Of a DNA stretch of 64,000 nt, positions 1 to 64,000 are shown piece by piece (positions within the stretch are counted from its first letter, which is position 1; each line of letters starts with the position of its first letter). The notes under the pieces were generated by a model. That model ran no database searches. It had not been told where the DNA came from and saw nothing but the letters and a program-made list of their open reading frames with translations. Location of the stretch: positions 1,925-65,924 of the forward strand of contig JASMDX010000056.1 of NCBI GenBank assembly GCA_030752605.1. Direction: 5' to 3'. The translations under genes were made by a program, and so were the position numbers. Source of the stretch: Alphaproteobacteria bacterium. GTDB taxonomy: Bacteria; Pseudomonadota; Alphaproteobacteria; GCA-2731375.

Positions 1-271
1 GATCGTGACGGGGATGGGGCACAACGATGCGGACCTGGGCCCCAGGCCGGCAAATCCGCCATAACTCCTTGATAATGGCCAGATAGCCGTCCGTGCTGGC
101 GCCCAGATGCTCCAACACATGGCGCAGCTGGATTTCCCCTGCGCTATTGTCTTCCCAGGGCCATGGCGTCGCTTCGAGGTCTACAAGCTGGTCCGGTTCT
201 GACAGCGGGCTCTTATCGACGTTGATCCAATCGGCCTTTTTGTCAAAGCCGCAACCTAGATTTAGGCGCAT
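1..271 (-). CDS. class I SAM-dependent methyltransferase (N-terminal part; 3' end lies off-window)
   Basis: Reverse-strand ATG at 271..269 opens MRLNLGCGFDKKADWINVDKSP...QLRHVLEHLGASTDGYLAIIKELWRICRPGAQVRIVVPHP. It has the LNLGCG motif I and the VLEHL / RxxxPG motifs of Methyltransf_11/23-type enzymes. The frame stays open to position 1. It is absent from the ORF track because it is truncated by the window edge. Confidence 0.6.
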   Translation of the reverse strand, partial: MRLNLGCGFDKKADWINVDKSPLSEPDQLVDLEATPWPWEDNSAGEIQLRHVLEHLGASTDGYLAIIKELWRICRPGAQVRIVVPHPRHD

Positions 272-453
272 TAAGCTAACTTCTCGAATTCAAAAAGGTT
301 CCCGGCACAGTCCAAGGCATAGTATAAACTGCATTCCCCTCCCTGGCCACGGTCAGGTGTGGCGGAAGAAATTCATAATGATACGCTATTTAGATTGTCT
401 GTCCCGCTTGCCCCTGTTACGAAAGCGCTGATTTGCCGCCACTCGGTCCGTAG

Positions 454-603
454 CGGATCGGCGCCGCCCGCTCCAAGGCGGCGACGTTGCCGGAAATTAT
501 CTGGGAGATGCTGTTGTCGACGACGTCTGAGCGTCAGGGCCGGGTCATTGACCAGGATGCCGACGCCTCTATGGAACGTAAAAAGCTGGAAGGGTATTTC
601 TGA
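454..603 (+). pseudogene. cysD: 3' remnant of sulfate adenylyltransferase subunit 2 (cysD); about 49 C-terminal codons only
   Basis: Frame 1 reads ...[43 protein letters not shown], matching the conserved CysD C-terminus (TSERQGR..D......ME.KK.EGYF). The stop overlaps the cysN ATG as TGATG. The frame is closed by TAG at 451..453, and only about 330 bp separate it from the divergent methyltransferase start, whereas a full cysD needs about 900 bp. Confidence 0.65.
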
Positions 604-2543
604 TGTCGGACAATCCAGAAAATACGTTGGCGAGCGAAAGCTCACGGGCCGTGGCAGAAGCCTATCTGGCCGAACAAGGCCAAAAGGGCCTGCTACGCTT
701 TCTCACCTGTGGCAGTGTTGATGACGGCAAAAGCACGCTGATTGGCCGTTTGCTATTCGATGCCAAACAGATATTCGAGGACCAGATTGCCTCGCTTGAA
801 AGTGACAGCACACGCCTTGGCACCCATGGCCAGAACATGGACCTGACCCTCCTCATCGATGGCCTGGCGGCGGAACAGGAACAGAGTTTCACCATAGATG
901 TTGCCTACCGTTTCTTCGCCACCGATAAGCGAAAATTCATCGTCGCCGACACGCCGGGCCATGAACAATATACCCGCAACATGGCGACGGGTGCTTCCAC
1001 CGCCGATCTTGCTGTCATTTTGGTCGATGCACGCAACGGCGTGGCGACGCAGACCCGGCGCCACAGCCACATCGTCGCCATGCTGGGCATCAAACAGGTA
1101 ATCCTGGCGGTCAACAAGATGGATCTATGCGATTACGCCGAGGACGTGTTCGACGCCATCGTCGCGGATTATTCGGAATTTGCGGGCACCGTCGGCCTGG
1201 AAAACATCACCGCTATTCCGCTTTCGGCCCTGCAAGGCGAGAATGTCCTGAAGTCGTCCAGTTTGATGCCGTGGTACCAGGGTGAAACCCTCATGGCTGC
1301 GTTGGAGAGCGCTGAGGCTGGCGGCGCTGGCAACAGCGACGGACCGGCACGCTTTCCGGTGCAATGGGTCAACCGTCCCGAACTGAGTTTTCGAGGCTTC
1401 AGCGGCATCCTGACCGCTGGCCGTTTGCGCCCTGGTGACGAGATCGTGGTTCTGCCGGGGGCCAAGACCTCGCGCATCGAACGGATTGTTGCCCATGGCT
1501 GCGATTGGGAGGCAGCGGCGGCCGGCGATGCAGTGACTTTGACCCTGGCCGATGACGTCGATATTTCGCGCGGCGACGTGATCGCCAGCATGGAAGGGCG
1601 CCCGGAAACCTCAGACCAATTTCAGGTCCGCCTGATCTGGATGCACGAGGAACATCTGTTGCCGGGGCGGTCCTATCTTATTAAGGCCGCCAATCAGATC
1701 GTGCCCGCCTCCGTTTCGGAGCTGAAATACAAGATTAACGTCAACAATCAGGAACATGAAGCGGCCAAGGTGCTGGAGCTGAACGAAATCGGTATCTGCA
1801 ATATCACCCTGGCATCGCCGATTGCGTTCGAGCCTTATGGCAGGAACCGCGTACTTGGCAGTTTCATTCTGATCGACCGGTTGACCAATCACACGGTCGC
1901 CGCCGGCATGATCGATTTTGGCCTGCGCCGGGCTACCAATATTCACTGGCAACCGGTGACCGTGGACAAGCAGGCCCGCGCTCAACAGAAACATCAACGC
2001 CCGTGCGTATTATGGTTCACCGGCCTATCGGGATCGGGCAAATCCACCATTGCCGATATCGTTGAACAGAAACTGCATGCCATGAACCGGCATACCTATT
2101 TGCTGGACGGCGATAATGTGCGCCACGGCCTAAGCCGGGATCTTGGTTTTACCGATGCCGACCGGGTGGAAAACATCCGCCGCGTCGGTGAAGTGGCCAA
2201 ACTGATGGTTGATGCCGGCCTGATGGTGCAGACCGCCTTTATCTCGCCGTTCAGGGCGGAACGTCGCATGGCGCGCGATCTGCTGGTGGAGGGCGAATTC
2301 CTGGAAATTTTTGTCGATACGCCGCTTGCGGTCTGTGAACAGCGCGATCCCAAGGGGCTTTACGAAAAGGCCCGCGCCGGCGAGATCAAGAATTTCACCG
2401 GCTACGATTCGCCCTATGAAGAGCCGGAACAGGCTGACCTTAGGATCGACACGGTTGCCCTGTCGGCGGAGCAGGCGGCGGACGAGATCGTCAATTTCCT
2501 GAAAGCGCGTGGTTATCTAGGAGCCGGCAATGGCGATGCGTAG
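603..2543 (+). CDS. cysNC: bifunctional sulfate adenylyltransferase subunit 1 / adenylylsulfate kinase (CysN-CysC fusion)
   Basis: 646-aa ORF. N-terminal GTPase motifs are [27 protein letters not shown] and NKMD. The C-terminal APS-kinase P-loop is [14 protein letters not shown]. Confidence 0.95.
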
Positions 2544-2550
2544 GCGGTGG

Positions 2551-3177
2551 CTAATGGTTTTGGTCCGCCAATCCTGAAATAGCGGCAATACCCACCGCGC
2601 CGCAGGGGCTCAGGCGCGGCGCGTTGTCCATATTTATGCCGCCCAGGCCATACACGGGAAGAGTGCTGTCCCGCGCCAGCCGGGCGAACCGCTGCGGGCC
2701 TAAGGTGTGGGCGCCGGGATGGCTGGCAGTGGGAAAGACCGGCGAGAGCAGTGCCGCATGGGCGCCCAGGCTTGCCGCGCGTAGCAGGGCCGGCCGGGAA
2801 TGGGCGGCTGCCGTGACCAGCCAGCCCGGTTTTCGAGGCAGTACGGGGGGCCGCGCTGTTTGCCATTCGGGCAGATGCACGCCATGGGCCTCCAGCTTCC
2901 AGGCTAGGCGCCAGTCGCCGGCCACCAGCAAAGACAATTTTCGCGCCCGGCACAGCGCCATCAGCGCCCGGCCCAGATCCTCGCGCCCGGCAATGTCATA
3001 GTGGCGCAGGATGACCGCGCCGCCAGGGGGCAGGCTGGCCGCCGCCGGTAGCGGGTCGGTCAGGCGGTCCGCGTCGGTCAGCAGAATAAGCCGGGGCAGG
3101 CGAACGGTTTCTCCCGCTTCACGATTGAGGCGGAGGGATAGCTTTGTTAGGTTCGGGGCAGACATAGGAAAGAACAT
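2551..3177 (-). CDS. thiamine-phosphate synthase (ThiE/TenI) family protein
   Basis: Motifs LILLTDADRL, GGAVILRHYD, GVHLPE, LSPVFPTASHPG and LPVYGLGGI fit the TMP-TENI fold. The start is uncertain: ATG at 3177 or 3165, and the ORF-track start at 3213 is a TTG that overlaps yggS. Confidence 0.7.
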   Translation of the reverse strand: MFFPMSAPNLTKLSLRLNREAGETVRLPRLILLTDADRLTDPLPAAASLPPGGAVILRHYDIAGREDLGRALMALCRARKLSLLVAGDWRLAWKLEAHGVHLPEWQTARPPVLPRKPGWLVTAAAHSRPALLRAASLGAHAALLSPVFPTASHPGAHTLGPQRFARLARDSTLPVYGLGGINMDNAPRLSPCGAVGIAAISGLADQNH

Positions 3178-3180
3178 GCC

Positions 3181-3897
3181 ATGGCTTTGAGTAAGGAACC
3201 AGCCGCCACGCAAGTTGATGTGGCCGTCAATTCGGCTACAAATCTAGCTGAGGTCCAGGCCTTGATCGCTGCCGCCGAGCAAGCAGCGGGCCGGAGCGCG
3301 GGTGAAGTGGTCTTGGTCGCGGTGTCAAAGACCCAGGGCGCAGAGGATATTCTGCCTGTGATACAGGCTGGTCAGCGTTTGTTTGGTGAAAACCGGGTAC
3401 AGGAAGCACAGGGCAAATGGCCGGACTTGAAAGCCGCCCACCCTGATCTGCGCCTGCATCTGATCGGCCCTTTGCAAACCAACAAGGTGAAGGACGCCGT
3501 CGCCCTGTTTGATGTCATCGAAACCGTGGACCGGCCCAAGCTGGCCCGCGTCCTGGCCAAGGAAATGGCCAAACAGGACCGCCGCCTGGATTGTTTCATC
3601 CAGGTCAATACCGGCGAAGAGGAACAAAAGGCCGGGATCTGGCCAGAGGACGCCGATGCCTTTATCGCCCTGGTCCGTGACGAGTTGGGCTTGTCCGTAC
3701 GCGGCCTGATGTGCATTCCCCCGGTAGAGGAGGAATGCAGCCTACATTTCGCCCTGCTCCGCGAGATCGCCCAGCGCAATGGTCTGGAGGGGCTATCCAT
3801 GGGCATGAGCGCGGATTACGAAGTGGCAATCCAGTTCGGCGCCACCTTGGTGCGCGTCGGCACGGCGATATTCGGCGCCCGTAAACCGCACCCTTAG
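3181..3897 (+). CDS. yggS: YggS-family pyridoxal-phosphate homeostasis protein
   Basis: VAVSKT (PLP lysine), FGENRVQE, HLIGPLQTNKVK, QVNTGEEEQKAG and LSMGMSADYEVAIQFGATLVRVGTAIFG. Confidence 0.9.
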   Translation: MALSKEPAATQVDVAVNSATNLAEVQALIAAAEQAAGRSAGEVVLVAVSKTQGAEDILPVIQAGQRLFGENRVQEAQGKWPDLKAAHPDLRLHLIGPLQTNKVKDAVALFDVIETVDRPKLARVLAKEMAKQDRRLDCFIQVNTGEEEQKAGIWPEDADAFIALVRDELGLSVRGLMCIPPVEEECSLHFALLREIAQRNGLEGLSMGMSADYEVAIQFGATLVRVGTAIFGARKPHP

Positions 3898-4427
3898 GCG
3901 GTGATTTTGATTTCACTGTTGTTGTCCAAATCCGACAACAGTTCCAACAGATCGTCCCGCGCCAGGGCAACGCAGCCTTCCGTTGGGCCGTATTCGGGGC
4001 TGGCCACGTGCATGAAGATGGCGCTGCCGGCACCGGGCACGATGGGGTCATCATTATGGCCCAGGATCAACACCAGATCGTAGAGGCTATCCTCCCGCCA
4101 CATACTTTCCGTGCTGGCCCTGTAAGGCAGATTGACCGGCCGGTTGTAGGCGGGGTCAGCGGGCGCATCGCACCAGCCGTCATCGGGGTGGATTTCCGCC
4201 ATGGCGAGTTTACTCACCGGTCGCGCCAGACGATCGGCCCGGTACAACAGCCGCCGCAAGGGATAGCGGCCGCTGGGTGTTACGCCATCGCCTTCCATCT
4301 TTTCGGCCTGGACGCCGCCCCGGCCCAGGGCACAGCGGTACCGCTTGCTGCCGTGGCGCAGAAAACCATCGACCGTGACGTGAAGCAGCACAACAAATGA
4401 CCTTTCATTTCGAGTGTGTTTTCCCAA
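3894..4427 (-). CDS. L,D-transpeptidase (YkuD) family protein
   Basis: The C-terminal catalytic motif GSAIFMHVASPEYGPTEGCVAL has the His...Cys of YkuD domains. The start is a TTG and is uncertain. Confidence 0.75.
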   Translation of the reverse strand: MGKHTRNERSFVVLLHVTVDGFLRHGSKRYRCALGRGGVQAEKMEGDGVTPSGRYPLRRLLYRADRLARPVSKLAMAEIHPDDGWCDAPADPAYNRPVNLPYRASTESMWREDSLYDLVLILGHNDDPIVPGAGSAIFMHVASPEYGPTEGCVALARDDLLELLSDLDNNSEIKITA

Positions 4428-4570
4428 CGGAAGCTAGCATACATTCCCATTTATTCGTCATGAGGCGGGCCGCTTAACCACGAAAAGCCCTTGCGGGCGG
4501 CTGAAAAATGCCAAATTGCGCTGTTTTTCGGGGCTTCATGTTTTTCGGCGTTTTCAGATTCTGCACCTTG

Positions 4571-5704
4571 CTATAACAGGTGGCCCGACCGGTCCTTTTT
4601 CGTGCGCAGATAGAAATCATTGTGTAGGTTGGCGGGAAAGGCGTGGGTCACCCGCTCACTGACTGTGATGCCGCAGGCTTCCAGGCCGGCGACTTTATCC
4701 GGATTGTTGGTCAATAGGCGGACTTGGCTGAAGCCAAGCAGTCGCAGCATTTCCGCCGCCGGGCGGAAAACCCGCTCGTCAGCGTCGAAACCGAGGCGCA
4801 GATTGGCCTCGACGGTATCAAAGCCTTCCGCTTGCAGGCTGTAGGCACGCAATTTGTTCATCAGGCCGATGCCCCTACCTTCCTGGGCCAGATACAACAG
4901 CACGCCGTCGCCCTGTTCCGCCATCAAGGCGATGGCGCCGCGTAGCTGTTCGCCGCAATCGCACTTTAGCGAGGCCAACAGATCGCCGGTAAAGCATTCC
5001 GAATGCAGCCGGGTCAGGACCGGATGATGACGGTCGGGATCACCAACGACGATGGCCAGGTGTTCGACCCCGCCGTCAGCCGGGCGGAAGGCGATCAAAC
5101 GGCAGTTTTCAGCGTCTGTCAGGGGTACCGGTGCCTCGGCCACCTTGCGCAGGGTGGCCGCCGCGCTCTGTTCGTATTCGGCGATCTGCCGTGTCCTCAC
5201 GCTCAGATAGCGAGTCTCGGCGCTACTTATATCGGTTTCATCGGGCAAGGGCACGATGACGGCGGAAGGCAGCAGACGCGCCGCCTTGGCCAATTGCACG
5301 GCGGCGCTTTCGGTCGGGCGCGGGGCCCGGCGAAGGCGTTGAAACGGTCCCCGCATGGGCTGGGCCAAATCCGTGCTGCCGTCCGCCAGGGTCTGCACGA
5401 TACCCACATCCGTATCGCCATCGACCGGCAGCAAAATAACCCCATGACCGGTAGGTTTAATATGTAGGGCGCTGGCCCGGCTTTCGGTCAAGGCCAAGAC
5501 CGGACCATGGGTTTCGCTATCCTGACCGCCATCCCGGCCGCTGTACCATTCGCACAGGCCGCGTAGGCTGTCGGGGCTGGCTTGTTCCGCCGCCAGGGCC
5601 AGGGCGTTGTCGCCATCATCGGATTCCAGCAAAACGGGCCGGCCCCGCCGGTATTCGGCGATGGCGCGGTCGACGGTGATGATATTGGCGTTGATTTTGG
5701 TCAT
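4571..5704 (-). CDS. ribA: GTP cyclohydrolase II with an N-terminal degenerate DHBP-synthase-like domain
   Basis: LTRLHSECFTGDLLASLKCDCGEQL, LYLAQEGRGIGLMNKLRAY and GFDTVEANLRLGFDADER. I chose the ATG at 5704 (MTKINANIITVDRAI...). The 5' extension in the ORF track is Arg/Pro-rich and runs into the divergent regulator gene. Confidence 0.9.
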   Translation of the reverse strand: MTKINANIITVDRAIAEYRRGRPVLLESDDGDNALALAAEQASPDSLRGLCEWYSGRDGGQDSETHGPVLALTESRASALHIKPTGHGVILLPVDGDTDVGIVQTLADGSTDLAQPMRGPFQRLRRAPRPTESAAVQLAKAARLLPSAVIVPLPDETDISSAETRYLSVRTRQIAEYEQSAAATLRKVAEAPVPLTDAENCRLIAFRPADGGVEHLAIVVGDPDRHHPVLTRLHSECFTGDLLASLKCDCGEQLRGAIALMAEQGDGVLLYLAQEGRGIGLMNKLRAYSLQAEGFDTVEANLRLGFDADERVFRPAAEMLRLLGFSQVRLLTNNPDKVAGLEACGITVSERVTHAFPANLHNDFYLRTKKDRSGHLL

Positions 5705-5853
5705 GATCGCCGCAGACAATATACCGGCCAAGGCCCGTTGGCGACGCTTTATCCGTTGCTTATCAGTTGCCGCTTGTGCTTGCCGGAATGGCGCGACCCG
5801 CCTATATCTAAAAAGAGCGGGTGGGCGGTTCATGCGGCGGATTGGGGAGAGCC

Positions 5854-6540
5854 ATGACGGCGAAGAAAATTCTTTTGGTCGATGATGAGGCGCCCTTGCG
5901 CGACGCCTTGGCAGAGCAATTGGAACTGCACGACGAATTTGCCACAACCCAGGCTGGATCGGGCGCGGAGGCCTTGGAAAGAGCCAAAGATGGCCCGTTC
6001 GATTTGCTGCTGCTGGATGTGGGTCTAGGCGATTTGGATGGCCGCGAGGTCTGCAAAATGCTGCGCAAGGCCGGCGTCAAATGCCCGGTCATCATGTTGA
6101 CGGCGGCGGATAGAGATGCCGACACGATCCTGGGATTGGAATCTGGCGCCAATGACTGCGTCGCCAAACCGTTCAAGTTTTCCGTTCTTTTGGCCCGCAT
6201 CCGTTCACATTTACGTCAACATGAGCAGAGCGTGGACGCGGTTTTCACTATTGGCCATTATACTTTCCGCCCCTCCGCCAAGCTGTTGCTGGAAGACGGC
6301 TCGAACCAGAAAGTTCGGTTGACGGAAAAGGAAACCTCGATCCTGAAATATTTGTACCGGGCCGGCGAAAAAGCAGTTGGCCGGGATGTGCTGTTGAACG
6401 AGGTCTGGGGCTATAACAGGGGTGTCACCACCCATACCCTGGAAACCCATATCTACCGCCTGCGGCAAAAGATCGAGGCCAATCCCTCTGCAGCAAAAAT
6501 CCTAGTGACGGAGCCGGGTGGTTACCGCTTGGTGCCTTGA
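5854..6540 (+). CDS. OmpR/PhoB-family response regulator (no histidine kinase adjacent)
   Basis: MTAKKILLVDDE, LLLLDVGLGDLDG and a C-terminal winged helix (LTEKETSILKYL...THTLETHIYRLRQKIE). ATG at 5854 follows GGGGAGA. Confidence 0.9.
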   Translation: MTAKKILLVDDEAPLRDALAEQLELHDEFATTQAGSGAEALERAKDGPFDLLLLDVGLGDLDGREVCKMLRKAGVKCPVIMLTAADRDADTILGLESGANDCVAKPFKFSVLLARIRSHLRQHEQSVDAVFTIGHYTFRPSAKLLLEDGSNQKVRLTEKETSILKYLYRAGEKAVGRDVLLNEVWGYNRGVTTHTLETHIYRLRQKIEANPSAAKILVTEPGGYRLVP

Positions 6541-6558
6541 GTTACCAAAAACATCGCC

Positions 6559-6864
6559 TTAAATCATCTGGCAAAATTCGACCAGTTCCCTTGAGCGCTT
6601 GATCTTGCCCTCCCAATGGCGGTCAAATTCCTTGATGAAGCCCTTCATAATGTCTGAATTTAGCAGGGCGTCGGCGGTCGCCATATCCGGAAACTCGTAA
6701 AACGCAACATGGACGTTGGCGTCCACGCTGCTCCAGCCGCGTTTGGCGCTGAGCGCGTTGAAGGCTTTTAGCGCGTCAGGCAGATGTTCGTTCTGATACC
6801 AAATATCGAATTGATCCTTGACCGAAGGCTCTACTTCGGCGCGTACGATTAAATAGGAGGTCAT
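6559..6864 (-). CDS. small hypothetical protein, dimeric alpha/beta-barrel-like (EthD/DUF4286-like)
   Basis: 101-aa ORF with FDIWYQNEHLPDALKAF, the WY..EH.P motif typical of that superfamily. Codon usage is coding-like. Confidence 0.5.
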   Translation of the reverse strand: MTSYLIVRAEVEPSVKDQFDIWYQNEHLPDALKAFNALSAKRGWSSVDANVHVAFYEFPDMATADALLNSDIMKGFIKEFDRHWEGKIKRSRELVEFCQMI

Positions 6865-7037
6865 GTTTCAGGTCCAACAATTGCGGAAAGATAGCGAGAT
6901 TAGCTTGCGCAAATTGGAATTCATAGTCTGCGGGCCCTGTTCTGCTGACACGTTTCAAATATTACAATTCAAGAGCTGGCGGCGAACTGGTAATACCGCG
7001 GTTAAATTCGTATCCGATCAAAAGGAGGAAACGGCCA

Positions 7038-8585
7038 ATGTCATGGCAAGCGGAACTTGATGAGCTGAAACGGCGCGAGGCCTTCGCCGAGAAACTTGGC
7101 GGCGAAATGCGGGTCAAGCGGCAGAAGGACGGTGGCCGCTATACCATTCGCGAACGGATCGAACTGCTTGCCGATGACGGCTCCTTCCACGAAATCGGCA
7201 AGATCGCCGGCATGGCCGCATACGACGGCAGGAATGATCTGGAGGATTTCACGCCTTCCAACTTCGTCTTTGGCCGGGCCCGCCTGAATGACCGGCAAGT
7301 GGTTATCGCCGGCGATGATTTCACCGTGCGCGGTGGCTCCGCCGATGCCACCATCAAGGAAAAGCATCTCAACGCGGAGGCCATGGCGAACGCGCTGCAA
7401 CTGCCCCTGGTCCGCCTGGTGGAAGGTTCGGGCGGTGGCGGTTCGGTCAAGACCATCGAGACCACGGGCCGAGCCAATGTGCCAGGCGTCGCGGGCTGGG
7501 ACATGGTGGTCGCGAATATGGGCACGGTGCCGCGGGTGGCGCTGGGGCTGGGCTCTGTCGCCGGTTTGGGCGCGGCGCATCTGGCGGCCTCGCACTATTC
7601 GGTCATGTTGAAGGAGAAATCAGCGATGTTCGTCGCTGGTCCACCGGTGGTGGAGCGGATCGGTCAGAAATTGACCAAGAATGAGCTGGGTGGCTACAAA
7701 ATCCAGCTGCGTGCCGGTGCCGTTGATCACGCGGTAAATACTGAAGAAGAAGCCTTTGAATGCGCCGGACGGTTCCTCTCTTACCTGCCGCAATCGGTCA
7801 ACGAGCTGCCGCCAAGGGTTGGCCTCACGGACGATCCCAACCGGCGGGTTGACTGGCTGATCGATGCCATTCCCCGGGATATCCGCAAAATTTACAAAAT
7901 GCGCCCCATCATCAAAGCCTTGGTCGATGAAGGCTCGTTCTTTGAAATGGGCAAGGAGTACGGTAAGTCAGTGATCACCGGGCTGGCCCGTCTGGATGGC
8001 TGGCCGGTCGCCTTCATGGCCTCGGACCCCATGTCTTATGGCGGCTGCTGGACGGCGGATACCTGCCGCAAGGTGGAGAAATTTGTCGATCTGGCAGAAA
8101 CCTTCCATCTGCCGATCGTGAATTTGTCCGATTGTCCCGGCTTTCAGGTCGGCCTGCAGGCGGAACAAAGCGGCGTTATCAAGGAGGGCGTTCGCGCCAT
8201 GAGCGCGATCTGGCAGACCACGGTGCCCTGGTGCACGATGATTATCCGTAATGTCTTTGGCGTCGCGGGGGCGGCGCATACGGTGGGCGGACGCTATACG
8301 ACCCGCTATGCCTGGCCGTCGGGCCGCTGGGGCTCGCTGCCTTTGGAAGGCGGGATTGAGGCCGCCTACAGCGCTGATATCGCCGCCGCCGCAGACCCGG
8401 ACGCGGAGTTGGAGATTATCACCGAGCGGCTGGAGAAATTGCGCTCGCCCTTCCGTTCAGCCGAAACCTTCTGGATCGAGGAAATTATCGACCCCCGCGA
8501 GACCCGAGAGCTGTTGTGCGATTTCGCCAATACGGCGGCGCCCCTGCGGACAACCGGAGTCTCATCGCACGCCATGCGCCCCTGA
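7038..8585 (+). CDS. acyl-CoA carboxylase carboxyltransferase (beta) subunit
   Basis: 515 aa with the carboxyl_trans domain layout: VVIAGDDFTVRGGSADA, GGARLQE-like LVEGSGGG, and DCPGFQVGLQAEQSGVIKEG in the second half. Confidence 0.85.
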   Translation: MSWQAELDELKRREAFAEKLGGEMRVKRQKDGGRYTIRERIELLADDGSFHEIGKIAGMAAYDGRNDLEDFTPSNFVFGRARLNDRQVVIAGDDFTVRGGSADATIKEKHLNAEAMANALQLPLVRLVEGSGGGGSVKTIETTGRANVPGVAGWDMVVANMGTVPRVALGLGSVAGLGAAHLAASHYSVMLKEKSAMFVAGPPVVERIGQKLTKNELGGYKIQLRAGAVDHAVNTEEEAFECAGRFLSYLPQSVNELPPRVGLTDDPNRRVDWLIDAIPRDIRKIYKMRPIIKALVDEGSFFEMGKEYGKSVITGLARLDGWPVAFMASDPMSYGGCWTADTCRKVEKFVDLAETFHLPIVNLSDCPGFQVGLQAEQSGVIKEGVRAMSAIWQTTVPWCTMIIRNVFGVAGAAHTVGGRYTTRYAWPSGRWGSLPLEGGIEAAYSADIAAAADPDAELEIITERLEKLRSPFRSAETFWIEEIIDPRETRELLCDFANTAAPLRTTGVSSHAMRP

Positions 8586-8865
8586 TACCAGGGAGCGCAT
8601 AGAAAATTCCGCTATTTTTGGCGGGTTTCAATTATCGAAGATGCCAGTTGAACTGCGCCAGGCTAATGATTATGTAAAATAATCTGACCTATGATAGTTG
8701 GAAATCAACACATGGCGCAAAACCACGAGCAATAATTCGTGCTGGTCATCGTCTCGATCCTTGGGGCCGCTGTTTTGCTGATTAGTCTGCTGGGCGTTTG
8801 GAACTTGTTTTAACGCCCTTCGGCGGCAAACGGCATGCAATCAGCCGACGGCGATAGGGCGCGTT

Positions 8866-9738
8866 CTATCGCGTTGGAACCGGCTTATCGCCTTGATAAT
8901 CGTAGAATCCACGCTCGGTCTTGCGCCCCAGCCAGCCGGCCTCGACGTATTTCACCAATAGCGGACAGGGCCGGTACTTGGTATCGGCCAGGCCTTCGTA
9001 GAGCACCTGCATGATCGCTAGGCAGGTATCCAGACCGATGAAATCAGCCAGTTGCAAGGGTCCCATGCGGTGGTTGGCGCCCAGGCGCATGGCGCTGTCG
9101 ATACCTTCAACCGTGCCCACGCCTTCGTACAGGGTGTAGACTGCCTCGTTGATCATGGGCACTAGGATGCGGTTGACGATGAAGGCGGGAAAATCCTCGG
9201 CATTGGTGGCAACCTTGCCGATCTTGAGCACGATCTCGCGCATCGCTTCAAACGTTGGAGCGTCCGTGGCGATGCCGCGGATCAGCTCCACCAGCTCCAT
9301 CATCGGCACCGGGTTCATGAAATGCATGCCCATGAACTTTTCCGGCCGGCCCGAGACTGCGGCCAAGCGCGTGATGGAGATGGATGAGGTGTTGGTGGCG
9401 ATCAGGCCTTCCGGCTTCAGGATTGGTCCCAGATCAGTCAGGATTTGCCTTTTGACCTCTTCATCTTCTGAGGCCGCCTCGATCACCAGATCGGCATTGG
9501 CCAGCTCGGGCAAGCCGGCGACGGTTTTGATCCGGGACAAGGAATCGGCCATTTCGACCTCTTCCAGTTTACCCCGGCCAACCTGACGGCTCATATTGCC
9601 CTCGATTACCTTCATCGCCTTTTGCATTTGGGCGTTGGAGGTATCGGTCAGCATGACGTTGTAGCCGCCGACGGCCAAGACATGGGCAATACCGCTGCCC
9701 ATCTGTCCCGCGCCGATAATGCCAATATTCTGGATCAT
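8866..9738 (-). CDS. hbd: 3-hydroxybutyryl-CoA / 3-hydroxyacyl-CoA dehydrogenase
   Basis: IGIIGAGQMGSGIAHV Rossmann motif, NTSSISIT, HFMNPVPMMELVE and GRKTERGFYDY. Confidence 0.9.
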   Translation of the reverse strand: MIQNIGIIGAGQMGSGIAHVLAVGGYNVMLTDTSNAQMQKAMKVIEGNMSRQVGRGKLEEVEMADSLSRIKTVAGLPELANADLVIEAASEDEEVKRQILTDLGPILKPEGLIATNTSSISITRLAAVSGRPEKFMGMHFMNPVPMMELVELIRGIATDAPTFEAMREIVLKIGKVATNAEDFPAFIVNRILVPMINEAVYTLYEGVGTVEGIDSAMRLGANHRMGPLQLADFIGLDTCLAIMQVLYEGLADTKYRPCPLLVKYVEAGWLGRKTERGFYDYQGDKPVPTR

Positions 9739-9778
9739 CGAATTCCTTTCAATCTTGACCTTTTCGGCCAGACCTTAT

Positions 9779-10726
9779 TTATGCCGGCGGCAATTTCTTC
9801 AGTTCTTCTTCCAATTCCGGCACCGCCTTGAACAGATCGGCAACCAGGCCGTAATCGGCAACCTGGAAGATCGGCGCCTCTTCATCCTTGTTGATGGCGA
9901 CGATCACCTTGCTGTCCTTCATGCCGGCCAGATGCTGAATGGCGCCCGAAATGCCAACCGCAATATACAGATCCGGCGCCACCACCTTGCCGGTTTGGCC
10001 GACCTGATAGTCGTTGGGTACGAAACCCGCATCCACCGCCGCGCGCGAGGCGCCAACGGCGGCCCCAAGTTGGTCGGCGACCGCTTCGATAATCGGAAAG
10101 TTGTCGCCCGACTGCATGCCGCGCCCGCCGGAGATAATGGTTTTCGCCGCTGTCAGTTCCGGGCGCTCGGACTTGGACAGTTCCTCGCCCACGAAGCTGG
10201 ACAGGCCCGGATCACCGGCCGCCGCGACGCTTTCAACCTTGGCCGAACCGCCGTCGGCGGCCGCTTTTTCGAAGCCGGTGGCACGAATGGTAATAATTTT
10301 GATGGCGTCGGACGATTGCACCGTTGCCATGGCATTGCCGGCATAGATCGGCCGAACGAACCTATCCGGACCTTCGATGCCCGAAATTTCGGAAATCTGA
10401 CTGACATCCAACAGAGCCGCGACACGGGGCATGAAGTTCTTGCCGACCGTATTGGCGACCGCCATCACGGCGCCGTAGTTCTGCGCTAAGGGCACCACCA
10501 GATCGGCCATGGGCTCGGCCACCATGTTGGCATACATGGCGTCATCGGCGACCAGCACCTTGGCAACGCCGGCAACCTTCGCCGCCGCTTCGCCAACCGC
10601 GCTGCAACCCTGGCCCGCTACCAGGATATCCACGTCACCACCCAATTGCCCGGCCGCGGTGACGGCGGCCAGGGTCGCCGGCTTCAGCTCGGCATTATCA
10701 TGTTCTGCAATTACCAGGGTGGACAT
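9779..10726 (-). CDS. etfA: electron transfer flavoprotein subunit alpha
   Basis: [11 protein letters not shown]...; [37 protein letters not shown] is the ETF-alpha FAD signature. Ends in TAA. Confidence 0.95.
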   Translation of the reverse strand: [315 protein letters not shown]

Positions 10727-11475
10727 TAGATTACCCCCGCTTCGTTACGCAATTTACTTACCAGTTCAGCCGCATCCTCGACAATCACGCCGGCTTGGCG
10801 CGTTGGCGGGTCCTGCACCTTCAAAGTGGTCAGGCGCGGCGCCGTATCGACGCCGAGGTCTTCCGGGGTTTTCTCGTCGATAGGCTTTTTCTTGGCCTTC
10901 ATGATATTCGGCAACGAGGCGTAACGCGGCTCGTTCAAACGCAAATCAGTGGTGACGATCATCGGCAGTTTCAGATCCAGGGTCTGCAGACCACCGTCTA
11001 CTTCGCGGGTCACGCTGGCGCTACCGTCGCCCAACTTGATCTCGGAAGCGAAGGTGCCCTGGGCCCAGCCCAGCAGTGCCGCCAGCATCTGGCCGGTCTG
11101 GTTGCAATCATCGTCGATCGCCTGTTTGCCCAGGATCACTAGGCCCGGCTGTTCTTCGTCCACCACGGCTTTCATAATCTTGGCTATGTGCAAGGGTTCC
11201 AAGTCTTCGTCGGTCTTGACCAGGATGCCGCGGTCGGCACCCATGGCCAGGGCGGTGCGGATGGTCTCCTGGCATTGCTGTACACCGACGGAAATGGCGA
11301 CGACTTCATCGACCAACCCGGCTTCTTTCATGCGCAGAGCCTCTTCGATGGCGATTTCATCGAAAGGATTCATGGACATTTTGACATTCAATAGATCAAC
11401 GCCGGTCTGGTCAGCCTTGACCCGGATCTTGACGTTGTAGTCAACCACGCGCTTGACGGCGACGAGCACTTTCAT
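10726..11475 (-). CDS. etfB: electron transfer flavoprotein subunit beta
   Basis: [19 protein letters not shown]...[19 protein letters not shown] at 11475. The stop overlaps the etfA start. Confidence 0.95.
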
Positions 11476-11736
11476 CAGCAGCCTCTTCACTCAGGGGAAT
11501 GGGACTTCCGGTGGCGTGGGGCCCTGTGCCCAGGCACCGGGCGGACGGATTACCACGCCCGCGGGTTTATGCTGCGCTGCAAAATAGGGAAGCCGACAAG
11601 GCGAGTCAACGCGCGGACGCCATCATCGCGGCAAAAGGCCGCATTTGGAGTTTTCCATACCTCACCGAACCACCCGCTCCCTCTTCCCGGCCATCCGCGA
11701 CTGGTACCCTGTGGGTGGCCTGGCAACTCAAAAAGT

Positions 11737-12171
11737 TTACTCGGTGAATAGCGGCTCCATTGGCTCTGCCGTGGAGAGAAATTCCAGCAGATTGCCGTCT
11801 GGATCGCGGAAATATACCGATTGCCCCCAAACCCCGTCGGCGGCCCAGCGCGGTACCGGCCCCTCGATGATTTCGATTCCGGCATCTTTCAAATGCGCCA
11901 CGGCTTCTGCAATGGTTCCGTCCCAGCGAAAGCAGGCATCAAGGGTGCCGGATTCCAGCCTCTCGGCAACCAGATAGGCCGGCTTGTCGAGATATTGCAG
12001 ATTCATCACCGCGCCGCCCAGCTCGATCGGCAGTACCGGCAGCCCGCCATCGCGAAAACGTTGCAGATAGCGAGGCCGCCCACCCAGGGTATCGCAATAG
12101 AACTTGATGGAACGCTCCATATCGGCGGCCATGACAACCGCATGATCGATGGTGCGAATTCGAAGGGCCAT
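11737..12171 (-). CDS. VOC (glyoxalase/bleomycin-resistance/dioxygenase) family protein
   Basis: From the ATG at 12171: MALRIRTIDHAVVMAADMERSIKFYCDTLG ... VYFRDPDGNLLEF. Confidence 0.75.
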   Translation of the reverse strand: MALRIRTIDHAVVMAADMERSIKFYCDTLGGRPRYLQRFRDGGLPVLPIELGGAVMNLQYLDKPAYLVAERLESGTLDACFRWDGTIAEAVAHLKDAGIEIIEGPVPRWAADGVWGQSVYFRDPDGNLLEFLSTAEPMEPLFTE

Positions 12172-12221
12172 GCGTCTCTCCAATTTGATGCCTATAGTGG
12201 CTTCCGTTATTTGCAGATAGA

Positions 12222-12858
12222 TTGGAGCAAACCATGTCCGAGATCGAGTATTTCTATTCCGACCATTCCGCATTCGCCTATTTGGGCTCGACCCGGTTCA
12301 TGGCAATAGCCAAGGCGGCGGACCGGGCGATCACGCACCGACCGATTGACCCGTGCCGCATCGTACCGACCGGTGGCGCCCAGTCCTTCAACCAGCGCAG
12401 CGCTAAAATTTTTTGCGTACTATTTCCGCCGCGCGATCGACCGTTGGGCCGAGGAGCGGAATGCCCCGGTAATGGATGGACGGCCCACCTTTCATGACAA
12501 TGATACCGCGCCACCCAACGGCATGTTGATCGCCGGATTACAGCAGGGACTGAATATGGACAAGCTGGCCCATGCCATGTTGCAGGCCCATTGGCGGGAC
12601 GATGCGGACCTGACGGACCGTGATACACAGGTCAAAATCGCCAACGGTATTGGCGTTGCACCGAAACCATTGCTCGACGCGGCCCTAACGGACGAGGTGC
12701 AGGTGATTTACAACGCAAATACGGAAGAAGCGATCGAGCGCTCGGTCTTCGGCTCGCCCGCCTATTTCGTGGGTGGTGATTTGTTCTATGGCCAGGACCG
12801 CCTGGAGATGGTGGAACGCGCTCTGCGCCAACCCTATGCGCCCTCGAAATATGCCTGA
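12222..12858 (+). pseudogene. 2-hydroxychromene-2-carboxylate isomerase / DsbA-like family gene, frameshifted
   Basis: The N-terminal MSEIEYFYSDHSAFAYLGSTRF...GGAQSFNQRSA (frame 3) continues as KFFAYYFRRAIDRWAEERNAPV...SVFGSPAYFVGGDLFYGQDRLEMVERAL in frame 1. The switch falls in the run gctaaaatttttt at about 12407..12416. Confidence 0.7.
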
Positions 12859-13200
12859 TGGCGGGTTATTGGGACACGACCCGGTCTTGGCAATTTCAGA
12901 TGCGGCGGCCACGGGTGAGACGGCGGCGATTTTCGCGGATATCTGCACGACCATAGATATCCCACTGATCACCTCCGTCTGGCGCTCGCTTTACGATGTT
13001 GAAGACGGCCTGACGGACGGTGAAGCCAATTTATCTGACCGGATAGGTTGGGCCGGCCCTGGAGCGCGTTATTGCGTCGGGGGATCTGCCAGAACCCGAA
13101 CTATTGGTGCCGGGACAACTGGCCTGAGCCGGTATCGGCGCCGGCGCCGTGGCCCACATGGTCGCCCTCGGCCATGCCCTGGCGAATTGTCTAAAACCCT
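12851..13200 (+). pseudogene. decayed DehI-like (halocarboxylic acid dehalogenase-like) gene fragment
   Basis: ATG at 12851 gives ...AATGETAAIFADICTTIDIPLITSVWRSL. Similarity then moves to another frame as TVKPIYLTG[TAG]VGPALERVIASGDLPEPELLVPGQLA[TGA]AGIGAGAVAHMVALGHALANCLKP. The rest of the gene is missing where the convergent adenosyltransferase gene ends. The family assignment is from memory and is tentative. Confidence 0.4.
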
Positions 13201-13762
13201 AACAGTTAGTCCCTGGCACCCATAGGATATCCGCGGCGCCGTCGACGTTGGCGTGGCGGGCCAGTTGGAATAGGTGGTCCGACAGGCGGTTCAGATAACG
13301 CAATGCGGCGGGGTTGATTTCCGCTTCATGGGCCAAGGTGGTCACCACGCGCTCGGCACGCCGGGCTACCGTGCGGCCCAGGTGCAAATGCGCCGCCAAT
13401 GTGGTACCGCCGGGCAGGACAAATGAATTCAGGGTTGATAGCGCCGTGCCCAATCGGTCTATTTCCTGCTCCAACCGCTCCACCTGGGCCTCGACAATGC
13501 GTAGCGGCGGATACTTTGGCTCATCGATGATAGGCGTCGCCAGATCGGCGCCCAGATCGAACAGATCGTGCTGGATACGCGCCAGCATCCCGTCCACGGC
13601 TCCATCCGCGTGCTGGCGGGCCAGGCCAATGACCGCGTTCAATTCATCCACATCGCCATAGGCCGCAACGCGCAGGTCGTCCTTGGCCACCCGGCTGCCA
13701 TCGCTCAACGAGGTCAGGCCGCCGTCACCGCCACGGGTATAGATTTTTGTCAGCTTGACCAT
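13199..13762 (-). CDS. PduO-type ATP:cob(I)alamin adenosyltransferase
   Basis: MVKLTKIYTRGGDGGLTSL..., ARRAERV and LNRLSDHLF motifs. Confidence 0.9.
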   Translation of the reverse strand: MVKLTKIYTRGGDGGLTSLSDGSRVAKDDLRVAAYGDVDELNAVIGLARQHADGAVDGMLARIQHDLFDLGADLATPIIDEPKYPPLRIVEAQVERLEQEIDRLGTALSTLNSFVLPGGTTLAAHLHLGRTVARRAERVVTTLAHEAEINPAALRYLNRLSDHLFQLARHANVDGAADILWVPGTNC

Positions 13763-13766
13763 GCCC

Positions 13767-13964
13767 CTAACCTTGATTTACGAAAAATAGCGTCACCATG
13801 ATGGCGACGGCCACCAGCTGCAGAATGATGCGCCAGCGCATCAGCTTGTTGCCATGCTTGGCGTTGAACGCCCCGCCTCGCCCCATGCCGTAAACGCCGA
13901 CCAGCAACACACCCAGCACGGCAACCAGGGCAATAACCAAAACCACCATTAAAATACCGGACAT
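13767..13964 (-). CDS. twin-transmembrane-helix small protein (HIG1-domain family)
   Basis: 65 aa with two hydrophobic helices flanking GGAFNAKHGNKLMRWRI. This is the layout common in alphaproteobacteria. Confidence 0.7.
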   Translation of the reverse strand: MSGILMVVLVIALVAVLGVLLVGVYGMGRGGAFNAKHGNKLMRWRIILQLVAVAIMVTLFFVNQG

Positions 13965-14115
13965 GGCAACTCCCTAATAATGTGTGCAGCGTGCCGATAA
14001 ATACACACCGGTTCTGCTATGATCACAGACGGAAAACATACGGCCAGTCCTAACATAAAACCGTGACGACTGGACAAGGTTGTTTGGGTTGCTTGGGTTG
14101 TTTAAGGGAAATTGC

Positions 14116-15342
14116 ATGAGCGGTGACGGGCTGAATGGGCGGCGGATGTGGTCCCTGGCGTTGTTGGCAGTTTGCGAGGTGGCCGTATTGGGCTTGTGGT
14201 TTTCGGCCTCCGCCGTTGTGCCGACCCTGGTCCTGGAATACAGCCTTTCGCCCAGCCAGGCTTCCCTGATAACCTCGGCCGTGCAGGTCGGTTTTGTCGC
14301 CGGCACCCTGACATCGGCCATATTCTCCCTAGCCGACCGCCTGGACCCGCGCCGCTTTTTCATGTTCTCGGCCTTGGTGGCGGCTGGGGCCAATGCCCTG
14401 TTGCTGGCGCTGGAGCCGACCTCGCCAATGGTAATCGTGTTGCGCTTCATCACCGGGGCCTGCATGGCGGGCGTCTATCCCGTGGGCATGAAGATGGCGG
14501 CCAGCTGGGCCCGCGACGATGTTGGTCTGTTGATTGGCATTCTGGTCGGCGCCTTGACGCTGGGCTCCGCCGCGCCGCATCTGTTCAATGCCTTTGGTGG
14601 CATTGATTGGCATTTCACCATTCTGACCGCTTCCGCCGCGGCCCTGTCGGCGGCGCTGTTGATCAGTCTGGTCCAACTAGGCCCGAAGATCGCACCCGCG
14701 CCCCCTTTTCGTCCCGGCGCCGCGTTCGAGGCCTTTCGCCGGCCGGCGCTGCGTTGGGCCAACTTTGGCTATCTGGGTCATATGTGGGAGCTGTATGCCA
14801 TGTGGGCCTGGCTGGTGGTGTTCATGGACGCTTCGTTTCGTCTTGGCATGGAGGCTGACGCGGCGGCCTGGTGGTCTCGTCTGGCGACCTTTGGCGCCAT
14901 GGGTCTGGGCGGTGCCATCGGCTGCCTGCTGGGCGGGGTGATCGCCGACCGTTATGGCCGTACGACGTTGACCATGGGCGCGATGACTGCCTCGGGCCTG
15001 TGCGCCCTGGTAATCGGCTTTTTGTTTGGCGCCGATCCGTGGCTGTTAACCCTGCTGGCAGCTATCTGGGGGGTCACGGTGGTGGCGGATTCAGCGCAGT
15101 TTTCAGCCTCTATCGTCGAGCTGTCGCCGCCTGAATCTGTCGGCACCATGTTGACCGTGCAGACCTGCGTCGGCTTCCTGTTGACCCTGTGCACGGTGCA
15201 TCTGGTACCACCCCTGGCGGCGGCCTGGGGTTGGCAATATGCCTTTTCCGTGCTGGCGGTGGGGCCATTCTTGGGCGTTTTCGCGATGTCACGCTTGCGG
15301 GTCCATCCGGATTCTGCCCGTCTGGCAGGGGGGCGCAGATAA
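14116..15342 (+). CDS. MFS transporter
   Basis: About 12 predicted hydrophobic segments, with an LADRLDPRR loop 2-3 motif. ATG at 14116. Confidence 0.85.
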   Translation: MSGDGLNGRRMWSLALLAVCEVAVLGLWFSASAVVPTLVLEYSLSPSQASLITSAVQVGFVAGTLTSAIFSLADRLDPRRFFMFSALVAAGANALLLALEPTSPMVIVLRFITGACMAGVYPVGMKMAASWARDDVGLLIGILVGALTLGSAAPHLFNAFGGIDWHFTILTASAAALSAALLISLVQLGPKIAPAPPFRPGAAFEAFRRPALRWANFGYLGHMWELYAMWAWLVVFMDASFRLGMEADAAAWWSRLATFGAMGLGGAIGCLLGGVIADRYGRTTLTMGAMTASGLCALVIGFLFGADPWLLTLLAAIWGVTVVADSAQFSASIVELSPPESVGTMLTVQTCVGFLLTLCTVHLVPPLAAAWGWQYAFSVLAVGPFLGVFAMSRLRVHPDSARLAGGRR

Positions 15343-15566
15343 TGGCGGAACTGAAACGCCGCCTGACCCTGCCGCTGCTGACCCTGTGTGGCCTTTGCGA
15401 AAAGGTTAGTAGCGCCGATCAATTCAATTTCATGATGATTGAAAACACTGGCGTGGTCGGCGTGCACTTTGGCGACTTTCTGCGCTATGCCGTCTGCGCT
15501 GACGTTGGCGCCATGCAAGAGGAACTTAATGCCGCGTTCCAGGCCGCCGCCGTTTCATGCGACTAA
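15342..15566 (+). CDS. hypothetical 74-aa protein, translationally coupled to the MFS gene (TAATG)
   Basis: The ATG at 15342 overlaps the MFS TAA. MAELKRRLTLPLLTLCGL... resembles the extreme N-terminus of APC-type permeases, so it may be a gene remnant. Confidence 0.3.
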   Translation: MAELKRRLTLPLLTLCGLCEKVSSADQFNFMMIENTGVVGVHFGDFLRYAVCADVGAMQEELNAAFQAAAVSCD

Positions 15567-15572
15567 CTGCGC

Positions 15573-15887
15573 CTAACCGGCGTGGGCCTGTCCGCCATTA
15601 ACCGGTTTGTGCTCGCCTTCGGGGAACGGCGCGAAGGGATAGGGGCGCTGTTCGGTATGAAATGTTTCGAAGGCCACGATCTGTTTCAGGTATTCGCCCA
15701 GGCGGGGTCCCAGCGTGTGGAGCTCTTCATTCACGGAACCCGTGGCCAGGCGGGTGACGAATTGCACCACGACGATGGCCAGAATGGCGAATTACTCGGT
15801 GTTGAAGGCCACCGCGAACAGCACCATGAAACAGGGCCGTTGCCAGATCGATTGATCGGAGATGTTGCTCTTGAGTTTCTCGTCCAT
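15573..15887 (-). pseudogene. DUF4389-like small membrane protein gene with an in-frame TAA
   Basis: From the reverse ATG at 15887: MDEKLKSNISDQSIWQRPCFMVLFAVAFNTE[TAA at 15792..15794]FAILAIVVVQFVTRLATGSVNEELHTLGPRLGEYLKQIVAFETFHTEQRPYPFAPFP. This is one 105-codon frame with one internal stop. Confidence 0.55.
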
Positions 15888-16012
15888 GCCGTTGCCGTCC
15901 CTTTGCTGGGTGTTATGGGAAGTATCGACAACAGATAGGTAGGGCGCACGCACATGCAAGATGACGCTGGGCGGAATTGACGGCCCGAAATCCGGTCAGC
16001 GGCGATGCTTGC

Positions 16013-16267
16013 CTATTTTGGCAGGAATTTCATGTGCTGTTTTTTCGGCAGTTCGCCGTGACGGGCTTTGTGGCGAGCGTTGAAAAACCAAGACAGCAGA
16101 ACAAAGGCGGTGATGGTTACAGCCCCGGTGCCCAAAACCAGGTAAAAGGTGAATTCCGACCACGTGACCCATAATGCCAACGGCGTCAACATGCCGATGA
16201 AACCGAAGAAAACCAGCAACGCTTCCAACGCCTTGTCGGACACTGATACTAGTAAATTTTCCCGCAT
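16013..16267 (-). CDS. hypothetical small membrane protein (two hydrophobic helices)
   Basis: 84-aa ORF with LLVFFGFIGMLTPLALWV and LVLGTGAVTITAFVLLSWFF, then a basic tail. Confidence 0.4.
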   Translation of the reverse strand: MRENLLVSVSDKALEALLVFFGFIGMLTPLALWVTWSEFTFYLVLGTGAVTITAFVLLSWFFNARHKARHGELPKKQHMKFLPK

Positions 16268-16333
16268 GAACGACCCTAACAGACAAAGCCAAAACCAACC
16301 GGCGCGGTAACCTGTCGCCAGGATACCGAAAAT

Positions 16334-16408
16334 TGGTTGGGGCGGCAGGGATCGAACCTGCGAATCACGGGATCAAAACCCGTTGCCTTACCACTTGGCT
16401 ACGCCCCA
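16334..16408 (-). tRNA. tRNA-Gln (anticodon UUG), CCA encoded
   Basis: The reverse complement folds by hand as UGGGGCG-UA-GCC/AAGUGGUAA/GGC-A-ACGGG/UUUUGAU/CCCGU-...-GCAGG/UUCGAUC/CCUGC-CGCCCCA-A-CCA. Confidence 0.95.
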
Positions 16409-16503
16409 ATTTTAGACGACCGGCAATATAGGCATCGGCGCCGTGGGAAACAACGCCCAAGGAAAGGAAAAAGTACTAAATTTTTGTGCCTACTTTTTAG
16501 ATT

Positions 16504-17532
16504 CTATTTCGCCGCACCGCCGGCTTCCTGGCTATGGCACTCCGGCCATACGATGATGATGCCATAACAGCACAATGCCGCGATGCTCCAGACCGGCGCC
16601 GTATCGGGTGCGAACGAGGCCAACAGGCCCGGCATGCCGGTTAGGCCCAAATATACCAGCAGGCCCCAGCGCCAGGGCATCCGGTGATAAAGTATATGAT
16701 GCAAATGGCTGCGGTCGGAGGCAAAGGGAGAGCGGCCGCGGAACGTGCGCAAGGCCATGACCCGCAGGCAATCGACCACTGGGATCAGGAACCACAGGGC
16801 CACCAGGTCTGCCGGCAGCATGGTGAAGGCAATGTCGTAAACGTAAACGGTCAGGAGCGCGATGATGAAGCTGAGAAAATAACTACCCGAATCACCTAGA
16901 AACAACCGGCCGCGCAGATTGAATGCCAGGGTCACCAATAATGCGGCGCCCAGGGTAAGCAGGACCGGGCGCAGGTGATCGGGCGCGAATAACAGCAGCT
17001 CCACTGACCAGAACAGGCACAGGCCAATGACGATGCCGTTCTTGCCATCAGCCATGTTTATGGCGTTCTGCAAGCCGACGATGCAGACGGCGGTGAAGAT
17101 CAAGGCGAGCTGCTCCAGAAAAACAACCTGCCCAAGAAAGCTGAAATGCAGAAAGCTTAGCAACAGCGCCGGTACGATTTCCAAAACCGCCAAGGCTAAC
17201 AAAAATGACAACACCAGGCGATAGATTGGCCGAATTTGGGCCCGGTCATCCAGCAGGCCCAACAACAGAGAGGCCAGACCGGCGATGGCGATGACGAGGT
17301 AGAGCGGCAAAAAATCCGTGGCCACCGCGCCGTAGAACAACGCCAGCAAGGTCGGCAGGCCAATCGCCAACCCGCCCACCAAGGGCGTTATGGTGGGGTG
17401 AATTTTGCGCTTGCCGTCCGGGGCATCAAGGATCCCCAATACGATGCTGATCGGCCGGGCATATACGCAGACCAGCAGGCTCACCGCCGCCGCCCCGGTG
17501 ATCGCGAGAAGGCCGGTTACCGCGCTGCTCAT
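16504..17532 (-). CDS. glycosyltransferase family 4 (WecA/MraY-type undecaprenyl-phosphate sugar-1-phosphate transferase)
   Basis: Polytopic membrane protein with TPLVGGLAI, GLLDD and NAINMADGKNG motifs. Confidence 0.85.
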   Translation of the reverse strand: MSSAVTGLLAITGAAAVSLLVCVYARPISIVLGILDAPDGKRKIHPTITPLVGGLAIGLPTLLALFYGAVATDFLPLYLVIAIAGLASLLLGLLDDRAQIRPIYRLVLSFLLALAVLEIVPALLLSFLHFSFLGQVVFLEQLALIFTAVCIVGLQNAINMADGKNGIVIGLCLFWSVELLLFAPDHLRPVLLTLGAALLVTLAFNLRGRLFLGDSGSYFLSFIIALLTVYVYDIAFTMLPADLVALWFLIPVVDCLRVMALRTFRGRSPFASDRSHLHHILYHRMPWRWGLLVYLGLTGMPGLLASFAPDTAPVWSIAALCCYGIIIVWPECHSQEAGGAAK

Positions 17533-17806
17533 AACTCCGCTAATAGCTGCTTCCTTCGCGTTGACGCGTCCAATGGGAGAGCGTAGTTAAGTGTACGATT
17601 ACGATAGCCTGGTTTCGATAACCCGGTCAGGCAAAGTGACGATTCGTTCGAAACTATGCCTGATTGGCACCATAAGCCAGCGCTATGTTCATGTGGGCAC
17701 ACGACGCCGAATGGCGGTGGACCAATCGAATAAGCGATTTTGGGGTATCGGGTCAAACCTTGCGTATGGCGAGGCGGATTTAGAACCGATTTGGAGCAAT
17801 TAACTT

Positions 17807-18808
17807 ATGACGAACTTGCTTACCGGTGCCGCTGGTTTTATCGGTTTTCACGTGGCGCGGCGGCTCTTGGATCAGGGCGAGCGGGTCGTCGGCGTCGATA
17901 ACCTGAGCCCCTATTATTCGGTAAGCCTGAAGGAAGACCGTTTGCGGCAATTGTTGCAGCATCCCAATTTTACCTTCCATCAGGTCAATATCGCCGACCG
18001 GGGCGCCATGCAGGAGGCGGTCGGCGGCCTGAAAATCAGCTCGATCATCCATTTGGCAGCCCAGGCCGGGGTCCGCTACTCCCTGGAAAACCCCTTTGCC
18101 TATATCGAGGCCAATGTGGTTGGCCATATGGTTGTTCTCGAACTGGCCCGGCAGCAAGCGGCGTTGGAGCATCTGGTTTACGCATCTTCCTCATCCGTTT
18201 ACGGCGGCAATACGAAATTTCCCTTCAGCGAGGATGACCGGGTGGATCAACCGGTATCGTTGTATGCTGCGACCAAGAAAGCCGATGAACTGCTGTCGCA
18301 ATCCTATGCCCATTTATACGGCATCCCGCAAACCGGCCTGCGTTTCTTTACCGTGTATGGCCCCTGGGGCCGGCCGGACATGGCCTTGTGGCTGTTCACG
18401 GAGGCGATCCTGACGGGACGGGCTATCAAGGTTTTCAACAATGGCGATATGCGCCGGGACTTTACCTATGTGGATGATATTGTCACGGGCATCCTGGCCG
18501 CACGCGACAACCCGCCTGCTCGCAAAGATAGTGGGCAAGGCGGCGAGGCGGGTGGCGGGGCGCCGCACCGGGTCTACAACATCGGCAATAACCATCCCGA
18601 ACAACTGTTGCGGCTGATCGAAGTGTTGGAAGACGCCCTTGGCTGCAAAGCGGAGCGGATCTTGCTGCCCATGCAGCCCGGCGACGTCAAGCAAACCTAC
18701 GCCGATTTGACTGCCATTGAACGGGATCTCGGCTTCAAGCCGACGACAGTCATTGAGCAGGGCGTGCCCCAATTCACCGCCTGGTACCGGGACTACTACA
18801 ATCTGTAG
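17807..18808 (+). CDS. NAD-dependent epimerase (UDP-glucuronate 4-epimerase-like)
   Basis: LLTGAAGFIGFHV, YASSSSVYG, YAATKKADE, RFFTVYGPWGRPDMA. Confidence 0.9.
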   Translation: MTNLLTGAAGFIGFHVARRLLDQGERVVGVDNLSPYYSVSLKEDRLRQLLQHPNFTFHQVNIADRGAMQEAVGGLKISSIIHLAAQAGVRYSLENPFAYIEANVVGHMVVLELARQQAALEHLVYASSSSVYGGNTKFPFSEDDRVDQPVSLYAATKKADELLSQSYAHLYGIPQTGLRFFTVYGPWGRPDMALWLFTEAILTGRAIKVFNNGDMRRDFTYVDDIVTGILAARDNPPARKDSGQGGEAGGGAPHRVYNIGNNHPEQLLRLIEVLEDALGCKAERILLPMQPGDVKQTYADLTAIERDLGFKPTTVIEQGVPQFTAWYRDYYNL

Positions 18809-18829
18809 CGGCCGCATCAAGCCGCCGGC

Positions 18830-19753
18830 ATGAGAACAGGCGCACGGACATTTGGCCGTGTCGAGGCGCCGGGCCAGGGCATCGCCTGCATGATGGCGGG
18901 CTGTCTGTTGTTGACCCTCAATGATGCCGTGGTGAAATGGATCTCGGGCGAGTTCCAGTTGGGGCAGGTTCTTGCAAGCCGTGGTCTGGCCGCCTTGATC
19001 GTCATCACCGCGGTGGTCGTCTGGCGCGAGGAATTCCATATATTTCGGATCAAATATCCCGGGGTGCAATTGCTCCGCGCGATTTTAATGATAGTCTCCA
19101 CTTTTCTGTTTGTCTCCGGTCTACGGGAAATGCCGTTGGCGGAAAATATTGCTATCGCCTTTGTCGGGCCCATTTTTGTTACCGCCCTGGCACCGGTTTT
19201 TCTGGCCGAAAAAGTCGGTTGGCGTCGCTGGAGCGCCGTGCTGATGGGCTTTGCAGGCGTTCTAGTGATGTTGCGTCCTCAAGGCGCCCTAGGCATGGGT
19301 GGGGGTGGTGACGGTTTGAACTGGGTGGCGCTGTTTCCAGCCGGCGCGGCGCTGTGCGGCGCCTTTCGCGATATTCTGACGCGCCGCATCTCTCATGGCG
19401 AGGCCACCGGTACCACCCTGTTTTATTCCACCCTGGGCGTCACTCTTGCTGGTGCGGCGGTGACGCCATTTGGCTGGCAAACGCCGGGTGCAAGTGATTT
19501 GGTTTTGCTTGCCCTGGCCGGTCTGTTGTTGTGCAGCGCGCATTTTCTGCATATCGAGACCTTCCGCTTTGCCGAGGCCGCCTTCGTGGCGCCTTTCAAG
19601 TACTCCTCGCTATTGTGGGCCACGGCCTTTGGTTTTCTGTTCTGGGGCGATGTGCCGGATGGCTGGACGGTGCTGGGCGCGGCCTTGTTGATCGGCAGTG
19701 GCATCTACATATTTCACAGAGAGGGCAGACAACCTGTTAGGATGCCGCGATGA
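18830..19753 (+). CDS. DMT-superfamily (EamA) transporter
   Basis: About ten hydrophobic segments with two EamA-like halves. It sits inside the sugar-nucleotide gene cluster, and its stop overlaps the galE ATG (ATGA). Confidence 0.8.
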   Translation: MRTGARTFGRVEAPGQGIACMMAGCLLLTLNDAVVKWISGEFQLGQVLASRGLAALIVITAVVVWREEFHIFRIKYPGVQLLRAILMIVSTFLFVSGLREMPLAENIAIAFVGPIFVTALAPVFLAEKVGWRRWSAVLMGFAGVLVMLRPQGALGMGGGGDGLNWVALFPAGAALCGAFRDILTRRISHGEATGTTLFYSTLGVTLAGAAVTPFGWQTPGASDLVLLALAGLLLCSAHFLHIETFRFAEAAFVAPFKYSSLLWATAFGFLFWGDVPDGWTVLGAALLIGSGIYIFHREGRQPVRMPR

Positions 19754-20769
19754 CCAGCACAATGCACCATCCTGTTCTGATCACCGGCGGTGCCGGCTAT
19801 ATCGGCAGTCATGCCATGTTGGCATTGCTGGATACTGGCCGTGAGGCGGTAGTGGTAGATGATCTGTCCACTGGTCGGCGCGCGGCGGTGCCCACCGGAG
19901 TACCGTTCTATGAAGGCAAGATCGCGGACAACGCCCTGATCGGGCAGATCATCAAAGAAAATGGCTGCCGATCGGTGCTGCATTTCGCCGGATCCATTGT
20001 GGTGCCCGACTCGGTGGAGAAGCCACTGGATTATTATCAGAACAATGTCGCCGGCAGCGCTGCGCTGCTGCGGGCCTGTCTGGACAACGGTATTGAGCGC
20101 TTCGTCTTTTCCTCCACGGCGGCGGTCTATGATGGTGCTGGTGGCGAGCCCCTGTCCGAAGACGGCGTTCAAGCGCCCGCCAACCCCTATGGCCGCAGCA
20201 AGCTGATGACCGAGTGGATGTTGCGCGATATCGCCGCCGCCACGGACCTGCGGGTTGCCGTGCTGCGCTATTTCAATGTTGCCGGCGCTGATGGGGCCGG
20301 ACGTTCTGGACAATATGCTAAGGTTGCGACCCATCTGATCAAGCGGGCCTGTCAGACCGTGCTGGGCCAGCATTCACACATGGATGTTTTCGGTGATGAT
20401 TATCCTACGCCCGACGGCACCTGCGTACGCGACTATATCCATATTTCGGATCTGGCCCAGGCGCATCTTGCGGTGCTCGACCACATCGGCGAAAGTGCCG
20501 AATACGTCACCATGAATTGTGGTTATGGCCATGGTTTTTCCGTGACCCAGGTTCTTGACGTGGTGGACCGGGTGGCGGGTGAGATGCTGGGCGCCGGACC
20601 CATGCCGCGCTGCCATGGACCGCGACGGGCGGGTGATGCGGCTAGTTTGGTCGCCGATACTAGCTGTATTCGCCAAACCCTCGGCTGGCAACCGAAATAT
20701 GATGACTTGACGGTTATGGCGGCGACCGCCCTGGCCTGGGAGAAGCAATTGATGGATGGCTTGGATTGA
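19750..20769 (+). CDS. galE: UDP-glucose 4-epimerase
   Basis: VLITGGAGYIGSH, FSSTAAVYG, YGRSKLMTE, LRYFNVAGA. Confidence 0.9.
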   Translation: MTSTMHHPVLITGGAGYIGSHAMLALLDTGREAVVVDDLSTGRRAAVPTGVPFYEGKIADNALIGQIIKENGCRSVLHFAGSIVVPDSVEKPLDYYQNNVAGSAALLRACLDNGIERFVFSSTAAVYDGAGGEPLSEDGVQAPANPYGRSKLMTEWMLRDIAAATDLRVAVLRYFNVAGADGAGRSGQYAKVATHLIKRACQTVLGQHSHMDVFGDDYPTPDGTCVRDYIHISDLAQAHLAVLDHIGESAEYVTMNCGYGHGFSVTQVLDVVDRVAGEMLGAGPMPRCHGPRRAGDAASLVADTSCIRQTLGWQPKYDDLTVMAATALAWEKQLMDGLD

Positions 20770-21386
20770 TGAGCAAGGATGATTTGCCCGCGGTCGTCAT
20801 GGCGGCCATTGGCGAGTCCATCGCGGTCAAGGAACGCCTGTTGGTCGACGGTGTTGCCGCGCGCCTGTCAACCATGGCCGAGACCGCGGCGGCGGCCATC
20901 GCGGGCGGCGGCAAGATATTGTTGTGCGGCAACGGTGGCTCGGCGGCGGATGCCCAGCATCTGGCCGGCGAATTCCTGGTCCGCCTACGCCCTTCGTTGA
21001 ACCGGGAAGCCTTGCCGGCCCTGTCGCTGATCACCGATAGCTCCACCTTGACCGCCTGCGCCAACGATTACGGCTATGATCAAATTTTTGCTCGCCCGTT
21101 GCGGGCATTGGGCCGGCGTGGCGACGTCTTGCTGGCCATTACGACGTCGGGCAATTCCATCAATATCCTGGCAGCGCTGGATGTCGCCAAGAACCAGGGC
21201 CTGGCTTGTCTGGGCTTTCTGGGCGGCAGCGGCGGCAAGGCCCTGACGCTTTGTGATCAGGCGATCGCGGTGCCATCCGATGACATCAACCGGATCCAGG
21301 AAAGTCACATCATGCTCGGCCATGTTCTGGTCCAGGCAATCGAGGAACTGCTGCTGGCCCAGGGCCATATAAGCCTAGAATCATAA
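20766..21386 (+). CDS. gmhA: SIS-domain D-sedoheptulose-7-phosphate isomerase
   Basis: ILLCGNGGSAADAQHLAGEF, ITTSGNS, and IQESHIMLGHVL at the C-terminus. Confidence 0.85.
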   Translation: MMSKDDLPAVVMAAIGESIAVKERLLVDGVAARLSTMAETAAAAIAGGGKILLCGNGGSAADAQHLAGEFLVRLRPSLNREALPALSLITDSSTLTACANDYGYDQIFARPLRALGRRGDVLLAITTSGNSINILAALDVAKNQGLACLGFLGGSGGKALTLCDQAIAVPSDDINRIQESHIMLGHVLVQAIEELLLAQGHISLES

Positions 21387-21412
21387 TAAATTTTACCGCT
21401 GGAGAAAGCATC

Positions 21413-22207
21413 ATGAGCAATACCGTCCTTTATGAGACCGATGGCGCCATCGCCACCGTCACCCTGAACCGTCCCGGCCGCCTGAATGCCATGAACAAGG
21501 AACTGATCGTGGCGATGGTCGAAACCATGGAGCGCGCGTCCTCGGATCTGGCGATTCGCGTTCTGATCCTGACGGGTGCCGGCCGTGGCTTTTGCGCCGG
21601 TGGCGACTTGGCCGGCTTCGCAGATGGCGAATTCAAGGAGGAGCAGGCCATCGAAACCAAGATCGCCGATCTGCGCCAGTCTATGCGGACCTCGCAACGG
21701 CTGCGGGAAAGCTCGTTCGTCTCCATCGCCGCTATCAACGGCGCCTGTGCCGGGGCTGGCCTGTCCTGGGCCCTGGCCTGCGATCTGCGCTATGCGGCGC
21801 AATCGGCCAAATTCTCCACCGCGTTTCTGAATGCGGGCCTGTCGGGGGATTTTGGCGGTACCTTCAGTTTGACCCAGATTGTCGGTACCGCAAAGGCGCG
21901 GGAGTTGTATTTGCTTTCGGACCGCTTCAGCGCCGCCGATGCGGAACGCCTGGGCATCGTTTCGGAAGCCGTGCCGGACGAGGATTTGCTGGCTCATGTG
22001 CGTGGCAAGGCCCTACAGATGGCCGATGCCGCGCCCGTTGCCCTGCGCTGCATCAAACAGAATCTGAATGACGCCACCAAATTGAGCATGTCTGAGGCCA
22101 TGGATAATGAGGCCGACCGGCACAGCCGCTGCGGCACCACCGAGGATAACACTGAAGCTGCCAAGGCCTTTCTGGAGAAACGCAAACCGTCCTTCAAAGG
22201 CCGGTAG
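21413..22207 (+). CDS. enoyl-CoA hydratase/isomerase family protein
   Basis: ATVTLNRPGRLNAM, LTGAGRGFCAGGDL, AAINGACAGAGLSWALACDLR. Confidence 0.9.
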   Translation: MSNTVLYETDGAIATVTLNRPGRLNAMNKELIVAMVETMERASSDLAIRVLILTGAGRGFCAGGDLAGFADGEFKEEQAIETKIADLRQSMRTSQRLRESSFVSIAAINGACAGAGLSWALACDLRYAAQSAKFSTAFLNAGLSGDFGGTFSLTQIVGTAKARELYLLSDRFSAADAERLGIVSEAVPDEDLLAHVRGKALQMADAAPVALRCIKQNLNDATKLSMSEAMDNEADRHSRCGTTEDNTEAAKAFLEKRKPSFKGR

Positions 22208-22295
22208 ATTGGACTAGCCGGTTGCCATGGCGGCGGGTAACGCCTATTTAGGCGGCCCGAATATTGACCGGTAATACCGACTGGGACGAGTCGCC

Positions 22296-22796
22296 ATGAC
22301 AGAGACGAAATCAAACCCCGCGGCCATGCGGTTCGCGGCCCGGCGAAGCATTGAACAGGTCGAGGAAGGCTTCGACCTGGCGCCGAAATTCGATGCCGAC
22401 GGGCTTTTGCCCGTGGTCACCTCGGACGCGGCCAGCGGTGAGATGTTGATGCATGGCTATATGAATGGCGAGGCCCTGCGTCTGACCATCGAAACCGGAG
22501 AGGCGCATTACTACAGCCGCAGCCGACAGGTGATCTGGCACAAGGGCGCGACCTCGGGCCTGGTGCAAAAGGTCGTGGAAATGCGCATCGATGACGATCA
22601 GGATTCGGTCTGGCTTCGTGTTGACGTGGCTGGTGGCGCCTCATGCCACGTTGGTTACCGCTCCTGCTTTTACCGCTCGGTTCCCCTCGGCCCCTCGCAG
22701 AGCGGCGCCGTGCCGCGCCTACAGTTCGAGGAAACCGAGAAGGTTTTCGACCCCAAGGCGGTCTATGGCGACGCCCCCAACCCAACGAAGCTGTAA
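22296..22796 (+). CDS. hisI: phosphoribosyl-AMP cyclohydrolase
   Basis: [63 protein letters not shown]. Confidence 0.9.
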
Positions 22797-23071
22797 CCAC
22801 ACCGAAGCCCGCATTTGGGGTTGCCAAGCCTCCAGCGCGTCGCGTTTCATCTGCCGCCGTTCGGCCCTCGGTCTGCGCCAGTCATGACCAAAGGCAACGG
22901 ATTCCCGGCTGCCATAGGCGGGATTGGCCAGCATGAACCATTTTTAGCCCTACATATCGGTATGTTTTACGCACTGGGCCTGGCGCACCGCCATGTTGCC
23001 ATTCCCGGCGATCACCTTATGGTGTTGGCTCCCGCGCATCTCTAACCCAGGATACAAAAAGGAACGATCGT

Positions 23072-24298
23072 ATGAGTGAGGACGCCATGATCTTATCGGG
23101 CATCAAGGTGTTGGATGCCGCCAGCTTCATCGCCGGGCCAGTGGCGACCACGATCATGGCCGATTTTGGCGCCGACGTGATCAAGGTGGAGCCGCCCTTG
23201 GGCGATGGCTACCGGCCACTGCATACGGTGGCGGGCATGCCACAGGCGGAGGAACCCTATCACTGGCTGGTGGACAACCGCACCAAACGCGGCCTAGCGC
23301 TGGATCTGAGCGTGGATGCCGGGCGCGAGGTGATATATAGGCTGGTGGCGGAGGCGGATGTATTCGTGACCAATTTCATGCCCGGTGTGCGAGAAAAGCT
23401 CGGCTTGCTCTACGAGGATCTGGCGCCTCTGAACGAGCGTTTGATCTACGGCTCCATGTCCGCCTATGGCGAGACCGGGCCTGAAGCAGGCCAGACCGGC
23501 TTTGATACCACCGCTTATTGGGCCCGCAGCGGCCTGATGGACCTGGTGCGCCCGGATCCGGACGGTGATCCGGCCCGCTCCATGGCCGGCATGGGGGATC
23601 ATCCGACCGGCGTCGCCCTGTTTTCGGCTATCATGATGGCATTGTACCGGCGCGAGCGTACAGGCCGGGGTGGCCTGGCGCATACCTCGTTGTTGGCGAA
23701 CGGCTATTGGTCCAACGCCTTCATGGCCCAGGCTGCCCTGTGCGGTGCGGCGGTGCCCAACCGTCCCGTGCGCAAGGCTTCGGCGAATGCGCTTTCAAAC
23801 CATTACCGGACTAAGGACGGCCGCTGGTTCATTCTGACCGCTGCCAACGAAGTTAAGGAGTGGACCCGTTTCCCAACCGCCATCGGGCGACCGGAACTGG
23901 CCGAGGATCCGCGCTTTTTGACGCAAGCCGACCGACAGAAAAATGTCGGCGCCCTGATCGCCTTACTGGACGAAGTCTTTGCCCAACAGGACATGGATTA
24001 TTGGCACGAGACCTTCGCGGCCTGTCGGATCACAGTGGGCGTGGTCGCCAAGACGGAAGATATTCTGCACAGCGAACAGGCCCTTGCCGCCGGTATTACG
24101 GTACCGGGCAGCGGTGCTGGTTTTGGCGCCGAGCTGACCATCGATAGTCCCCTCTGGGTCGAGGGGGCTGCCAAGCGGGCCCCCCGCCCGGCCCCGGAAT
24201 TGGGACAGCATAATTTGGAAATTCTGGCCGAGGCCGGATATGACGAAGCCGGAATCGCCGAGTTGAAGGTTCGTGGTGCTTTCGGCGCTGAAAGCTAG
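23072..24298 (+). CDS. family III CoA-transferase (CaiB/BaiF type)
   Basis: LSGIKVLDAASFIAGPVATTIMADFGADVIKVEPP, ADVFVTNFMPG, plus a conserved GMGDH region. Confidence 0.9.
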   Translation: MSEDAMILSGIKVLDAASFIAGPVATTIMADFGADVIKVEPPLGDGYRPLHTVAGMPQAEEPYHWLVDNRTKRGLALDLSVDAGREVIYRLVAEADVFVTNFMPGVREKLGLLYEDLAPLNERLIYGSMSAYGETGPEAGQTGFDTTAYWARSGLMDLVRPDPDGDPARSMAGMGDHPTGVALFSAIMMALYRRERTGRGGLAHTSLLANGYWSNAFMAQAALCGAAVPNRPVRKASANALSNHYRTKDGRWFILTAANEVKEWTRFPTAIGRPELAEDPRFLTQADRQKNVGALIALLDEVFAQQDMDYWHETFAACRITVGVVAKTEDILHSEQALAAGITVPGSGAGFGAELTIDSPLWVEGAAKRAPRPAPELGQHNLEILAEAGYDEAGIAELKVRGAFGAES

Positions 24299-24312
24299 AC
24301 GAGGAGAATAAA

Positions 24313-25581
24313 GTGGTACGATTAGCAGATCTGGACGAGCCGGAACGCTCGCACTTGGCCAATATACCTTGCGCCAGTTTCGATGCCGAGCCCTGGGTTA
24401 CGGGCCCGCCCCTGACGGAACGGCGGATCGCGATGATCTCCACCGCCGCGCTGCAGCATCGGGACGACACACCGTTCCTGATCGGTACCGGTGATTACCG
24501 CTACATTGCCGACGATACGCCAGCCAGTGACCTGGTCATGGCGCATATCTCGACCAATTTCGACCGCTCCGGCTTCGAGCAGGACCTGAACGTGGTGCTG
24601 CCCCTGGACCGCATGCATGAATTGGCCGAGGCTGGCGAAATCGGCTCCGTCGCGCGGTTCCATTACGCCTTCATGGGCTCCACCGACCCGGTGCAGATGG
24701 AAGCTGCAGCCCGCGCCATGGCTGGCCATCTTAAGGCGGATGGGGTCGATAGCTGTATCTTGCTGCCTGTTTGACCCTTGTGTACGCGCGCCGTGGGCGG
24801 GCTGGCACATTATCTGGAAGACGAAGGCCTGGCGACGACGCAGATCAGCCTGATCCGGCCGCAGACGGAGAACACGCGGCCGCCGCGCGCTCTGTGGGTG
24901 CCGTTTGAATTGGGCCGCCCATTAGGCGCGCCCAATGACGCGGCTTTTCAAGCCAAGGTGCTGCGGACCGCCTTGGCCCTGCTGGAACGGACGGACGGTC
25001 CGGTCATCCTGGACGACTTTCCCGAAGATGCGCCGGTTTCTGGGGCGGCGGAAAATGATGAGGGCTGGTTCTGTCCCATTAATCTGCCGCCACCGCCCGC
25101 TGATCTGGAAGCGGGTGGCGGTTACAAGGTGGCCATACAGGCGGAAATCGGCGGTCTGACCACGTGGTATGATATTGCCCTGCGCGAGCGTGGGCGGACG
25201 ACCATGGGTCTCAGCGGCATGAAGATCGACGAGATCACGGATTTTGTCTGCGCCTTTCTGGATAGCCAGATACCGGAAAACCCAAACGAAGGCCAAAGCC
25301 TGGGGCAAAGCCTGAAATTCGCCGTCGAGGATCTGAAGGCTTTTTACCGCGAGGCCGCTGGTGCGCAACCGGGGCAAAATACTGGCAAGGAAATGAATGA
25401 CTGGTTCTATGGCAGCACGGCGGCGGGTAAGGCGATGTATGCGCTGTGGCCCATCGCCGATAACCTGGCGAAACAGTCGGGCGATGAATTCATGAAAATA
25501 TTCGCCAATCTGCTGTTGATCCCCGCGTCGCAGAAATTCCGGGCAAAGGCGGCAAATACGAAGGGGGAGGCCGGAACATGA
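24313..25581 (+). CDS. GrdB/PrdB-family (glycine/sarcosine/betaine/D-proline reductase B-like) selenoprotein; TGA at 24772..24774 read as Sec
   Basis: ORFs 24313..24774 and 24778..25581 share one frame and are separated only by TGA-CCC. Joined, they read ...AGHLKADGVDSCILLPV-U-PLCTRAVGGLAHYLEDEGLATTQISL. This parallels the GrdB selenocysteine region (GVD..IL...U..CTR......E..GI). The N-terminal half has the GRDB-family pattern (RIAMISTAAL, DYRYI, H....FD, FPLDR-like LPLDRMHELAEAGEIGS). Total length is 421 codons, close to GrdB size. Confidence 0.8.
24781..24809 (+). promoter_or_regulatory. candidate SECIS-like hairpin downstream of the Sec UGA (hand-folded, imperfect)
   Basis: ugu/aca outer pairs flank a CGCGCC...GGCGGGC stem (24785..24804) with one G-G mismatch and one bulged U. 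The G/U-containing apical loop (cGUGg) lies about 18-22 nt after the UGA. Confidence 0.3.
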
Positions 25582-26528
25582 CGGCCAAGCTGGCAATCCT
25601 GGATGACTATCAGCGGGTAGCGCTGGAGCTGGCGGATTGGTCTGGCCTGCCAGGAGATGTGGAAATCACTGTTTTCGATGACAATCTGGCTGACCTGGGC
25701 GCAGTGGCCGAACGCTTGGCGCCATTTGAAATCCTGGCCGCCATGCGGGAGAGGACGCCCTTTCCCCGCGTCTTGTTCGAAAAACTGCCGAACCTGAAAC
25801 TGCTGGTCACCACGGGCATGCGCAACGGTGCCATCGATATGGCGGCGGCGGCGGAGCACGGCGTCATCGTCTGCGGTACCTTGGGCAGCACCGAATCCAC
25901 GGTGGAAATGATCTGGACCTTGATCCAGGCCGTGGTCCGCCGCCTGCCGCAAGAGGACAGGGCGACCCGCGAAGGTAAATGGCAGACCAGCGTGGGCTGG
26001 ACCTTGGCCGGGCGCACCCTGGGCCTGGTTGGTTTGGGCCGGCTTGGCGTGCGGACCGCCGCCATCGCGAACTTTTTCAATAAGCGGGTTATTGCCTGGA
26101 GCGAAAACCTGACGCTCGAGCGGGCCGCTGAATGTGGCGCCGAACTTGTTTCGAAGTCGGATTTGTTCAAGCAATCCGATATTGTCTCGATCCACCTAAT
26201 ACTGTCGAAACGCAGCCGCGGCCTGATCGGCGCCGATGACCTTGCCTCGATGAAATCGGAACCTTAACTGGTCAACACCGCGCGCGGCCCCATCGTTGAC
26301 GAGGCCGCGCTGCTGGAGGTCTTGCGTCAAGGCCGTATCGCCGGCGCGGCCCTGGATGTCTATGATCAGGAGCCTCTGCCCAAGGATCATCCGTTGCTGG
26401 TTTTGGATAACACCATTATCTCGCCGCATATGGCGTATGTAACCGAGGAAAACCTGACGCAATTTCATCGCGAAACCGTGGAAGATATCGTCGCCTGGCT
26501 AAGTGGCCAGCCGATCAGAGTGCTTTAA
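25578..26528 (+). pseudogene. D-isomer-specific 2-hydroxyacid dehydrogenase with an in-frame TAA
   Basis: ORFs 25578..26267 and 26322..26528 are in one frame: ...GLIGADDLASMKSEP[TAA 26265..26267]LVNTARGPIVDEAALLEVLRQGRIAGAALDVYDQEPLPKDHPLL...SPHMAYVT. The stop falls inside the conserved MK....LVNT.RG block. The Rossmann motif GLVGLGRLG is upstream. The ATG overlaps the selenoprotein stop (ATGA). Confidence 0.8.
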
Positions 26529-26550
26529 ACAACGGCACTACCGGTTGTTT
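26527..26550 (+). terminator. possible intrinsic terminator after the CoA-transferase/selenoprotein/dehydrogenase unit
   Basis: aaacaacgg-cacta-ccggttgttt forms a stem with one bulged G, followed by the T-rich ggcctaatatttttcttt. Confidence 0.4.
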
Positions 26551-26639
26551 GGCCTAATATTTTTCTTTGCTATTGTTAATCGATGGCACGCCAAGCGAGA
26601 TGAATCGTAGAAAATCACGATAAATACCAAATTATAAAT

Positions 26640-26770
26640 ATTTTATTAAATGCAGTTTTGTGCATTTTTAAATAATAATATCTACAATTTATCATTATAG
26701 ACCCAGTATTTACATAATAATGTAAAACTACATTAACACAAATAGGCAAAAATTCTGGATGTATTGCCTA
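26640..26770. promoter_or_regulatory. AT-rich intergenic island with three separate inverted repeats upstream of the hemerythrin gene
   Basis: AAATGCA-N6-TGCATTT (26648..26667), TTTACAT-N4-ATGTAAA (26709..26726) and TAGGCAA-N14-TTGCCTA (26743..26770). They sit in a visibly AT-rich stretch within otherwise GC-rich DNA. Confidence 0.4.
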
Positions 26771-26913
26771 CCTACTTAACCGTCTCTCCCAGGGCGCAGG
26801 TGTTTAGTTTATGAATGCGCCTAGTTTATCGGCCAAATTAGGTGACGGCAGTATTCCGGACGTACTTGATGACGGTCAATTAATTTACTGATCAGGAAGC
26901 TTAGCATTGCGCG

Positions 26914-27330
26914 ATGACCTTGGTTGCCTGGCAGGCAGAGTTCGAAACCGGTATTTCTTCGGTGGATTTTGAACATAAGGAGATGGTGGAGCTGTTCAAC
27001 CAGCTTTCCATCGAGCTTGACCACGATCCCAATGACGATGCGATCGGAGATTTTCTGGGCGAGGTTTTAGCCAATACCTCGGCCCATTTCGTACTCGAGA
27101 AAAAAATCATGCGCGATACCGGTTATGACGAATACAAGCTCTACAAAGCGTATCACGAACAGTTGCTGGATGCCATCCGGGACATCATGGATGATCACCA
27201 TATGGGTGAATTCGGCGACGTTCCCGACTTATTGGCCGGACGTCTGAAAAACTGGTTCTAGGAGCATTTCCACGCCTTTGACGCTCGCCTGGGCCATTTG
27301 ACGGAAGGCGCGGCAGTCGCGCATTCATAG
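26914..27330 (+). pseudogene. bacteriohemerythrin gene interrupted by an in-frame TAG
   Basis: MTLVAWQAEFETGISSVDFEHKEMVELFNQL...TSAHFVLEKKIM...YHEQLL...LKNWF[TAG 27259..27261]EHFHAFDARLGHL...*(27328..27330). The stop sits inside the terminal W-x-x-x-H-x-x-x-x-D iron-ligand motif of hemerythrins. Confidence 0.75.
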
Positions 27331-27395
27331 TCCATAAGGTATCTTCGCCTGATGTGCCACTGGGCAGGATCGCCTACGCCTGTTATGAAGCGGGC

Positions 27396-27755
27396 ATGAA
27401 CCCAGGCGAAAATGATCGTGATTTAGCCGAATTATCCAAAATGCTGCGGGCGCGGCAGGTGGAGCTGCGCGCCCTATCGGACGGTGCCCGGGATAACCGT
27501 AAGCCGGTGGAGCTGGATCAAAGCAAGGTAGGCCGGCTGTCGCGCATGGACGCCATGCAGGATCAGGCCATGGCCCAGGAGGCGGAGCGCCGCCGGGCCG
27601 GGGAGCTTCAGCGGATTGATGCCGCCCTGGCGCGGCTGAAAAGCGGCGACTATGGCTATTGTGTCAGTTGTGACGAGGATATCGCGCCGGCCCGTTTGAA
27701 ACTAGATCCGGCAGTGGCGACCTGTATCAACTGTGCCAGCCGCGGCCGGCAATAG
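27396..27755 (+). CDS. DksA/TraR-family C4-type zinc-finger protein
   Basis: LSRMDAMQDQAMAQE, and CVSCDEDIAPARLKLDPAVATCINC (CxxC-N17-CxxC). The ATG at 27396 is preferred over the GTG at 27354. Confidence 0.8.
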   Translation: MNPGENDRDLAELSKMLRARQVELRALSDGARDNRKPVELDQSKVGRLSRMDAMQDQAMAQEAERRRAGELQRIDAALARLKSGDYGYCVSCDEDIAPARLKLDPAVATCINCASRGRQ

Positions 27756-27776
27756 TTCGGGTTGCGGCGGCATTCC

Positions 27777-29045
27777 ATGGGATATCTACGATTCCTCTTT
27801 AAGAACCGGCGTTTCCTTAGTTTCGGCATTCTGATCGCTTTCTTTTCGGCCTTTGGACAAACCTTCTTCATTGCCGTGTTCGGGCCTGAGATCCGGGCAG
27901 AGTTCGGCTTGAGCCATGGTGGTTTTGGCGGCTATTACGCCATTGGCACCCTTACATCTGGTTTTTGCCTGATCTGGGCCGGCAAGTTGATCGACCGTTT
28001 CGACCTGCGCTGGGTTACCGCCGGAGTATGCACGGCCTTGATCCTGGCTTGCGCCAACATGGCGATGGTACCTGCCGCCTGGGCCCTGGCGCCGGCCATA
28101 TTCGCCCTGCGCCTCTGCGGCCAGGGTCTGATGAGCCATACAGCCATGACCTCCATGGGGCGCTATTTCGAGGCCGAGCGTGGCCGCGCCGTTTCCATTG
28201 CAATCTTGGGTTTTCCTGCGGGCGTGGCGGTCTTCCCCGGTCTGGCGGTTTGGTTGATATTGGTGTTTGACTGGCGTACGGCGTGGATCGCCGTTGCTAT
28301 CACCTTGGCGGTGTTCCTGATCCCCCTGGCCCTGTGGTTGTTGAAAGGCCATACCGCGCGGCACCGGTATTTTTTGGCCCAAACTGAAACCGTCCAGAGT
28401 GCCACGGACCAGATCAGTGCGGCGGCGGCATCGATGCGGCGGCAATGGACCCGGGCCGAAGTTTTGCGCGATCCCCGCTTTTATCTGTTGTGCATCGCGA
28501 TCACGGCGCCGTCTTTCATCTCGACCGGATTTTTCTTCCACCAGGCGCATCTGGCGACCGCGAAGGGCTGGAGCCTGGCCTGGATGGCCTCCGCCTTTGT
28601 CGCCTATACCGTCGGCGCGATTGGCGCCAACTTGGCCTTTGGTCCGCTGATCGACCGTTTCGGCGCCCGTAAATTGCTGCCCTATTACCTCTATCCATTG
28701 ATGCTGGCCTGCCTCTCCATCGCTGTGTCCAGTCATCACATGGCAGCAATGGCCCTAATGTTTTTCATGGGCCTGACCAGCGGCAGCGGGCAGACGCTGA
28801 TTGGCGCGGCCTGGCCGGAATTTTATGGCGTCATGCATTTAGGCGCCATCCGAGCCATGGTGATGTCCATGAGCGTGGGCGCTTCGGCCCTATCGCCCGT
28901 CGTGGTCGGATGGTTGATCGATCGTGGCGTGGCCATGGAAACCATGGCAGTTGGCTTTTTGGTTTATTTGGCCTTCGCCTTCGCCAGCATACTGATTGCC
29001 CTTGCTCGCCCCGAGCCGGCAGCCGAAGAAGGAAACATGGCATGA
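27777..29045 (+). CDS. MFS transporter
   Basis: About twelve hydrophobic segments, with a GKLIDRFDLR loop motif. ATG at 27777 (TTG at 27762 is also possible). Confidence 0.85.
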   Translation: MGYLRFLFKNRRFLSFGILIAFFSAFGQTFFIAVFGPEIRAEFGLSHGGFGGYYAIGTLTSGFCLIWAGKLIDRFDLRWVTAGVCTALILACANMAMVPAAWALAPAIFALRLCGQGLMSHTAMTSMGRYFEAERGRAVSIAILGFPAGVAVFPGLAVWLILVFDWRTAWIAVAITLAVFLIPLALWLLKGHTARHRYFLAQTETVQSATDQISAAAASMRRQWTRAEVLRDPRFYLLCIAITAPSFISTGFFFHQAHLATAKGWSLAWMASAFVAYTVGAIGANLAFGPLIDRFGARKLLPYYLYPLMLACLSIAVSSHHMAAMALMFFMGLTSGSGQTLIGAAWPEFYGVMHLGAIRAMVMSMSVGASALSPVVVGWLIDRGVAMETMAVGFLVYLAFAFASILIALARPEPAAEEGNMA

Positions 29046-29821
29046 AGCAATACGCGGACGGTAAGATCCTGCTAGAAACCCAGGGCCCGGTCACGACCGT
29101 GACCATCAATCGGCCGGAAGTGCGCAATGCCCTCGACAATGATGCGGCGCGTGGTCTGGGCCGGGCCTTGCGGGATTTTGATGCCGATGAAAGCCAGCTT
29201 GCCGCCGTGCTGACGGGCACTGATGGCGCCTTTTGCGCCGGCGCCGATCTGAAAGCAGTGGCGGACAGCGCCGAATATGTCGCCTGGGCCGGCGATCCGG
29301 AGGGGCCGACCAATCCAACCCTGTCAAAGCCAGTGATCGCGGCGGTGGAAGGCCATGCGGTTGCTGGCGGCCTGGGCATCGCCCTGTGGTGCGACATTCG
29401 TTTGGTCGATGAAACTGCGGTCTTCGGTGTCTTCTGCCGCCGTTGGGGCGTGCCTATGAGCGACGGCACCACTGTGCGCCTGCCGCGTCTGATCGGCGCG
29501 GCGCGGGCCTTGGATATGTTAATTACGGGGCGTGGCGTGGCCGCCGACGAAGCCATTGATTGGGGTCTGGCGACGCGCCGCGCCCCCAAGGGGGAAACCC
29601 GCCAGGCAGCGGAAGAACTGGCCTACCAGATTGCCGCCTTTCCCCAGATCGCCATGCGTTCGGACCGGATGTCGGCATATCGTCAGGCCGGGCAAAGCCT
29701 GGCGGACGCGGTGGCGGAGGAAAAGGAGCTGTCCCAGGCCGCCAAGGCAGCCGAGGCCCAGGCTGGCGCGGCACGCTTCGCCGCCGGCGAAGGCCGCCAC
29801 GGCGATTTCGGCAAGAGTTAG
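29042..29821 (+). CDS. enoyl-CoA hydratase/isomerase family protein
   Basis: The ATG at 29042 overlaps the MFS stop (ATGA). VTTVTINRPEVRNAL, LTGTDGAFCAGADLK, AAVEGHAVAGGLGIALWCDIR. Confidence 0.9.
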   Translation: MKQYADGKILLETQGPVTTVTINRPEVRNALDNDAARGLGRALRDFDADESQLAAVLTGTDGAFCAGADLKAVADSAEYVAWAGDPEGPTNPTLSKPVIAAVEGHAVAGGLGIALWCDIRLVDETAVFGVFCRRWGVPMSDGTTVRLPRLIGAARALDMLITGRGVAADEAIDWGLATRRAPKGETRQAAEELAYQIAAFPQIAMRSDRMSAYRQAGQSLADAVAEEKELSQAAKAAEAQAGAARFAAGEGRHGDFGKS

Positions 29822-29827
29822 AAGGCG

Positions 29828-30490
29828 CTAAAGACTAGTCGCTAGATAGTTGGTCATGCGCTCCCAGGCCAGATTCGCCGCAGCGGCATCGTAATTGGCC
29901 TCGCTGGTTTCGTTGAAGAAGCCATGCGCTGCATTGTAGCGGTGGATCTGCGCATTGACGCCGGCGGCAGTCATCGCCGCTTCCAACCCGTTCACCGCAT
30001 CCGGCGTACACCAATCGTCCTGATCGGCGAAATGGCATTGCAGTGGTATGGCGATCTTGGCCGGGTCGGCGAATTCCTGGGGCGGTATGCCATAAAAACA
30101 TACGCCCGCCGCCACCTCAGGAACATGCACGGCGCTGGCGATGGTCAGCGCGCCGCCCATGCAAAAGCCCACCACGCCGATTTTTTGGCCAATTCCTTGC
30201 AGATGCCGCGCCGCGCCGCGTAGGTCCTGACGCGTCGCGCCGGAAAAGTCCAGGCCGCTCATCAGATGGGCCGCCTCATCAGGCTCCTGTGTTACTCGGC
30301 CTTCGTATAAATCCGGCGCCAGGGCGTTGTAGCCGGCCCGCGCGAAGCGGTCGGCTACACCACAAATCTGATCGTTCAGGCCCCACCATTCCTGAACGAC
30401 GATTACCGAGGCACGATCCGTGCCCGCCGTGGCCAGATAGCCTTTCGTCGCGCCGCTGTCCGGCCTGGCAAAATCGATCATGCTGCCCAT
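29828..30490 (-). CDS. dienelactone hydrolase family protein
   Basis: VIVVQEWWGLNDQI, VVGFCMGG (nucleophile elbow with Cys), and HGF near the C-terminus. Confidence 0.85.
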   Translation of the reverse strand: MGSMIDFARPDSGATKGYLATAGTDRASVIVVQEWWGLNDQICGVADRFARAGYNALAPDLYEGRVTQEPDEAAHLMSGLDFSGATRQDLRGAARHLQGIGQKIGVVGFCMGGALTIASAVHVPEVAAGVCFYGIPPQEFADPAKIAIPLQCHFADQDDWCTPDAVNGLEAAMTAAGVNAQIHRYNAAHGFFNETSEANYDAAAANLAWERMTNYLATSL

Positions 30491-30502
30491 TGTTTCGTTT
30501 CC

Positions 30503-30850
30503 CTATTTGATGTTGTGGCCCGAATGTACCAGAAAAACGTGAGAATCCAATTCCAGCCAGCGCAGCCCCATCGCGCCGTCCTCGGTGATGCGCACCACCT
30601 CGGCCAGAAATTCGCCCGAATTGCCCAGGCTGCTACTGCGGATCCGTCCTTCAAAGGTGCCGCCGACCCGCAAGGGCGGACCGAGCGTTGGCTCTGGTGC
30701 CGGCAGTAAGCAGCCGCCAAGGGGCCAATCCTCCACCCGCATTCGGCGGCCATGATACCGCACACATATAGATGGGTGGCCATGGCGTCTGTGTTGCCGG
30801 CGACCCCGGCCAAGAAACCCGCGTATGAAGTTCGCCAGGGCCATACCCAC
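30503..30850 (-). CDS. possible PilZ-domain protein
   Basis: RRQHRR followed by RVEDWPLGGCLL resembles the RxxxR / D-x-S-x-x-G c-di-GMP motifs. The third codon position is GC-rich in this frame. Competing overlapping ORFs exist, so the call is tentative. Confidence 0.4.
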   Translation of the reverse strand: MGMALANFIRGFLGRGRRQHRRHGHPSICVRYHGRRMRVEDWPLGGCLLPAPEPTLGPPLRVGGTFEGRIRSSSLGNSGEFLAEVVRITEDGAMGLRWLELDSHVFLVHSGHNIK

Positions 30851-30908
30851 CCTTTCTGTTCCCAGCCATGGTCCTCATCGCGGCCCTGGCAAGACACGAT
30901 GTTCAGGC

Positions 30909-32153
30909 TCAGCGCTGAAACACCGCCACCAGTTCCAAGTGCCGGCTCCAGGGAAATTGATCCACCGGGGTAACCGATTGCAGTTGATAGCCGGCATCGG
31001 CCAAGATTGCGCCATCACGGGCAAAGGTTGCTGGGTTGCATGACACCGCGATGATCTTGGGCACCGTGGATACGGCTAGATTGTCCACCTGGCGCGCGGC
31101 GCCGGCCCGGGGTGGATCAAAGATCACGGCGTCTAACGTGGACAATTCCTTCGCCGACAGGGCGCGGCGTTCCAGGTCGCGCACCTCGACCTCGATGCCG
31201 CTACGCCGGGCGGTATTGCGCGCAGCGATCAGGGCCTCGGCTTGATCGTCCGCGCCTTCCACAGCCTTAACCTTTGTGCCCCTGGCCAAAGCAAAACTGA
31301 AGGTGCCAACGCCGGCGAATAGATCGGCCACGTTGGTGGCATCCGCCACGCCGTCCTGGACCAGCCGCACCAGGGCGGCCTCGCCGGCTCGGCTGGCCTG
31401 CAGAAAGCCGTCGGGCGGTGGCGTCACGGCCACACCGGTGAAGGTCACCTGTGGCGCCCGGCGTACTATGACCACTTCCGGCCGCTTGCCGGTGGACAAG
31501 CGGGCCAGATCAACCTCCTGGGCAAAATCGGCCAGGCGCATATCGGTCTGGGCATCGTGGGGCAGATCCGCCACCAGCCACAGATCCAGGCCAGTTTCGG
31601 TTTCGGTCACCTGAACATCGGCGCGTTTGTTCTGGGCCGGAAGGTCAGTCAACAGGCCGCGCAAGCCGTCCAGCAGATCGATGATGGCGGGGCGCAGGAT
31701 GTGGCATTCCGTGAGGTTGATGATCTTGTGGCTGCCGGACTCGTTAAAACCCAGCTGTACGCCATTTCGCATACGCAGTGCCGCGAACCGCGCCCGGCGG
31801 CGGCTGGCGGTGGGCATTGTGATCATCTCTTTGATCACGGTGCTGCCAAGGTCTCGGCGTGCCAGGGCCTGACACAGGATATTCAGCTTCCAATCCTTAT
31901 AGGCACGGCCATTCAAATGCTGCATGGCACAACCGCCGCAGAGGCCGAAATGGCGGCAGGATGGCTCTACCCGATCGGGGCCCGGCCGCAGCACCGCATC
32001 TAGGCGGGCCAGGCGTCCGTCGCCGCGTTTTCCGGTCAGCGTGGCCGCGACACGGTCCCCTGGCGCGCCATGGGGGACATAGATGGTGCCGGTACCATCA
32101 TGGGCGATGCCGTCGCCGCGGGCGCCCAGGCTTTCGATAGTCAATTCCACCAT
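30909..32153 (-). CDS. class I SAM-dependent RNA (uracil-5-)-methyltransferase (RumA/TrmA family)
   Basis: From the ATG at 32153: MVELTIESLGARGDGIA (TRAM-like), CRHFGLCGGCAMQH (Fe-S cysteines), DLFAGVGTFS, FDPPRAGA, VSCNPATFARD. Confidence 0.85.
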   Translation of the reverse strand: MVELTIESLGARGDGIAHDGTGTIYVPHGAPGDRVAATLTGKRGDGRLARLDAVLRPGPDRVEPSCRHFGLCGGCAMQHLNGRAYKDWKLNILCQALARRDLGSTVIKEMITMPTASRRRARFAALRMRNGVQLGFNESGSHKIINLTECHILRPAIIDLLDGLRGLLTDLPAQNKRADVQVTETETGLDLWLVADLPHDAQTDMRLADFAQEVDLARLSTGKRPEVVIVRRAPQVTFTGVAVTPPPDGFLQASRAGEAALVRLVQDGVADATNVADLFAGVGTFSFALARGTKVKAVEGADDQAEALIAARNTARRSGIEVEVRDLERRALSAKELSTLDAVIFDPPRAGAARQVDNLAVSTVPKIIAVSCNPATFARDGAILADAGYQLQSVTPVDQFPWSRHLELVAVFQR

Positions 32154-32157
32154 CGCT

Positions 32158-32928
32158 TCAAGCCTCCCGCCGCCCGGCAAGCAGGAATTCAATATTGCCC
32201 TGTGGTCCCTTGATGGGGCTGGCCGTGGTGCCCAGCATGCTCCAACCGGGCTGTTGCTCCAGCCAGGTGCCGATCTCGGCCCGGACCTCCGCATGCAGCT
32301 CCAGATCCCGCACCACGCCGCCCTTGCCCACTCGCTCCGGGCCCACCTCGAACTGTGGTTTGATCAGGGCGATCAATTGGGCGCTGGGTGCGGCCAGGGC
32401 CATGGCGGCGGGCAATACGGTGCGCAGGCCGATGAAGGAGGCGTCGCAGACGATCAGGCCAATCTCGTCGGGCACCTCCCGTTGGGTAAGATAGCGGGCA
32501 TTGGTCCGCTCCAGAACCACGACACGTTTGTCGTTGCGCAGGGACCAGGCCAATTGCCCATGCCCAACATCTACCGCATAGACTTTGGCCGCTCCATTTT
32601 GCAGCAAGACGTCGGAAAAGCCGCCGGTGGAAGCGCCCAGGTCGAGGCAGATCAGCCCTGTGGGATTGATGTCAAATTCCACCAGGCCGTGCGCCAGTTT
32701 GACCCCGCCGCGCGAAACCCAGGGATGGTCCTGCCCCTTGACGGTAACCTGGGCATCAATGGCCAGTTCCTGGCCGGCCTTGTCCAGACGCCGGTCCGCA
32801 CCGTGAACCTTGCCGGCCATGATCAGGGCCTGCGCCTTGCCGTGGCTCTCCGCCAGGCCACGTTCGACCAGCAATAGATCCAGGCGCATCTTTGCCGGCT
32901 TCGTTTTTGATTTTGCTTTAGACGACAT
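32158..32928 (-). CDS. tlyA: TlyA-family rRNA (cytidine-2'-O)-methyltransferase
   Basis: RLDLLLVERGLAESHGKAQALIMAG (S4 domain), LDLGASTGGFSDVLLQNGA, DASFI, LIKPQFE. Confidence 0.9.
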   Translation of the reverse strand: MSSKAKSKTKPAKMRLDLLLVERGLAESHGKAQALIMAGKVHGADRRLDKAGQELAIDAQVTVKGQDHPWVSRGGVKLAHGLVEFDINPTGLICLDLGASTGGFSDVLLQNGAAKVYAVDVGHGQLAWSLRNDKRVVVLERTNARYLTQREVPDEIGLIVCDASFIGLRTVLPAAMALAAPSAQLIALIKPQFEVGPERVGKGGVVRDLELHAEVRAEIGTWLEQQPGWSMLGTTASPIKGPQGNIEFLLAGRREA

Positions 32929-32934
32929 GTCCGC

Positions 32935-34857
32935 CTAGGCCAGCTTTGGTGCCTCGACCTCTTGCGCTTGCCCCAGGGAGGCCAGCGCCTTGGCGACAAT
33001 ATCGGGCGCGTTCAGGGCCGCGGCGGCATACATTTTTTCTGGGGCGTCATGATCGATAAAGCTGTCGGGCAGCATCATGGTGCGGATCTTCAGGTCGTTA
33101 TCGAGCAATTCATGGCGTTCCAGACATTGGAGCACATGGGCCGAGAAACCGCCGATCGAGCCTTCCTCGATCGTGATCAGGACTTTGTGGCTGCGGGCCA
33201 GTTCGCAGATCAGATCCTCGTCCAGCGGCTTAACAAATCTGGCATCGGCCACGGAGGTTGAATAGCCCTTGGCGGTCAGCTCCTCCGCCGCCTTTAGGGA
33301 TTCGCCCATGCGTGTGCCCAGGGACAGGATGGCGACCGCATTGCCTTTGCGCATCATGCGGCCCTTGCCGATCTGCAATGGCTGTGCTGGTAGCTCGATC
33401 TCCACCCCCTCGCCCTCGCCACGAGGATACCGGAAGGCTGAGGGCCCGTCATCAATGCGGGCGGCGGTGGCTACCATGCGGGTTAGTTCAGACTCATCCG
33501 CTGCCGCCATGACGACGAAATTAGGCAGGCTGGCCAGATAGGTGATATCGAAGGCGCCCGCATGGGTCGGACCATCGGCGCCCACTAGGCCGGCCCGGTC
33601 GATGGCGAAGCGCACAGGCAGCTTTTGGATCGCGACGTCGTGGACCACCTGATCGTAGGCTCGCTGTAGGAATGTTGAATAGATCGCCGCGAAGGGCCGG
33701 TAGCCGTCTGCCGCCAGCCCGGCTGCGAAAGTCACCCCGTGTTGTTCCGCGATGCCCACATCGAAACAGCGGTTGGGAAAGCGTTGCTGGAATTCGGCCA
33801 AGCCAGTGCCTGATGGCATGGCGGCGGTGATGGCCACGATTTTGTCATCACGCTCGCCCTCGCGGACCAGCTGGTCGGAGAATACACTGGTATAGCTGGG
33901 CGCATTGGGCTTACCTTTGGTCTGGGCCCCGGTGACCACGTCAAAGCGGGAAACACCGTGGAATTTATCAGCCGCTTCCTCGGCCGGGGCATAGCCCTTG
34001 CCCTTTTGCGTCACCACATGCACCAGGATCGGATTGGTGCGCCGGGCTTCGCGCACGTTCTTCAGCACCGGCAGCAGATGATCCAGATTGTGGCCATCGA
34101 TGGGACCCACATAGAAAAAGCCCAGTTCCTCGAACAGGGTGCCGCCCGTAATCAGGCCGCGGGCATATTCCTCGGCCCGGCGCGCGGTGCGTTCCATGGG
34201 CTCGGGCATTTTCTGGGCTAGTTGTTTGGCGAAATAACGCAGGCTGCGATAGGGCCGCGAGGACAACAGGCGTGATAGATAGGCGCTCATGGCGCCAACG
34301 GGAGGCGCGATCGACATGTCGTTATCGTTGAGAATCACGATCATGCGGGTATCCAGTGAGCTGGCGTTGTTCATGGCCTCGAACGCCATGCCGGCACTCA
34401 TGGAGCCATCACCGATCACCGCGATGACATTGCTATCCCGGCCATCCAGATCCCGGGCTATGGCGAAGCCAAGCCCGGCGGAAATGGAGGTTGACGAATG
34501 CGCCGTACCGAACGGATCATAGGGGCTTTCCGAACGCTTGGTGAAGCCTGATAGGCCGCCGCCCTGGCGTAGGGTGCGGATACGATCCCGCCGGCCGGTC
34601 AGAATTTTATGGGGATACGCCTGATGCCCCACATCCCAGATCAGCACGTCGTCTGGGGTGTTGAAAACATGATGCAGGGCGACGGTCAGCTCGACCACGC
34701 CCAGCCCGGCACCCAGGTGGCCGCCCGTCTCTGAAACCGCATCGATGGTTTCGGTGCGCAGCTCGTCTGCCAACTGGCGTAGCTGCTCCGAGGACAGCTG
34801 ACGGGTATCCGCTGGCCCATCAATGGTATCCAACAATGGCGTCTTGCTGTCTGACAA
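32935..34857 (-). CDS. dxs: 1-deoxy-D-xylulose-5-phosphate synthase
   Basis: [65 protein letters not shown]. Confidence 0.97.
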
Positions 34858-34879
34858 TTAGTTTCCGCCGTAAATCGTA

Positions 34880-35767
34880 TCAACTGCTTCGAGTTATAAC
34901 GAATTCGCACAAAGCCCGCAAAGGATTAGCCTTGTTGCCAAATCGATCCAAATGCGACGCGGCTTGGCGGGACAACAAGGCGGCCTGGTCTCGGGCAGCC
35001 TCGATACCCAATTTGGCAACGATCGTCGCCTTGCCGGCGGCGGCATCCTTGCCCGTGGCCTTGCCGACCTCTTCCGCGCTGCCTTCGGCATCCAGCAAAT
35101 CGTCGGTGATCTGAAAGGCTAGGCCCAGATCATGGGAGAACATACGCAAGGCTTGGCGCTGTTGCGGCCGGGCCCTGGCCAGAATGGCTCCCGCCTCGCC
35201 CGCGAAAGCGATCATTTCGCCTGTTTTTAGGCGTTGCATGCGCACCGTTCCGGCCTCGTCCAGCGAATTGTTTTCAGCCCAAAGGTCCAGCACCTGACCG
35301 CCGACCATGCCGTGGCCGCCAGCCGCTTTTGCCAGGCCGGCGACAAGATTCGTCCGCACCTCCGGATCGGACGAGGTCCGGCGGTTGGCTAGAACCTCGA
35401 ACGCCAGGGTCAGCAGGGCATCGCCGGTCAGCACCGCCGTGGCCTCATCGAACTTTTTATGCACGGTTGGCCGTCCCCGACGCAGATCATCGTCATCCAT
35501 GCAAGGCAGGTCGTCATGCACCAGGCTATAGGCATGCACTAGTTCCACCGCTGCTGCCGTGCGCAGGCATTGCTCCATCTCCATATCGAAAATCTCGCCG
35601 CTGGCAATGACCAGAAAGGGGCGCAGGCGCTTGCCTCCGCCCAGAACCGCATGCCGCATAGCATCGAACAGGCGATGCTCCAACTCGCGGCCCTCGGGCA
35701 GCAGATTAGCCAATTCCTGGTCCACGGCCTCGGCAGCCTTGTCCAGCATGGCATTGAAGTCAACCAT
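34880..35767 (-). CDS. ispA: (2E,6E)-farnesyl diphosphate synthase / polyprenyl synthetase
   Basis: LVHDDLPCMDDDDLRRGRPT (FARM) and FQITDDLLD (SARM). Confidence 0.93.
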   Translation of the reverse strand: MVDFNAMLDKAAEAVDQELANLLPEGRELEHRLFDAMRHAVLGGGKRLRPFLVIASGEIFDMEMEQCLRTAAAVELVHAYSLVHDDLPCMDDDDLRRGRPTVHKKFDEATAVLTGDALLTLAFEVLANRRTSSDPEVRTNLVAGLAKAAGGHGMVGGQVLDLWAENNSLDEAGTVRMQRLKTGEMIAFAGEAGAILARARPQQRQALRMFSHDLGLAFQITDDLLDAEGSAEEVGKATGKDAAAGKATIVAKLGIEAARDQAALLSRQAASHLDRFGNKANPLRALCEFVITRSS

Positions 35768-35798
35768 TTGTACTAACCATCAGATACTTGTTAAGAAT

Positions 35799-36071
35799 TT
35801 ATTCGATATCGGCGGCTTCGACCGCCTGGGCCTGGCCGGTGCCGTCGGCAACGATTTTTTCGACCTGCTCGGAGGCGGTATTAAGCTTCGCCTCGCAGTG
35901 GCGTTTCAAAACCGCGCCCCGGCTATAAAGCGCGATGGAGGCATCCAGATCGACCTGGCCGTCCTCCAAATTCTGTACAATGGTTTCCAGCTCTACCATG
36001 GCCGCTTCAAAACTCATGGCCGCCACATCGTCGGGGATAGCTTCGCTTTCGCTATTTGTTTGTTTTGCCAT
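35799..36071 (-). CDS. xseB: exodeoxyribonuclease VII small subunit
   Basis: SFEAAMVELETIVQNLEDGQVDLDASIALYSRG. Confidence 0.9.
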   Translation of the reverse strand: MAKQTNSESEAIPDDVAAMSFEAAMVELETIVQNLEDGQVDLDASIALYSRGAVLKRHCEAKLNTASEQVEKIVADGTGQAQAVEAADIE

Positions 36072-36108
36072 TCGCCAATACTTTCATGCCACTATCAGGG
36101 CCCAGACT

Positions 36109-36715
36109 TCAGGGTACGGACATCAAGGCTCGGACGTGGGCCGCCGTTGCCATTGCCAATGCGGTCAGATCATAACCGCCTTCAAGAGAGGAAACCAGCC
36201 GCCCATCGCAACGGCGCGCCGCCATGGCCAATAATTCTCGGCTGACCCAGGCATAGTCATCCGTGTCCAGGCGTAGTTGCGCCAGGGGATCATCAGCATG
36301 GGCTTCAAAACCCGCTGAAATCAACAATAATTACGGTTCGAACCTATCCAGGGCCGGCAGCAAACCGTCGGTGACGGCGGCGTGAAAATCACTTCCCGCG
36401 GCATCTGGGGCCAGGGGAAAATTATGGATATTGCTGGCGCCCCTTTTCGATGCCGCGCCGGCCGGATACTGGGGCATTTGATGGGTCGAGCCATAGAACA
36501 GATCGCCGTCATCCCAGAACGCGGCCTGGGTGCCGTTGCCGTGATGCGCGTCGAGGTCGACCACCGCGACGCGCTTCAAACCATGGGCGCGCGGGCATGC
36601 TGGGCGCCGATGGCAACCGAATTGAAGATGCAAAATCTCATGGAGCGTTCCTGCCCGGCATGGCCCGCGCCCATGTCATGCCCCAGAAATACCGCGTGTT
36701 CAAATATCAAGGTTA
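36109..36715 (-). pseudogene. histone deacetylase / acetoin-utilisation (AcuC/APAH) family gene: 5'-truncated, frameshifted, with an in-frame TAA
   Basis: One frame reads ...GAGHAGQERSMRFCIFNSVAIGAQHARA. After a shift near 36585..36600 it continues as HGLKRVAVVDLDAHHGNGTQ...ALDRFEP[TAA 36331..36333]LLLISAGFEAHADDPL...SLEGGYDL. About 130 N-terminal codons have no room before the divergent gene at 36782. Confidence 0.75.
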
Positions 36716-36781
36716 TGTTTTATCCTGTCGCTGCGAGGGGATGTTGCACTAACATCAGGGCGAAAAAGGGGGATTGGCGGT

Positions 36782-37828
36782 ATGTTGCAGGAACGTCTCG
36801 AGGGAAAATGGATAGACTGCTTCGCGGCTGTCTTCGAACGTTGCAAGTTGGCGCCGGGCGAGGTGGCGGCAATTCTGTCGGAAAGCCAATCTCGGCCCAT
36901 CAATGTGCAATTGGCGGAATTGGCCCTGCATCGGTTGGGCGCACAGCCGTTTCACATAGTGGTCCCGACGCCCGCGCAATCGTCGCCCGTGCCAGTGCGT
37001 TCCACCGGCGCTTCGGATGTGATCCAGAATATTCGCCCTGTCGTGGGCGCCCTGGCCAGCACCAGTTTTGTCGTGGATTGCACCGTTGAAGGCCTGTTGC
37101 ATGCTCCGGAGCTGCCCGAAATCCTGCAGGGCGGCGCCAGGGTCTTGATGATCTCCAACGAGCACCCCGAGGCCGTGGAGCGCCTGGCCCCGGATGATGC
37201 CCTGGAAGGCAAGGTCAAGCTGGGCATGAAGATGCTGCGGGAGGCCAATACCATGACCATACCCTCGGCTGCCGGCAGCAATCTGGCTGTGGATTTGACG
37301 GGCGCCGTGGCGGGTGGCGGTTGGGGCTGGGTTACCCGACCCGGTATCATGTCGCACTGGCCGGACGGGCTTTGTCTGTGTTTTCCCAATACCGGTACCG
37401 TCAACGGTACGCTGGTCTTGGATCGGGGTGATGTAAACCTGACTTTCAAGCGCTATCTTGATGCACCCATAACATTGCGGATCGAGGATGATTATGTAGC
37501 AGCCATCGAAGGCGATGGCGTCGACGCGGATCTGATGCGCAGTTATTTTGCGGCCTGGGATGACCGGGATGCCTATGCCACCTCGCACATCGGCTGGGGC
37601 ATGAACCAAGGTGCGCGATGGGATGCTATGACCATGTACGACCGTAGGGATTTCAATGGCACCGAGCTGCGCGCCTTTGCCGGCAACGTGGTCTATTCCA
37701 CCGGTGCCAACGAAGTGGCGGGCCGGCAAACCCTAGGCCATTTTGATCTGCCCATCCGCAACTGCACCGTGCAGCTGGACGACCAGGCCGTGGTCAAGGA
37801 CGGCGTATTGCAAGGTGAGTTGGCATGA
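36782..37828 (+). CDS. NicX-like 2,5-dihydroxypyridine 5,6-dioxygenase family protein (aminopeptidase-T fold)
   Basis: HWPDGLCLCFPN..GTLVLDRGDVNLTFKRY...ITLRIEDDYVAAIEG, SHIGWGMNQGARWDAM, RAFAGNVVYSTGAN, GHFDLPIRNCTVQLDDQAVV. This closely parallels my recollection of Pseudomonas NicX. Confidence 0.8.
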   Translation: MLQERLEGKWIDCFAAVFERCKLAPGEVAAILSESQSRPINVQLAELALHRLGAQPFHIVVPTPAQSSPVPVRSTGASDVIQNIRPVVGALASTSFVVDCTVEGLLHAPELPEILQGGARVLMISNEHPEAVERLAPDDALEGKVKLGMKMLREANTMTIPSAAGSNLAVDLTGAVAGGGWGWVTRPGIMSHWPDGLCLCFPNTGTVNGTLVLDRGDVNLTFKRYLDAPITLRIEDDYVAAIEGDGVDADLMRSYFAAWDDRDAYATSHIGWGMNQGARWDAMTMYDRRDFNGTELRAFAGNVVYSTGANEVAGRQTLGHFDLPIRNCTVQLDDQAVVKDGVLQGELA

Positions 37829-39033
37829 CGGCGCCGGCGCAGGCTGAACTACTTGCCACCGCGTGCCGTCTGGGCCGGGATAAATTCCTCGCCCGCGCTC
37901 CCGCCTACGACCGGGAGGGCCGGTTCCCAACCGAGAATTATGCCGATCTGCGCGATGCCGGCTTTCTTGGGCTTGTCATTCCCGCGCGATACGGCGGTCT
38001 GGGCGTGGATTACAAGGGTTATATGGAGATCTCGGCGGAGTTGGGGCGCTGGTGCGGGGCCACGGCGCTAACCTTCAACATGCATTGCGCCACCATGTTG
38101 TGGTCCTCGCAAATGGCTGATGACCTGGAGATGGCCGGGGAACAGCGCGCGCTGCATGAAAGCCGCCGCGCGGGCATTTACCGCAAAGTGATCGAGGATG
38201 GCGCGATTTTCGCGCAACCATTTTCAGAGCCCAACAGCGCGGCGGCGGCAGGTAGGGCGCCCTTTGGCACCACGGCGCGCAAGGTGAAAGGTGGCTGGCT
38301 GGTTAATGGCCGCAAACATTTTGCCTCCCTGGCCGGTGCGGCGGACTTTTACGGCGTGCTCTGTACTGAGGCCAAGGAGAACGGCGAAGCGGACGTCAAG
38401 GACACCATCTACCTGGCCGTCGATGGCGTGTCGGAAGGCTTTACCATTAGCGGCGAGTGGGATGTCCTGGGCATGCGGGCGACCTCGTCCAATAATTTGG
38501 GCCTGGTGGATGTTTTCGTACCCGATGAACATCAGCTGATGCCGCGGGGCGGGTATTATCAGGCCGCCAGGAACTGGCCGCACATGTTCATGACGCTGTG
38601 CCCCACCTATATGGGCATCGCCCAGGCGGCGTTCGATTTTACCTGCCAGTATCTGCGCGGCGAAGTCGAGGGCGGCCCACCCGCCGGCAGCGCACGGCAC
38701 AGCCCGGCCAAGCAGCTGGCGGTGGCTGAAATGCGCATCAAGCTGGAGCAGGCTCGTGCGCTTTTCCAATGTGCAATTGCAGAGGCCGGGGTTAATCCGG
38801 CCAAGGATACGCGCTTGCGGGCCTATGCGGCGCAATATACGGTGATGGAGTTCGCCAATGACATTTGCCGCCTGGCACTGCGCACCTGTGGCGGGCGGGC
38901 CATCTTTCGCAATTTGCGCCTGGAGCAATTGTATCGGGATTCCCGCTGCGGCGCCTTGATGCTACCCTGGACGCCGGAGATCTGCATGGAGCGCCTGGGT
39001 TGGGAAAGCCTGTTCGAGGCAGGCGAGAGTTAG
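37825..39033 (+). CDS. acyl-CoA dehydrogenase-fold flavoprotein (possibly a group-D flavin monooxygenase rather than a true ACAD)
   Basis: It has the three-domain ACAD layout (FPTENYADLRDAGFLGLVIP; GGWLVNGRKHFASLA; TISGEWDVLGMRATSSN). The start overlaps the NicX-like stop (ATGA). The C-terminal RDSRCGALMLPWTPEI lacks an obvious ACAD catalytic-Glu context. Confidence 0.8.
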   Translation: MTAPAQAELLATACRLGRDKFLARAPAYDREGRFPTENYADLRDAGFLGLVIPARYGGLGVDYKGYMEISAELGRWCGATALTFNMHCATMLWSSQMADDLEMAGEQRALHESRRAGIYRKVIEDGAIFAQPFSEPNSAAAAGRAPFGTTARKVKGGWLVNGRKHFASLAGAADFYGVLCTEAKENGEADVKDTIYLAVDGVSEGFTISGEWDVLGMRATSSNNLGLVDVFVPDEHQLMPRGGYYQAARNWPHMFMTLCPTYMGIAQAAFDFTCQYLRGEVEGGPPAGSARHSPAKQLAVAEMRIKLEQARALFQCAIAEAGVNPAKDTRLRAYAAQYTVMEFANDICRLALRTCGGRAIFRNLRLEQLYRDSRCGALMLPWTPEICMERLGWESLFEAGES

Positions 39034-39062
39034 TTAGAGAGACAGTTAGAGAATTTGGGGCG

Positions 39063-40577
39063 ATGGATATTTCTCACTGGATCAGCCATTGGGCCGATTG
39101 GCATGGTACCAAGACGGCGGTGCATTTCGAGGGCCGGGACATCAGTTATGGCGAGATGGACGCCAGGGTTCGGCATCTGGCGGCCATGTTGCAAAGCCAC
39201 CTGGGCGTAAGCAAGGGCGATAGGGTGGCGCATCTCGGGTATAACAGCCCGGAGCTGTTAGAATTGCTGTTTGCCTGTGCCCGCCTGGGCGCCATGCTGG
39301 TGCCCTTGAATTGGCGTCTGGCGCCACCCGAACATGCCTGGATCCTGCGTGATTGCGAGCCCAAAGCGGTGCTGGCCGAAGCTGATTTTTTTGAACATTT
39401 GAACGGTATTGATGCCGGCCTGCCCCTCGTGGCCTATGGCGCTGCCCTCGATGACATTTGGCAAAGCTACGAAGGATTGCTGGCCGCGACTGAAATGGTG
39501 CAAGCAACGGGCGGTGGTGGCCTAGATGATCCGCTGACCATTGTCTACACCTCCGGCACCACCGGGCGGCCCAAGGGCACGCTGTTGACCCAGGAGGCTA
39601 TTTTCCACAACGCGGTCAACGCTATCGCGGCCCAGGACATCATCGCCGACGACCATATTCTGACCGTGCTGCCCATGTTCCATGTGGGCGGCATGAATAT
39701 CCACACCACGCCCGCCATCCATGCCGGCGCCACCGTCACCATTCAGGCCCGTTATGATCCCGCCGCGACCTTGGCCGCCCTGGCGCGGTGCAAGCCGACA
39801 ATTTTTCTAACGGTGCCGGCCATGGCCATGACCTTGACCGGTCATCCCGACTGGGCGGCGACGGACCTATCCAGCCTGCGTTTCGTTGCCCTTGGCTCTT
39901 CCGCTGTGCCGGAGACGATCCTGCGTGCATTTCTGGATCGGGGCATTGCCGCGACACAAATCTACGGTCTGACGGAAAGCGCGCCGGTCGCTATCTGCCT
40001 GCCGATTGCCGATGCCTGGTCCAAAATAGGGTCCTGCGGCAAGCCGGCCCTGCATACCCAGGCGCGTATCGTAGACGATAACGGCGATGATGTAGGGCAG
40101 GGGAATGGCGGCGAGATCGTGCTGCGCGGCAAGAACTTGTTCCGCGAATATTGGTGCAATGCAACGGGCACAGCGGAGGCCTATGAAGGCGGCTGGTTTC
40201 ACACCGGCGATATCGGGCACCAGGACGATCAAGGCTACTATTATGTAGACGAGCGCAAGAAGGACGTGGTGATTTCGGGTGGCGAGAATATCTACCCGGC
40301 GGAGCTGGAGAATATTCTGGCTGATTGCCCGGACCTGGCGGAGGCCGCAGTGGTCGGCCGGCCCGATCAGCGCTGGGGCGAAATTCCCGTGGCTTGTGTG
40401 GTGTCCCAACCGGGCAGCGATATTCAGGGCACCGATATAGTGGCCCTGTTCGAGGGGCGCTTGGCCCGCTACAAGCATCCGCGCGAGGTGATCTTCATGG
40501 ATGCCTTGCCGCGCAACGCCATGGGCAAGGTGGAAAAATTCACCCTGCGTGATGAACTTGCGAACGATGATGGATAG
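39063..40577 (+). CDS. AMP-dependent acyl-CoA synthetase/ligase
   Basis: From the ATG at 39063. IVYTSGTTGRPKG (AMP motif), YGLTES, WFHTGDIG, VDERKKDVVISGGENIYPAELE, PRNAMGKV. Confidence 0.9.
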   Translation: MDISHWISHWADWHGTKTAVHFEGRDISYGEMDARVRHLAAMLQSHLGVSKGDRVAHLGYNSPELLELLFACARLGAMLVPLNWRLAPPEHAWILRDCEPKAVLAEADFFEHLNGIDAGLPLVAYGAALDDIWQSYEGLLAATEMVQATGGGGLDDPLTIVYTSGTTGRPKGTLLTQEAIFHNAVNAIAAQDIIADDHILTVLPMFHVGGMNIHTTPAIHAGATVTIQARYDPAATLAALARCKPTIFLTVPAMAMTLTGHPDWAATDLSSLRFVALGSSAVPETILRAFLDRGIAATQIYGLTESAPVAICLPIADAWSKIGSCGKPALHTQARIVDDNGDDVGQGNGGEIVLRGKNLFREYWCNATGTAEAYEGGWFHTGDIGHQDDQGYYYVDERKKDVVISGGENIYPAELENILADCPDLAEAAVVGRPDQRWGEIPVACVVSQPGSDIQGTDIVALFEGRLARYKHPREVIFMDALPRNAMGKVEKFTLRDELANDDG

Positions 40578-40682
40578 ATGCGGAAATTTTTTCTTTGACG
40601 GTGCCTAGCCTGCCACAAAATTGCTATATTTCCGGTCTAGGTTTGCCTGATGATTTGGCAAGAAGTTAGAGGATGAGGCTTC

Positions 40683-41858
40683 ATGAGTTTTTTCGTATAC
40701 GGATCGCGGCTGCTTCCGCTGGCCGCCACGGTTTTCGCCCTGGCTCTGCTGCTGACCGGCGGCAACGCCGGGGTGGCGGCGAAATCCTTGACCGAAACCC
40801 CGGCCAAACAGGCGATCCTGATCGATCATGCCACCGGGACCGTGCTGTTTTCCAAGAATTCCGAACAAGCTATGCCGCCGTCATCCATGTCCAAGCTAAT
40901 GACCCTGTATATGCTGTTCGACCGGTTGGCCGCCGGCGGTCTGAAGATGGACGATACCTTTCCGGTCAGCAAGAAAGCCTGGCGCATGGGCGGTTCGAAA
41001 ATGTTCGTCCGCGTCGATACCGAAGTCAAGATCGGCGACCTGATCCGCGGTATCGTCATCCAGTCGGGCAACGATGCCTGCATCGTGGTGGCGGAAGGCA
41101 TTGGCGGCGATGAAGCATCCTTTGCCAGCCTGATGAATGAGACGGCCCGGGAATTGGGCATGCTGGACAGCTATTTCGTTAACGCCTCCGGCTGGCCGCA
41201 TCCCGATCACGTCATGACCGCCAAGGACTTGTCTATTCTGGTCCGGGCCCTGATCGACAAGTTCCCGCAATATTACCCGATCTTTTCCGAACGCAGTTTT
41301 ACCTTTTCCAAGATTCGCCAGGGCAACCGCAACCCCCTGCTTTACAAGAACGTCGGCGCCGATGGCCTGAAAACCGGCTATACCGCGGCCGCTGGCTATG
41401 GCCTGGCCGCCTCGGCCCAGCGCAGCGGGCGGCGACTGGATCTGGTGGTGAACGGCCTGAACAGCGTCAATCAACGCAGCAGGGAATCACAACGGCTGTT
41501 GTCCTGGGGGTTTCGGGAATTCGGCAACTACGCCCTGTTCAAGGCTGGCGAGCAGGTGGCGGACGCCTCGGTCTGGCTGGGCAGCATGGGTACGGTGCCC
41601 CTGTTGATCGAGGATCCCCTGACCATCATCATTCCGCGCAAGGCACGCCGGGACATGAAGGTCAGCGTTAATTTTCAGGGACCCTTGCCAGCACCCATCG
41701 CCAAGGGGCAGATGGTGGCGACCTTGCGCATCGAGGCACCGAACATGACACCGATCGTGCGGCCCCTGATCGCCGGCGCCAATATTGCCCGCAAAGGTGT
41801 TTTTGGTCGTCTTGGCGCGGCGCTGGAACATCTGGTGTTCGGCGGCGTTTCCAATTGA
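40683..41858 (+). CDS. serine-type D-Ala-D-Ala carboxypeptidase (PBP5/6 class, peptidase S11)
   Basis: Signal peptide, then SMSKLMT (SxxK), SGND and KTGYT motifs. Confidence 0.9.
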   Translation: MSFFVYGSRLLPLAATVFALALLLTGGNAGVAAKSLTETPAKQAILIDHATGTVLFSKNSEQAMPPSSMSKLMTLYMLFDRLAAGGLKMDDTFPVSKKAWRMGGSKMFVRVDTEVKIGDLIRGIVIQSGNDACIVVAEGIGGDEASFASLMNETARELGMLDSYFVNASGWPHPDHVMTAKDLSILVRALIDKFPQYYPIFSERSFTFSKIRQGNRNPLLYKNVGADGLKTGYTAAAGYGLAASAQRSGRRLDLVVNGLNSVNQRSRESQRLLSWGFREFGNYALFKAGEQVADASVWLGSMGTVPLLIEDPLTIIIPRKARRDMKVSVNFQGPLPAPIAKGQMVATLRIEAPNMTPIVRPLIAGANIARKGVFGRLGAALEHLVFGGVSN

Positions 41859-41867
41859 TGTACTGCC

Positions 41868-42953
41868 ATGGCGGATGATCCCGAAGCTCTCTCCGGCCCT
41901 ATCGCTGCCGCCATATTGATCGGTCACGGCGGCGCGGAACAGGCCTTTCTTGATACCGCCGCCGCCCAACGCCTGCCCCACGCCTGGCTGTTATCTGGAC
42001 CCAGGGGCATTGGCAAAATGACCCTGGCTTACCGCATGGCCCGGTTTCAGCTTTCCCAGGGCGCTGATGGCGGCGGTCTGTTCGGCACTCCCGATAGCTT
42101 GGAGATGGCGCCCGAGCATGATGTTTTTCGCCGCGTCCTGGCGGGCGGCCATGGCGATTTGCAACTGATCGAGCGGGCGCTGAACGATAAGACCAAGAAA
42201 ATGCGTGGTGATATCGTGGTCGACCAGATCCGCGCCCTTGGCCGGTTTTTCGCCATGACCTCGGCCGATGGCGGCTGGCGCGTCGCCATTATTGATGGCG
42301 CCGAGGAAATGAACCCGAACGCCGCCAACGCCTTGTTGAAGCTGTTGGAAGAGCCGCCCAAAAAGAGCCTGCTGCTGCTGGTTAGCCATGCCGCCGGCCG
42401 TCTGCTGCCGACCATCCGTTCGCGCTGCCGTCACCTTGCCCTGCGGCCATTGGCGGAGGCGGAGGCAATGGCAGTGATGGCCCAACAGGCACCGGAGATG
42501 GACGAGGGCGAACGTTTGGGCCTGGTCCGCCTCGCCGAGGGCAGCCCGGGCCGCGCCCTGGCCATGGGCGCGGAAGGCGGTCTGCAGACCTATGATGAAT
42601 TACTCAAACTGGTGCGCAATCTGCCGGAGCTGGATTTCGCCGCTGTGCATGCCTTGGGCGATCGTTTGAACCGGGCCAACAACGAAGCCGCCTATCGGGT
42701 CTGGATCGATCTGCTGCGGCTATGGCTGTCGCGCCTGGCCCGTGGCGGCGCTGGGCTGGAGGGGATGCGCGACGCGGTGGCGGGCGAGGCCTCCTTGGCC
42801 ACCCGACTGACCGGTGCCGTCGGCCTTGATCGCTGGGTCGAGCTATGGGAAAAGGTCGGCGGTTTGGCCATGCGGGCCGAGCGGGTCAATCTGGATCGAA
42901 AACAGGTCGTCTTGAGCGCCTTCATGGATTTGCAAAGCACCGCGCGGCAGTAG
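41868..42953 (+). CDS. holB: DNA polymerase III subunit delta'
   Basis: HAWLLSGPRGIGKMTLAYRMA, a clamp-loader AAA+ Walker-A-like motif, and TIRSRC (SRC motif). Confidence 0.85.
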   Translation: MADDPEALSGPIAAAILIGHGGAEQAFLDTAAAQRLPHAWLLSGPRGIGKMTLAYRMARFQLSQGADGGGLFGTPDSLEMAPEHDVFRRVLAGGHGDLQLIERALNDKTKKMRGDIVVDQIRALGRFFAMTSADGGWRVAIIDGAEEMNPNAANALLKLLEEPPKKSLLLLVSHAAGRLLPTIRSRCRHLALRPLAEAEAMAVMAQQAPEMDEGERLGLVRLAEGSPGRALAMGAEGGLQTYDELLKLVRNLPELDFAAVHALGDRLNRANNEAAYRVWIDLLRLWLSRLARGGAGLEGMRDAVAGEASLATRLTGAVGLDRWVELWEKVGGLAMRAERVNLDRKQVVLSAFMDLQSTARQ

Positions 42954-42982
42954 TACCGATTATCAGGATAGGATGAGAGCGA

Positions 42983-44539
42983 ATGGTCGAGGCCAAAGCC
43001 TATTACATCACGACGCCGATTTATTACGTCAATGACAAGCCCCATATCGGCCATGCCTACACCACGCTGGCATGTGATGTGATCGCTCGCTTCATGCGCC
43101 TGGATGGCCGCGACGTAATACTCATGACCGGTACCGATGAACATGGCCAGAAGGTCGAGAAATCGGCCCAGGCGGCGGGTGTGGAACCTTTGGCCTTTTG
43201 CGACGGCGTCTCGCAGAATTTCCGCGATCTGACACCTATGCTAAATTTTTCCAACGACGGCTTCATCCGCACCACCGAGAAGCGCCACACGGAGGCCTCT
43301 CAGGCGATCTGGCGGGCCATGGCGGACAACGGCGATATCTATCTGGATAGTTATGCCGGCTGGTATTCGGTCCGGGACGAGGCCTACTACGCCGAGGACG
43401 AGCTGACGGATGGCGCCAATGGTGAGAAACTCTCACCTTTCGGTGGGCCGGTGGAATGGGTGGAGGAGCCGAGCTATTTCTTCCGATTGTCCAACTGGCA
43501 GGACCGGTTGCTGGCTTACTACAACGAAGACCCGGGCCGCATTCTGCCGCAAAGTCGGCGCAACGAGGTCGTCAGCTTCGTAAAGAGCGGCCTCAGGGAT
43601 CTCTCCATCTCACGCACCTCGTTCAATTGGGGCGTGCCGGTGCCGGGCGATGATGCCCATATCATGTACGTCTGGGTCGATGCCCTGACAAATTATCTGA
43701 CCGCCGTTGGTTATCCCAATACGGATGCGGAAGACTTCAAGACTTATTGGCCGGCGGATGTGCATATGGTGGGCAAGGATATTTTGCGCTTTCATGCGGT
43801 CTATTGGCCGGCCTTTTTGATGTCCGCCGGTCTGGCTCCGCCGAAACGGATTTTCGCCCATGGCTGGTGGACCGTGGAAGGCCAGAAAATGTCGAAATCC
43901 TTGGGCAATTTCATTCCGCCCCAGGAATTGGTTGATAAATACGGCCTGGATCAAACGCGCTACTTCATGATGCGGGAGCTGCCTTTCGGCAACGACGGCA
44001 ATTTTTCCCACACGGCAATGGTCAATCGCATGAACAGCGATCTGGCCAACGATTTCGGCAATCTGGCCCAGCGCGTTTTGTCCATGATCAACAAAAACTG
44101 TGAGGGGGTGGTGCCCACGCCCGCGCTGCTAAGTGTCGATGACGGCGCCCTGCTGGTTACGGCGCGGGGCCTGCGGGACAAGATGCGCTCGGCCATGGAT
44201 GAACAGGGCATCCATCATGCCCTGACCGCATTGTGGGAGGTGGTCGGCGATGCCAACCGATATGTGGATGCCCAGGCGCCTTGGGGCCTGAAGAAAACCG
44301 ACCCTGAACGCATGGCGACGGTGTTGTATGTGCTGGCTGAGGTAATCCGCCATCTGGCTATTCTGGCGCAACCCGTGGTGCCTGACGCGGCGGCCAAGAT
44401 GCTGGATCAGTTGGCTGTCCCAGAGCAGCAACGCAGCTTCGATAGTCTGGGCGACCAGGAAATGCTGCTGCCGGGCACGGTGCTGCCGAAACCGCAAGGC
44501 GTCTTTCCCCGCTATAGCGGCGCGGAGGAGGACGCTTGA
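42983..44539 (+). CDS. metG: methionine--tRNA ligase (short form)
   Basis: YYVNDKPHIGHAYT (HIGH) and KMSKSLGN (KMSKS). Confidence 0.95.
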   Translation: MVEAKAYYITTPIYYVNDKPHIGHAYTTLACDVIARFMRLDGRDVILMTGTDEHGQKVEKSAQAAGVEPLAFCDGVSQNFRDLTPMLNFSNDGFIRTTEKRHTEASQAIWRAMADNGDIYLDSYAGWYSVRDEAYYAEDELTDGANGEKLSPFGGPVEWVEEPSYFFRLSNWQDRLLAYYNEDPGRILPQSRRNEVVSFVKSGLRDLSISRTSFNWGVPVPGDDAHIMYVWVDALTNYLTAVGYPNTDAEDFKTYWPADVHMVGKDILRFHAVYWPAFLMSAGLAPPKRIFAHGWWTVEGQKMSKSLGNFIPPQELVDKYGLDQTRYFMMRELPFGNDGNFSHTAMVNRMNSDLANDFGNLAQRVLSMINKNCEGVVPTPALLSVDDGALLVTARGLRDKMRSAMDEQGIHHALTALWEVVGDANRYVDAQAPWGLKKTDPERMATVLYVLAEVIRHLAILAQPVVPDAAAKMLDQLAVPEQQRSFDSLGDQEMLLPGTVLPKPQGVFPRYSGAEEDA

Positions 44540-45345
44540 GCCTGCTGGTCGATAGTCATTGCCACCTGGATTTCCCCTCTCTGAGTGGCGATCTCGATGG
44601 CGTGATGGCGCGGGCCAAGACCGCCGGGGTCGGGACCATGGTAACAATCTGTACCCGGGTCGAGCGTTTTGCCTCCATCCTGGCCATCGCGGAACGTTTT
44701 GATAATCTCTACTGCTCGGTCGGTCTGCATCCCCATAGCGCGGCGGAGGAGCCAGACCTGAGCACGGAACGTCTGGTGGAGCTGGCCGGCCATGACAAGG
44801 TGGTGGGAATTGGTGAATCCGGTCTGGATTTTCATTATGACAAAAGCCACCGTGACATTCAGGCCAAGCTGTTTCGCCGCCACATTGCCGCCGCCCGGGA
44901 AACCGGTCTGCCCCTGATCGTGCATAGCCGGGCCGCTGATGGGGAAATGATCGCCATATTGCAGGACGAAACGGCCAAGGGACCGTTCCCTGGCGTATTG
45001 CATTGCTTTTCTTCCGGTCCGGAATTGGCCCGCGCCGCGCTGGCCTTGGGCTTTTATATCTCGTTCAGCGGTATCATTACCTTCAAGAACGCCGACGAGG
45101 TCCGTGCGGTGGCGCTGGAAACGCCGCTGGAGCGTTTGTTGGTGGAAACGGATGCGCCCTATCTGGCGCCTATTCCCCATCGTGGCAAGGACAACGAACC
45201 GGCCTTCGTCGCCAATACGGCGAACAAGCTGGCCGAGTTGCGCGGTGTCACCGGCCAGGAGATGGCGGAGCAGAGCACGGGCAATTTTTTCCGGCTCTTT
45301 ACAAAGGCCTTGGCGGCAGGCCACGGTAATTCCATTGCTGAATAA
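44536..45345 (+). CDS. tatD: TatD-family metal-dependent hydrolase
   Basis: LVDSHCHLDF, GESGLDFHYD, PLIVHSR, LVETDAPYL. The start overlaps the metG stop. Confidence 0.9.
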   Translation: MSLLVDSHCHLDFPSLSGDLDGVMARAKTAGVGTMVTICTRVERFASILAIAERFDNLYCSVGLHPHSAAEEPDLSTERLVELAGHDKVVGIGESGLDFHYDKSHRDIQAKLFRRHIAAARETGLPLIVHSRAADGEMIAILQDETAKGPFPGVLHCFSSGPELARAALALGFYISFSGIITFKNADEVRAVALETPLERLLVETDAPYLAPIPHRGKDNEPAFVANTANKLAELRGVTGQEMAEQSTGNFFRLFTKALAAGHGNSIAE

Positions 45346-45352
45346 AGGAAAA

Positions 45353-45380
45353 GGGCGCCGTGGCCTAAGTCGTGGCGCCC
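45353..45380. terminator. GC-rich hairpin after tatD (no clear U-tract)
   Basis: GGGCGCC (45353..45359) pairs with GGCGCCC (45374..45380), with further G-U/G-C pairs inside. Confidence 0.35.
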
Positions 45381-45519
45381 CTTGAAATGCCGTGCCGGGG
45401 GACGAGGAAGCCCAGTACGGCCACGCCAACCATAGACGGATGCGGCTAGCGCTTGATACGCATGTGTTTTGAACAACGGATGGATGCATTGGCTGGAGTA
45501 ATAAAGTTAATAAAATATT

Positions 45520-45541
45520 ACTATCGATATATATCTATAGT
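45520..45541. repeat. near-perfect 22-bp palindrome in an AT-rich island upstream of the MBL-fold gene
   Basis: ACTATcGATATATATCtATAGT is self-complementary at 20 of 22 positions. TTAA-N7-TTAC (45507..45521) abuts it. Confidence 0.6.
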
Positions 45542-45621
45542 GCCAGTCAAATTTTTTTGTCTAATTTGGAGTTTGCCCTTATGGCCAAGCATGGTTCTCA
45601 TCGTCGCGGAATAGAACCGGG

Positions 45622-46377
45622 ATGCGGGTGACCGTGCTTGGCTGCGGCACCTCTGGCGGGGTGCCTCGGATCGGCAATATCTGGGGCGTTTGCGACCCAG
45701 CCGAGCCAAGGAACCGCCGCCGCCGTTCCTCTATCCTGGTGCAAAGCGGGAGCACCAACCTGATCGTCGACACCGCGCCGGACATGCGCGAACAATGCCT
45801 GGATATAAACCTCCAGAGTCTGGACGGCGTCCTTTACACCCACGATCATTCCGATCACGTCAATGGTATCGATGATTTGCGCGGCTTTACCCTGCTGCGG
45901 GGCGCGCGCACGCCGGTATATGCAGATGCCGCCACCCTGGCCAGCCTGCAACAGCGTTTCGACTATATCTTCACCACCGCCGGCAATTATCCCGCCATTG
46001 CCACGGCACACCTTATCGATGGCCCTTTTGCTGTGGGCGACATTGATATTCAACCGTTTCGGCAAGACCACGGCGTTATGGAAAGCCTGGGCTTCCGTTT
46101 TGGCGGCATGGCCTACTCCACGGATTTGAGCGGCCTGCCGGATACCGCATTCGAAATGTTGCGGGGTCTGGATGTCTGGATCGTCGATGCCCTGCGCCCG
46201 AAACCACACCCAACCCACAGCCATCTGGCCCAAACCCTGGAATGGATCAATAGGTTGCGGCCCAAGCGGGCGATCCTCACTCATATGACCTGGGATATGG
46301 ATTACGCGGCCTTGTGCGCCGAGCTGCCGGCGGGGGTGGAGCCGGCCTATGACGGCATGACCATTGATTTTTCGTGA
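45622..46377 (+). CDS. MBL-fold metallo-hydrolase (PhnP-like)
   Basis: VTVLGCGTSGGVP, ILVDTAPD, and YTHDHSDH (HxHxDH). Confidence 0.8.
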   Translation: MRVTVLGCGTSGGVPRIGNIWGVCDPAEPRNRRRRSSILVQSGSTNLIVDTAPDMREQCLDINLQSLDGVLYTHDHSDHVNGIDDLRGFTLLRGARTPVYADAATLASLQQRFDYIFTTAGNYPAIATAHLIDGPFAVGDIDIQPFRQDHGVMESLGFRFGGMAYSTDLSGLPDTAFEMLRGLDVWIVDALRPKPHPTHSHLAQTLEWINRLRPKRAILTHMTWDMDYAALCAELPAGVEPAYDGMTIDFS

Positions 46378-46498
46378 TTTTCAGGGTTCTGAGCCGCTCG
46401 CCTGGAAACCTGGTCTTAAAAATTGAAAGGGCTCCATGGCTCTAAGCCACGGCTCCCAGCCAAGGGCTGTGCCGGAGGAGGAGGGGACCGGCCCAGCG

Positions 46499-46535
46499 GC
46501 ATCAGCCAGGACGGATACGGCTGATGCTGTTTGTT
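46499..46535 (+). terminator. intrinsic-terminator-like hairpin in the MBL/polA spacer
   Basis: GCATCAGCC (46499..46507) and GGCTGATGC (46519..46527) form a perfect 9-bp stem with an 11-nt loop, followed by tgtttgtt. Confidence 0.5.
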
Positions 46536-46579
46536 AGCCTGGTGCGCATCGAACAACTCACAGACTAAGGGAGGCACAT

Positions 46580-46662
46580 TGACAAATGATTATTTTATAA
46601 TATTTATATATCTTTTATTGGGCGCATAATATATTTCGGACTACCCAATAAGGCATTTGTCA
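46580..46662. repeat. nested inverted repeats enclosing an AT-rich core immediately upstream of polA
   Basis: The outer pair is TGACAAATG (46580..46588) / CATTTGTCA (46654..46662). The inner pair is TTATTGGG (46615..46622) / CCCAATAA (46644..46651). Confidence 0.6.
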
Positions 46663-46743
46663 GCGCTGAATCTTGGCGATTGGTTTTGTTGGCTGCGCAT
46701 TGACATCATTCCACCCATGGCCCGGTCATGGCATAGTGGCGTC

Positions 46744-49572
46744 ATGAGCGAGCAAAACAGCACCACCTCCACTAAGCCATCCAGCCAGCACGTGGCGGGT
46801 GGCGGGCAACCGGGCCATCTCTATCTGGTCGACGGTTCCGCCTATATCTTCCGCGCCTATCACGCCCTACCGCCGCTGACCCGCAAGAGCGACGGATTGC
46901 CCATCGGTGCCGTTTCGGGCTTTTGCAACATGCTCTCGAAATTGGTCGATGATGTGCGCAATGATGGCGAGGTGGATTACTTCGCGGTGATCTTTGATGC
47001 CGCGCGCAAGACCTTCCGCAACGATATTTATCCCGAATACAAGGCTCATCGCCCGCCGCCGCCAGAGGATCTGCAGCCGCAGTTTCCCCTGGTGAAGCGG
47101 GCCAGCGAAGCCTTCAGCCTGGCAACCATCGAAATGCCCGGCTTCGAGGCCGATGATATCATCGCTACCTATGCCCGTCAGGCCAGGGAGGCCGGCATGC
47201 AGGTCACCATCGTTAGTTCCGACAAGGATCTGATGCAGCTGATAGGCGGCGGCGTGGTCATGCATGATCCCATGAAGCAGCGCCGCATCGGCCCGGACGA
47301 GGTGTATGAGAAATTCGGCGTTGGACCGGACCGGGTTATCGATGTGCAGGCACTGTGCGGTGATGCCACGGACAATGTACCCGGCGTGCCCGGCATCGGC
47401 GTCAAGACCGCTGCGCTGTTGATAAACGAATATGGCGATCTGGACGGCGTGTTGGCGCGGGCCGAGGAAATCAAACAGCCAAAGCGGCGGCAAAACTTGA
47501 TTGACCATGCTGATCTGGCCCGGGTCAGCCGTGATTTGGTCACTCTGAAGGATGATGTGCCGGTGGAACAGCCCCTGGACGAGCTGGGCCTACGGGAGCC
47601 GGAGGCGGAGGTGCTGCTGGATTTCATGGCTGAGATGGGCCTGGAACGCTTGGCTGGGCGCATCGCGCAACGTTTGGGCGGCGAGGTGCCGGAGGCCGTG
47701 GCGCTGGCGGAGGCGGAAACGGCACCGGCGCTTGATTATCAATGTATCCAAACCCTGGCGGAGCTTGAAAGCTGGATCGAAAGGGCCCGCGCCGCTGGCG
47801 TCGTGGCAGTGGATACGGAGACCACATCCCTGGACGCCATGGCGGCGAATCTGGTGGGGGTCTCTCTCTCTATTGAGCCGGGCCAGGCCTGCTATATCCC
47901 CCTGGGCCACAAGGGCCCAGTGCCGGAAGGCGAGCTGGATTTGGGCGGAACTGCCGATACGGCTCCGGAGCAGATCCCCCTGGATCGTGCCCTGGATCTG
48001 CTCCGCCCTCTGCTGGCCGATCCGTCGGTCTTGAAGATAGGGCAGAATCTGAAATACGACATGCTGGTGCTGCGCCGCTATGACATCGAAATCACGCCGC
48101 TCGATGACACCATGTTGCTGTCCTATGTGACGGAAGGCGGCATGCACGGCCATGGGATGGACGAGCTATCCAAACTGCACCTGGATATCGCGCCGATCCC
48201 CTTCAAGGAGGTGGCGGGCAGCGGCAAATCACAGATCACATTTGATCAGGTACCGTTGGACAAAGCGGTGGAATACGCGGCTGAGGACGCGGATCTGACC
48301 CTGCGTCTGTACCGGCGCCTAAAGCCGCAACTGCTCGTCAGCCGCAAGACCGCCGTTTATGAAACCCTGGAGCGGCCTCTGGTGCCGGTGCTCGTCGATA
48401 TGGAACAGGCCGGTATTCTGGTCGATCGGGCCGAACTGGTGCGGCTGTCAGCCGACTTTGCGGGCCGTATCGTTACCCTGGAAGGGCAGATCCACGAGCT
48501 GGCCGGCGAGGCCTTCAACGTCAATTCGCCGAAACAGCTGGGCGAAATCCTGTTCGACAAGATGTCCATACCTGGCGGCAAGAAAACAAAGACCGGTGCC
48601 TATGGAACCGGTGCCGATGTTTTGGAAGGACTGGCCGCGCAGGGCCACGACCTGCCGCTGCGGGTGCTGGAATACCGTCAGTTGGCAAAGCTAAAAAGCA
48701 CCTATACGGACGCCCTGCAAAACCAGATCAACCCCACCACGGGACGGGTCCATACCTCGTACGCCATGGCGGCGACGTCCACAGGGCGCCTGGCCTCCAC
48801 CGATCCGAACCTGCAGAACATTCCCGTCAGGACCGAGGAAGGTCGGCGCATCCGCAAGGCCTTTATCGCGGCGCCGGGCCATAAACTGTTGAGCGCGGAT
48901 TATTCCCAGATCGAACTGCGCATCCTGGCCCATATCGCCGATATCACCGCCCTGCGCGAGGCCTTTCATGATGGCCTCGATATTCACGCTATGACGGCGG
49001 CGCAGGTTTTTAATCTGCCTATAAAGGATATGGATCCGATGATCCGCCGCCGGGCCAAGGCGATAAATTTCGGCATCATCTATGGTATCTCCGCCTTTGG
49101 CCTGGCTAACAATCTGGGTATCGAACGGGGCGAGGCGCAGGATTACATCAATGCCTATTTCGAACGCTATCCAGGTATCCGCACCTATATGGAAAAAACC
49201 AAGGAAAGCTGCCGCGAGCTTGGTTATGTGGAAACCATTCATGGCCGCCGGGTGCATATGCCTGGCATCAACGACAAGAATGGTGCGCGGCGCGGCTTTC
49301 ACGAACGGGCCGCCATCAACGCGCCCATTCAAGGCTCGGCGGCGGATGTGATCCGCCGCGCCATGGTCGCCATGCCGGATGCCTTGGCCGCGGCGGGGCT
49401 GAATGCGACTATGCTGCTGCAGGTGCACGATGAACTGGTCTTTGAAGTGCCCGAAGGGGAGGCCGAGGAAACGGTCACGGTGGCCAAATGGGTAATGGAA
49501 GGCGCGGCGCATTTATCCGTGCCCCTGGTTGTCGATGCCGGGACTGGCAATAGTTGGGACGAAGCACATTAG
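46744..49572 (+). CDS. polA: DNA polymerase I
   Basis: The ATG at 46744 gives ...HLYLVDGSAYIFRAYHA (5'-3' exonuclease), VAVDTETTSLD (3'-5' exonuclease) and DYSQIELRILAH...QVHDELVFE (polymerase motifs A and C). Confidence 0.97.
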   Translation: MSEQNSTTSTKPSSQHVAGGGQPGHLYLVDGSAYIFRAYHALPPLTRKSDGLPIGAVSGFCNMLSKLVDDVRNDGEVDYFAVIFDAARKTFRNDIYPEYKAHRPPPPEDLQPQFPLVKRASEAFSLATIEMPGFEADDIIATYARQAREAGMQVTIVSSDKDLMQLIGGGVVMHDPMKQRRIGPDEVYEKFGVGPDRVIDVQALCGDATDNVPGVPGIGVKTAALLINEYGDLDGVLARAEEIKQPKRRQNLIDHADLARVSRDLVTLKDDVPVEQPLDELGLREPEAEVLLDFMAEMGLERLAGRIAQRLGGEVPEAVALAEAETAPALDYQCIQTLAELESWIERARAAGVVAVDTETTSLDAMAANLVGVSLSIEPGQACYIPLGHKGPVPEGELDLGGTADTAPEQIPLDRALDLLRPLLADPSVLKIGQNLKYDMLVLRRYDIEITPLDDTMLLSYVTEGGMHGHGMDELSKLHLDIAPIPFKEVAGSGKSQITFDQVPLDKAVEYAAEDADLTLRLYRRLKPQLLVSRKTAVYETLERPLVPVLVDMEQAGILVDRAELVRLSADFAGRIVTLEGQIHELAGEAFNVNSPKQLGEILFDKMSIPGGKKTKTGAYGTGADVLEGLAAQGHDLPLRVLEYRQLAKLKSTYTDALQNQINPTTGRVHTSYAMAATSTGRLASTDPNLQNIPVRTEEGRRIRKAFIAAPGHKLLSADYSQIELRILAHIADITALREAFHDGLDIHAMTAAQVFNLPIKDMDPMIRRRAKAINFGIIYGISAFGLANNLGIERGEAQDYINAYFERYPGIRTYMEKTKESCRELGYVETIHGRRVHMPGINDKNGARRGFHERAAINAPIQGSAADVIRRAMVAMPDALAAAGLNATMLLQVHDELVFEVPEGEAEETVTVAKWVMEGAAHLSVPLVVDAGTGNSWDEAH

Positions 49573-49591
49573 CTAATTTTCGCGGAGGACA

Positions 49592-50255
49592 ATGAGGAAA
49601 GGTTTGGGGCGAAAACTGAGACTAGGCAGCGGGTAGGTGCTGTTCGTTTTTGTGACCACGCATTTCATCAATCATACCTTGGGCAATATATCCCTTGGCG
49701 CCATGGAGGCCGGGCGTGAAGTCTTTACGGCGCTATGGCGCAACTGGCCGGCGACCATCTTGTTCTATGGCGCCATACTAGTGCATGCTTTGGCGACCCT
49801 GGGCGTGCATGAATTTTTCGGCGTCAACGACAGCTATCTCTATGAAATCCTGAAAATATGGGTGTTCGAGCCGCTGTATGGCTGGCTAGCGGCCCTGGCA
49901 GGGGGCTATGGCTGTATTGGTTTGCACCAATGGCTGCGCCTGAAACCCTGGTACAGTCGAGCCTGCCTCTGGCTGCTGACCGCTGCTCTGTTGTTGCCGG
50001 CTCTGGCACTCTCTGGTTTTGCTAGCGTTGGAAAACAGATCGCCCTGTGGACGCAAGACTAGGCCTGGATGATTGCGTTCATCGCGTCAGTTAAGTTCAG
50101 CGTACCTGTTAGCGAGCTGAAGGAATTTGCCGTGCAGACGGTGATCTCCAGCTTTGTCGCGGCGCGCGCCGGCGCTGACCTTTCGGCTTTCGAGGCGCGT
50201 GAGATCACCGTACGGGGCCGGGCGGAGGCAATGGCCGTGCATCTAATCACCTTGC
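49592..50255 (+). pseudogene. membrane-anchored class III adenylate/guanylate cyclase gene, heavily decayed
   Basis: The ATG at 49592 follows GGAGGA. MRKGLGRKLRLGSG[TAG 49634..49636]VLFVFVTTHFINHTLGNISLGAMEAGREVFTALWRNWP... matches the N-terminal membrane domain of alphaproteobacterial cyclases, but a helix pair is missing. A second in-frame TAG lies at 50060..50062. Then IAFIASVKFS...ADLSAFEAREITVRGRAEAMAVHLI, which is only the first strand and the extreme C-terminus of a cyclase domain. About 220 codons remain of an expected >500. Confidence 0.65.
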
Positions 50256-50342
50256 GCGCGATTTGCCCCAGACCGAGGCGGCTCCGCCACGCCGCGCCGC
50301 CGTGGTGGCCGCGTCCTCGTCAAGGTAGCGGTATAGCGCAAA

Positions 50343-50375
50343 GAAAAAGGGGCCGCGCCGGACTGGCGCGGCCTC
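50343..50375 (-). terminator. rho-independent terminator of groESL
   Basis: On the reverse strand, GGCCGCGCC-agtcc-GGCGCGGCC forms a perfect 9-bp GC stem followed by CCTTTTTCTTTG, about 40 nt after the groEL stop. Confidence 0.8.
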
Positions 50376-50412
50376 TAAATCGTTGGGGTTATGTGCGTAT
50401 TGGTGAACCGGC

Positions 50413-52110
<1,698 letters not shown>

Positions 52111-52155
52111 TTAGTATTGATGTAAGCCAGAGCGTAAGAAGAGCAAAAGCAACCG

Positions 52156-52494
52156 TTAGGCCGCTTTTTTGCCCTTTTTCGCTTTTTTGGCGGGCTTGGC
52201 GGGTTTGTCCGAAAGCACGGCCATGATGTCGGTTTCGTTCATGATCAGCAGTTCCTGGCCGTCCAAGGTTACCTCGGTGCCGGACCATTTGCCGAACAGT
52301 ATGCGGTCACCGTTCTTCACGGTGAGGGCAACGCGTTCGCCATTTTCGTCGCGGGCACCGGGGCCGACGCCCATGATGATGCCTTGCATTGGTTTTTCCT
52401 GCGCCGTATCGGGAATGATAATTCCGCCGGCGGTTTTGGTGTCCTCATCGGCGCGCTTGATCAGCACGCGGTCGTTCAGCGGACGAAGCTTCAT
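52156..52494 (-). CDS. groES: co-chaperonin GroES with an atypical Lys/Ala/Pro-rich C-terminal extension
   Basis: From the ATG at 52494: [35 protein letters not shown]...[13 protein letters not shown], followed by [18 protein letters not shown]. Confidence 0.95.
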
Positions 52495-52578
52495 GGAGTC
52501 CTCACAGTCGCTGTAGGTTGCAAAAAATTCGGTTTCATTGGTAGCTGTATCGCTTTTTTTAGCCGCCAAGAGCGCTTG

Positions 52579-52605
52579 CTAGCACTCTATGGAGGCGAGT
52601 GCCAG
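52579..52605. promoter_or_regulatory. CIRCE element (HrcA operator) in the groES leader
   Basis: CTAGCACTC-tatggaggc-GAGTGCCAG compared with the consensus TTAGCACTC-N9-GAGTGCTAA. Confidence 0.8.
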
Positions 52606-52607
52606 TG

Positions 52608-52636
52608 ATTTAGGCGAGGCGGGCTCCAGGTTCAAG
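52608..52636 (-). promoter_or_regulatory. candidate RpoH (sigma-32)-type promoter of groESL
   Basis: The reverse strand reads CTTGAA-N16-CCTAAAT directly upstream of CIRCE. This resembles the alphaproteobacterial heat-shock promoter pattern CTTGAA-N16/17-CYTATNT. Confidence 0.45.
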
Positions 52637-52808
52637 TATTTCTTTTCCGCCCAGCCCAACAAATTTTATTAGCTACCTTGCCAAATGAGCGCCAAGCCGT
52701 TGAATTTGCAGGACTTTCAATAAGATCTTCATGGGATTACATGAAAAATAAAAGAGGTGGTTCGATGGGCACAAAAGGAGCAACATCACGGCCACGATAT
52801 AAACGCAA

Positions 52809-53051
52809 TTGGACCGCTACCGTTTGACGACGGCGGAAATCACCTATCGGCTGCCGGACTGGCCGGCATTGCTACAGACCTACTTATGGCAGGAATATGA
52901 TCTGGCGCCGCGCTTTCCCCGCCTGCATGAACTCCTCGCGTTCTGGGAAAGGCATCTGGATGGGCCATTGCACTCGGTTCGCGTCGCCTCGGCCAAGCTG
53001 ATCACGCCATTGCAGTTTCGCCACCTGGACGCCGACGAAATACGGCATTAG
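52809..53051 (+). CDS. Usg-family protein
   Basis: YRLTTAEITYRLPDWPALLQTYLWQEYDLAPRFPRLHELLAFWERHLDGPLHSVRVA. TTG start; a TAA lies three codons upstream. Confidence 0.7.
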   Translation: MDRYRLTTAEITYRLPDWPALLQTYLWQEYDLAPRFPRLHELLAFWERHLDGPLHSVRVASAKLITPLQFRHLDADEIRH

Positions 53052-53075
53052 GGCATATTTTGATATTCATCGGGT

Positions 53076-53118
53076 CGCTGGGCTGCCTAGTGGTTGTGAT
53101 CCCATGGGCAGCCCGGCG
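53076..53118. terminator. hairpin between convergent usg-like and flavin reductase genes
   Basis: cgctGGGCTGCC ... GGCAGCCCggcg has an 8-bp perfect core (53080..53087 / 53107..53114) that extends to about 12 bp. Confidence 0.4.
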
Positions 53119-53140
53119 TCTCCGATAAAGTGGACCGGTC

Positions 53141-53641
53141 CTAGCCGCCGTAAAAGACGTTGTCGCCCAGTTCCTTCATTTCCAGGATCGCTTCATCGGC
53201 GCGGCCTTCGGGTTCCTTGGCTACATTGGCGTCGACCACTTCGCCGACCAGGATGTGGTGATCGCCTTGTTCGACGATCTCGACGATCTTGCATTGTACG
53301 GAGGCGACGGCGTTATCTAGAACAGGGGCGCCGTTGCCGCCCATCGTGAAGGGCTCGCCGCTGATGGTATCGCCGTCGCGGGTGGCGGGCTTGAAAAAGC
53401 CGAAGGCCATGCCCTGCTGCCCCTTGCCCAGCATGTTCAGGGTGAAATTGCCGGCTGCCTTGGCGATGGTGTAGGCGCCGGAATCCGCTTTTGCCCCGAC
53501 CACAACCAAGGGCGGCGCGAACGAGGTTTGCGTCACCCAGTTGACCGTGGCGGCAGCGACTTCACCGTCGTTTTCCGCCGTCATTACATAGATGCCGTAA
53601 GGAATCATGCGTAGAGCAGTTTTTTTAGCGTCGTCGTCCAT
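53141..53641 (-). CDS. flavin reductase family protein
   Basis: From the ATG at 53641: MDDDAKKTALRMIPYGIYVMTAENDGEVAAATVNWVTQTSFAPPLVVVG...GDHHILVGEVV. Confidence 0.85.
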   Translation of the reverse strand: MDDDAKKTALRMIPYGIYVMTAENDGEVAAATVNWVTQTSFAPPLVVVGAKADSGAYTIAKAAGNFTLNMLGKGQQGMAFGFFKPATRDGDTISGEPFTMGGNGAPVLDNAVASVQCKIVEIVEQGDHHILVGEVVDANVAKEPEGRADEAILEMKELGDNVFYGG

Positions 53642-53708
53642 GGATTTTCCTTTGCTGGAACTGTTTCGTAATATTACTAATTTTGGTCTTCCCACCTGAA
53701 ACCGGATA

Positions 53709-54320
53709 TCAGGCCGTGGCGCTGGGCCGGGCCTGCATGCGTCCGTGCCAGGCGGTGATATTCGCCAGCGATTGATCAATGGGCTGATCCACGCCGGCAA
53801 AGAAATCGATGAAGCCGAACAACAGAATATCGGCCAGGGTTAACCGTTCGCCGACGATGAAGCTCTTACCCGCCATCTGTTGATCCAGCCACTGCAATTT
53901 GTCCTGGGCTGCCGCCTTTAAGTCGTCCGCTGCCTGGGGGATGCAGCGCATGCGGCCCTGAAACATCTTCAGGCCCGTGGAATAGCGGAAGCCATTGGCC
54001 ATGGGCTCGCAGATATTGAGGTCAATACGCCGGGTCCACATGCGGGTTTCTGCTTTTTCCTCCGCCGTGGCGCCAATCAGCGCCGGTTCGGGATGGCGAT
54101 CCTCAAGATATTCGCAGATCACCGTGATTTCCGCCAGAACGCCGCCGTCATCAAGCTCCAGCGCTGGGCATTGCCCGGACGGATTGAGCTGAAGATAGTC
54201 CGATTGGCGGTTGACGCCGGCCATGATGTCAACCTCTTCCATGGGCAGATCAATGCCCTTTTCCGCCATGAACATGCGGACAACGCGCGGATTTGGACCG
54301 ATGGAATTGTATAATTTCAT
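53709..54320 (-). CDS. glutathione S-transferase
   Basis: MKLYNSIGPNPRVVRMFMAEKGI, NPSGQCPALELDDG, LAEITVICEYLED. Confidence 0.9.
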   Translation of the reverse strand: MKLYNSIGPNPRVVRMFMAEKGIDLPMEEVDIMAGVNRQSDYLQLNPSGQCPALELDDGGVLAEITVICEYLEDRHPEPALIGATAEEKAETRMWTRRIDLNICEPMANGFRYSTGLKMFQGRMRCIPQAADDLKAAAQDKLQWLDQQMAGKSFIVGERLTLADILLFGFIDFFAGVDQPIDQSLANITAWHGRMQARPSATA

Positions 54321-54595
54321 GCTGAATTATTCCCCCTGAATGCTTCTACCCCGCCGGCGCATGTCATAGCACATCGCGCCGGTCAAAACCCATAGAGATC
54401 GCCATGTTGAGATCACTATGTTGATCTCACCACGTTACGAACATCATGTCGCGATCACGATGGCGGTTCCCGCCGAAGGCGGGCGCCAGTACCGAATAAC
54501 ACTACCGCCGCCGCGATTGGGCGGTTCTGGATCCCCTGCTTCCCTATACCCCCGTCCGGTTTGCCGCCTTCGGTCCGCCGTCGTCTAGCGGCAGG

Positions 54596-56323
54596 CTACG
54601 ATGCGGCCTTGTTGCCGCCCAGCAGCTTGCGCATATGTTCGTTCACCTGACCGCTGTGATGGCGGGCGGTTTTGCCCGTTGGCTCCAAGGTTTCGTCGTA
54701 GAAGAACGACGGCAGTTCGTCATCATCCTCGGTGAAGCCGGCCTGGCGGTTGAATTCCCACTCCAGCTGCAAGGCTTCGCGGCCCAGATCCTTCATGAAG
54801 GAAGCGTCGAAATTGGTGCCGTGGGCATCGTTGACGGCGGCTACGATCAGGCCTTGATTGATGTTGGTGACCGAGCGCCCGAACAGGCAGAGACCCATGG
54901 AATCCGCCGCCGCGCAGTCTTCCTGAATATCCAGGCTGGCCTCGGTCAATTCCTCGGTCGTCATATCGGCGCTCTTGTGACCGGGGATATTGCCCGCCGT
55001 ATGATCAGCGCCCTGAGCGGTCAGCATCATGGAAATGCCGGTAACCTCGATGGCGCGGGGGTCATAGGCGCTGATGCCCTGGTTCTTGATCACTGGAATA
55101 CGGGCGACATTATAGTGTTTGCCAACCCGGCCGGCACCCTGGGCCAGGATGCGGCCCCGCTCGTTGCCGGCGCGCATATCGTCCATTGCGGCCAGCATGA
55201 AATCGGCATCGCCGAATTCGCCTTCGCCGGCTTCCATCAGCACGCCCAGCATGGCCCCGACCTCGATTGTATCGATGCCCAGGTCGTTACATTGATGGTT
55301 CGTACGGGCCACGTCGTCGGGATCTTTCAGGCCGCAGTTGCTGCCCAGCAGGCCAAGGGATTCATACTCCAGCGGTGAGACCATCTCCTCGCCGTTCTCG
55401 TCCACATAGACGTTGGAGCACTTGATCATGCAACCAGGCATGCAAGCATGGGTCGTCTCACCGCCCCGTTCGATGGTCAGATCACGGATATAGCTGCCGC
55501 CCAGCTTCAGAGTTTCCTCTGATGCGTCGACCAGGCGGCCATCGCTGAAATTGCGTGTCGGCAGGCCGCCCAACTGGTTGGTCAGATCGCTGACCATCGC
55601 CGTGCCGAACATGGAGAAGGCCTCGATCGCCTTGTCCTCGCGCAGCAGCTTGCCGTATTCACGGACCCGGCCCATGACCTTCTTGCGGTCGTGGAAGGTG
55701 GGCATTTTGTTCATATCGACGATGATCGCCTTGACCTTCTTGCTGCCCATGACCGCACCGACGCCACCACGCGCGGCGATGCGCACGGGCCGGCCTTCCG
55801 GATCGGGGAACGAGATGCCGGCGACCAGGCCGCCGTATTCGCCGACCGGGCTGCACAGACCCATGGAGATCTTGTCGCCGTATTTTTCGAACAGCTTCGC
55901 CGCCGTTTCGATATTGCCCATGCCCAGAAACGGTGTCGCGTCATCAAAGCTGATATCTCCCTCCTTGCTGACGCGGATGATCACCCAGTCGTTGGAGGCG
56001 CCTATCAGGGTTATGCCGGATATCTCGCATTGGCCCATGGCAAATGCAAAGGTGCCGCCGGCGTTGGCTTCCTTGACGCCGCCTGTGAGCGGGCTTTTGC
56101 AGCCGACAGAGATGCGGTTGGCGTTGGAAAAGTTGGTGCCGGCCAATGGCCCGGCGGAAAAAATCAACGGATTGCCCGGCGATAGCGGATCGACCTTCGC
56201 CGCACCCTTTTCCAGCAGAGTCTTAGCAATGAAATACCGGCCCACACGAATGCACGCCGCGCCGGTCAGCTCCTCGGTCTCGGTGGATTGGTCATCGAGG
56301 TTTATGTGCAAATATTTCCGCAT
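54596..56323 (-). CDS. aldehyde:ferredoxin oxidoreductase (AOR) family, tungsto-/molybdopterin enzyme
   Basis: MRKYLHINLDDQSTETEELTG, NPLIFSAGPLAGT, ISVGCKSPLTGG (N-terminal AFOR_N domain), and the C-terminal ...DSMGLCLF... and ...AGFTEDDDELP. Confidence 0.85.
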   Translation of the reverse strand: MRKYLHINLDDQSTETEELTGAACIRVGRYFIAKTLLEKGAAKVDPLSPGNPLIFSAGPLAGTNFSNANRISVGCKSPLTGGVKEANAGGTFAFAMGQCEISGITLIGASNDWVIIRVSKEGDISFDDATPFLGMGNIETAAKLFEKYGDKISMGLCSPVGEYGGLVAGISFPDPEGRPVRIAARGGVGAVMGSKKVKAIIVDMNKMPTFHDRKKVMGRVREYGKLLREDKAIEAFSMFGTAMVSDLTNQLGGLPTRNFSDGRLVDASEETLKLGGSYIRDLTIERGGETTHACMPGCMIKCSNVYVDENGEEMVSPLEYESLGLLGSNCGLKDPDDVARTNHQCNDLGIDTIEVGAMLGVLMEAGEGEFGDADFMLAAMDDMRAGNERGRILAQGAGRVGKHYNVARIPVIKNQGISAYDPRAIEVTGISMMLTAQGADHTAGNIPGHKSADMTTEELTEASLDIQEDCAAADSMGLCLFGRSVTNINQGLIVAAVNDAHGTNFDASFMKDLGREALQLEWEFNRQAGFTEDDDELPSFFYDETLEPTGKTARHHSGQVNEHMRKLLGGNKAAS

Positions 56324-56478
56324 GGTGCCTTCGCCCTATTTCTGAGGTTTATGTGATTGGTGTCTATATCGATCTAGAAATCCACAGTCAGTCGTAGCCT
56401 ATTTCCATTCCAATACAACACGCCCTGGCTCATTTTAGCACATCCAAGCAGCAAGACTAGGTGTGCTTTTATGCTAGT

Positions 56479-57687
56479 TCATGCGCCTTTGCCGCGTTTA
56501 GTGGTCGCTAATAGGAAAACGCCTGCGGCCAAGGATGCAACGGCAATCAAATAGAAAGCATTGGTATAGCCGCCGCCGAACTCGACCATCGCGCCAAAAA
56601 CCGGAGGACCCGAGACAATACCGAAGAACAGAAAGAACTGCCCGCCACCAGCGGCCTCGCCCACTTTGTTCGGCGGCGCCAGGCGGGCAAACTCGGAAAG
56701 TAGAAGGCCCAACACACCATTCGTGCTGGCGCCTAGCATGACCGCGATCAGCGCGGTCAGCCAGAATGGCCAGGCCGTGGTGAAGAAACTCATGGAGACG
56801 ATGCTGAAGGACATCATCACCCCGATTAGGCCAAGCAATACCCAACTTCGCAGGAAGCGGCCGGCAATTGCACCCCAAAATATGCGCGCCGGTATCGCCG
56901 AACCGTGGATGATGGCAAAGATGGCTCCAGCAAATTCAATCGAAAGACCGTTTGCTTCCTCTAGATAGATTACCATGAAGGCCAGAATGGCCATCTGTGT
57001 GAATGTATAAAAATAGCCCGCCGCAGCCAGCGTTATAAGCGGTTTGGATGCAACGATCACACGCAGGGACTCGATGACGCCGGCAAGGCTGATGGGATAG
57101 CGGGGGTCCCGGTCGTCATCGAGATCATTGCGGATACACTGCACGCCGACAATTGTGAGGAGTGGCAGCATGGTGATCGCGACGACGGCGATCCGCCAAT
57201 CATACAGCGCCATCAACGGCGGCAGCAGCAGCCCGGCCAGCATTCCGCCCATGGGCGTCCCCGTCTGCTTCAGGGAGAATACCAGGGGTTGCCAGCGTTC
57301 CGGCGCATGCCGCGCCAGGATCCGCGAACTAGCCGGGTTGAGCGGCCCCATGGCGATGCCGATCAGCGCTGCGCTGGCCAAGGCCATCCACCAGAGGGGG
57401 ATGGCGCCGGCCAGCCAAAGACCCAAGGCCGCAGCCAACAAGGCGGCCTGGCAGATCCGGATAACGCCAAAGCGGGCTAGAAAACTGCCCGCGCCGAGGC
57501 CCGCCAGCATGCCGGCGATATACAGCACAGCCATATAGATGCCGATGTTCGTGGCCTTTACACCAAGATCGCCTGCCGCCTGCACTGCCACGACGGCGGC
57601 GGCGAAGCTGCACATAGTGCCGAAGGATTGTATCGCCAACATCGCCGGCAGGGCGATGCGGACCTTGGTTTGCAGCAGTTCACGCAT
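56479..57687 (-). CDS. MFS transporter
   Basis: 402 aa with about twelve hydrophobic segments. Confidence 0.85.
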   Translation of the reverse strand: MRELLQTKVRIALPAMLAIQSFGTMCSFAAAVVAVQAAGDLGVKATNIGIYMAVLYIAGMLAGLGAGSFLARFGVIRICQAALLAAALGLWLAGAIPLWWMALASAALIGIAMGPLNPASSRILARHAPERWQPLVFSLKQTGTPMGGMLAGLLLPPLMALYDWRIAVVAITMLPLLTIVGVQCIRNDLDDDRDPRYPISLAGVIESLRVIVASKPLITLAAAGYFYTFTQMAILAFMVIYLEEANGLSIEFAGAIFAIIHGSAIPARIFWGAIAGRFLRSWVLLGLIGVMMSFSIVSMSFFTTAWPFWLTALIAVMLGASTNGVLGLLLSEFARLAPPNKVGEAAGGGQFFLFFGIVSGPPVFGAMVEFGGGYTNAFYLIAVASLAAGVFLLATTKRGKGA

Positions 57688-57716
57688 GACCGGCTAACTA
57701 CTTGCGCTAGGCAAGG

Positions 57717-58412
57717 TCAACCTAATAGCCTGTGGAAATGTGCCAGGGTGCGTTGCATCGCAGGATCAGCCGCCGCTTCGCTGTAGGGCGGATGGCCGTG
57801 GCGGTTAAAACCGTGCTCGGCGCCGGGATAGAGATGAATGTCTACATTTTCCCATGCCCCCATATGGGCCTGTATGGCGTCGACGGTGTCTTGCGGTACG
57901 TGCGGATCAATGCCAGCGAAGTGCATCAGGATCGGGCAGTGCAGGTTCCTGGCCTCGTCCAGGTACTCATGGATCTGAACACCGTAGTAGCTTACCGCCG
58001 CGTCGATTTCATGCCGCGTGGCCGAGAGGTAGGTGAACTTACCGCCCAGGCAAAAGCCGACGACGCCGACTTTTCCTGCGCATTCGGACCGCGCCTTCAG
58101 GGCGGTGACGGTGTCGCCCAGATCATTGGCGAATTGATCCGTGTCCAATTTGGCGCGCAATGCCTGCGCCTTGGCCCGGCCCTCGTCCGTGTAGGGTAGA
58201 TAACAGCCGGCTTCCTGACGCCAATAGACGTCCGGCGCGATGACGGTGAAACCTTCGGCGGCGAAGCCGTCGGCGACTGAGCGGATATGATCGTTGGTGT
58301 TGAAGACTTCCGGCAACAGCACGATGCCTGGTGCCGGCGTGCTCTCGGGCAGCGCCAGATAGGCCGCGAAAGCGCCGCCCCCCGTCGCATTGATCTCGAT
58401 GTCCTGGCCCAT
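57717..58412 (-). CDS. dienelactone hydrolase family protein
   Basis: GIVLLPEVFNTNDHIR, VVGFCLGG, and AEHGF at the C-terminus. Confidence 0.85.
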   Translation of the reverse strand: MGQDIEINATGGGAFAAYLALPESTPAPGIVLLPEVFNTNDHIRSVADGFAAEGFTVIAPDVYWRQEAGCYLPYTDEGRAKAQALRAKLDTDQFANDLGDTVTALKARSECAGKVGVVGFCLGGKFTYLSATRHEIDAAVSYYGVQIHEYLDEARNLHCPILMHFAGIDPHVPQDTVDAIQAHMGAWENVDIHLYPGAEHGFNRHGHPPYSEAAADPAMQRTLAHFHRLLG

Positions 58413-58431
58413 ATTCTTTCTCCTTTAATGT

Positions 58432-59697
<1,266 letters not shown>

Positions 59698-59827
59698 GAT
59701 CTACCACCCCTTTGGCTTCGCAACGGTTATCACTTAGCTTCGTGGTCCATTGTTGGCAATCTCTATCTGTCCTACACTCAAAGGCGATCAATAAGCATTT
59801 TTCAACAATACAAACACAGGTGACGCC

Positions 59828-60154
59828 ATGTCCGCTTTCTATGAACTGCGCCAATATCACGTCCTTCCCGGCAAGTTGGATGCTTGGGTCAAGGTGATGG
59901 AGGACGAGATCATCCCCTTCCAGGTTTCCAAGGGCATGGTCATCTGCGGTAGCTTCCAGGGCGAGGAAGACGACAGCGTCTATGTCTGGCTGCGCCGTTT
60001 CGAAAGCGAGGTACAGCGCGAAGAGCTGTATGCGGCGGTTTATGAATCAGACTATTGGAAGAACGAGATGAGTCCCAGGGTGCCCGACTATCTCGACCGC
60101 TCCAAAATGGTAGTAACGCGGATTATTCCGACAACAAAATCCACAGTGCGTTAA
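59828..60154 (+). CDS. NIPSNAP family protein
   Basis: MSAFYELRQYHVLPGKLDAWVKVMEDEIIPFQ...VYVWLRRFESEVQRE. Confidence 0.75.
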   Translation: MSAFYELRQYHVLPGKLDAWVKVMEDEIIPFQVSKGMVICGSFQGEEDDSVYVWLRRFESEVQREELYAAVYESDYWKNEMSPRVPDYLDRSKMVVTRIIPTTKSTVR

Positions 60155-60162
60155 GGCCTCAA

Positions 60163-62430
60163 TTGAACGATACCGACACTGACGCCGCATCCCGTCCAGA
60201 CCTGCTTGAAAAGGTCACGGGCCGCGCTGTCTATGCCAGCGATATTTCCGTCCCCGGCATGGCACAGGGCCGCATATTACGCAGTACGGTGCCCCATGCC
60301 CGCATCGTCCGTCTGGATTGTGCCGCCGCCGCTGCCCTTGAGGGCGTGATCACGGTACTGACCGGTGCTGATCTTGCCAGCCTAGCGCAGGACCATTGGG
60401 GCCTGTTTCTCAAGGACCGCCCGGTCATAGCTGTTGATAAAGTTCGCTATGTAGGCGAGCCCGTTGCGCTGGTGGTCGCGGAGACGGCCGCGATCGCGGA
60501 GGCCGCCCTCGACCTGATTGATGTGGACTACGAAGACCTGCCGTTTGTTGACAATGCCGTGTCGGCCATCGCGCAAGGGGCCCCACTATTGCATGAAAGC
60601 CACGAAACCATCGCGGATTTCTATTTCAAGGGCGAGGCCAAACCTGTTGCCGGCAGCAATGTTTTTCAGAAGTTTCAAGTCAGCACAGGTGACGTGGATG
60701 CGGCCGAGGCCGCAGCGGCAGGTGTGTTCGAGCACAGCTACAGCTTTCCCGGCGTATCTCATTTTGCGCTCGAACCCCATTGCGTGGTCGCCGCGTTCGA
60801 AGAGGCGGATTTGACTGTATGGTCCGGTGCCCAATCACCCACGGCGGTGCAAAAGGTGCTGTCGCGGGTTTTTGGGCTGGCGCTGGCCAATATTCGTGTC
60901 ATCGTGCCGCATGTTGGCGGCGGCTTCGGCGGCAAGGCGTCGGTCAAGGTCGAACCGTTGGTCGCCGCCGCCGCCTACAAGGCCCGCCGCCCGGTCCGGG
61001 TCGCGCTAAGCCTGGAAGAATCCATGCTGACCTGCCGCCGCCTGGGCGCCGAGATCACCTTGCGCACCGCCGTTGATGAAAATGGCAAGGTTCTCGCTAA
61101 ACGCGCCGCCATTCTGCTCGATGGTGGTGCCTATGCGGATACCGGGCCGGCGGTCGCGGTAAAAGCGGCGCACCGTGTCATCGGTCCTTATGGGATTGAA
61201 AATCTGGAAATCGAGGCGAAGGCCGTCTACACAAATACGGTGCCGGGTGCCGCCTTCCGCTCCATTGGCGGCCCTCAGGCGGTGTGGGCGACGGAATCCC
61301 AGATGGATGAAATTGCCGAGTCCCTGACCATTGACCCGGTCGAATTACGCCGGCGCAATCTGTTGCCGCGCGGCGGGAAAATTCTCGATACCCTACGTCC
61401 CCTCGACGTGGATATGGGTGAAATGCTGAGCCAAGCGGACCGGGCAATGACAGCGCTAGGCAGTGGTCCCGCCGCTGGCCTGGCGATGGCGGCGACTGAT
61501 CCTGGCATCATGCCTATCGGCGGCGCATTGGTCCGTGTCCTGGCGGATGGTTCAATTGTCGTGATGTCCAACAGTGTGGAGATCGGCCAGGGGGTCCGTG
61601 CCGTCTTGCGTGAGGTAGCGGCCAAGACTTTGAACCAGGATCCAGCCGCAATTCGGGTTGCCAATCCAGACACGGCGGCGGCACCCTTTGATTGGGGCAC
61701 CGGGGCCAGCCGCTCCACCGTGATCATGGGCCTTGCCGTGGAAGACGCGGCGCGCGATGCCTCTGATCAGATACTGGCTCTGGCCGCTTCCGTGTTCGAT
61801 GGTGCGCCGAACGACATTCGGTTGGTGCCGAGAGGTGTTGCCCATGGCGATGATGTGCTTTCGTTTCAGAATCTCTATCACAAGGCGTTTGGTGTCGATT
61901 CCGGCGAGGTCGTAGGCCGTGCCATGGTGACCCCAGTACGTGGCGGCAGCGATTTCACGAAATCTCCGCTGTTTTGGGAAACCGCCGTGGGTGCGTGCGA
62001 TGTCGAGGTGGATGAAGAAACTGGCGAGGTCGCGGTCAGCCGTTATGTGGGCGTCGCCGATATTGGCAGGGCCATCAACCGGACCGGCGCCGAGGGCCAG
62101 GAAGAAGGCGCCTCGGTACAAGGCATGGGGCATGCGATGTTCGAACATCTGGATTATGTCGACGGCCAACCGGTCAATGCCACGCCTGTGGCCTACCGGG
62201 TGCCGGCGGCGGGTGATATTCCCGCACATGCCCATACCGTTTTGATCGAGAACGGCGACGGCCCCGGCCCCATGGGCGCCAAAGGCATGGGCGAAGGCGG
62301 CATTCTGCCGGTTGCGCCGGCCATCGCAAACGCGTTGGCCCGCCGCCACGGCATCCGCATTCGTGATCTACCCCTGACCCCGGAACGTATATGGCGCGCC
62401 TTGCGAAATCGGGGCGATGATGCTCCCTAA
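60163..62430 (+). CDS. xanthine dehydrogenase/aldehyde oxidase-family molybdopterin-binding large subunit
   Basis: LLEKVTGRAVYASDI, RYVGEPVALVVAE, GGGFGGK, AFRSIGGPQ, and GEGG near the C-terminus. The start is taken as TTG 60163, just after the NIPSNAP stop, because there is no in-frame ATG downstream of it. Confidence 0.85.
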   Translation: MNDTDTDAASRPDLLEKVTGRAVYASDISVPGMAQGRILRSTVPHARIVRLDCAAAAALEGVITVLTGADLASLAQDHWGLFLKDRPVIAVDKVRYVGEPVALVVAETAAIAEAALDLIDVDYEDLPFVDNAVSAIAQGAPLLHESHETIADFYFKGEAKPVAGSNVFQKFQVSTGDVDAAEAAAAGVFEHSYSFPGVSHFALEPHCVVAAFEEADLTVWSGAQSPTAVQKVLSRVFGLALANIRVIVPHVGGGFGGKASVKVEPLVAAAAYKARRPVRVALSLEESMLTCRRLGAEITLRTAVDENGKVLAKRAAILLDGGAYADTGPAVAVKAAHRVIGPYGIENLEIEAKAVYTNTVPGAAFRSIGGPQAVWATESQMDEIAESLTIDPVELRRRNLLPRGGKILDTLRPLDVDMGEMLSQADRAMTALGSGPAAGLAMAATDPGIMPIGGALVRVLADGSIVVMSNSVEIGQGVRAVLREVAAKTLNQDPAAIRVANPDTAAAPFDWGTGASRSTVIMGLAVEDAARDASDQILALAASVFDGAPNDIRLVPRGVAHGDDVLSFQNLYHKAFGVDSGEVVGRAMVTPVRGGSDFTKSPLFWETAVGACDVEVDEETGEVAVSRYVGVADIGRAINRTGAEGQEEGASVQGMGHAMFEHLDYVDGQPVNATPVAYRVPAAGDIPAHAHTVLIENGDGPGPMGAKGMGEGGILPVAPAIANALARRHGIRIRDLPLTPERIWRALRNRGDDAP

Positions 62431-63274
62431 ACCTTTTGATTATCACCGCCCTACAACCCTTGACGACGCATTGTCGTTACTGGCGCGCCACGGCGACGAC
62501 GCCTCCCCTTATGCGGGGGGTACGGAGCTGCTGCTGGCTATGAAAATGCATTTCGCCGACTATGATCATTTCGTGGACTTAAAGCGGATAACGGCGCTGC
62601 GTTCAATTGCCCGCCATGGTGACGTGCTCTCCATCGGCGCGCTGGCAACTCATGCCGAGATCGCCGCCGACGGTGTGGTCCGGGACAACCTGCCGGTGTT
62701 GGCGGGGCTTTGCGCCTCGATCGCCAATGCCCGTGTCCGCGCGACGGGCACCATCGGAGGCAATCTTTGCTTCGCCGAACCCCGCGCTGACCCGCCGGTG
62801 CTGTTGTCGGCACTGGATGCGCAATTGTGTCTGCGGTCCATGCACGGCAACCGCTGGGTTTCCGCTGGCGAATTCGTCACCGGTGCGCTTGAGACCATAC
62901 GTGCGCCCGACGAGCTATTGCTGCGGATCGACGTTCCCCTGGGTATGGGCAAGACAGGCTATGAACGGGTTGTCCACGGCCATCGCACCATGGCCGGCGC
63001 GGCGGCGATGCTTGGCCGGGATACGGTTGCCGCACCGCGTGTCTGGGCCGGCTGTGTCGCGGCCCATCCCGTGCCCCTTGTCGCTACCCAGAACTACATT
63101 GCGGCCAACCCGGGTATCGTTGATGACAACCTGACAGAGGCGATCACAGCGGATGTCGCCATGCTCGATATTACCGATGACGAAGATGCCAGCGCAGAAT
63201 ACCGCCGGCATTTGGCGGTGACGGTGGCGCGTCGCGCTATTGCCGCGGCGCTCGGCGAAAAGGCGTCTGCGTAA
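62417..63274 (+). CDS. FAD-binding (CoxM-like) medium subunit of the molybdenum hydroxylase
   Basis: PFDYHRPTTLDDALSLL, AGGTELLL, ARVRATGTIGGNLC, and ASAEYRRHLAVTVARRA. Confidence 0.85.
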   Translation: MMLPKPFDYHRPTTLDDALSLLARHGDDASPYAGGTELLLAMKMHFADYDHFVDLKRITALRSIARHGDVLSIGALATHAEIAADGVVRDNLPVLAGLCASIANARVRATGTIGGNLCFAEPRADPPVLLSALDAQLCLRSMHGNRWVSAGEFVTGALETIRAPDELLLRIDVPLGMGKTGYERVVHGHRTMAGAAAMLGRDTVAAPRVWAGCVAAHPVPLVATQNYIAANPGIVDDNLTEAITADVAMLDITDDEDASAEYRRHLAVTVARRAIAAALGEKASA

Positions 63275-63741
63275 TGCCGACCAGCCACAAGATCACGCTC
63301 ACACTCAATGGCAACCTTGTCGAGGCGACTGTGGCCTCCCATACCCTGCTGATTGATTTTCTGCGCCATAGCCATGCATTGCACGGGGTCAAACGCTCCT
63401 GCGATATGCAGATTTGTGGCGCCTGCACCGTTTTGGTGGATGGTTGCCCCGTCAGTAGTTGCACCATGCTGGCTGTCGATACCGATGACGCCGCCGTGCT
63501 GACGATTGAAGGCCTGGGCGGCCAGGATGAACTCGATCCTGTTCAGGAAGCTTTTCTGGAATACGGCGCGCTGCAATGCGGTTTTTGTACACCTGGCATG
63601 ATCCTGGCGGTCAAGGCGCTGTTGGCGTCCAACCCGGCGCCAAGCCGGGCCCAGATCAGGCATCATTTGAGTGGTAATATTTGCCGCTGTACCGGCTATC
63701 AGAAGATTATAGAAGCGGTGGAAAGCCTTGCCCGGACCTAG
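63274..63741 (+). CDS. (2Fe-2S)-binding (CoxS-like) small subunit
   Basis: SCDMQICGACTVLVDG, and LQCGFCTPGMILA...GNICRCTGYQKI. Confidence 0.9.
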   Translation: MPTSHKITLTLNGNLVEATVASHTLLIDFLRHSHALHGVKRSCDMQICGACTVLVDGCPVSSCTMLAVDTDDAAVLTIEGLGGQDELDPVQEAFLEYGALQCGFCTPGMILAVKALLASNPAPSRAQIRHHLSGNICRCTGYQKIIEAVESLART

Positions 63742-64000
63742 TGTTGCATTTGATGGCCGCGAATCGGTCGATGCGGTTCTGGCCAAGACCCAAGCGGCGG
63801 TCGACGGTGGCGTTGAAGCGATTTGGCTTGCCTGCCACCTGTTCGAGCGTGACCCCATCGTTACCGCTTCGGTTTTGTTAAGTCGGCATCCGCACCTGAA
63901 GATCATCTTGGTTGCCGTTAGTCCCTATTTGGTTCATCCGGTGCATGCGGCCATGGCAGCGGCGACGATTGACGAGTTTTTTCCGGGCCGAATTTCCCTC
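63728..64000 (+). CDS. luciferase-like (LLM-class) flavin/F420-dependent oxidoreductase, N-terminal part (runs off-window)
   Basis: The open frame reads ...VAFDGRESVDAVLAKTQAAVDGGVEAIWLACHLFERDPIVTASVLLSRHPHLKIILVAVSPYLVHPVHAAMAAATIDEFFPGRISL, which fits the typical LLM N-terminal pattern. The start codon is uncertain (TTG 63728). Confidence 0.55.
   Translation, partial: MPGPSVAFDGRESVDAVLAKTQAAVDGGVEAIWLACHLFERDPIVTASVLLSRHPHLKIILVAVSPYLVHPVHAAMAAATIDEFFPGRISL

Follow-up and report, generated by a model that had tools for sequence, protein, structure and literature searches.

Free-living bacteria typically carry 1–5% pseudogenes, and marine plankton bacteria are usually credited with very large populations in which selection is efficient, and few pseudogenes are accordingly expected in their genomes. 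Among the closest described systems, Salmonella enterica Typhi and Paratyphi A are young monomorphic lineages whose pseudogenes arose mostly by point mutation. Sodalis glossinidius, Serratia symbiotica and Mycobacterium leprae represent early reductive evolution after host restriction; host-restricted genomes of this kind contain 30–50% pseudogenes at a coding density of ~50%, often with IS blooms, AT drift and little recombination. SAR11, a group of streamlined marine bacterioplankton, lacks assimilatory sulfate reduction, and streamlined genomes are nearly pseudogene-free because their losses are old and have already been cleaned up.

The window analyzed here (the whole stretch of 64,000 nucleotides; with its flanks, ~83 kb of one genome were covered) belongs to an uncultured marine alphaproteobacterium and resembles each of these systems in part. 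As in Typhi and Paratyphi A, accessory metabolic and sensing genes have been hit by single nonsense or frameshift lesions that are fixed throughout what appears to be a near-identical, widespread population; old stumps stand next to fresh knock-outs, pN/pS within the lineage is raised, and IS elements account for few lesions. Unlike Typhi (4–5% pseudogenes), this lineage is marine and uncultured, has no known host, shows signs of recombination with relatives, and has ~12% of its loci disrupted, a local density that applies to the window only. It shares with Sodalis, Serratia symbiotica and M. leprae decay at several stages, operon-erasing deletions and the sparing of housekeeping genes, but differs from them by 84% intact coding sequence, 60% G+C, the lack of IS elements in the window and the presence of recombination-like tracts. 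Like SAR11, it is a marine alphaproteobacterium losing cysD, and hence ATP sulfurylase, along with sensing and respiratory modules; in contrast to SAR11-type streamlined genomes, with almost no pseudogenes or long spacers, remnants are still visible in the window, and gene loss thus appears to have been caught in progress. The process is of a known type, while the setting is unusual; a literature search yielded only a tangential paper, on oxygen-deficient-zone alphaproteobacteria of the order UBA11136 (10.1101/2023.11.21.568154).

Gene content and pseudogene load of the window

The gene census lists 58 genes as intact, which together fill 83.8% of the window length, besides two genes cut by the window ends and eight pseudogenes (6.5% of the length), i.e., ~68 loci in all; the eight disrupted loci listed in a preliminary description of this DNA were all found at or near the positions it had given. 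Coding density, counted over intact genes, is 83.8% vs. ~89–90% in the gene tables of two relatives (L071 and L073). The average spacing is roughly one dead gene per 8–10 kb, with all pseudogenes located between 0.4 and 50 kb. None was found in the 50–64 kb part of the window, and no gene is broken in the 10 kb adjoining the window on the right (leuBCD, ribosomal proteins, ffh), so the observed density may be local. Rather than forming one island, the pseudogenes are interspersed with core genes such as polA, metG, dxs and groEL. Housekeeping genes are intact, as described previously, and so are the biosynthetic and cell-envelope genes of the window.

The G+C content is 60% for the window and stays within 56–63% throughout. 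No transposase, integrase or phage domain was detected among the called genes of the window, and neither repeats, MITEs nor RNA families other than one tRNA were found in it, in agreement with the earlier statement that no mobile element is involved within this stretch; relative L071, unlike the window, carries an IS630-type transposase. Reading the other spacers of the window by eye revealed no further gene remnant. For comparison, the analysis drew on MAGs that bear the label Rhodospirillaceae or Alphaproteobacteria and come from waters such as the Black Sea, Saanich Inlet and the Arabian Sea. Their amino-acid identity to the window is 82–91%; the window's own species was not returned by a scan of species-representative genomes (best match 91%).

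Eight pseudogenes and an associated operon deletion

Candidate regions were translated with X at stops and searched against Pfam. All eight pseudogenes have recognizable homology via Pfam, NCBIfam, PDB or homologue matches (the family assignment of the DehI-like one being below threshold), and every lesion was mapped at codon level; compared with full-length members of its family, each gene is truncated, shifted in frame or cut by a premature stop. The lesions comprise single-base substitutions (TAT to TAA, GAG to TAG), the slippage of one base within a T6 run, and deletions ranging from 12 bp to 6.6 kb, which bears out the original attribution of the decay to point mutations and small or large deletions. 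Four pseudogenes with a single lesion are very young, and the other four are old stumps. For half of the set (cysD, HCCA isomerase, dehydrogenase and hemerythrin) an intact orthologue is present at the same position in relatives; alignment with orthologues, proposed earlier as a check, revealed no split architecture in the relatives, and the lesions are lineage-specific. For the DUF4389, HDAC and cyclase-family genes, retrieval yielded neither an intact same-position orthologue nor a relative sharing the gene order.

The D-2-hydroxyacid dehydrogenase pseudogene (25578..26528, plus strand) is interrupted by a TAA at 26265-26267; in eight relatives the codon at this site is TAT or TAC (Tyr). Pfam 2-Hacid_dh_C aligns through the stop (positions 2-178 of 178), and intact 318-320-aa orthologues from the same position in relatives match in a single alignment. 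The stop removes ~87 C-terminal residues; all same-species records end at 229 aa, and no full-length allele >90% identical was found among 5.8 billion proteins. The dN/dS estimate, another check proposed in the preliminary description and run here on the dehydrogenase, is 0.05–0.15 both before and after the stop (0.07–0.15 in intact neighbours), and a value of ~0.1 even 3' of the stop fits a very recent lesion. Lineage-specific replacements are in modest excess (8 vs. 1–3 in neighbours), and relaxed selection on the young pseudogenes is only faintly visible. The dehydrogenase of assembly L008 has acquired an additional 1-bp deletion (frameshift), and that of L078 differs by 13 SNPs within 206 bp. 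Fast neutral decay was considered for the L078 tract and rejected: the tract is too dense and derived states occur on both alleles, so recombination import or strain mixture is more likely.

The pseudogene is followed by an AT-rich scar (26529..26913, no strand assigned; 36% G+C) at the site of a 6.6-kb operon in relatives. In L014, L016, L017 and L018 this operon encodes a PAS_5 protein, heme-copper oxidase subunits II and I, heme O synthase, an SCO1-like protein, a cytochrome b/4Fe-4S/FlpD fusion and a 170-aa protein. At the junction, positions 26721-26920 of the window correspond to L016 13742-13942, after which the alignment jumps to L016 20554; as judged from this alignment, the heme-copper-oxidase operon is deleted in the lineage of the window. 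Its loss had been missed in the preliminary description. On the other side of the scar, the hemerythrin pseudogene (26914..27330, plus strand) carries a TAG at 27259-27261 in place of a GAG (Glu) in L016. The protein thereby loses its last 22 residues and with them the conserved H-x3-D (the last metal-binding stretch), and Pfam Hemerythrin aligns through the stop over positions 1-118 of 127; the L016 orthologue is intact and 88% identical in a single alignment.

The cysD remnant (454..603, plus strand) consists of the last 47-49 codons and the TGA stop, ~250 5' codons (~0.78 kb) being deleted. It matches positions 271-317 of 317 of the NCBIfam CysD model (E 6e-14) and residues 279-325 of PDB 1zun_A (E 7e-12). 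In relatives L079-L084 the corresponding site is occupied by an intact cysD of 300 aa, flanked by the same 192-aa neighbour and cysNC. In the window, the cysD stop overlaps the start of cysNC (TGATG; 603..2543, plus strand), which is intact and matches the NCBIfam bifunctional CysN/CysC model with E 1e-299. Polymorphisms in cysNC among assemblies comprise 5 nonsynonymous vs. 2 synonymous changes, and this intact partner of the lost cysD may be entering decay.

The 2-hydroxychromene-2-carboxylate (HCCA) isomerase pseudogene of the DSBA family (12234..12858, plus strand) is frameshifted because the T6 run at 12410-12415 contains one T too many, as established by DNA alignment to L071 and L073. 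Pfam DSBA aligns across the frameshift (2-190 of 191, E 2e-19). Intact orthologues of 205-210 aa reach 83% identity and are syntenic in L071-L073, and a search among 5.8 billion proteins produced no full-length allele above 83% identity. The region of the frameshift is identical in L001-L006. An apparently intact allele in L005 and L006 (a 161-aa gene call) was rejected, since the DNA is identical and the call only reflects a gene-caller difference.

Immediately 3' of the isomerase lies the DehI-like stump (12869..13193, plus strand), which is homologous to the N-termini of 275-291-aa proteins (95 matches in a full-library phmmer search, E down to 3e-12). By tblastn, residues ~5-54 are followed by a frameshift, residues ~52-92 (with a TGA at 13011 and a TAG at 13044), an internal deletion of ~165 codons and a C-terminal piece (~259-272). 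The full-length homologues match Pfam DehI only below threshold. Searches of Pfam, NCBIfam and PDB with the DehI-like and cyclase-like fragments gave no match; the identity of the former was settled by the full-library phmmer search and that of the latter by homologue search. The DehI-like stretch has no counterpart in L072 and L073, in which 30-40 bp separate the flanking genes, and it may be the remains of an insertion and not of an ancestral gene. The origin of this 345-bp insert as a relic of the IS630-type element of L071 was rejected for lack of similarity.

The remaining pseudogenes are a DUF4389 gene, a deacetylase and a cyclase-family gene. The first (15573..15887, minus strand) has an in-frame TAA at 15792-15794, and Pfam DUF4389 aligns through this stop over 2-76 of 76 positions (E 5e-21; codons checked). 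Public gene calls place antisense ORFs at this locus instead. The HDAC-family deacetylase remnant (36109..36719, minus strand) matches only positions 138-298 of 298 of Pfam Hist_deacetyl, and residues 159-314 of PDB 5ji5_A plus residues 133-156 in another frame. Of the 5' truncation, frameshift and TAA initially described for this gene, the latter two stand (the TAA at 36331-36333 replaces Gln), whereas the supposed truncation is an internal loss of ~100 codons from the N-terminal half. Finally, the N-terminal membrane-domain remnant of the (2Fe-2S) adenylate-cyclase family (49592..50250, plus strand) contains TAGs at 49634 and 50060 and, by residue-level alignment, in-frame deletions of 37 and 4 codons, the downstream domains being lost. 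Its homologues (P0122-P0135) are 38–60% identical, some of them with PF00111 or PF00211 or named adenylate cyclase by their source. Within this remnant, assembly L011 has a 32-bp indel.

Authenticity of the lesions and variation among assemblies

Each lesion is identical in 3–7 independent metagenome assemblies, obtained from different samples with different assemblers, and is therefore not an assembly error; a low-quality assembly, suspected at the outset of mimicking part of the pattern, is refuted as its source. At the level of sequence comparison, all eight pseudogenes are thus confirmed as genuine in every assembly examined. In total, 16 public records are 99.90–99.99% identical to the window over ~20 kb each, and all of them originate from marine water-column metagenomes or other environmental assemblies, none known to be host-derived. 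The assemblies were retrieved by exact protein identity, which favours near-identical strains, so the near-clonality is partly a retrieval bias.

Stop-codon reassignment or read-through was rejected as well: intact genes of the window end with TAG (26), TGA (17) and TAA (15), and since all three terminate normal genes, recoding is most unlikely. A GC-to-AT mutational pressure, proposed in the preliminary description on account of the premature TAA and TAG codons, did not hold up. By the codon usage of the window, 86% of one-step nonsense targets lead to TAA or TAG, so that six of six is an expected outcome (P ~0.4); moreover, one of the two reconstructable nonsense lesions is a T-to-A change (TAT to TAA), and the G+C content of the window is 60%.

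Within the species, pN/pS is 0.25 (0.38 without clustered tracts) vs. ~0.1 between species. Six short SNP tracts with 5–12% divergence among assemblies suggest recombination imports from relatives, strain mixture in assembly being also possible. Besides the L008 frameshift and the L011 indel, the disruptions varying between assemblies include one in a gene that is intact in the window, an epimerase (17807..18808, plus strand). In L004, a G-to-T change at 17879 produces E25*, and the gene is called at 288 aa vs. 333 aa; this is a new disruption varying within the population.

Probable ongoing gene loss and competing explanations

Given that the lesions are genuine and that relatives keep four of the affected genes intact, we infer that point mutations and deletions, with no part played by mobile elements, are removing accessory genes from the lineage, which is likely to be a clone that expanded recently and in which gene loss continues. 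After a bottleneck or clonal expansion in the recent past, accessory genes for metabolism, sensing and respiration would have come under relaxed or inefficient selection, so that chance mutations would knock genes out first and deletion would then whittle them away. Of the settings named in the preliminary description, a small population is compatible with the data, as near-monomorphism and raised pN/pS fit a small or recently bottlenecked population. Some of the losses look linked by function: both the oxidase operon and the adjacent hemerythrin have been lost, and the loss of cysD is accompanied by an excess of amino-acid polymorphism in its partner cysNC. A narrowed niche would fit such linkage, e.g., one with less need for O2/NO respiration and sulfate assimilation. 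The present data cannot separate drift from adaptive loss.

A more far-reaching version, which we offer tentatively and consider rather unlikely to hold in full, is that a widespread low-oxygen or mesopelagic planktonic alphaproteobacterium is a newly emerged near-monomorphic clone in early genome reduction, with ~10% of its genes (several hundred) already dead. It would be a marine counterpart, without a known host, of young pathogen clones such as Salmonella Typhi, and both assimilatory sulfate reduction and a divergent module for a heme-copper oxidase would be seen disappearing from it.

A common and widely sampled lineage with a dead gene every 8–10 kb would be a counter-example to the scarcity of pseudogenes expected in marine plankton, and would provide a natural time series of gene loss, from a fresh stop through several lesions and a stump to a clean operon deletion. 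Visible remnants of the loss of cysD and of a respiratory oxidase could also help to explain dependencies on other organisms in low-oxygen water.

Adaptive niche specialization in a large population (streamlining or a Black-Queen-type process) is the likeliest alternative to the recent expansion of a clone with inefficient selection, although it falls on the unlikely side. Selection would then shed O2/NO-linked respiration and sensing together with sulfate assimilation, as useless or costly in oxygen-deficient, reduced-sulfur-rich water. The linked losses of the oxidase operon, the adjacent hemerythrin, the PAS_5 gene, a member of the redox-sensor cyclase family and cysD point this way, as do the origin of relatives from low-oxygen basins and the lack of assimilatory sulfate reduction in SAR11. 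However, streamlined plankton genomes are nearly pseudogene-free with short spacers, whereas 6.5% of the window is dead remnants; raised pN/pS and near-monomorphism indicate weak selection, and the isomerase, DehI-like, HDAC and DUF4389 genes have no obvious common theme.

It is unlikely, too, that the window merely samples an ordinary background, i.e., a normal genome-wide load with a local cluster of dispensable accessory genes. All broken genes are indeed accessory and confined to 0.4–50 kb, the 50–64 kb part and the 10 kb of core genes beyond it being free of them, and this window was chosen from a scan of many windows. Yet eight pseudogenes among ~68 loci is several times the 1–5% baseline, the interspersed polA, metG, dxs and groEL speak against a cluster, and the operon deletion and assembly-variable disruptions raise the count further.

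Host restriction, suggested by the preliminary description and read here as a recent switch to symbiotic or parasitic life with a planktonic eukaryote, at an early stage of reductive evolution, is quite improbable. Many pseudogenes, a lowered coding density and a population nearly clonal across samples would be in keeping with it, but no evidence for a host emerged: the sources are all marine or other environmental assemblies, biosynthetic and cell-envelope genes are intact, G+C remains at 60% with no AT drift, and there is no IS expansion. In addition, the six divergent tracts resemble imports that an isolated intracellular population would not receive, which argues against such a symbiont.

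Sequencing or assembly error, or functional recoding (read-through, programmed frameshifting or split enzymes) of genes that are still alive, is extremely improbable: four of the lesions consist of a single event each, one is located in a homopolymer and the dehydrogenase is well conserved 3' of its stop, but identical lesions occur in independent assemblies that differ by SNPs elsewhere, TAG, TGA and TAA all terminate intact genes, no relative has any of the splits, essential parts are missing (~87 residues at the dehydrogenase C-terminus and the hemerythrin's last metal-binding stretch), additional lesions segregate within pseudogenes, and the window contains no suppressor tRNA, only a tRNA-Gln (UUG). 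Public gene calls at the pseudogene loci include spurious antisense "hypothetical proteins" and truncated enzymes, which would mislead metabolic reconstructions from MAGs.

Authenticity and extent of the gene decay

The gene decay in the window is genuine, lineage-specific and continuing. Profile searches, homologue comparisons and alignments to relatives bear out in full the eight decayed genes of the preliminary description. Its caveat that a low-quality assembly could mimic such a pattern is countered by 16 records from different samples and assemblers, which are 99.90–99.99% identical to the window with scattered SNPs elsewhere, and none of which differs from it at the lesion sites. Stop-codon reassignment was likewise rejected: TAG, TGA and TAA end 26, 17 and 15 intact genes, respectively, and therefore no codon is reassigned.

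Gene tables with Pfam domains, obtained by exact-protein look-ups and complemented by our own ORF check, give a count of 58 intact genes besides the eight disrupted loci and two genes truncated by the window boundaries. Intact genes occupy 83.8% of the window, compared with a coding density of ~89–90% in two relatives (L071 and L073). By the same look-ups, window proteins are found across public metagenome data, in well over 100 blocks from TARA, three JGI projects, several ENA re-assemblies, NCBI metagenome assemblies and one MAG (GCA_030749385.1). G+C content is 56–63% across the window, and an Rfam scan of it returned one tRNA-Gln and no further family. The proposed mechanism of point mutations and deletions without mobile elements is supported. 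Transposase, integrase and phage domains are absent among the called genes, and a repeat search of the window gave short chance matches only. The survey of decay covered ~83 kb of one genome; the right flank of the window (10 kb) holds intact core genes only. The process itself is known, its setting here being an unusual uncultured marine organism, and interest would be higher if a whole-genome census gave the pseudogene density of the window.

At 24313–25581, beside a family III CoA-transferase, the genes for a 153-aa GRDB-domain protein and for a 262-aa protein without a curated family are not a split pseudogene, as all relatives keep them as two separate genes. Beyond the right end of the window, one metagenome record (L077:12430–16466, PVBE01) has an 817-aa ORF without a Pfam domain where other assemblies have leuB-leuD-leuC, a difference due either to structural variation or to chimeric assembly of the contig.

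The cysD remnant and a lost oxidase operon

The cysD remnant (454–600) encodes 49 residues from the extreme C-terminus, matching NCBIfam CysD positions 271–317 of 317 (E 6e-14) and residues 279–325 of PDB 1zun_A (E 7e-12), and its stop codon (TGA) shares bases with the start codon (ATG) of cysNC, which is intact. Six relatives (L079–L084, CysNC 82–89% identical) have an intact 300-aa cysD at this site, and the 192-aa gene upstream is the same in the window, L082 and L083; thus, ~0.78 kb of cysD has been cleanly excised. In four assemblies, cysNC (603–2543) shows five nonsynonymous vs. two synonymous polymorphisms, an excess that may reflect relaxed selection after cysD loss. The exact window CysNC protein was found in 4 contigs only, its neighbour proteins in at least 100 blocks.

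The 2-hydroxyacid dehydrogenase gene has TAA at 26265 where eight relatives have TAT or TAC (Tyr), and the intact 318–320-aa dehydrogenases of relatives align in one piece through this stop. In the protein collection, all same-species entries stop at residue 229, and full-length proteins reach at most 90% identity. In the hemerythrin gene, TAG at 27259 vs. GAG in the relative L016 removes the last 22 residues. Between these genes lies a loss unnoticed in the preliminary description: in four relatives the gap is ~6.6 kb and holds a divergent heme-copper oxidase operon (L017:14670–20889; L016:14737–20503; also L018 and L014), whereas in the window it is 385 bp of 36% G+C. The operon encodes a PAS_5 protein, a CuA-type oxidase subunit II, heme O synthase, an SCO1-like protein, a cytochrome b/4Fe-4S/FlpD fusion, a 170-aa protein without known function and a very divergent subunit I (52 bits vs. 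the 670-bit CtaD cut-off). At the junction, window 26721–26920 matches L016 13742–13942, after which the alignment resumes at L016 20554. The youngest two of the eight pseudogenes are those on either side of this deletion. Nearby, one record (L009) has a 12-bp insertion directly upstream of the dksA start codon (window 27353).

The remaining disrupted loci

At the HCCA isomerase locus (12234–12858), two overlapping ORFs join into one DSBA-family protein aligning to the full Pfam model. DNA alignment to relatives places the frameshift at one extra T in a T6 run (12410–12415); L071–L073 have intact orthologues (205–210 aa) at the same position, and the nearest full-length isomerase in the protein collection is 83% identical. 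The 345 bp between it and the cobalamin adenosyltransferase gene form the DehI-like stump, for which Pfam, NCBIfam and PDB searches gave no match and full-library phmmer matched 95 proteins (E down to 3e-12), many of 275–291 aa with N-termini aligning to the fragment. It consists of residues 5–54, a frameshift, residues 52–92 interrupted by TGA (13011) and TAG (13044), and a short C-terminal piece, with ~165 codons absent. Since its homologues score below the Pfam DehI threshold, the name "DehI-like" is reasonable but weakly supported. L072 and L073 have no counterpart at that site. In L071, an 83%-identical relative, an IS630-type (DDE_3) transposase directly follows the isomerase gene, and a rearrangement comes next (10683–11637); with the stump at the same junction, the site seems insertion-prone.

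The DUF4389 pseudogene (15573–15887, minus strand) follows its Pfam model end to end across TAA at 15792. Public gene calls place "hypothetical proteins" opposite it (15342–15566 and 15582–15938, plus strand) and opposite the dehydrogenase pseudogene (26196–26468, minus strand); these antisense ORFs are most likely spurious. The HDAC-family remnant retains the C-terminal half only, with TAA replacing Gln, a 24-residue piece in another frame and ~100 codons lost internally. The cyclase-family remnant (49592–50250) corresponds in alignment to the N-terminal membrane domain that is found in proteins source-named adenylate cyclase. TAG stops occur at codon 15 and at 50060, two in-frame deletions have removed 37 and 4 codons, and the rest of the gene is gone downstream. 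Some of these homologues carry 2Fe-2S or cyclase domains. Other family members are stand-alone proteins (~250 aa), and the ancestral gene was therefore not necessarily a cyclase.

Age, population signals and cause

Against five relatives, dehydrogenase dN/dS is 0.05–0.15 both before and after the stop, like that of intact neighbours (0.07–0.15); the gene therefore remained under selection through nearly all of the period after species divergence, and its stop arose recently. Eight lineage-specific replacements in the window allele, vs. 1–3 in neighbouring genes, are a weak sign of relaxation. Additional disruptions vary from assembly to assembly: L008 has lost 1 bp of the dehydrogenase gene, L011 has a 32-bp indel within the cyclase-family remnant, and L004 has a G-to-T change at 17879 giving E25* in an otherwise intact epimerase (17807–18808). 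Within the species, intact genes carry 33 synonymous and 25 nonsynonymous SNPs (pN/pS 0.25, or 0.38 without clustered tracts). Such tracts, six in number and each in a single assembly (1935–1965, 16851–16925, 24705–24768, 25877–26083, 53429–53492 and 59005–59059), hold 3–13 SNPs (e.g. 13 in 206 bp in L078) vs. ~0.05% background divergence. Derived states on both alleles resemble the outcome of recombination with diverged relatives, and the tracts probably stem from such imports or from strain mixtures in assembly.

As to cause, the raised pN/pS and the near-monomorphic population are consistent with a recent bottleneck or clonal expansion, although retrieval of records through protein identity overstates this uniformity; a narrowed niche fits the linked losses. 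GC-to-AT pressure, suggested by the prevalence of TAA and TAG, is not supported: from codon usage alone, 86% of one-step nonsense mutations would yield these codons, and of the two events that were reconstructed, one is T-to-A. Host restriction, for which only the pseudogenes themselves speak, is opposed by the recombination-like tracts, the G+C content and the environmental sources.

Follow-up and report, generated by a model that had tools for sequence, protein, structure and literature searches.

Organization of the locus

The window that we analyzed, a stretch of 64,000 nucleotides (64 kb) of alphaproteobacterial DNA, contains three co-oriented frames on the forward strand, which encode a family III CoA-transferase, a PrdB-like selenoprotein and a D-isomer-specific 2-hydroxyacid dehydrogenase (2-HADH). 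Their positions are those given in an earlier note on this DNA, and the close packing that it described is readily seen in the sequence (Table 1). The TAG stop codon of the CoA-transferase gene ends at position 24298 and is followed by a 14-nt spacer that includes a Shine-Dalgarno sequence. The selenoprotein frame then runs from its GTG codon to a TGA at 25579-25581 with a single internal in-frame TGA, and the ATG of the 2-HADH frame (25578-25580) shares the letters ATGA with this stop codon. The position of the selenoprotein start (M/V-V-R-L) is kept in relatives. No convincing terminator-like site was found between the three frames, and a weak sigma-70-like match precedes the CoA-transferase start by about 50 nt.

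Table 1. Features of the three-gene locus, in positions of the window
Feature	Position	Strand	Remarks
Sigma-70-like promoter match, weak	22996..23023	+	TTGCCA-16-TATGGT, 9/12 matches
CoA-transferase, family III (CaiB/BaiF/Frc-type)	23072..24298	+	Intact, 408 aa; PF02515
Shine-Dalgarno sequence GAGGAG	24301..24306	+	6 nt 5' of GTG start; read from sequence
PrdB-like selenoprotein gene	24313..25581	+	GTG start, 422 codons including Sec154
PrdB-homologous alpha/beta domain, residues 33-227	24409..24993	+	TIGR04483
Predicted Sec codon TGA (U154), motif PV-U-P-x-C-T-R	24772..24774	+	C157 at 24781-24783
SECIS-like hairpin GCGCGCC-GUG-GGCGGGC	24786..24802	+	Starts 14 nt after the U of UGA
Family-specific C-terminal helical domain, residues 235-422	25015..25578	+	Conserved Cys254
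D-isomer-specific 2-hydroxyacid dehydrogenase, pseudogene in this strain	25578..26528	+	PF02826 + PF00389
TAA nonsense codon in 2-HADH	26265..26267	+	Codon 230, conserved Tyr in relatives

The CoA-transferase is covered end to end by PF02515 (model positions 1-366 of 366, E 3.8e-100) and scores under every NCBIfam equivalog cut-off; the solved structures nearest to it are those of succinate-hydroxymethylglutarate CoA-transferase and formyl-CoA transferase. The 2-HADH frame, whose interruption the earlier note had missed by reading through it, retains both Pfam domains and is broken by a TAA at codon 230. Ten relatives have Tyr (TAT or TAC) at this codon, within a conserved MKPxxY-LVNTARG motif, and the frame is intact in the relatives L005-L013. 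The same TAA is present in L001, L002 and L004, and L003 has it too and has, in addition, lost 1 bp at position 26078 of the window. The nonsense codon was thus seen in several independent assemblies, and the gene is left uncalled in the NCBI assemblies and annotated as two ORFs by JGI. The 2-HADH gene is a pseudogene in this strain, and the transferase and selenoprotein genes are intact. The three-enzyme pathway therefore cannot be complete here, and the loss of the 2-HADH shows that this enzyme is not strictly needed by the selenoprotein and the transferase.

The in-frame UGA is predicted to encode selenocysteine

The internal TGA lies in the motif PV-U-PL-C-TR. A stop codon occupies the U154 position in all 84 related loci, which span many phyla and stay homologous beyond it, and the codon is TGA in each of the 76 loci from which it was extracted. 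U154 and C157 are conserved in 73 of 73 sequences, giving a uniform U-x-x-C motif, and full-length homologues that are single polypeptides (P0046, P0054, P0055, P0063 and others) have a Cys aligned with U154. Bacterial SECIS elements are stem-loops shortly 3' of the UGA with a G in the apical loop. The hairpin at this locus, with its GUG loop, conforms to that description, and an optional lower stem widens it to 24779-24809. Of 70 sequences, 96-100% can form the pairs 16:30, 18:28, 19:27 and 20:26. The entropy at third codon positions is 0.35 bit within the stem, compared with 1.43 bit outside it, the four-fold-degenerate or synonymous sites of the stem being fixed. Covariation did not reach significance, as the stem is almost invariant among these 70 sequences, and the structure is thus inferred from conservation and not from covariation. 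The conserved stop, the aligned Cys homologues and the hairpin with its fixed synonymous sites therefore argue for a genuine selenoprotein, and this comparative evidence indicates that UGA154 is read as Sec with the aid of the hairpin just downstream.

Gene callers split the locus into ORFs of 153 aa and about 262-267 aa, as would be expected if the TGA were a true stop and the locus encoded two separate small proteins, or a gene decaying like its 2-HADH neighbour. The presence of that pseudogene and the composition of the window also fit such a reading: selA, selB and selD are missing from the Pfam annotation of almost the whole 64 kb, tblastn found only CysN as a weak SelB-like match, and ARAGORN and Rfam detected a tRNA-Gln only, and no selC. 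We nevertheless consider a true stop extremely unlikely, since the codon is at the identical position across phyla with the protein conserved on both sides of it, the Cys homologues are undivided, and the hairpin is constrained at synonymous sites. Moreover, 12 of 66 distant loci have selA, selB or selD at a distance of no more than 10 kb, and these genes are the sole recurrent neighbours. Of the 150 best library representatives, about 145 have their start immediately after the U154 codon, which is a systematic artefact of calling Sec genes.

Domain architecture and family membership

The earlier note had described the protein as GrdB-like. Its placement in the GrdB/PrdB superfamily of Sec proteins holds, but judging by the profile matches the protein is closer to PrdB than to GrdB. 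TIGR04483 (PrdB) gives the best full-domain match (residues 33-227, model positions 26-221 of 238, E 6e-31), with a score of 107.7 bits that is well below the equivalog cut-off of 300 bits. Pfam GRDB (PF07355) matches residues 80-150 only (model positions 273-344 of 347), at 33.7 bits against a gathering threshold of 22 bits. The GrdB-type models TIGR01917, TIGR01918, NF040794 and NF040795 all remain below their curated cut-offs (36.2 vs 602, 44.9 vs 65.45, 44.6 vs 800 and 54.7 vs 775, respectively), and the match to betaine reductase GrdH is weak. GrdB itself has the motif U-x-x-C-x-x-C (PMC13188914), whereas the U-P-L-C-T-R-A of the window protein has no third Cys in register. Compared with GrdB, GrdF and GrdH (PF07355, TIGR01917/01918), members of the same superfamily, the likeness is limited to the C-terminal third of GrdB, and the Pfam GRDB match spans the 70 residues up to the Sec.

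PrdB of Clostridium sticklandii and C. difficile is homologous to the window protein over essentially its full length and likewise has its Sec in a U-x-x-C motif near residue 150. The window protein differs in being approximately 180 residues longer: at 422 residues it is not the single-domain protein of about 240 residues that PrdB is, and it has an extra helical domain of about 190 residues at its C-terminus with a third conserved Cys. This residue, Cys254 (TGT, 25072-25074), lies in a W-x-C-P-I/V loop and is conserved in 70 of 73 sequences. The C-terminal domain (residues 235-422) has no Pfam match even at E<=10, and a PDB search by sequence and by fold gave zero matches. In the AF2 model of the Cys homologue P0055, an alpha/beta PrdB-like region is followed by a linker of lower confidence and then by helices.

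The family is already on record: it is the abundant marine 'PrdB' of the Sargasso Sea and GOS selenoproteome catalogues. 'Proline reductase PrdB' was reported there with 42 Sec genes from the Sargasso Sea (Zhang, Fomenko & Gladyshev 2005, PMC1088965), and with 235 Sec and 110 Cys genes in GOS (Zhang & Gladyshev 2008, PMC2398784). In the 2005 supplement, entries such as AACY01078217, AACY01068648 and AACY01016836 share its motifs, PVuPNCTR...PRALWVSFPLGRPLG...EELKFFYLEA, and continue into a long C-terminal region, and the set also holds a shorter, PrdB-length subfamily (PMC1088965). The passages of the two papers that deal with the family catalogue it by the PrdB name only, and do not mention its gene context, extra domain, missing partners or function.

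Gene neighbourhood across homologues

Conservation of the CoA-transferase and the 2-HADH as neighbours, put forward in the earlier note as a check of the proposed module, was found in one clade and not beyond it. The CoA-transferase gene is located upstream in all 11 GTDB species loci with at least 73% identity, and the 2-HADH gene follows wherever the contig reaches far enough. The full trio is present in L005-L013 and in the metagenome contigs L091, L092, L095 and L096. The trio-bearing clade, consisting of the 11 GTDB species plus metagenome contigs, is monophyletic, and its members are marine Alphaproteobacteria (MAGs labelled Rhodospirillaceae or Alphaproteobacteria). The selenoprotein gene always comes next, on the 3' side, after CoA-transferase orthologues of at least 76% identity, including 6 of 6 metagenome contigs that extend past the transferase gene, and homologues of at most 51% identity are never linked to it. 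The flanks of the trio vary, with a nucleoside ABC transporter in L005-L012, sugar, ECH and hisI genes in the window, and SDR plus MFS genes in L018. Some downstream genes (DksA-like, MFS plus ECH) are common to the window, L009 and L012. As the trio is limited to one clade with proteins that are 68-90% identical, part of this conservation could be inherited synteny.

About 66 homologues at 47-55% identity adjoin neither a CoA-transferase nor a 2-HADH gene, nor any other conserved partner; the module is therefore a recruitment specific to one lineage and does not characterize the family at large. The two genes closest on either side in 66 distant loci belong to 143 and 141 Pfam families, none of which occurs in more than 5 proteins, and clustering of the +/-10 kb around homologues yielded zero recurrent unexplained partners. 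The neighbours in the distant loci are often housekeeping genes: class I Trp/Tyr tRNA synthetase (PF00579), MurJ, GlnD and SLT. Tandem Sec-containing paralogues are found in four species, and Cys forms adjoin ABC importers or TauD. Hosts of the family as a whole include surface-ocean lineages (SAR116, SAR202 and Rhodospirillaceae-labelled MAGs), and not anaerobes alone.

Absence of canonical partner genes

The absence of nearby Grd and Prd partners, already remarked on in the earlier note, was borne out by the precomputed Pfam annotation of almost the whole 64 kb window, in which GRDA, Gly_reductase (GrdE/PrdA), GrdC/D-type, thioredoxin and thioredoxin-reductase families are absent. The 64 kb window contains none of the genes prdA (for the pyruvoyl proprotein), prdC, prdD, prdE and prdF, and the lack of prd genes nearby sets the protein apart from PrdB. 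In true prd operons, by comparison, adjacency of prdA is established. The pairs grdA-grdB and prdB-prdC likewise adjoin in true operons (PMC13188914). Contrary to GrdB systems, GrdA, GrdE/G/I and GrdC/D are not seen in the window or in the neighbour families listed for the 66 loci; GRDA and Gly_reductase are not among the top 25 families listed in either scan. The marine PrdB-like family thus shows a distinct, partner-free architecture, composed of a PrdB-like domain and a unique helical domain.

The protein could in principle be the B subunit of a canonical D-proline (or glycine or betaine) reductase whose PrdA/GrdE, GrdA and GrdCD genes lie at other places in the genome; PrdB is indeed the name given by public pipelines and in the selenoproteome papers (PMC1088965, PMC2398784), and the homology over residues 33-227, the weak GrdH match and the PrdB-type U-x-x-C agree with it. 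We regard this as very unlikely, given scores far under the cut-offs (107.7, 44.9 and 54.7 bits against 300, 65.45 and 775), the additional domain, the lack of a GrdB-type motif, the surface-ocean hosts, and top-25 lists of neighbour families from 66 loci without the partners that true operons keep adjacent.

Proposed function and mechanism

We cautiously favour, as somewhat probable, a PrdB/GrdB-superfamily Sec enzyme that works without the PrdA/GrdE pyruvoyl subunit and without GrdA, that is solitary throughout the family, and that in one clade is built into a three-gene operon acting on the CoA thioester of a 2-oxo or 2-hydroxy acid. That the operon of this clade also encodes a CoA-transferase and a D-2-hydroxyacid dehydrogenase suggests that a 2-oxo/2-hydroxy carboxylic acid, as a CoA thioester, would be the substrate or product. 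Sec154 and Cys157 form the conserved U-x-x-C pair. By analogy with the PrdB mechanism, the selenolate would attack the substrate at an electrophilic centre, the likeliest being the alpha carbon next to a carboxyl or thioester group, and Cys157 would resolve the adduct as a selenenyl-sulfide; such selenolate attack followed by selenenyl-sulfide chemistry is probably the same as in PrdB. Re-reduction could be brought about by the cell's thiol systems, possibly via Cys254, which is predicted to lie on the flexible linker into the family-specific helical domain.

The protein might instead be a general thiol-disulfide or antioxidant housekeeping selenoprotein, its adjacency to the CoA-transferase and 2-HADH genes reflecting lineage-specific synteny without a shared pathway. 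We judge this unlikely, while giving it real weight: some 66 loci have no conserved neighbour and often lie among housekeeping genes, the 2-HADH loss is tolerated in this strain, and U-x-x-C is a classic redox motif, most of the catalogued marine selenoproteins being thiol oxidoreductases (PMC1088965, PMC2398784). It is at odds with the tight spacing and ATGA overlap, with a trio that is kept while its flanks differ between lineages, with a CoA-transferase subfamily that occurs only beside the selenoprotein gene, and with a fold that is homologous to the substrate-cleaving PrdB and not to thioredoxin-fold proteins. The tandem Sec paralogues and the transporter- or TauD-linked Cys forms also suggest an enzyme with substrate diversification rather than a generic redox protein.

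Within the favoured reading of a partner-free Sec enzyme, reductive cleavage of a CoA-activated 2-substituted acid is a plausible candidate chemistry. A more specific form, to which we assign a low probability, would be a partner-independent reductase whose Sec/Cys pair acts directly on a CoA-activated carboxylic acid and strips it of its alpha-substituent, be it a hydroxyl, amino, thio or onium group. In such a scheme the thioester would come from the CoA-transferase, and the connection to the pool of 2-oxo acids from the 2-HADH. The reaction would in effect parallel the radical 2-hydroxyacyl-CoA dehydratase step, or Stickland C-X cleavage, in an oxygen-tolerant form based on selenium. The B-type selenoprotein of betaine reductase reportedly (Andreesen literature) cleaves a C-N bond without a pyruvoyl group, given a good leaving group. 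In the Had and Fld reductive 2-hydroxyacyl-CoA pathways of Clostridia, a D-2-hydroxyacid dehydrogenase and a family III CoA-transferase carry out the first two steps (LdhA/HadA/HadBC-HadI and FldH/FldA/FldBC; Kim et al. 2006, as cited in PMC6384274). Enzymes of these two types lie on either side of the selenoprotein here, a likeness that we take as analogy only. The PrdB-like selenoprotein stands in the position of the dehydratase and its activator, the [4Fe-4S] 2-hydroxyacyl-CoA dehydratase and ATP-dependent activator families were not found in the Pfam maps of the window, and the CoA-transferase is closest to dicarboxylate-type enzymes. GrdB-like proteins have also been proposed to act in fluoroacetate dehalorespiration in Synergistota (PMC10838667, PMC12366334). 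As described there, a B-type protein would cleave a non-amine alpha-substituent off a carboxylic acid, in another group of organisms and another context.

Implications

For about twenty years 'PrdB' has figured in catalogues as one of the most abundant surface-ocean selenoproteins. The true proline reductase, which converts D-proline to 5-aminovalerate, is a Stickland enzyme of several subunits and of anaerobic metabolism, and the marine hosts show no sign of having it. In databases the marine family is almost always called as two fragments and mislabelled 'proline reductase PrdB'. The operon of the trio-bearing clade makes the question of function testable, at least for that clade, for which the window copy, with its broken 2-HADH, serves less well as a model. 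If the removal of an alpha-substituent from a CoA-activated acid proved true, this clade would offer a first clue to the substrate of a selenoprotein family that is among the most abundant in the ocean.

Conserved selenocysteine decoding of the PrdB-like gene

Three reading frames that all point the same way occupy positions 23072-26528, and the ATG start codon of the third, encoding a D-isomer-specific 2-hydroxyacid dehydrogenase (2-HADH), overlaps the selenoprotein stop codon as ATGA. Their coordinates and Pfam matches bear out the description of this trio in the earlier note, except that a TAA codon interrupting the 2-HADH frame had been overlooked. GTDB was scanned with one genome for each species, which gave at least 564 loci with relatives of the selenoprotein gene. 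The best 80 of these were kept, and together with four near-identical assemblies of the window contig they made up the set in which stop codons were compared (n = 84). Without exception, these 84 loci carry an aligned stop within the motif P-[VI]-U-P-x-C-T. This stop is TGA in each of the 76 loci from which the codon was extracted, and homology resumes 3' of it. In full-length homologues from the protein collection Cys replaces Sec, giving the motif LPVCPxC[TS]R. U154, the residue encoded by the in-frame TGA, and C157 are invariant among the 73 read-through sequences, and C254 and C20 are present in 70 and 63 of them, respectively.

A hairpin just downstream of the Sec codon has a layout that we take to match that of bacterial SECIS elements, and across 70 sequences its core pairs are formed in 96-100%. 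Since the stem varies so little in this set, a test for covariation was not significant, and synonymous-site entropy was used instead. Four-fold-degenerate third positions in the stem have a mean entropy of 0.35 bit, as compared to 1.43 bit for the other third positions in the same 60 nt, and the loop codon varies freely. Nearly fixed third positions in the stem together with a variable loop codon are the mark of coding sequence that also has to form an RNA structure. Folded alone, the 91-nt region of the window gives z = +1.3, a value that comes from a single sequence and is uninformative by itself. The conserved stop, the Cys-containing homologues and the constraint on the hairpin uphold the earlier view that this gene is a genuine selenoprotein gene, and by these comparative criteria it very probably is one. 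Sec machinery and tRNA-Sec were not found in the 64-kb window, and the organism itself is presumed to be Sec-competent. Among the 66 loci that are more distantly related, 12 have selA, selB and/or selD no more than 10 kb away, and in those 12 genomes the PrdB-like gene may be a principal client of the Sec machinery.

Features of the window trio and of related loci (L numbers). Positions are those of the window or, where a locus is named, of that locus.
Feature	Location	Strand	Remarks
Family III CoA-transferase	23072-24298	+	Complete; PF02515 match, E 3.8e-100
GAGGAG Shine-Dalgarno	14-nt spacer between CoA-transferase and selenoprotein frame	+	Sequence
Selenoprotein frame, 422 codons	GTG 24313 to TGA 25579-25581	+	Single in-frame TGA, 24772-24774
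SECIS-like hairpin GCGCGCC-GUG-GGCGGGC	24786-24802	+	Starts 14 nt past U of UGA
D-isomer-specific 2-HADH	25578-26528	+	PF02826 and PF00389
Tandem PrdB-like copies	L029 8773-11209; L038, L048 8775-11209; L055 4500-6941		Between MurJ/GlnD genes and downstream gene
Cys homologues beside SBP_bac_5-type ABC importer genes	L088 6001-12205; L090 1-7212		L088, Falsiroseomonas selenitidurans; L090, JGI metagenome contig
selA-selB, sometimes with selD	L032, L042, L043, L044, L046, L060, L061, L062, L063, L066, L078, L024		At most 10 kb from PrdB-like gene

A PrdB-superfamily protein with a distinct two-domain architecture

The label "GrdB-like" previously given to the selenoprotein agrees with a Pfam GRDB match, limited to residues 80-150, but among the NCBIfam models it is PrdB that scores best (TIGR04483; residues 33-227 against positions 26-221 of the 238 in the model; 107.7 bits, cut-off 300). 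The models for GrdH, GrdF, GrdB and the general selenoprotein-B subfamily gave far weaker matches, all under cut-off. No Pfam match was obtained for the C-terminal residues 235-422, even at E≤10. The AlphaFold model of P0055, a full-length homologue with Cys at the Sec position, is confident, with a pLDDT of 87.9 and a pTM of 0.88, and consists of an alpha/beta domain, a lower-confidence linker with the conserved Cys and an all-helical domain, in this order. When PDB sequences were searched using the family profile, spurious matches only were returned (E>0.2), and a Foldseek comparison of the P0055 model with the PDB returned none at E≤0.001, with every TM score below 0.25; structure therefore gives no functional lead. 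Based on the PrdB match and the C-terminal region unmatched in Pfam and the PDB, the window protein is thus a member of the PrdB superfamily with a distinct two-domain architecture.

Gene neighborhoods across the family

As the earlier note had stated, the gene has no Grd/Prd partners nearby: nearly all of the 64 kb is covered by contigs of identical sequence with precomputed Pfam annotation, and this includes no GrdA, GrdE/PrdA, GrdC/D, thioredoxin or thioredoxin reductase. For the family as a whole, ORFs within ±10 kb were clustered de novo (81 loci), and at 66 loci with 47-55% identity the two ORFs closest to the gene on either side were scanned with Pfam. These nearest-neighbor scans yielded 143 and 141 distinct families, each represented by at most five proteins, and there was no Grd/Prd partner among the families listed. 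Apart from selA/selB/selD and the clade-specific pair, no recurrent partner emerged from the ORF clustering or the neighbor Pfam counts. Tandem paralogues, both with an in-frame TGA, are present in four species, and three Cys-type homologues adjoin SBP_bac_5-type ABC importers or TauD/TonB-receptor genes. The combination of a Cys homologue with an ABC importer hints at the catabolism of an imported small molecule. Judged from the lack of a recurrent partner, the tandem paralogues and the varied neighbors of the Cys forms, the family behaves as a group of stand-alone enzymes whose roles have diversified.

The trio is confined to one clade

When the window CoA-transferase and 2-HADH were used as tblastn queries, both genes were found to flank the selenoprotein gene in all loci of at least 73% identity with a sufficiently long contig (L005-L013; the contigs of L014 and L018 end short of the dehydrogenase position), but neither flank was detected in any of the more distant loci. 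The conservation of neighbors that the earlier note had proposed to survey thus holds at close range and not beyond it. The trio loci form a single monophyletic clade, comprising MAGs labelled Rhodospirillaceae or Alphaproteobacteria. In a metagenome scan with the CoA-transferase, copies of at least 76% identity that reach past the gene are followed by the selenoprotein gene on 6 of 6 contigs, and then by the dehydrogenase if the contig is long enough. L098, a seventh contig with 86% identity, breaks off within the CoA-transferase, and copies of at most 51% identity are never followed by either gene.

L005-L012 have nucleoside phosphorylases and a divergent nucleoside ABC transporter around the trio; in the window the flanking genes are hisI, sugar-nucleotide genes and an enoyl-CoA hydratase, and in L018 they are an SDR and an MFS transporter. 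These differing flanks, the short spacers and the ATGA overlap support the view that the trio is a lineage-specific operon; inheritance probably also contributes to its conservation, since some downstream synteny is common to relatives. Farther out on the two sides of the trio are enoyl-CoA hydratase genes (21413-22207 and 29042-29821). The second of these is paired with an MFS transporter, and in L009 such a pair also lies downstream of the trio.

Inside the conserved MKPxxY-LVNTARG motif of the 2-HADH, the window has TAA (26265-26267) where relatives have a Tyr codon (TAT/TAC). Four assemblies from different samples share this TAA; across the trio each of them matches the window exactly or is one base apart from it. 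The 2-HADH thus represents a real and recent pseudogenization in this population, and the decay seems to be ongoing because one of the four assemblies (L003) carries an extra 1-bp deletion at the position equivalent to window 26078. The CoA-transferase and selenoprotein genes beside the pseudogene are intact. Directly downstream of the pseudogene lies an AT-rich island (26600-26750; 18-28% GC versus roughly 60% for the window) with two promoter-like matches, which precedes a small hemerythrin-like ORF (26914-27261).

Elsewhere, the window contains a co-oriented cluster of NicX-like, acyl-CoA dehydrogenase and AMP-dependent ligase genes (36782-40577, +) and an AFOR-family gene (AFOR_N/AFOR_C, aldehyde:ferredoxin oxidoreductase; 54596-56323, −), which seems unusual for a marine alphaproteobacterium of this kind. 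Near the latter are genes for a radical-SAM/SPASM/SEC-C protein (58432-59697, −) and a three-subunit cluster of the xanthine-dehydrogenase/CO-dehydrogenase family (60055-63741, +).

Proposed chemistry

The comparisons above show that the gene decodes Sec, that its product has a U-x-x-C pair and a third conserved Cys, that partner subunits are absent and that one clade has the gene in an operon of its own. The steps of a possible mechanism are inferred from the chemistry of PrdB (Kabisch et al. 1999, cited through later papers). The selenolate would attack an electrophilic carbon beside a carboxyl or thioester, the adduct would be resolved by Cys157 as a selenenyl-sulfide, and cellular thiols would re-reduce the latter, perhaps through C254 on the mobile linker. 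A D-2-HADH and a family III CoA-transferase, the same enzyme pair as in the trio, open clostridial 2-hydroxyacyl-CoA pathways (Kim et al. 2006, as cited in PMC6384274), which suggests that the substrate may be a 2-oxo or 2-hydroxy acid handled as a CoA ester. The enzymes closest to the window CoA-transferase are of the dicarboxylate type, for instance succinate-hydroxymethylglutarate CoA-transferase (SUGCT), and a SUGCT structure is the closest PDB match. A carnitine (CaiB) route is less likely, CaiB being among the weaker NCBIfam matches (86 bits, versus about 165-177 for formyl-CoA transferase and succinate-glutarate CoA-transferase). The earlier interpretation of the trio is partly supported; the chemistry that it proposed, different from that of Stickland-type reductases and possibly directed at a CoA-activated 2-substituted acid, is plausible.

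A catalogued marine family that is split by gene calling

The paper on the Sargasso Sea selenoproteome reports 42 genes under the name "Proline reductase PrdB", with a UxxC motif (PMC1088965), and that on the GOS selenoproteome gives 235 Sec and 110 Cys forms of "PrdB", placing it among the most abundant marine selenoproteins (PMC2398784). Sequences in the 2005 Sargasso Sea supplement have the same motifs and the long C-terminal region, e.g. PVuPNCTRSVG...PRALWVSFPLGRPLG...EELKFFYLEAMTARPG, and the window selenoprotein therefore belongs to this catalogued marine "PrdB" family, which is known but mislabelled. In literature searches on PrdB-like and GrdB-like proteins, no paper was found that assigns a function to the family or examines its gene context.

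A search of 1.84 billion representative proteins with the post-Sec fragment matched 1122 clusters at E≤0.001, 219 of which at E≤1e-30. Of the 150 best matches, about 145 start within a few residues past the Sec codon; in public gene calls these genes are therefore systematically broken up into a "GRDB" piece of about 150 aa and a domain-less "hypothetical protein" of about 250 aa (24313-24774 and 24778-25581 in the window). The PrdB-like selenoprotein family is thus systematically mis-annotated. What is new in this catalogued family with respect to the characterized Prd and Grd systems is its partner-free occurrence, its extra domain and its operon context, which is confined to one clade.

Follow-up and report, generated by a model that had tools for sequence, protein, structure and literature searches.

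Two adjoining reading frames very probably encode one GrdB/PrdB-superfamily selenoprotein with an in-frame UGA read as selenocysteine 154

Within the 64-kb stretch of DNA analyzed here (the window), positions 24313..25581 very probably encode a single 422-residue selenoprotein of the GrdB/PrdB superfamily, in which an in-frame UGA is read as selenocysteine 154 (Sec154). This reading is founded on the conservation of the TGA, the existence of cysteine-containing homologs, a match to the Sec column of annotated proteins, purifying selection on both sides of the codon, the conservation of a hairpin that follows it, and linkage to sel genes in relatives. Judged from these sequence comparisons, the TGA at 24772-24774 is a selenocysteine codon and not a mutation, and we infer that Sec is inserted at this position in the host organism.

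The complete gene, which like its parts and the two neighboring genes described below lies on the forward strand, consists of a GTG start, 422 sense codons including that of Sec154, and a TGA stop at 25579-25581. It forms a single frame of which the TGA at 24772-24774 is the sole interruption. The first ORF, 24313..24774, has the GTG start and encodes 153 amino acids ahead of the TGA; the second, 24778..25581, shares its frame, has a TTG start and encodes 267 amino acids. As the initial annotation had stated, the two ORFs are in one frame and nothing but the TGA and a CCC codon (24775-24777) separates them, the junction reading ...KADGVDSCILLPV-*-PLCTRAVGGLAHYLEDEGLATTQIS exactly as it was written there; the joined length of 421 codons given at that time becomes 422 on recounting (153 + U + P + 267). 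The tryptic peptide expected from the translation across the junction is ...ADGVDSCILLPV-U-PLCTR. Neither a second stop nor a frameshift occurs in the 268 codons 3' of the TGA. A Shine-Dalgarno-like GAGGAG was read from the sequence at 24301..24306, 6 nt 5' of the GTG, and this start agrees with homologs, the N-termini of which read MVRLAD... The N-terminal 153 codons (24313..24771) correspond to the part of a PrdB-like alpha/beta domain that precedes the active site and align to residues 1-150 of true PrdB. The second part of this domain, residues 155-241 (24775..25035), has its aligned counterpart in the C-terminal third of true PrdB and harbors an invariant motif, PPRALWVPFxLGRPLG. It also includes, at 24781..24783, the TGT codon for Cys157, the putative resolving cysteine of a U-x-x-C motif, which is Cys in 44/44 non-redundant members of the family and in true PrdB.

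Upstream in the operon lies a family III CoA-transferase (23072..24298; Pfam CoA_transf_3, E=4e-100; stop TAG at 24296-24298), kept at this place in 11/11 closest loci and in contig L261, an independent assembly 99.5% identical to the window. The downstream operon neighbor is a D-2-hydroxyacid dehydrogenase (25578..26528; Pfam 2-Hacid_dh), the ATG of which overlaps the selenoprotein stop (ATGA) and the frame of which is broken by a TAA at 26265-26267; nine relatives have Tyr there and read through to ~317 aa. A small gene kept downstream in the clade (cluster 11) was absent from the window. Across the family loci, neighbors include CoA-transferase, 2-hydroxyacid dehydrogenase, GST, Mo-hydroxylase and sel genes. 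The window had earlier been described as carrying many genuine nonsense mutations, a description that holds for the TAA at 26265 but not for the other pairs of same-frame ORFs inspected. This TAA shows that defects do occur in the genome or its assembly. The pair 40677-42953 was rejected as a nonsense mutation and represents PBP5 followed by HolB, the pair 34857-32158 likewise represents Dxs followed by TlyA, and several others are non-coding shadow frames.

The codon aligned with the interruption was TGA, well beyond what chance would give, in 59/59 informative homologous loci with 39-90% identity, the peptide patterns used to collect them having left out the Sec site. These loci span at least seven major lineages, among them Alpha- and Gammaproteobacteria, Binatia, Desulfarculaceae, Verrucomicrobia and Chloroflexota, and the TGA was kept in 44/44 loci once sequences more than 90% identical had been removed. 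Frames were intact on both sides of the TGA in 52 of the 59 loci. The Sec column was occupied by Cys in all 13 full-length homologs, which read PVCPxC[TS]R. In a MAFFT alignment, U154 of the window protein shared a column with Sec151, as annotated in RefSeq for the PrdB proteins of Peptoclostridium acidaminophilum and Terrisporobacter petrolearius, and homology flanking this column was clear (DGVD...-U-xxC-xR...EExGI). The site was TGA or else Cys throughout these loci and homologs, and another, ordinary sense codon was not encountered among them. Taken together, these results bear out the initial annotation of one selenoprotein joined by an in-frame UGA that falls on the codon where the family uses Sec or Cys.

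Alternatively, the interruption could have arisen recently by nonsense mutation, or through an error of sequencing, in a genome undergoing decay, and the downstream ORF would then no longer be translated. The window-specific TAA in the adjoining dehydrogenase and the lack of Sec machinery within the window would fit such decay; the TGA, however, is ancestral and universal in the 59 loci, falls exactly on the PrdB Sec column, and is found again, together with the hairpin described below, in the independent assembly L261. Moreover, the 268 codons past the TGA, themselves without further stop or frameshift, are under purifying selection equal to that on the codons before it. When the window was compared to relatives within its own clade at dS 0.4-1.8, dN/dS was 0.08-0.18 before the TGA; the 74 codons that follow U gave 0.04-0.10 and the C-terminal extension gave 0.07-0.16, in agreement with the earlier remark that sequence of conserved and coding appearance continues beyond the TGA. 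A broken gene, already considered unlikely at that stage, is effectively refuted by this conservation, and we give it practically no credence.

Hardly any weight can be given, either, to the notion that translation ends at the UGA and resumes from the TTG at 24778, yielding subunits of 153 and 267 aa. This would account for the start-capable TTG located 3 nt past the stop and for the two ORFs annotated by public gene callers, but not for the Cys-form homologs, which are single chains across the junction, or for true PrdB, which is single-chain with Sec at the same position. In relatives, the codon after the Pro, which in many cases is no start codon, specifies Leu, Phe, Met, Asn, Gln, Arg or Ala, and no Shine-Dalgarno sequence was found 5' of 24778. 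An AF2 model of the Cys homolog P0054 (pLDDT 87), finally, placed the halves on either side of the junction in one alpha/beta domain. A single chain containing Sec154 remains the preferred reading of the locus.

The UGA is followed by a small G+C-rich hairpin that may be regarded as a candidate SECIS, backed by conservation and not by folding energy. Its SECIS-like core of 17 nt (GCGCGCC-GUG-GGCGGGC, 24786..24802) starts 11 nt after the UGA. RNAalifold independently predicted the hairpin at alignment columns 15-31, with compensatory changes at pairs 15-31, 16-30 and 18-28. The proposed hairpin had 74% of cells paired compared to 27-57% for slid controls; four pairs were altered on both sides and 0/500 shuffles attained the covariation score, a covariation that rests on few sequences and in which the conserved peptide over the hairpin partly confounds RNA with protein constraint. 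Third-position entropy at the hairpin was 0.16-0.77 bits versus a mean of 1.5 elsewhere (Mann-Whitney p=5e-4), and the four codons spanning its 5' arm and loop displayed the lowest synonymous-site entropy of the gene. The G-U of the loop falls within an invariant Val codon and is fixed by it as well. The 17-nt core of the window is identical to that of loci with adjoining sel genes, L024-L026 among them. In the minimum-energy fold of the window, a weakly supported lower stem, UGUGU/GCACA (24779-24783 with 24805-24809), extends the hairpin to 24779..24809; it persisted solely among close relatives, 26-60% of the cells being paired at these outer pairs. Folding of the RNA after the TGA, proposed earlier as a check, thus yielded a conserved hairpin, the stability of which did not exceed that of shuffled sequence (z=-0.5 for 41 nt and z=-1.5 for the 17-nt core), and an Rfam search at a permissive threshold returned no SECIS or other family match for it.

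Linkage to the Sec machinery was apparent in relatives. At least one sel gene (tRNA-Sec, selD, selA or selB) occurred within 6 kb in 22/59 family loci: tRNA-Sec(UCA), the sole tRNA found in any flank, in 18; SelD in 17 (TIGR00476, 289 bits against a cut-off of 125); SelA in 6 (590 bits); and SelB in 5 (373 bits). The selD beside the family gene is often an FAD-oxidoreductase::SelD fusion. In the MAG SRP308112_co1_145, the family gene, SelD and tRNA-Sec were located on three separate contigs, and scans for SelD and tRNA-Sec found one or the other at further sites in genomes that carry more distant members of the family. None of selA, selB, selD and tRNA-Sec was present within the 64-kb window, and searches of the sequence flanking the 11 closest loci brought up no sel genes either. 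MAGs of the window's clade were missing among the matches listed for the SelD scan and for a 27-nt tRNA-Sec pattern, and among the 58 matches to a 38-nt tRNA-Sec pattern, the MAGs in these scans being incomplete. It could be that the family is a true selenoprotein family but that this particular host no longer has the Sec machinery or is in the course of losing the operon, the copy in the window then being silent or truncated. We consider this unlikely, with a slim chance of being correct: the last gene of the operon is indeed broken by a TAA, and sel genes were found neither in the window, nor in the flanks of its closest clade, nor among the scan matches listed, but the selenoprotein gene itself is intact, it is under strong purifying selection relative to clade relatives at dS ~0.5, its hairpin core is unchanged, and absence from incomplete MAGs and from the scan matches listed is weak evidence. 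When the whole window was screened crudely by codon-position GC, also as a proxy for Sec use through a second selenoprotein gene, no other TGA with coding-like sequence of at least 100 codons on both sides was revealed. The one exception in this screen was the ordinary junction of two adjacent genes, and two short-segment matches were recorded at 33811 and 48450.

Residues 242-422 (25036..25578) make up a family-specific C-terminal extension without Pfam or NCBIfam match, predicted to be all-helical from the AF2 model of P0054, where helices occupy positions 267-404. Sequence and fold searches of the PDB returned noise only and offered no structural hint of what either domain does; for the extension, the fold search gave no match (best E=0.026, TM<0.3). 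The C-terminal domain was found in 536 clusters, solely in an architecture combining it with the PrdB-like domain. Searching the library for the C-terminal domain yielded, among the 150 best matches, 149 that were no longer than 291 aa and in which the domain mostly began near residue 71, which is the signature of gene calls beginning just after a TGA. The same split-gene error hence affects hundreds of database entries, the 149 being truncated calls, and the locus is to be annotated as one Sec-containing CDS instead of a GRDB-domain fragment and a 'hypothetical protein'.

Mechanistically, the hairpin (core 24786-24802, with its invariant apical-loop G-U) would recruit SelB-GTP-Sec-tRNA(Sec) to the ribosome, and the recruited complex would cause the UGA to be decoded as Sec and not as a stop. 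Sec154 and Cys157 would then form a U-x-x-C center like that of D-proline reductase PrdB, in which the selenolate may attack the substrate and Cys157 may resolve the adduct to a selenenyl-sulfide, to be re-reduced by a thiol or NAD(P)H-dependent system. Both this chemistry and the nature of the substrate are entirely our inference. The added helical domain and the lack of a pyruvoyl PrdA/GrdE partner make D-proline, glycine or betaine improbable as the substrate, and the company of a CoA-transferase and a D-2-hydroxyacid dehydrogenase in the operon points to a role in the metabolism of organic acids or acyl-CoA. With slightly less than even confidence, we propose that 'marine PrdB' is a stand-alone family of selenoenzymes other than proline reductases, combining a U-x-x-C domain with a helical domain that possibly replaces PrdA/GrdE, and serving, in the clade of the window, a CoA-transferase/dehydrogenase pathway. 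It may also be a main client of the Sec machinery or a selenium handler, the former because the gene adjoins selD, tRNA-Sec, selA and selB in many Alpha- and Gammaproteobacteria; through its tight sel-gene linkage in several lineages, the family is a good candidate reason why many marine and other environmental Proteobacteria retain the costly Sec machinery.

The affiliation of the window protein with the GrdB/PrdB superfamily, proposed in the initial annotation, was upheld by a match to Pfam GRDB (PF07355; 33.7 bits against a cut-off of 22) that covered residues 80-150 and model positions 273-344 of 347. The best NCBIfam match was PrdB (TIGR04483, E=6e-31, residues 33-227). This match, the common Sec column and UxxC motif, and the filing of such sequences as PrdB in marine surveys (PMC1088965, PMC2398784) would be in line with an ordinary D-proline reductase PrdB, or a glycine/sarcosine/betaine reductase GrdB/F/H, engaged in Stickland-type amino-acid reduction. 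Yet the score reached 107.7 bits, about a third of the PrdB equivalog cut-off of 300, and all GrdB-type models stayed below theirs (TIGR01917, 36.2/602; TIGR01918, 44.9/65.45; NF040794, 44.6/800; NF040795, 54.7/775). In T. petrolearius and P. acidaminophilum, prdA, the gene of the pyruvoyl proprotein that makes up the enzyme together with PrdB, lies directly 5' of prdB; tblastn with PrdA, which gave E=6e-130 for the positive control (P. acidaminophilum), found no match at E<=1 within the 64-kb window, nor did it find one in any of 60 family loci, a search that covered neighborhoods and is compatible with a prdA at a distant genomic site. Furthermore, no prdACDEF or grdACDE were found among the neighbors of the family genes, and the 422-aa protein, compared to ~240 aa for PrdB, carries a C-terminal domain foreign to the latter. 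An ordinary amino-acid reductase is therefore very unlikely. Given these scores, the missing PrdA neighbor, a UxxC in place of UxxCxxC and the extra C-terminal domain, the window protein is neither a PrdB nor a GrdB ortholog; by its sequence features, it belongs to a distinct paralogous subfamily, the 'marine PrdB' of published surveys. The homologs that cultured Roseomonas and Haematobacter carry on plasmids are paralogs, both shorter and more distant; their contexts are unrelated, and they gave no clue to function.

Compared to known systems, the hairpin resembles the SECIS of E. coli fdhF in its position directly after the UGA, its 17-nt core, its 11-nt spacing and its apical G-U, the minimal fdhF SECIS presumably having the same core size, spacing and loop G-U; it differs in its sequence and stem composition and in having no Rfam match. 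With PrdB of P. acidaminophilum (WP_148296006) and T. petrolearius (WP_083399465), the protein shares an alpha/beta domain that is homologous throughout (~32% identity), with U151 and U154 in one column and U-x-x-C (U-P-L-C here, U-G-T-C in PrdB), DGVD, C-x-R and EExGI common to both. Unlike it, the 238- to 242-aa PrdB ends where the extra ~180-aa helical domain of the window protein starts (~residue 241), adjoins prdA, which is not found near the window gene and its 60 relatives, and belongs to Stickland-fermenting Clostridia, whereas the window family occurs in Proteobacteria and further non-Stickland lineages, for the most part recovered as MAGs from marine and other environments. GrdB, GrdF and GrdH (PF07355; TIGR01917/01918, NF040794/5) have their Pfam family in common with the window protein. 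Since residues 77-221 align to positions 268-417 of the GrdB-type models (roughly 431-435 positions), U154 would fall near the Sec of GrdB, which we take to lie near position 350. In GrdB (~435 aa), however, the ~270 extra residues are N-terminal and Sec stands near 350, whereas those of the window protein are C-terminal and its Sec, at 154, has a position like that in the 240-aa PrdB; the fit of the joined length to the family, remarked upon earlier, is thus a coincidence, the extra length being the C-terminal domain. The clostridial GrdB pattern recognized at the same time holds, through PrdB, for U-x-x-C and the Sec column, but not for the UxxCxxC motif of GrdB (PMC13188914), for the window protein and its family read U-P-L-C-T-R-A or similar with no third Cys, nor does the window gene have grdA, grdE, grdC or grdD as neighbors.

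The closest counterpart is the family of marine 'proline reductase PrdB' selenoproteins catalogued in the Sargasso Sea in 2005, with 42 Sec and 1 Cys forms (PMC1088965), and in the GOS data in 2008, with 235 Sec and 110 Cys forms (PMC2398784), and ranked by published surveys among the most abundant selenoprotein families of the ocean. To this family, already catalogued, the window gene adds a member, a finding that is solid and will not surprise selenoprotein specialists. The match, made by features and not by the sequences of the catalogued entries, consists of pfam07355, a UxxC motif, an excess of Sec over Cys forms and an origin from marine bacteria. Where the surveys treat the marine 'PrdB' as a proline reductase, that label is probably wrong in view of the varied metabolic neighbors, the missing PrdA partner and an extra domain without structural relative, the last two of which argue for a separate function of the window family.

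The selenoprotein gene occupies positions 24313-25581 of the forward strand, where a GTG start preceded by a Shine-Dalgarno-like GAGGAG (24301-24306, + strand) opens a single frame that runs to a TGA at 25579-25581. The sole interruption of this frame is the TGA at 24772-24774, at which a mechanical ORF list separates 24313..24774 from 24778..25581, leaving one CCC codon in the gap. The initial annotation had taken these two ORFs for one frame split by TGA, a layout borne out by the sequence; its count of 421 codons was off by one, the read-through product comprising 422 residues (153 + U + P + 267) with the junction peptide ...DGVDSCILLPV-U-PLCTRAVGGLAHYLEDEG....

The codon was next compared across 60 related loci, gathered from a one-genome-per-species collection using peptide patterns that excluded the Sec site. 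It aligned with TGA in all 59 informative loci, within the motif PV-U-P-x-C-T-R-A-V, at 39-90% identity and in hosts from the Alphaproteobacteria, Gammaproteobacteria, Burkholderiales, Binatia, Desulfarculaceae, Verrucomicrobia and Chloroflexota; the proportion was 44/44 once sequences >90% identical were dropped. Frames were intact on both sides of the TGA in 52 of the 59 loci, and contig ends cut three others (L012, L057 and L059). Downstream of the Sec codon, L040 (~6951-6960) and L055 (~6608-6624) carry frameshifts, some such MAGs possibly being error-prone long-read assemblies, and L058 harbors a ~3-kb insertion (6600-9573); L054 loses similarity after 82 residues (position 6705 on). Possible explanations for these four disruptions are pseudogenes, assembly errors or the insertion of a mobile element. 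Most of the close matches in the protein database were ~255-aa 'hypothetical proteins' covering the post-TGA part only, and a minority were 400-470-aa proteins with PF07355. Cys occupied the Sec column in 13/13 full-length PF07355 homologs (motif PVCPxC[TS]R), the classic Sec/Cys pairing. Comparison of the window with relatives of its own clade (dS 0.4-1.8) yielded dN/dS values of 0.08-0.18 5′ of the TGA, 0.04-0.10 over the 74 codons after it and 0.07-0.16 for the C-terminal extension; the low values downstream of the TGA thus indicate that the post-TGA sequence is translated. An independent metagenome contig, L261 (MPLY02036551.1, GCA_002896255.2), is 99.5% identical to window positions 22236-26188 and shares the TGA. 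Of its 17 mismatches to the window, 7 are non-synonymous, and these cluster in selenoprotein residues 256-305, in the linker and the beginning of the helical domain.

Reference prdB genes annotated in RefSeq were retrieved from a plasmid collection (Peptoclostridium acidaminophilum DSM 3953 and Terrisporobacter petrolearius), and codon 151 is an in-frame TGA in each. A three-way alignment placed window U154 in the column of PrdB Sec151, with clear flanking homology between PrdB KKDGVDAAVFTAG-U-GTCHRS...EESGIPT and window KADGVDSCILLPV-U-PLCTRA...EDEGLAT. NCBIfam GrdB-type matches run from residues 77-221 to model positions 268-417 and by model coordinates would put U154 near 345-350, in agreement with the GrdB Sec near residue 350. 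That the TGA falls on the family's Sec/Cys column, as initially proposed, is supported by annotated PrdB U151 and by the Cys homologs. Together with the 59/59 TGA codons and the dN/dS values, it sustains the view that this is one selenoprotein and not a broken gene; UGA 24772-24774 very probably encodes Sec.

The alternative of a broken gene had been raised on the grounds that the window carries many genuine nonsense mutations. Only one was confirmed near the gene. The D-2-hydroxyacid dehydrogenase gene (25578-26528, + strand) starts at an ATG that overlaps the selenoprotein stop (ATGA), which couples translation of the two genes, and is broken by a TAA at 26265-26267. Nine close relatives encode Tyr at this codon, and their frames continue to ~317 aa. 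This TAA is window-specific, either a pseudogene mutation or a sequencing error, whereas TGA 24772 is universal among informative loci. In L261, the dehydrogenase gene is frameshifted by a 1-nt indel. The other same-frame ORF pairs inspected proved to be adjacent genes or non-coding shadow frames instead of nonsense mutations; translations read by eye resolved a PBP5-type D-Ala-D-Ala carboxypeptidase followed by DNA polymerase III delta′ (HolB) (40677-42953, + strand, TGA at 41856) and Dxs followed by a TlyA-like methyltransferase (34857-32158, - strand, TAG at 32937).

The 48 nt from the UGA onward aligned without gaps across 44 sequences. RNAalifold, run independently, predicted a hairpin, GCGCGCC-GUG-GGCGGGC, in alignment columns 15-31 (24786-24802, + strand), beginning 11 nt past the UGA. 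In a slightly longer, hand-built structure, 74% of cells were paired, compared with 27-57% when the partners were slid; both-side changes were found in four pairs, involving few sequences (for instance, pair 16-30 goes from C-G to U-A in L021 and L030, as does pair 18-28 in L041), and the covariation score was reached by 0/500 shuffles. With the aim of telling RNA constraint apart from protein constraint, third-position entropy was measured at codons with a conserved amino acid. It was 0.62, 0.17, 0.16 and 0.77 bits for codons +4 to +7 (Thr, Arg, Ala, Val), whereas 65 other 4- and 6-fold codons averaged 1.51 bits (Mann-Whitney p = 5e-4); these four codons form the gene's lowest four-codon entropy window. 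The hairpin was no more stable than shuffled sequence, and an Rfam search for SECIS returned no match. Its size and spacing match those of the minimal SECIS of E. coli fdhF, and several loci with nearby sel genes have an identical core. The hairpin is a candidate SECIS element, probable rather than proven.

The linkage of the family to Sec machinery in relatives is striking. At least one sel component lies nearby in 22/59 loci: tRNA-Sec(UCA), the sole tRNA in any flank, is found ≤6 kb from the family gene in 18 loci, SelD within the same distance in 17, SelA nearby in 6 and SelB in 5, with all SelD, SelA and SelB matches above NCBIfam equivalog cut-offs. Thirteen of the SelD loci encode full pyridine-nucleotide-disulfide-oxidoreductase::SelD fusions, convergent and directly downstream; two further ones run off their contigs, and the last two loci have stand-alone SelD. 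The ~740-aa fusion (TIGR03169 oxidoreductase domain + SelD) lies on the opposite strand, ~+830 to +3100 from the TGA, and is followed by tRNA-Sec (L024-L026, L029, L031, L032, L034, L036-L038, L044, L045 and L056); gammaproteobacterial L047, L049 and L051-L053 have selA + selB in its place. Such clusters resemble compact islands in which Sec machinery and client gene sit together. Within the 64-kb window, tblastn found no SelD, SelA or SelB, and the tRNA content was tRNA-Gln only. Collection scans for SelD and tRNA-Sec returned no MAG of the window's own clade among the matches listed; in a more distant MAG with the family gene, they placed both on contigs other than the one bearing that gene.

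The order CoA-transferase (family III), selenoprotein, D-2-hydroxyacid dehydrogenase, with short gaps or overlaps, is shared by the window, the 11 closest loci and L261, and an enoyl-CoA hydratase lies further upstream in the window. The only + strand sigma-70-like site ahead of the operon, a consensus match only, lies at 22996-23023, ~50 nt 5′ of the CoA-transferase start; consensus matching found no intrinsic terminator-like site 3′ of the selenoprotein gene. The CoA-transferase and dehydrogenase pairing is reminiscent of the reductive 2-hydroxyacid pathways of amino-acid fermenters, a tentative lead. In other clades the selenoprotein gene is directly preceded by a GST-like gene and accompanied by Mo-hydroxylase large subunits, or else is followed by selA-selB, and no neighbour is universal among the loci. 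The window also encodes a CoxL/xanthine-dehydrogenase-family Mo-hydroxylase large subunit (60193-62403, + strand; 31% identity, E=8e-59, to the neighbour in other clades) and a GST-like fragment (54036-54308, - strand), members of families that elsewhere are immediate neighbours of the selenoprotein gene. As read from its translation only, ORF 59700-58435 (- strand) resembles a radical-SAM anaerobic-sulfatase-maturase-type protein ending in a SEC-C-like motif.

Assignment to the GrdB/PrdB family, as first annotated, holds in that the Pfam GRDB score is above threshold; it does not extend to the equivalogs. The best NCBIfam match was PrdB (E=6e-31, residues 33-227), with a score of 107.7 against a cut-off of 300, and all GrdB-type models fell below their own cut-offs. 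The fit of the joined length to the family was coincidental, since true PrdB ends at ~window residue 241; the remaining 180 residues had no family match in Pfam/NCBIfam. A confident AlphaFold model of the full-length Cys homolog P0054 (pLDDT 87, pTM 0.89) displays a single alpha/beta domain across the Sec site, then an all-helical domain, and neither domain had a significant match in PDB fold or sequence searches. When only the extension was used as query against 1.8 billion representative proteins, 536 clusters were retrieved, of which 292 had E≤1e-10. The best 150 of the 536 comprised 149 proteins of ≤291 aa, with the domain starting mostly near residue 71, and one full-length Cys form; the helical domain thus exists in this architecture only, with Sec forms dominating. 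A near-invariant Cys-Pro at residue 254 (nt 25072-25074; motif W-[AF]-C-P-[IV]) in the linker between the two domains is kept in Sec and Cys forms alike, and Cys254 could be a third redox-active residue. On plasmid p546-2 of Roseomonas haemaphysalidis, a cultured alphaproteobacterium, the gene for a shorter, 302-aa Cys-type paralog annotated 'selenoprotein B family protein' (L305, 6863-9248) and that for a SelO protein adenylyltransferase are arranged tail to tail.

PrdB lacks the 180-residue extension, and its defining partner, PrdA, is absent around the family, with no match at E≤1 in the window or the 60 loci (positive control, 6e-130). GrdB has UxxCxxC (PMC13188914), whereas the window motif is UxxC. 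The sub-cut-off scores, added domain, lack of PrdA and UxxC motif argue for a paralogous subfamily, and the window protein would not be a subunit of proline or glycine reductase. In the Sargasso Sea data, 'proline reductase PrdB' (pfam07355, UxxC) ranked third in abundance among known selenoprotein families, with 42 genes (PMC1088965), and PrdB was among the most abundant in GOS (235 Sec forms, 110 Cys homologs; PMC2398784). The window protein matches this marine 'PrdB' by its features, and the family is therefore already catalogued; it seems less appreciated that its marine members are unlikely to be proline reductases. The window thus adds one member, and a typical mis-annotation, to a catalogued family.
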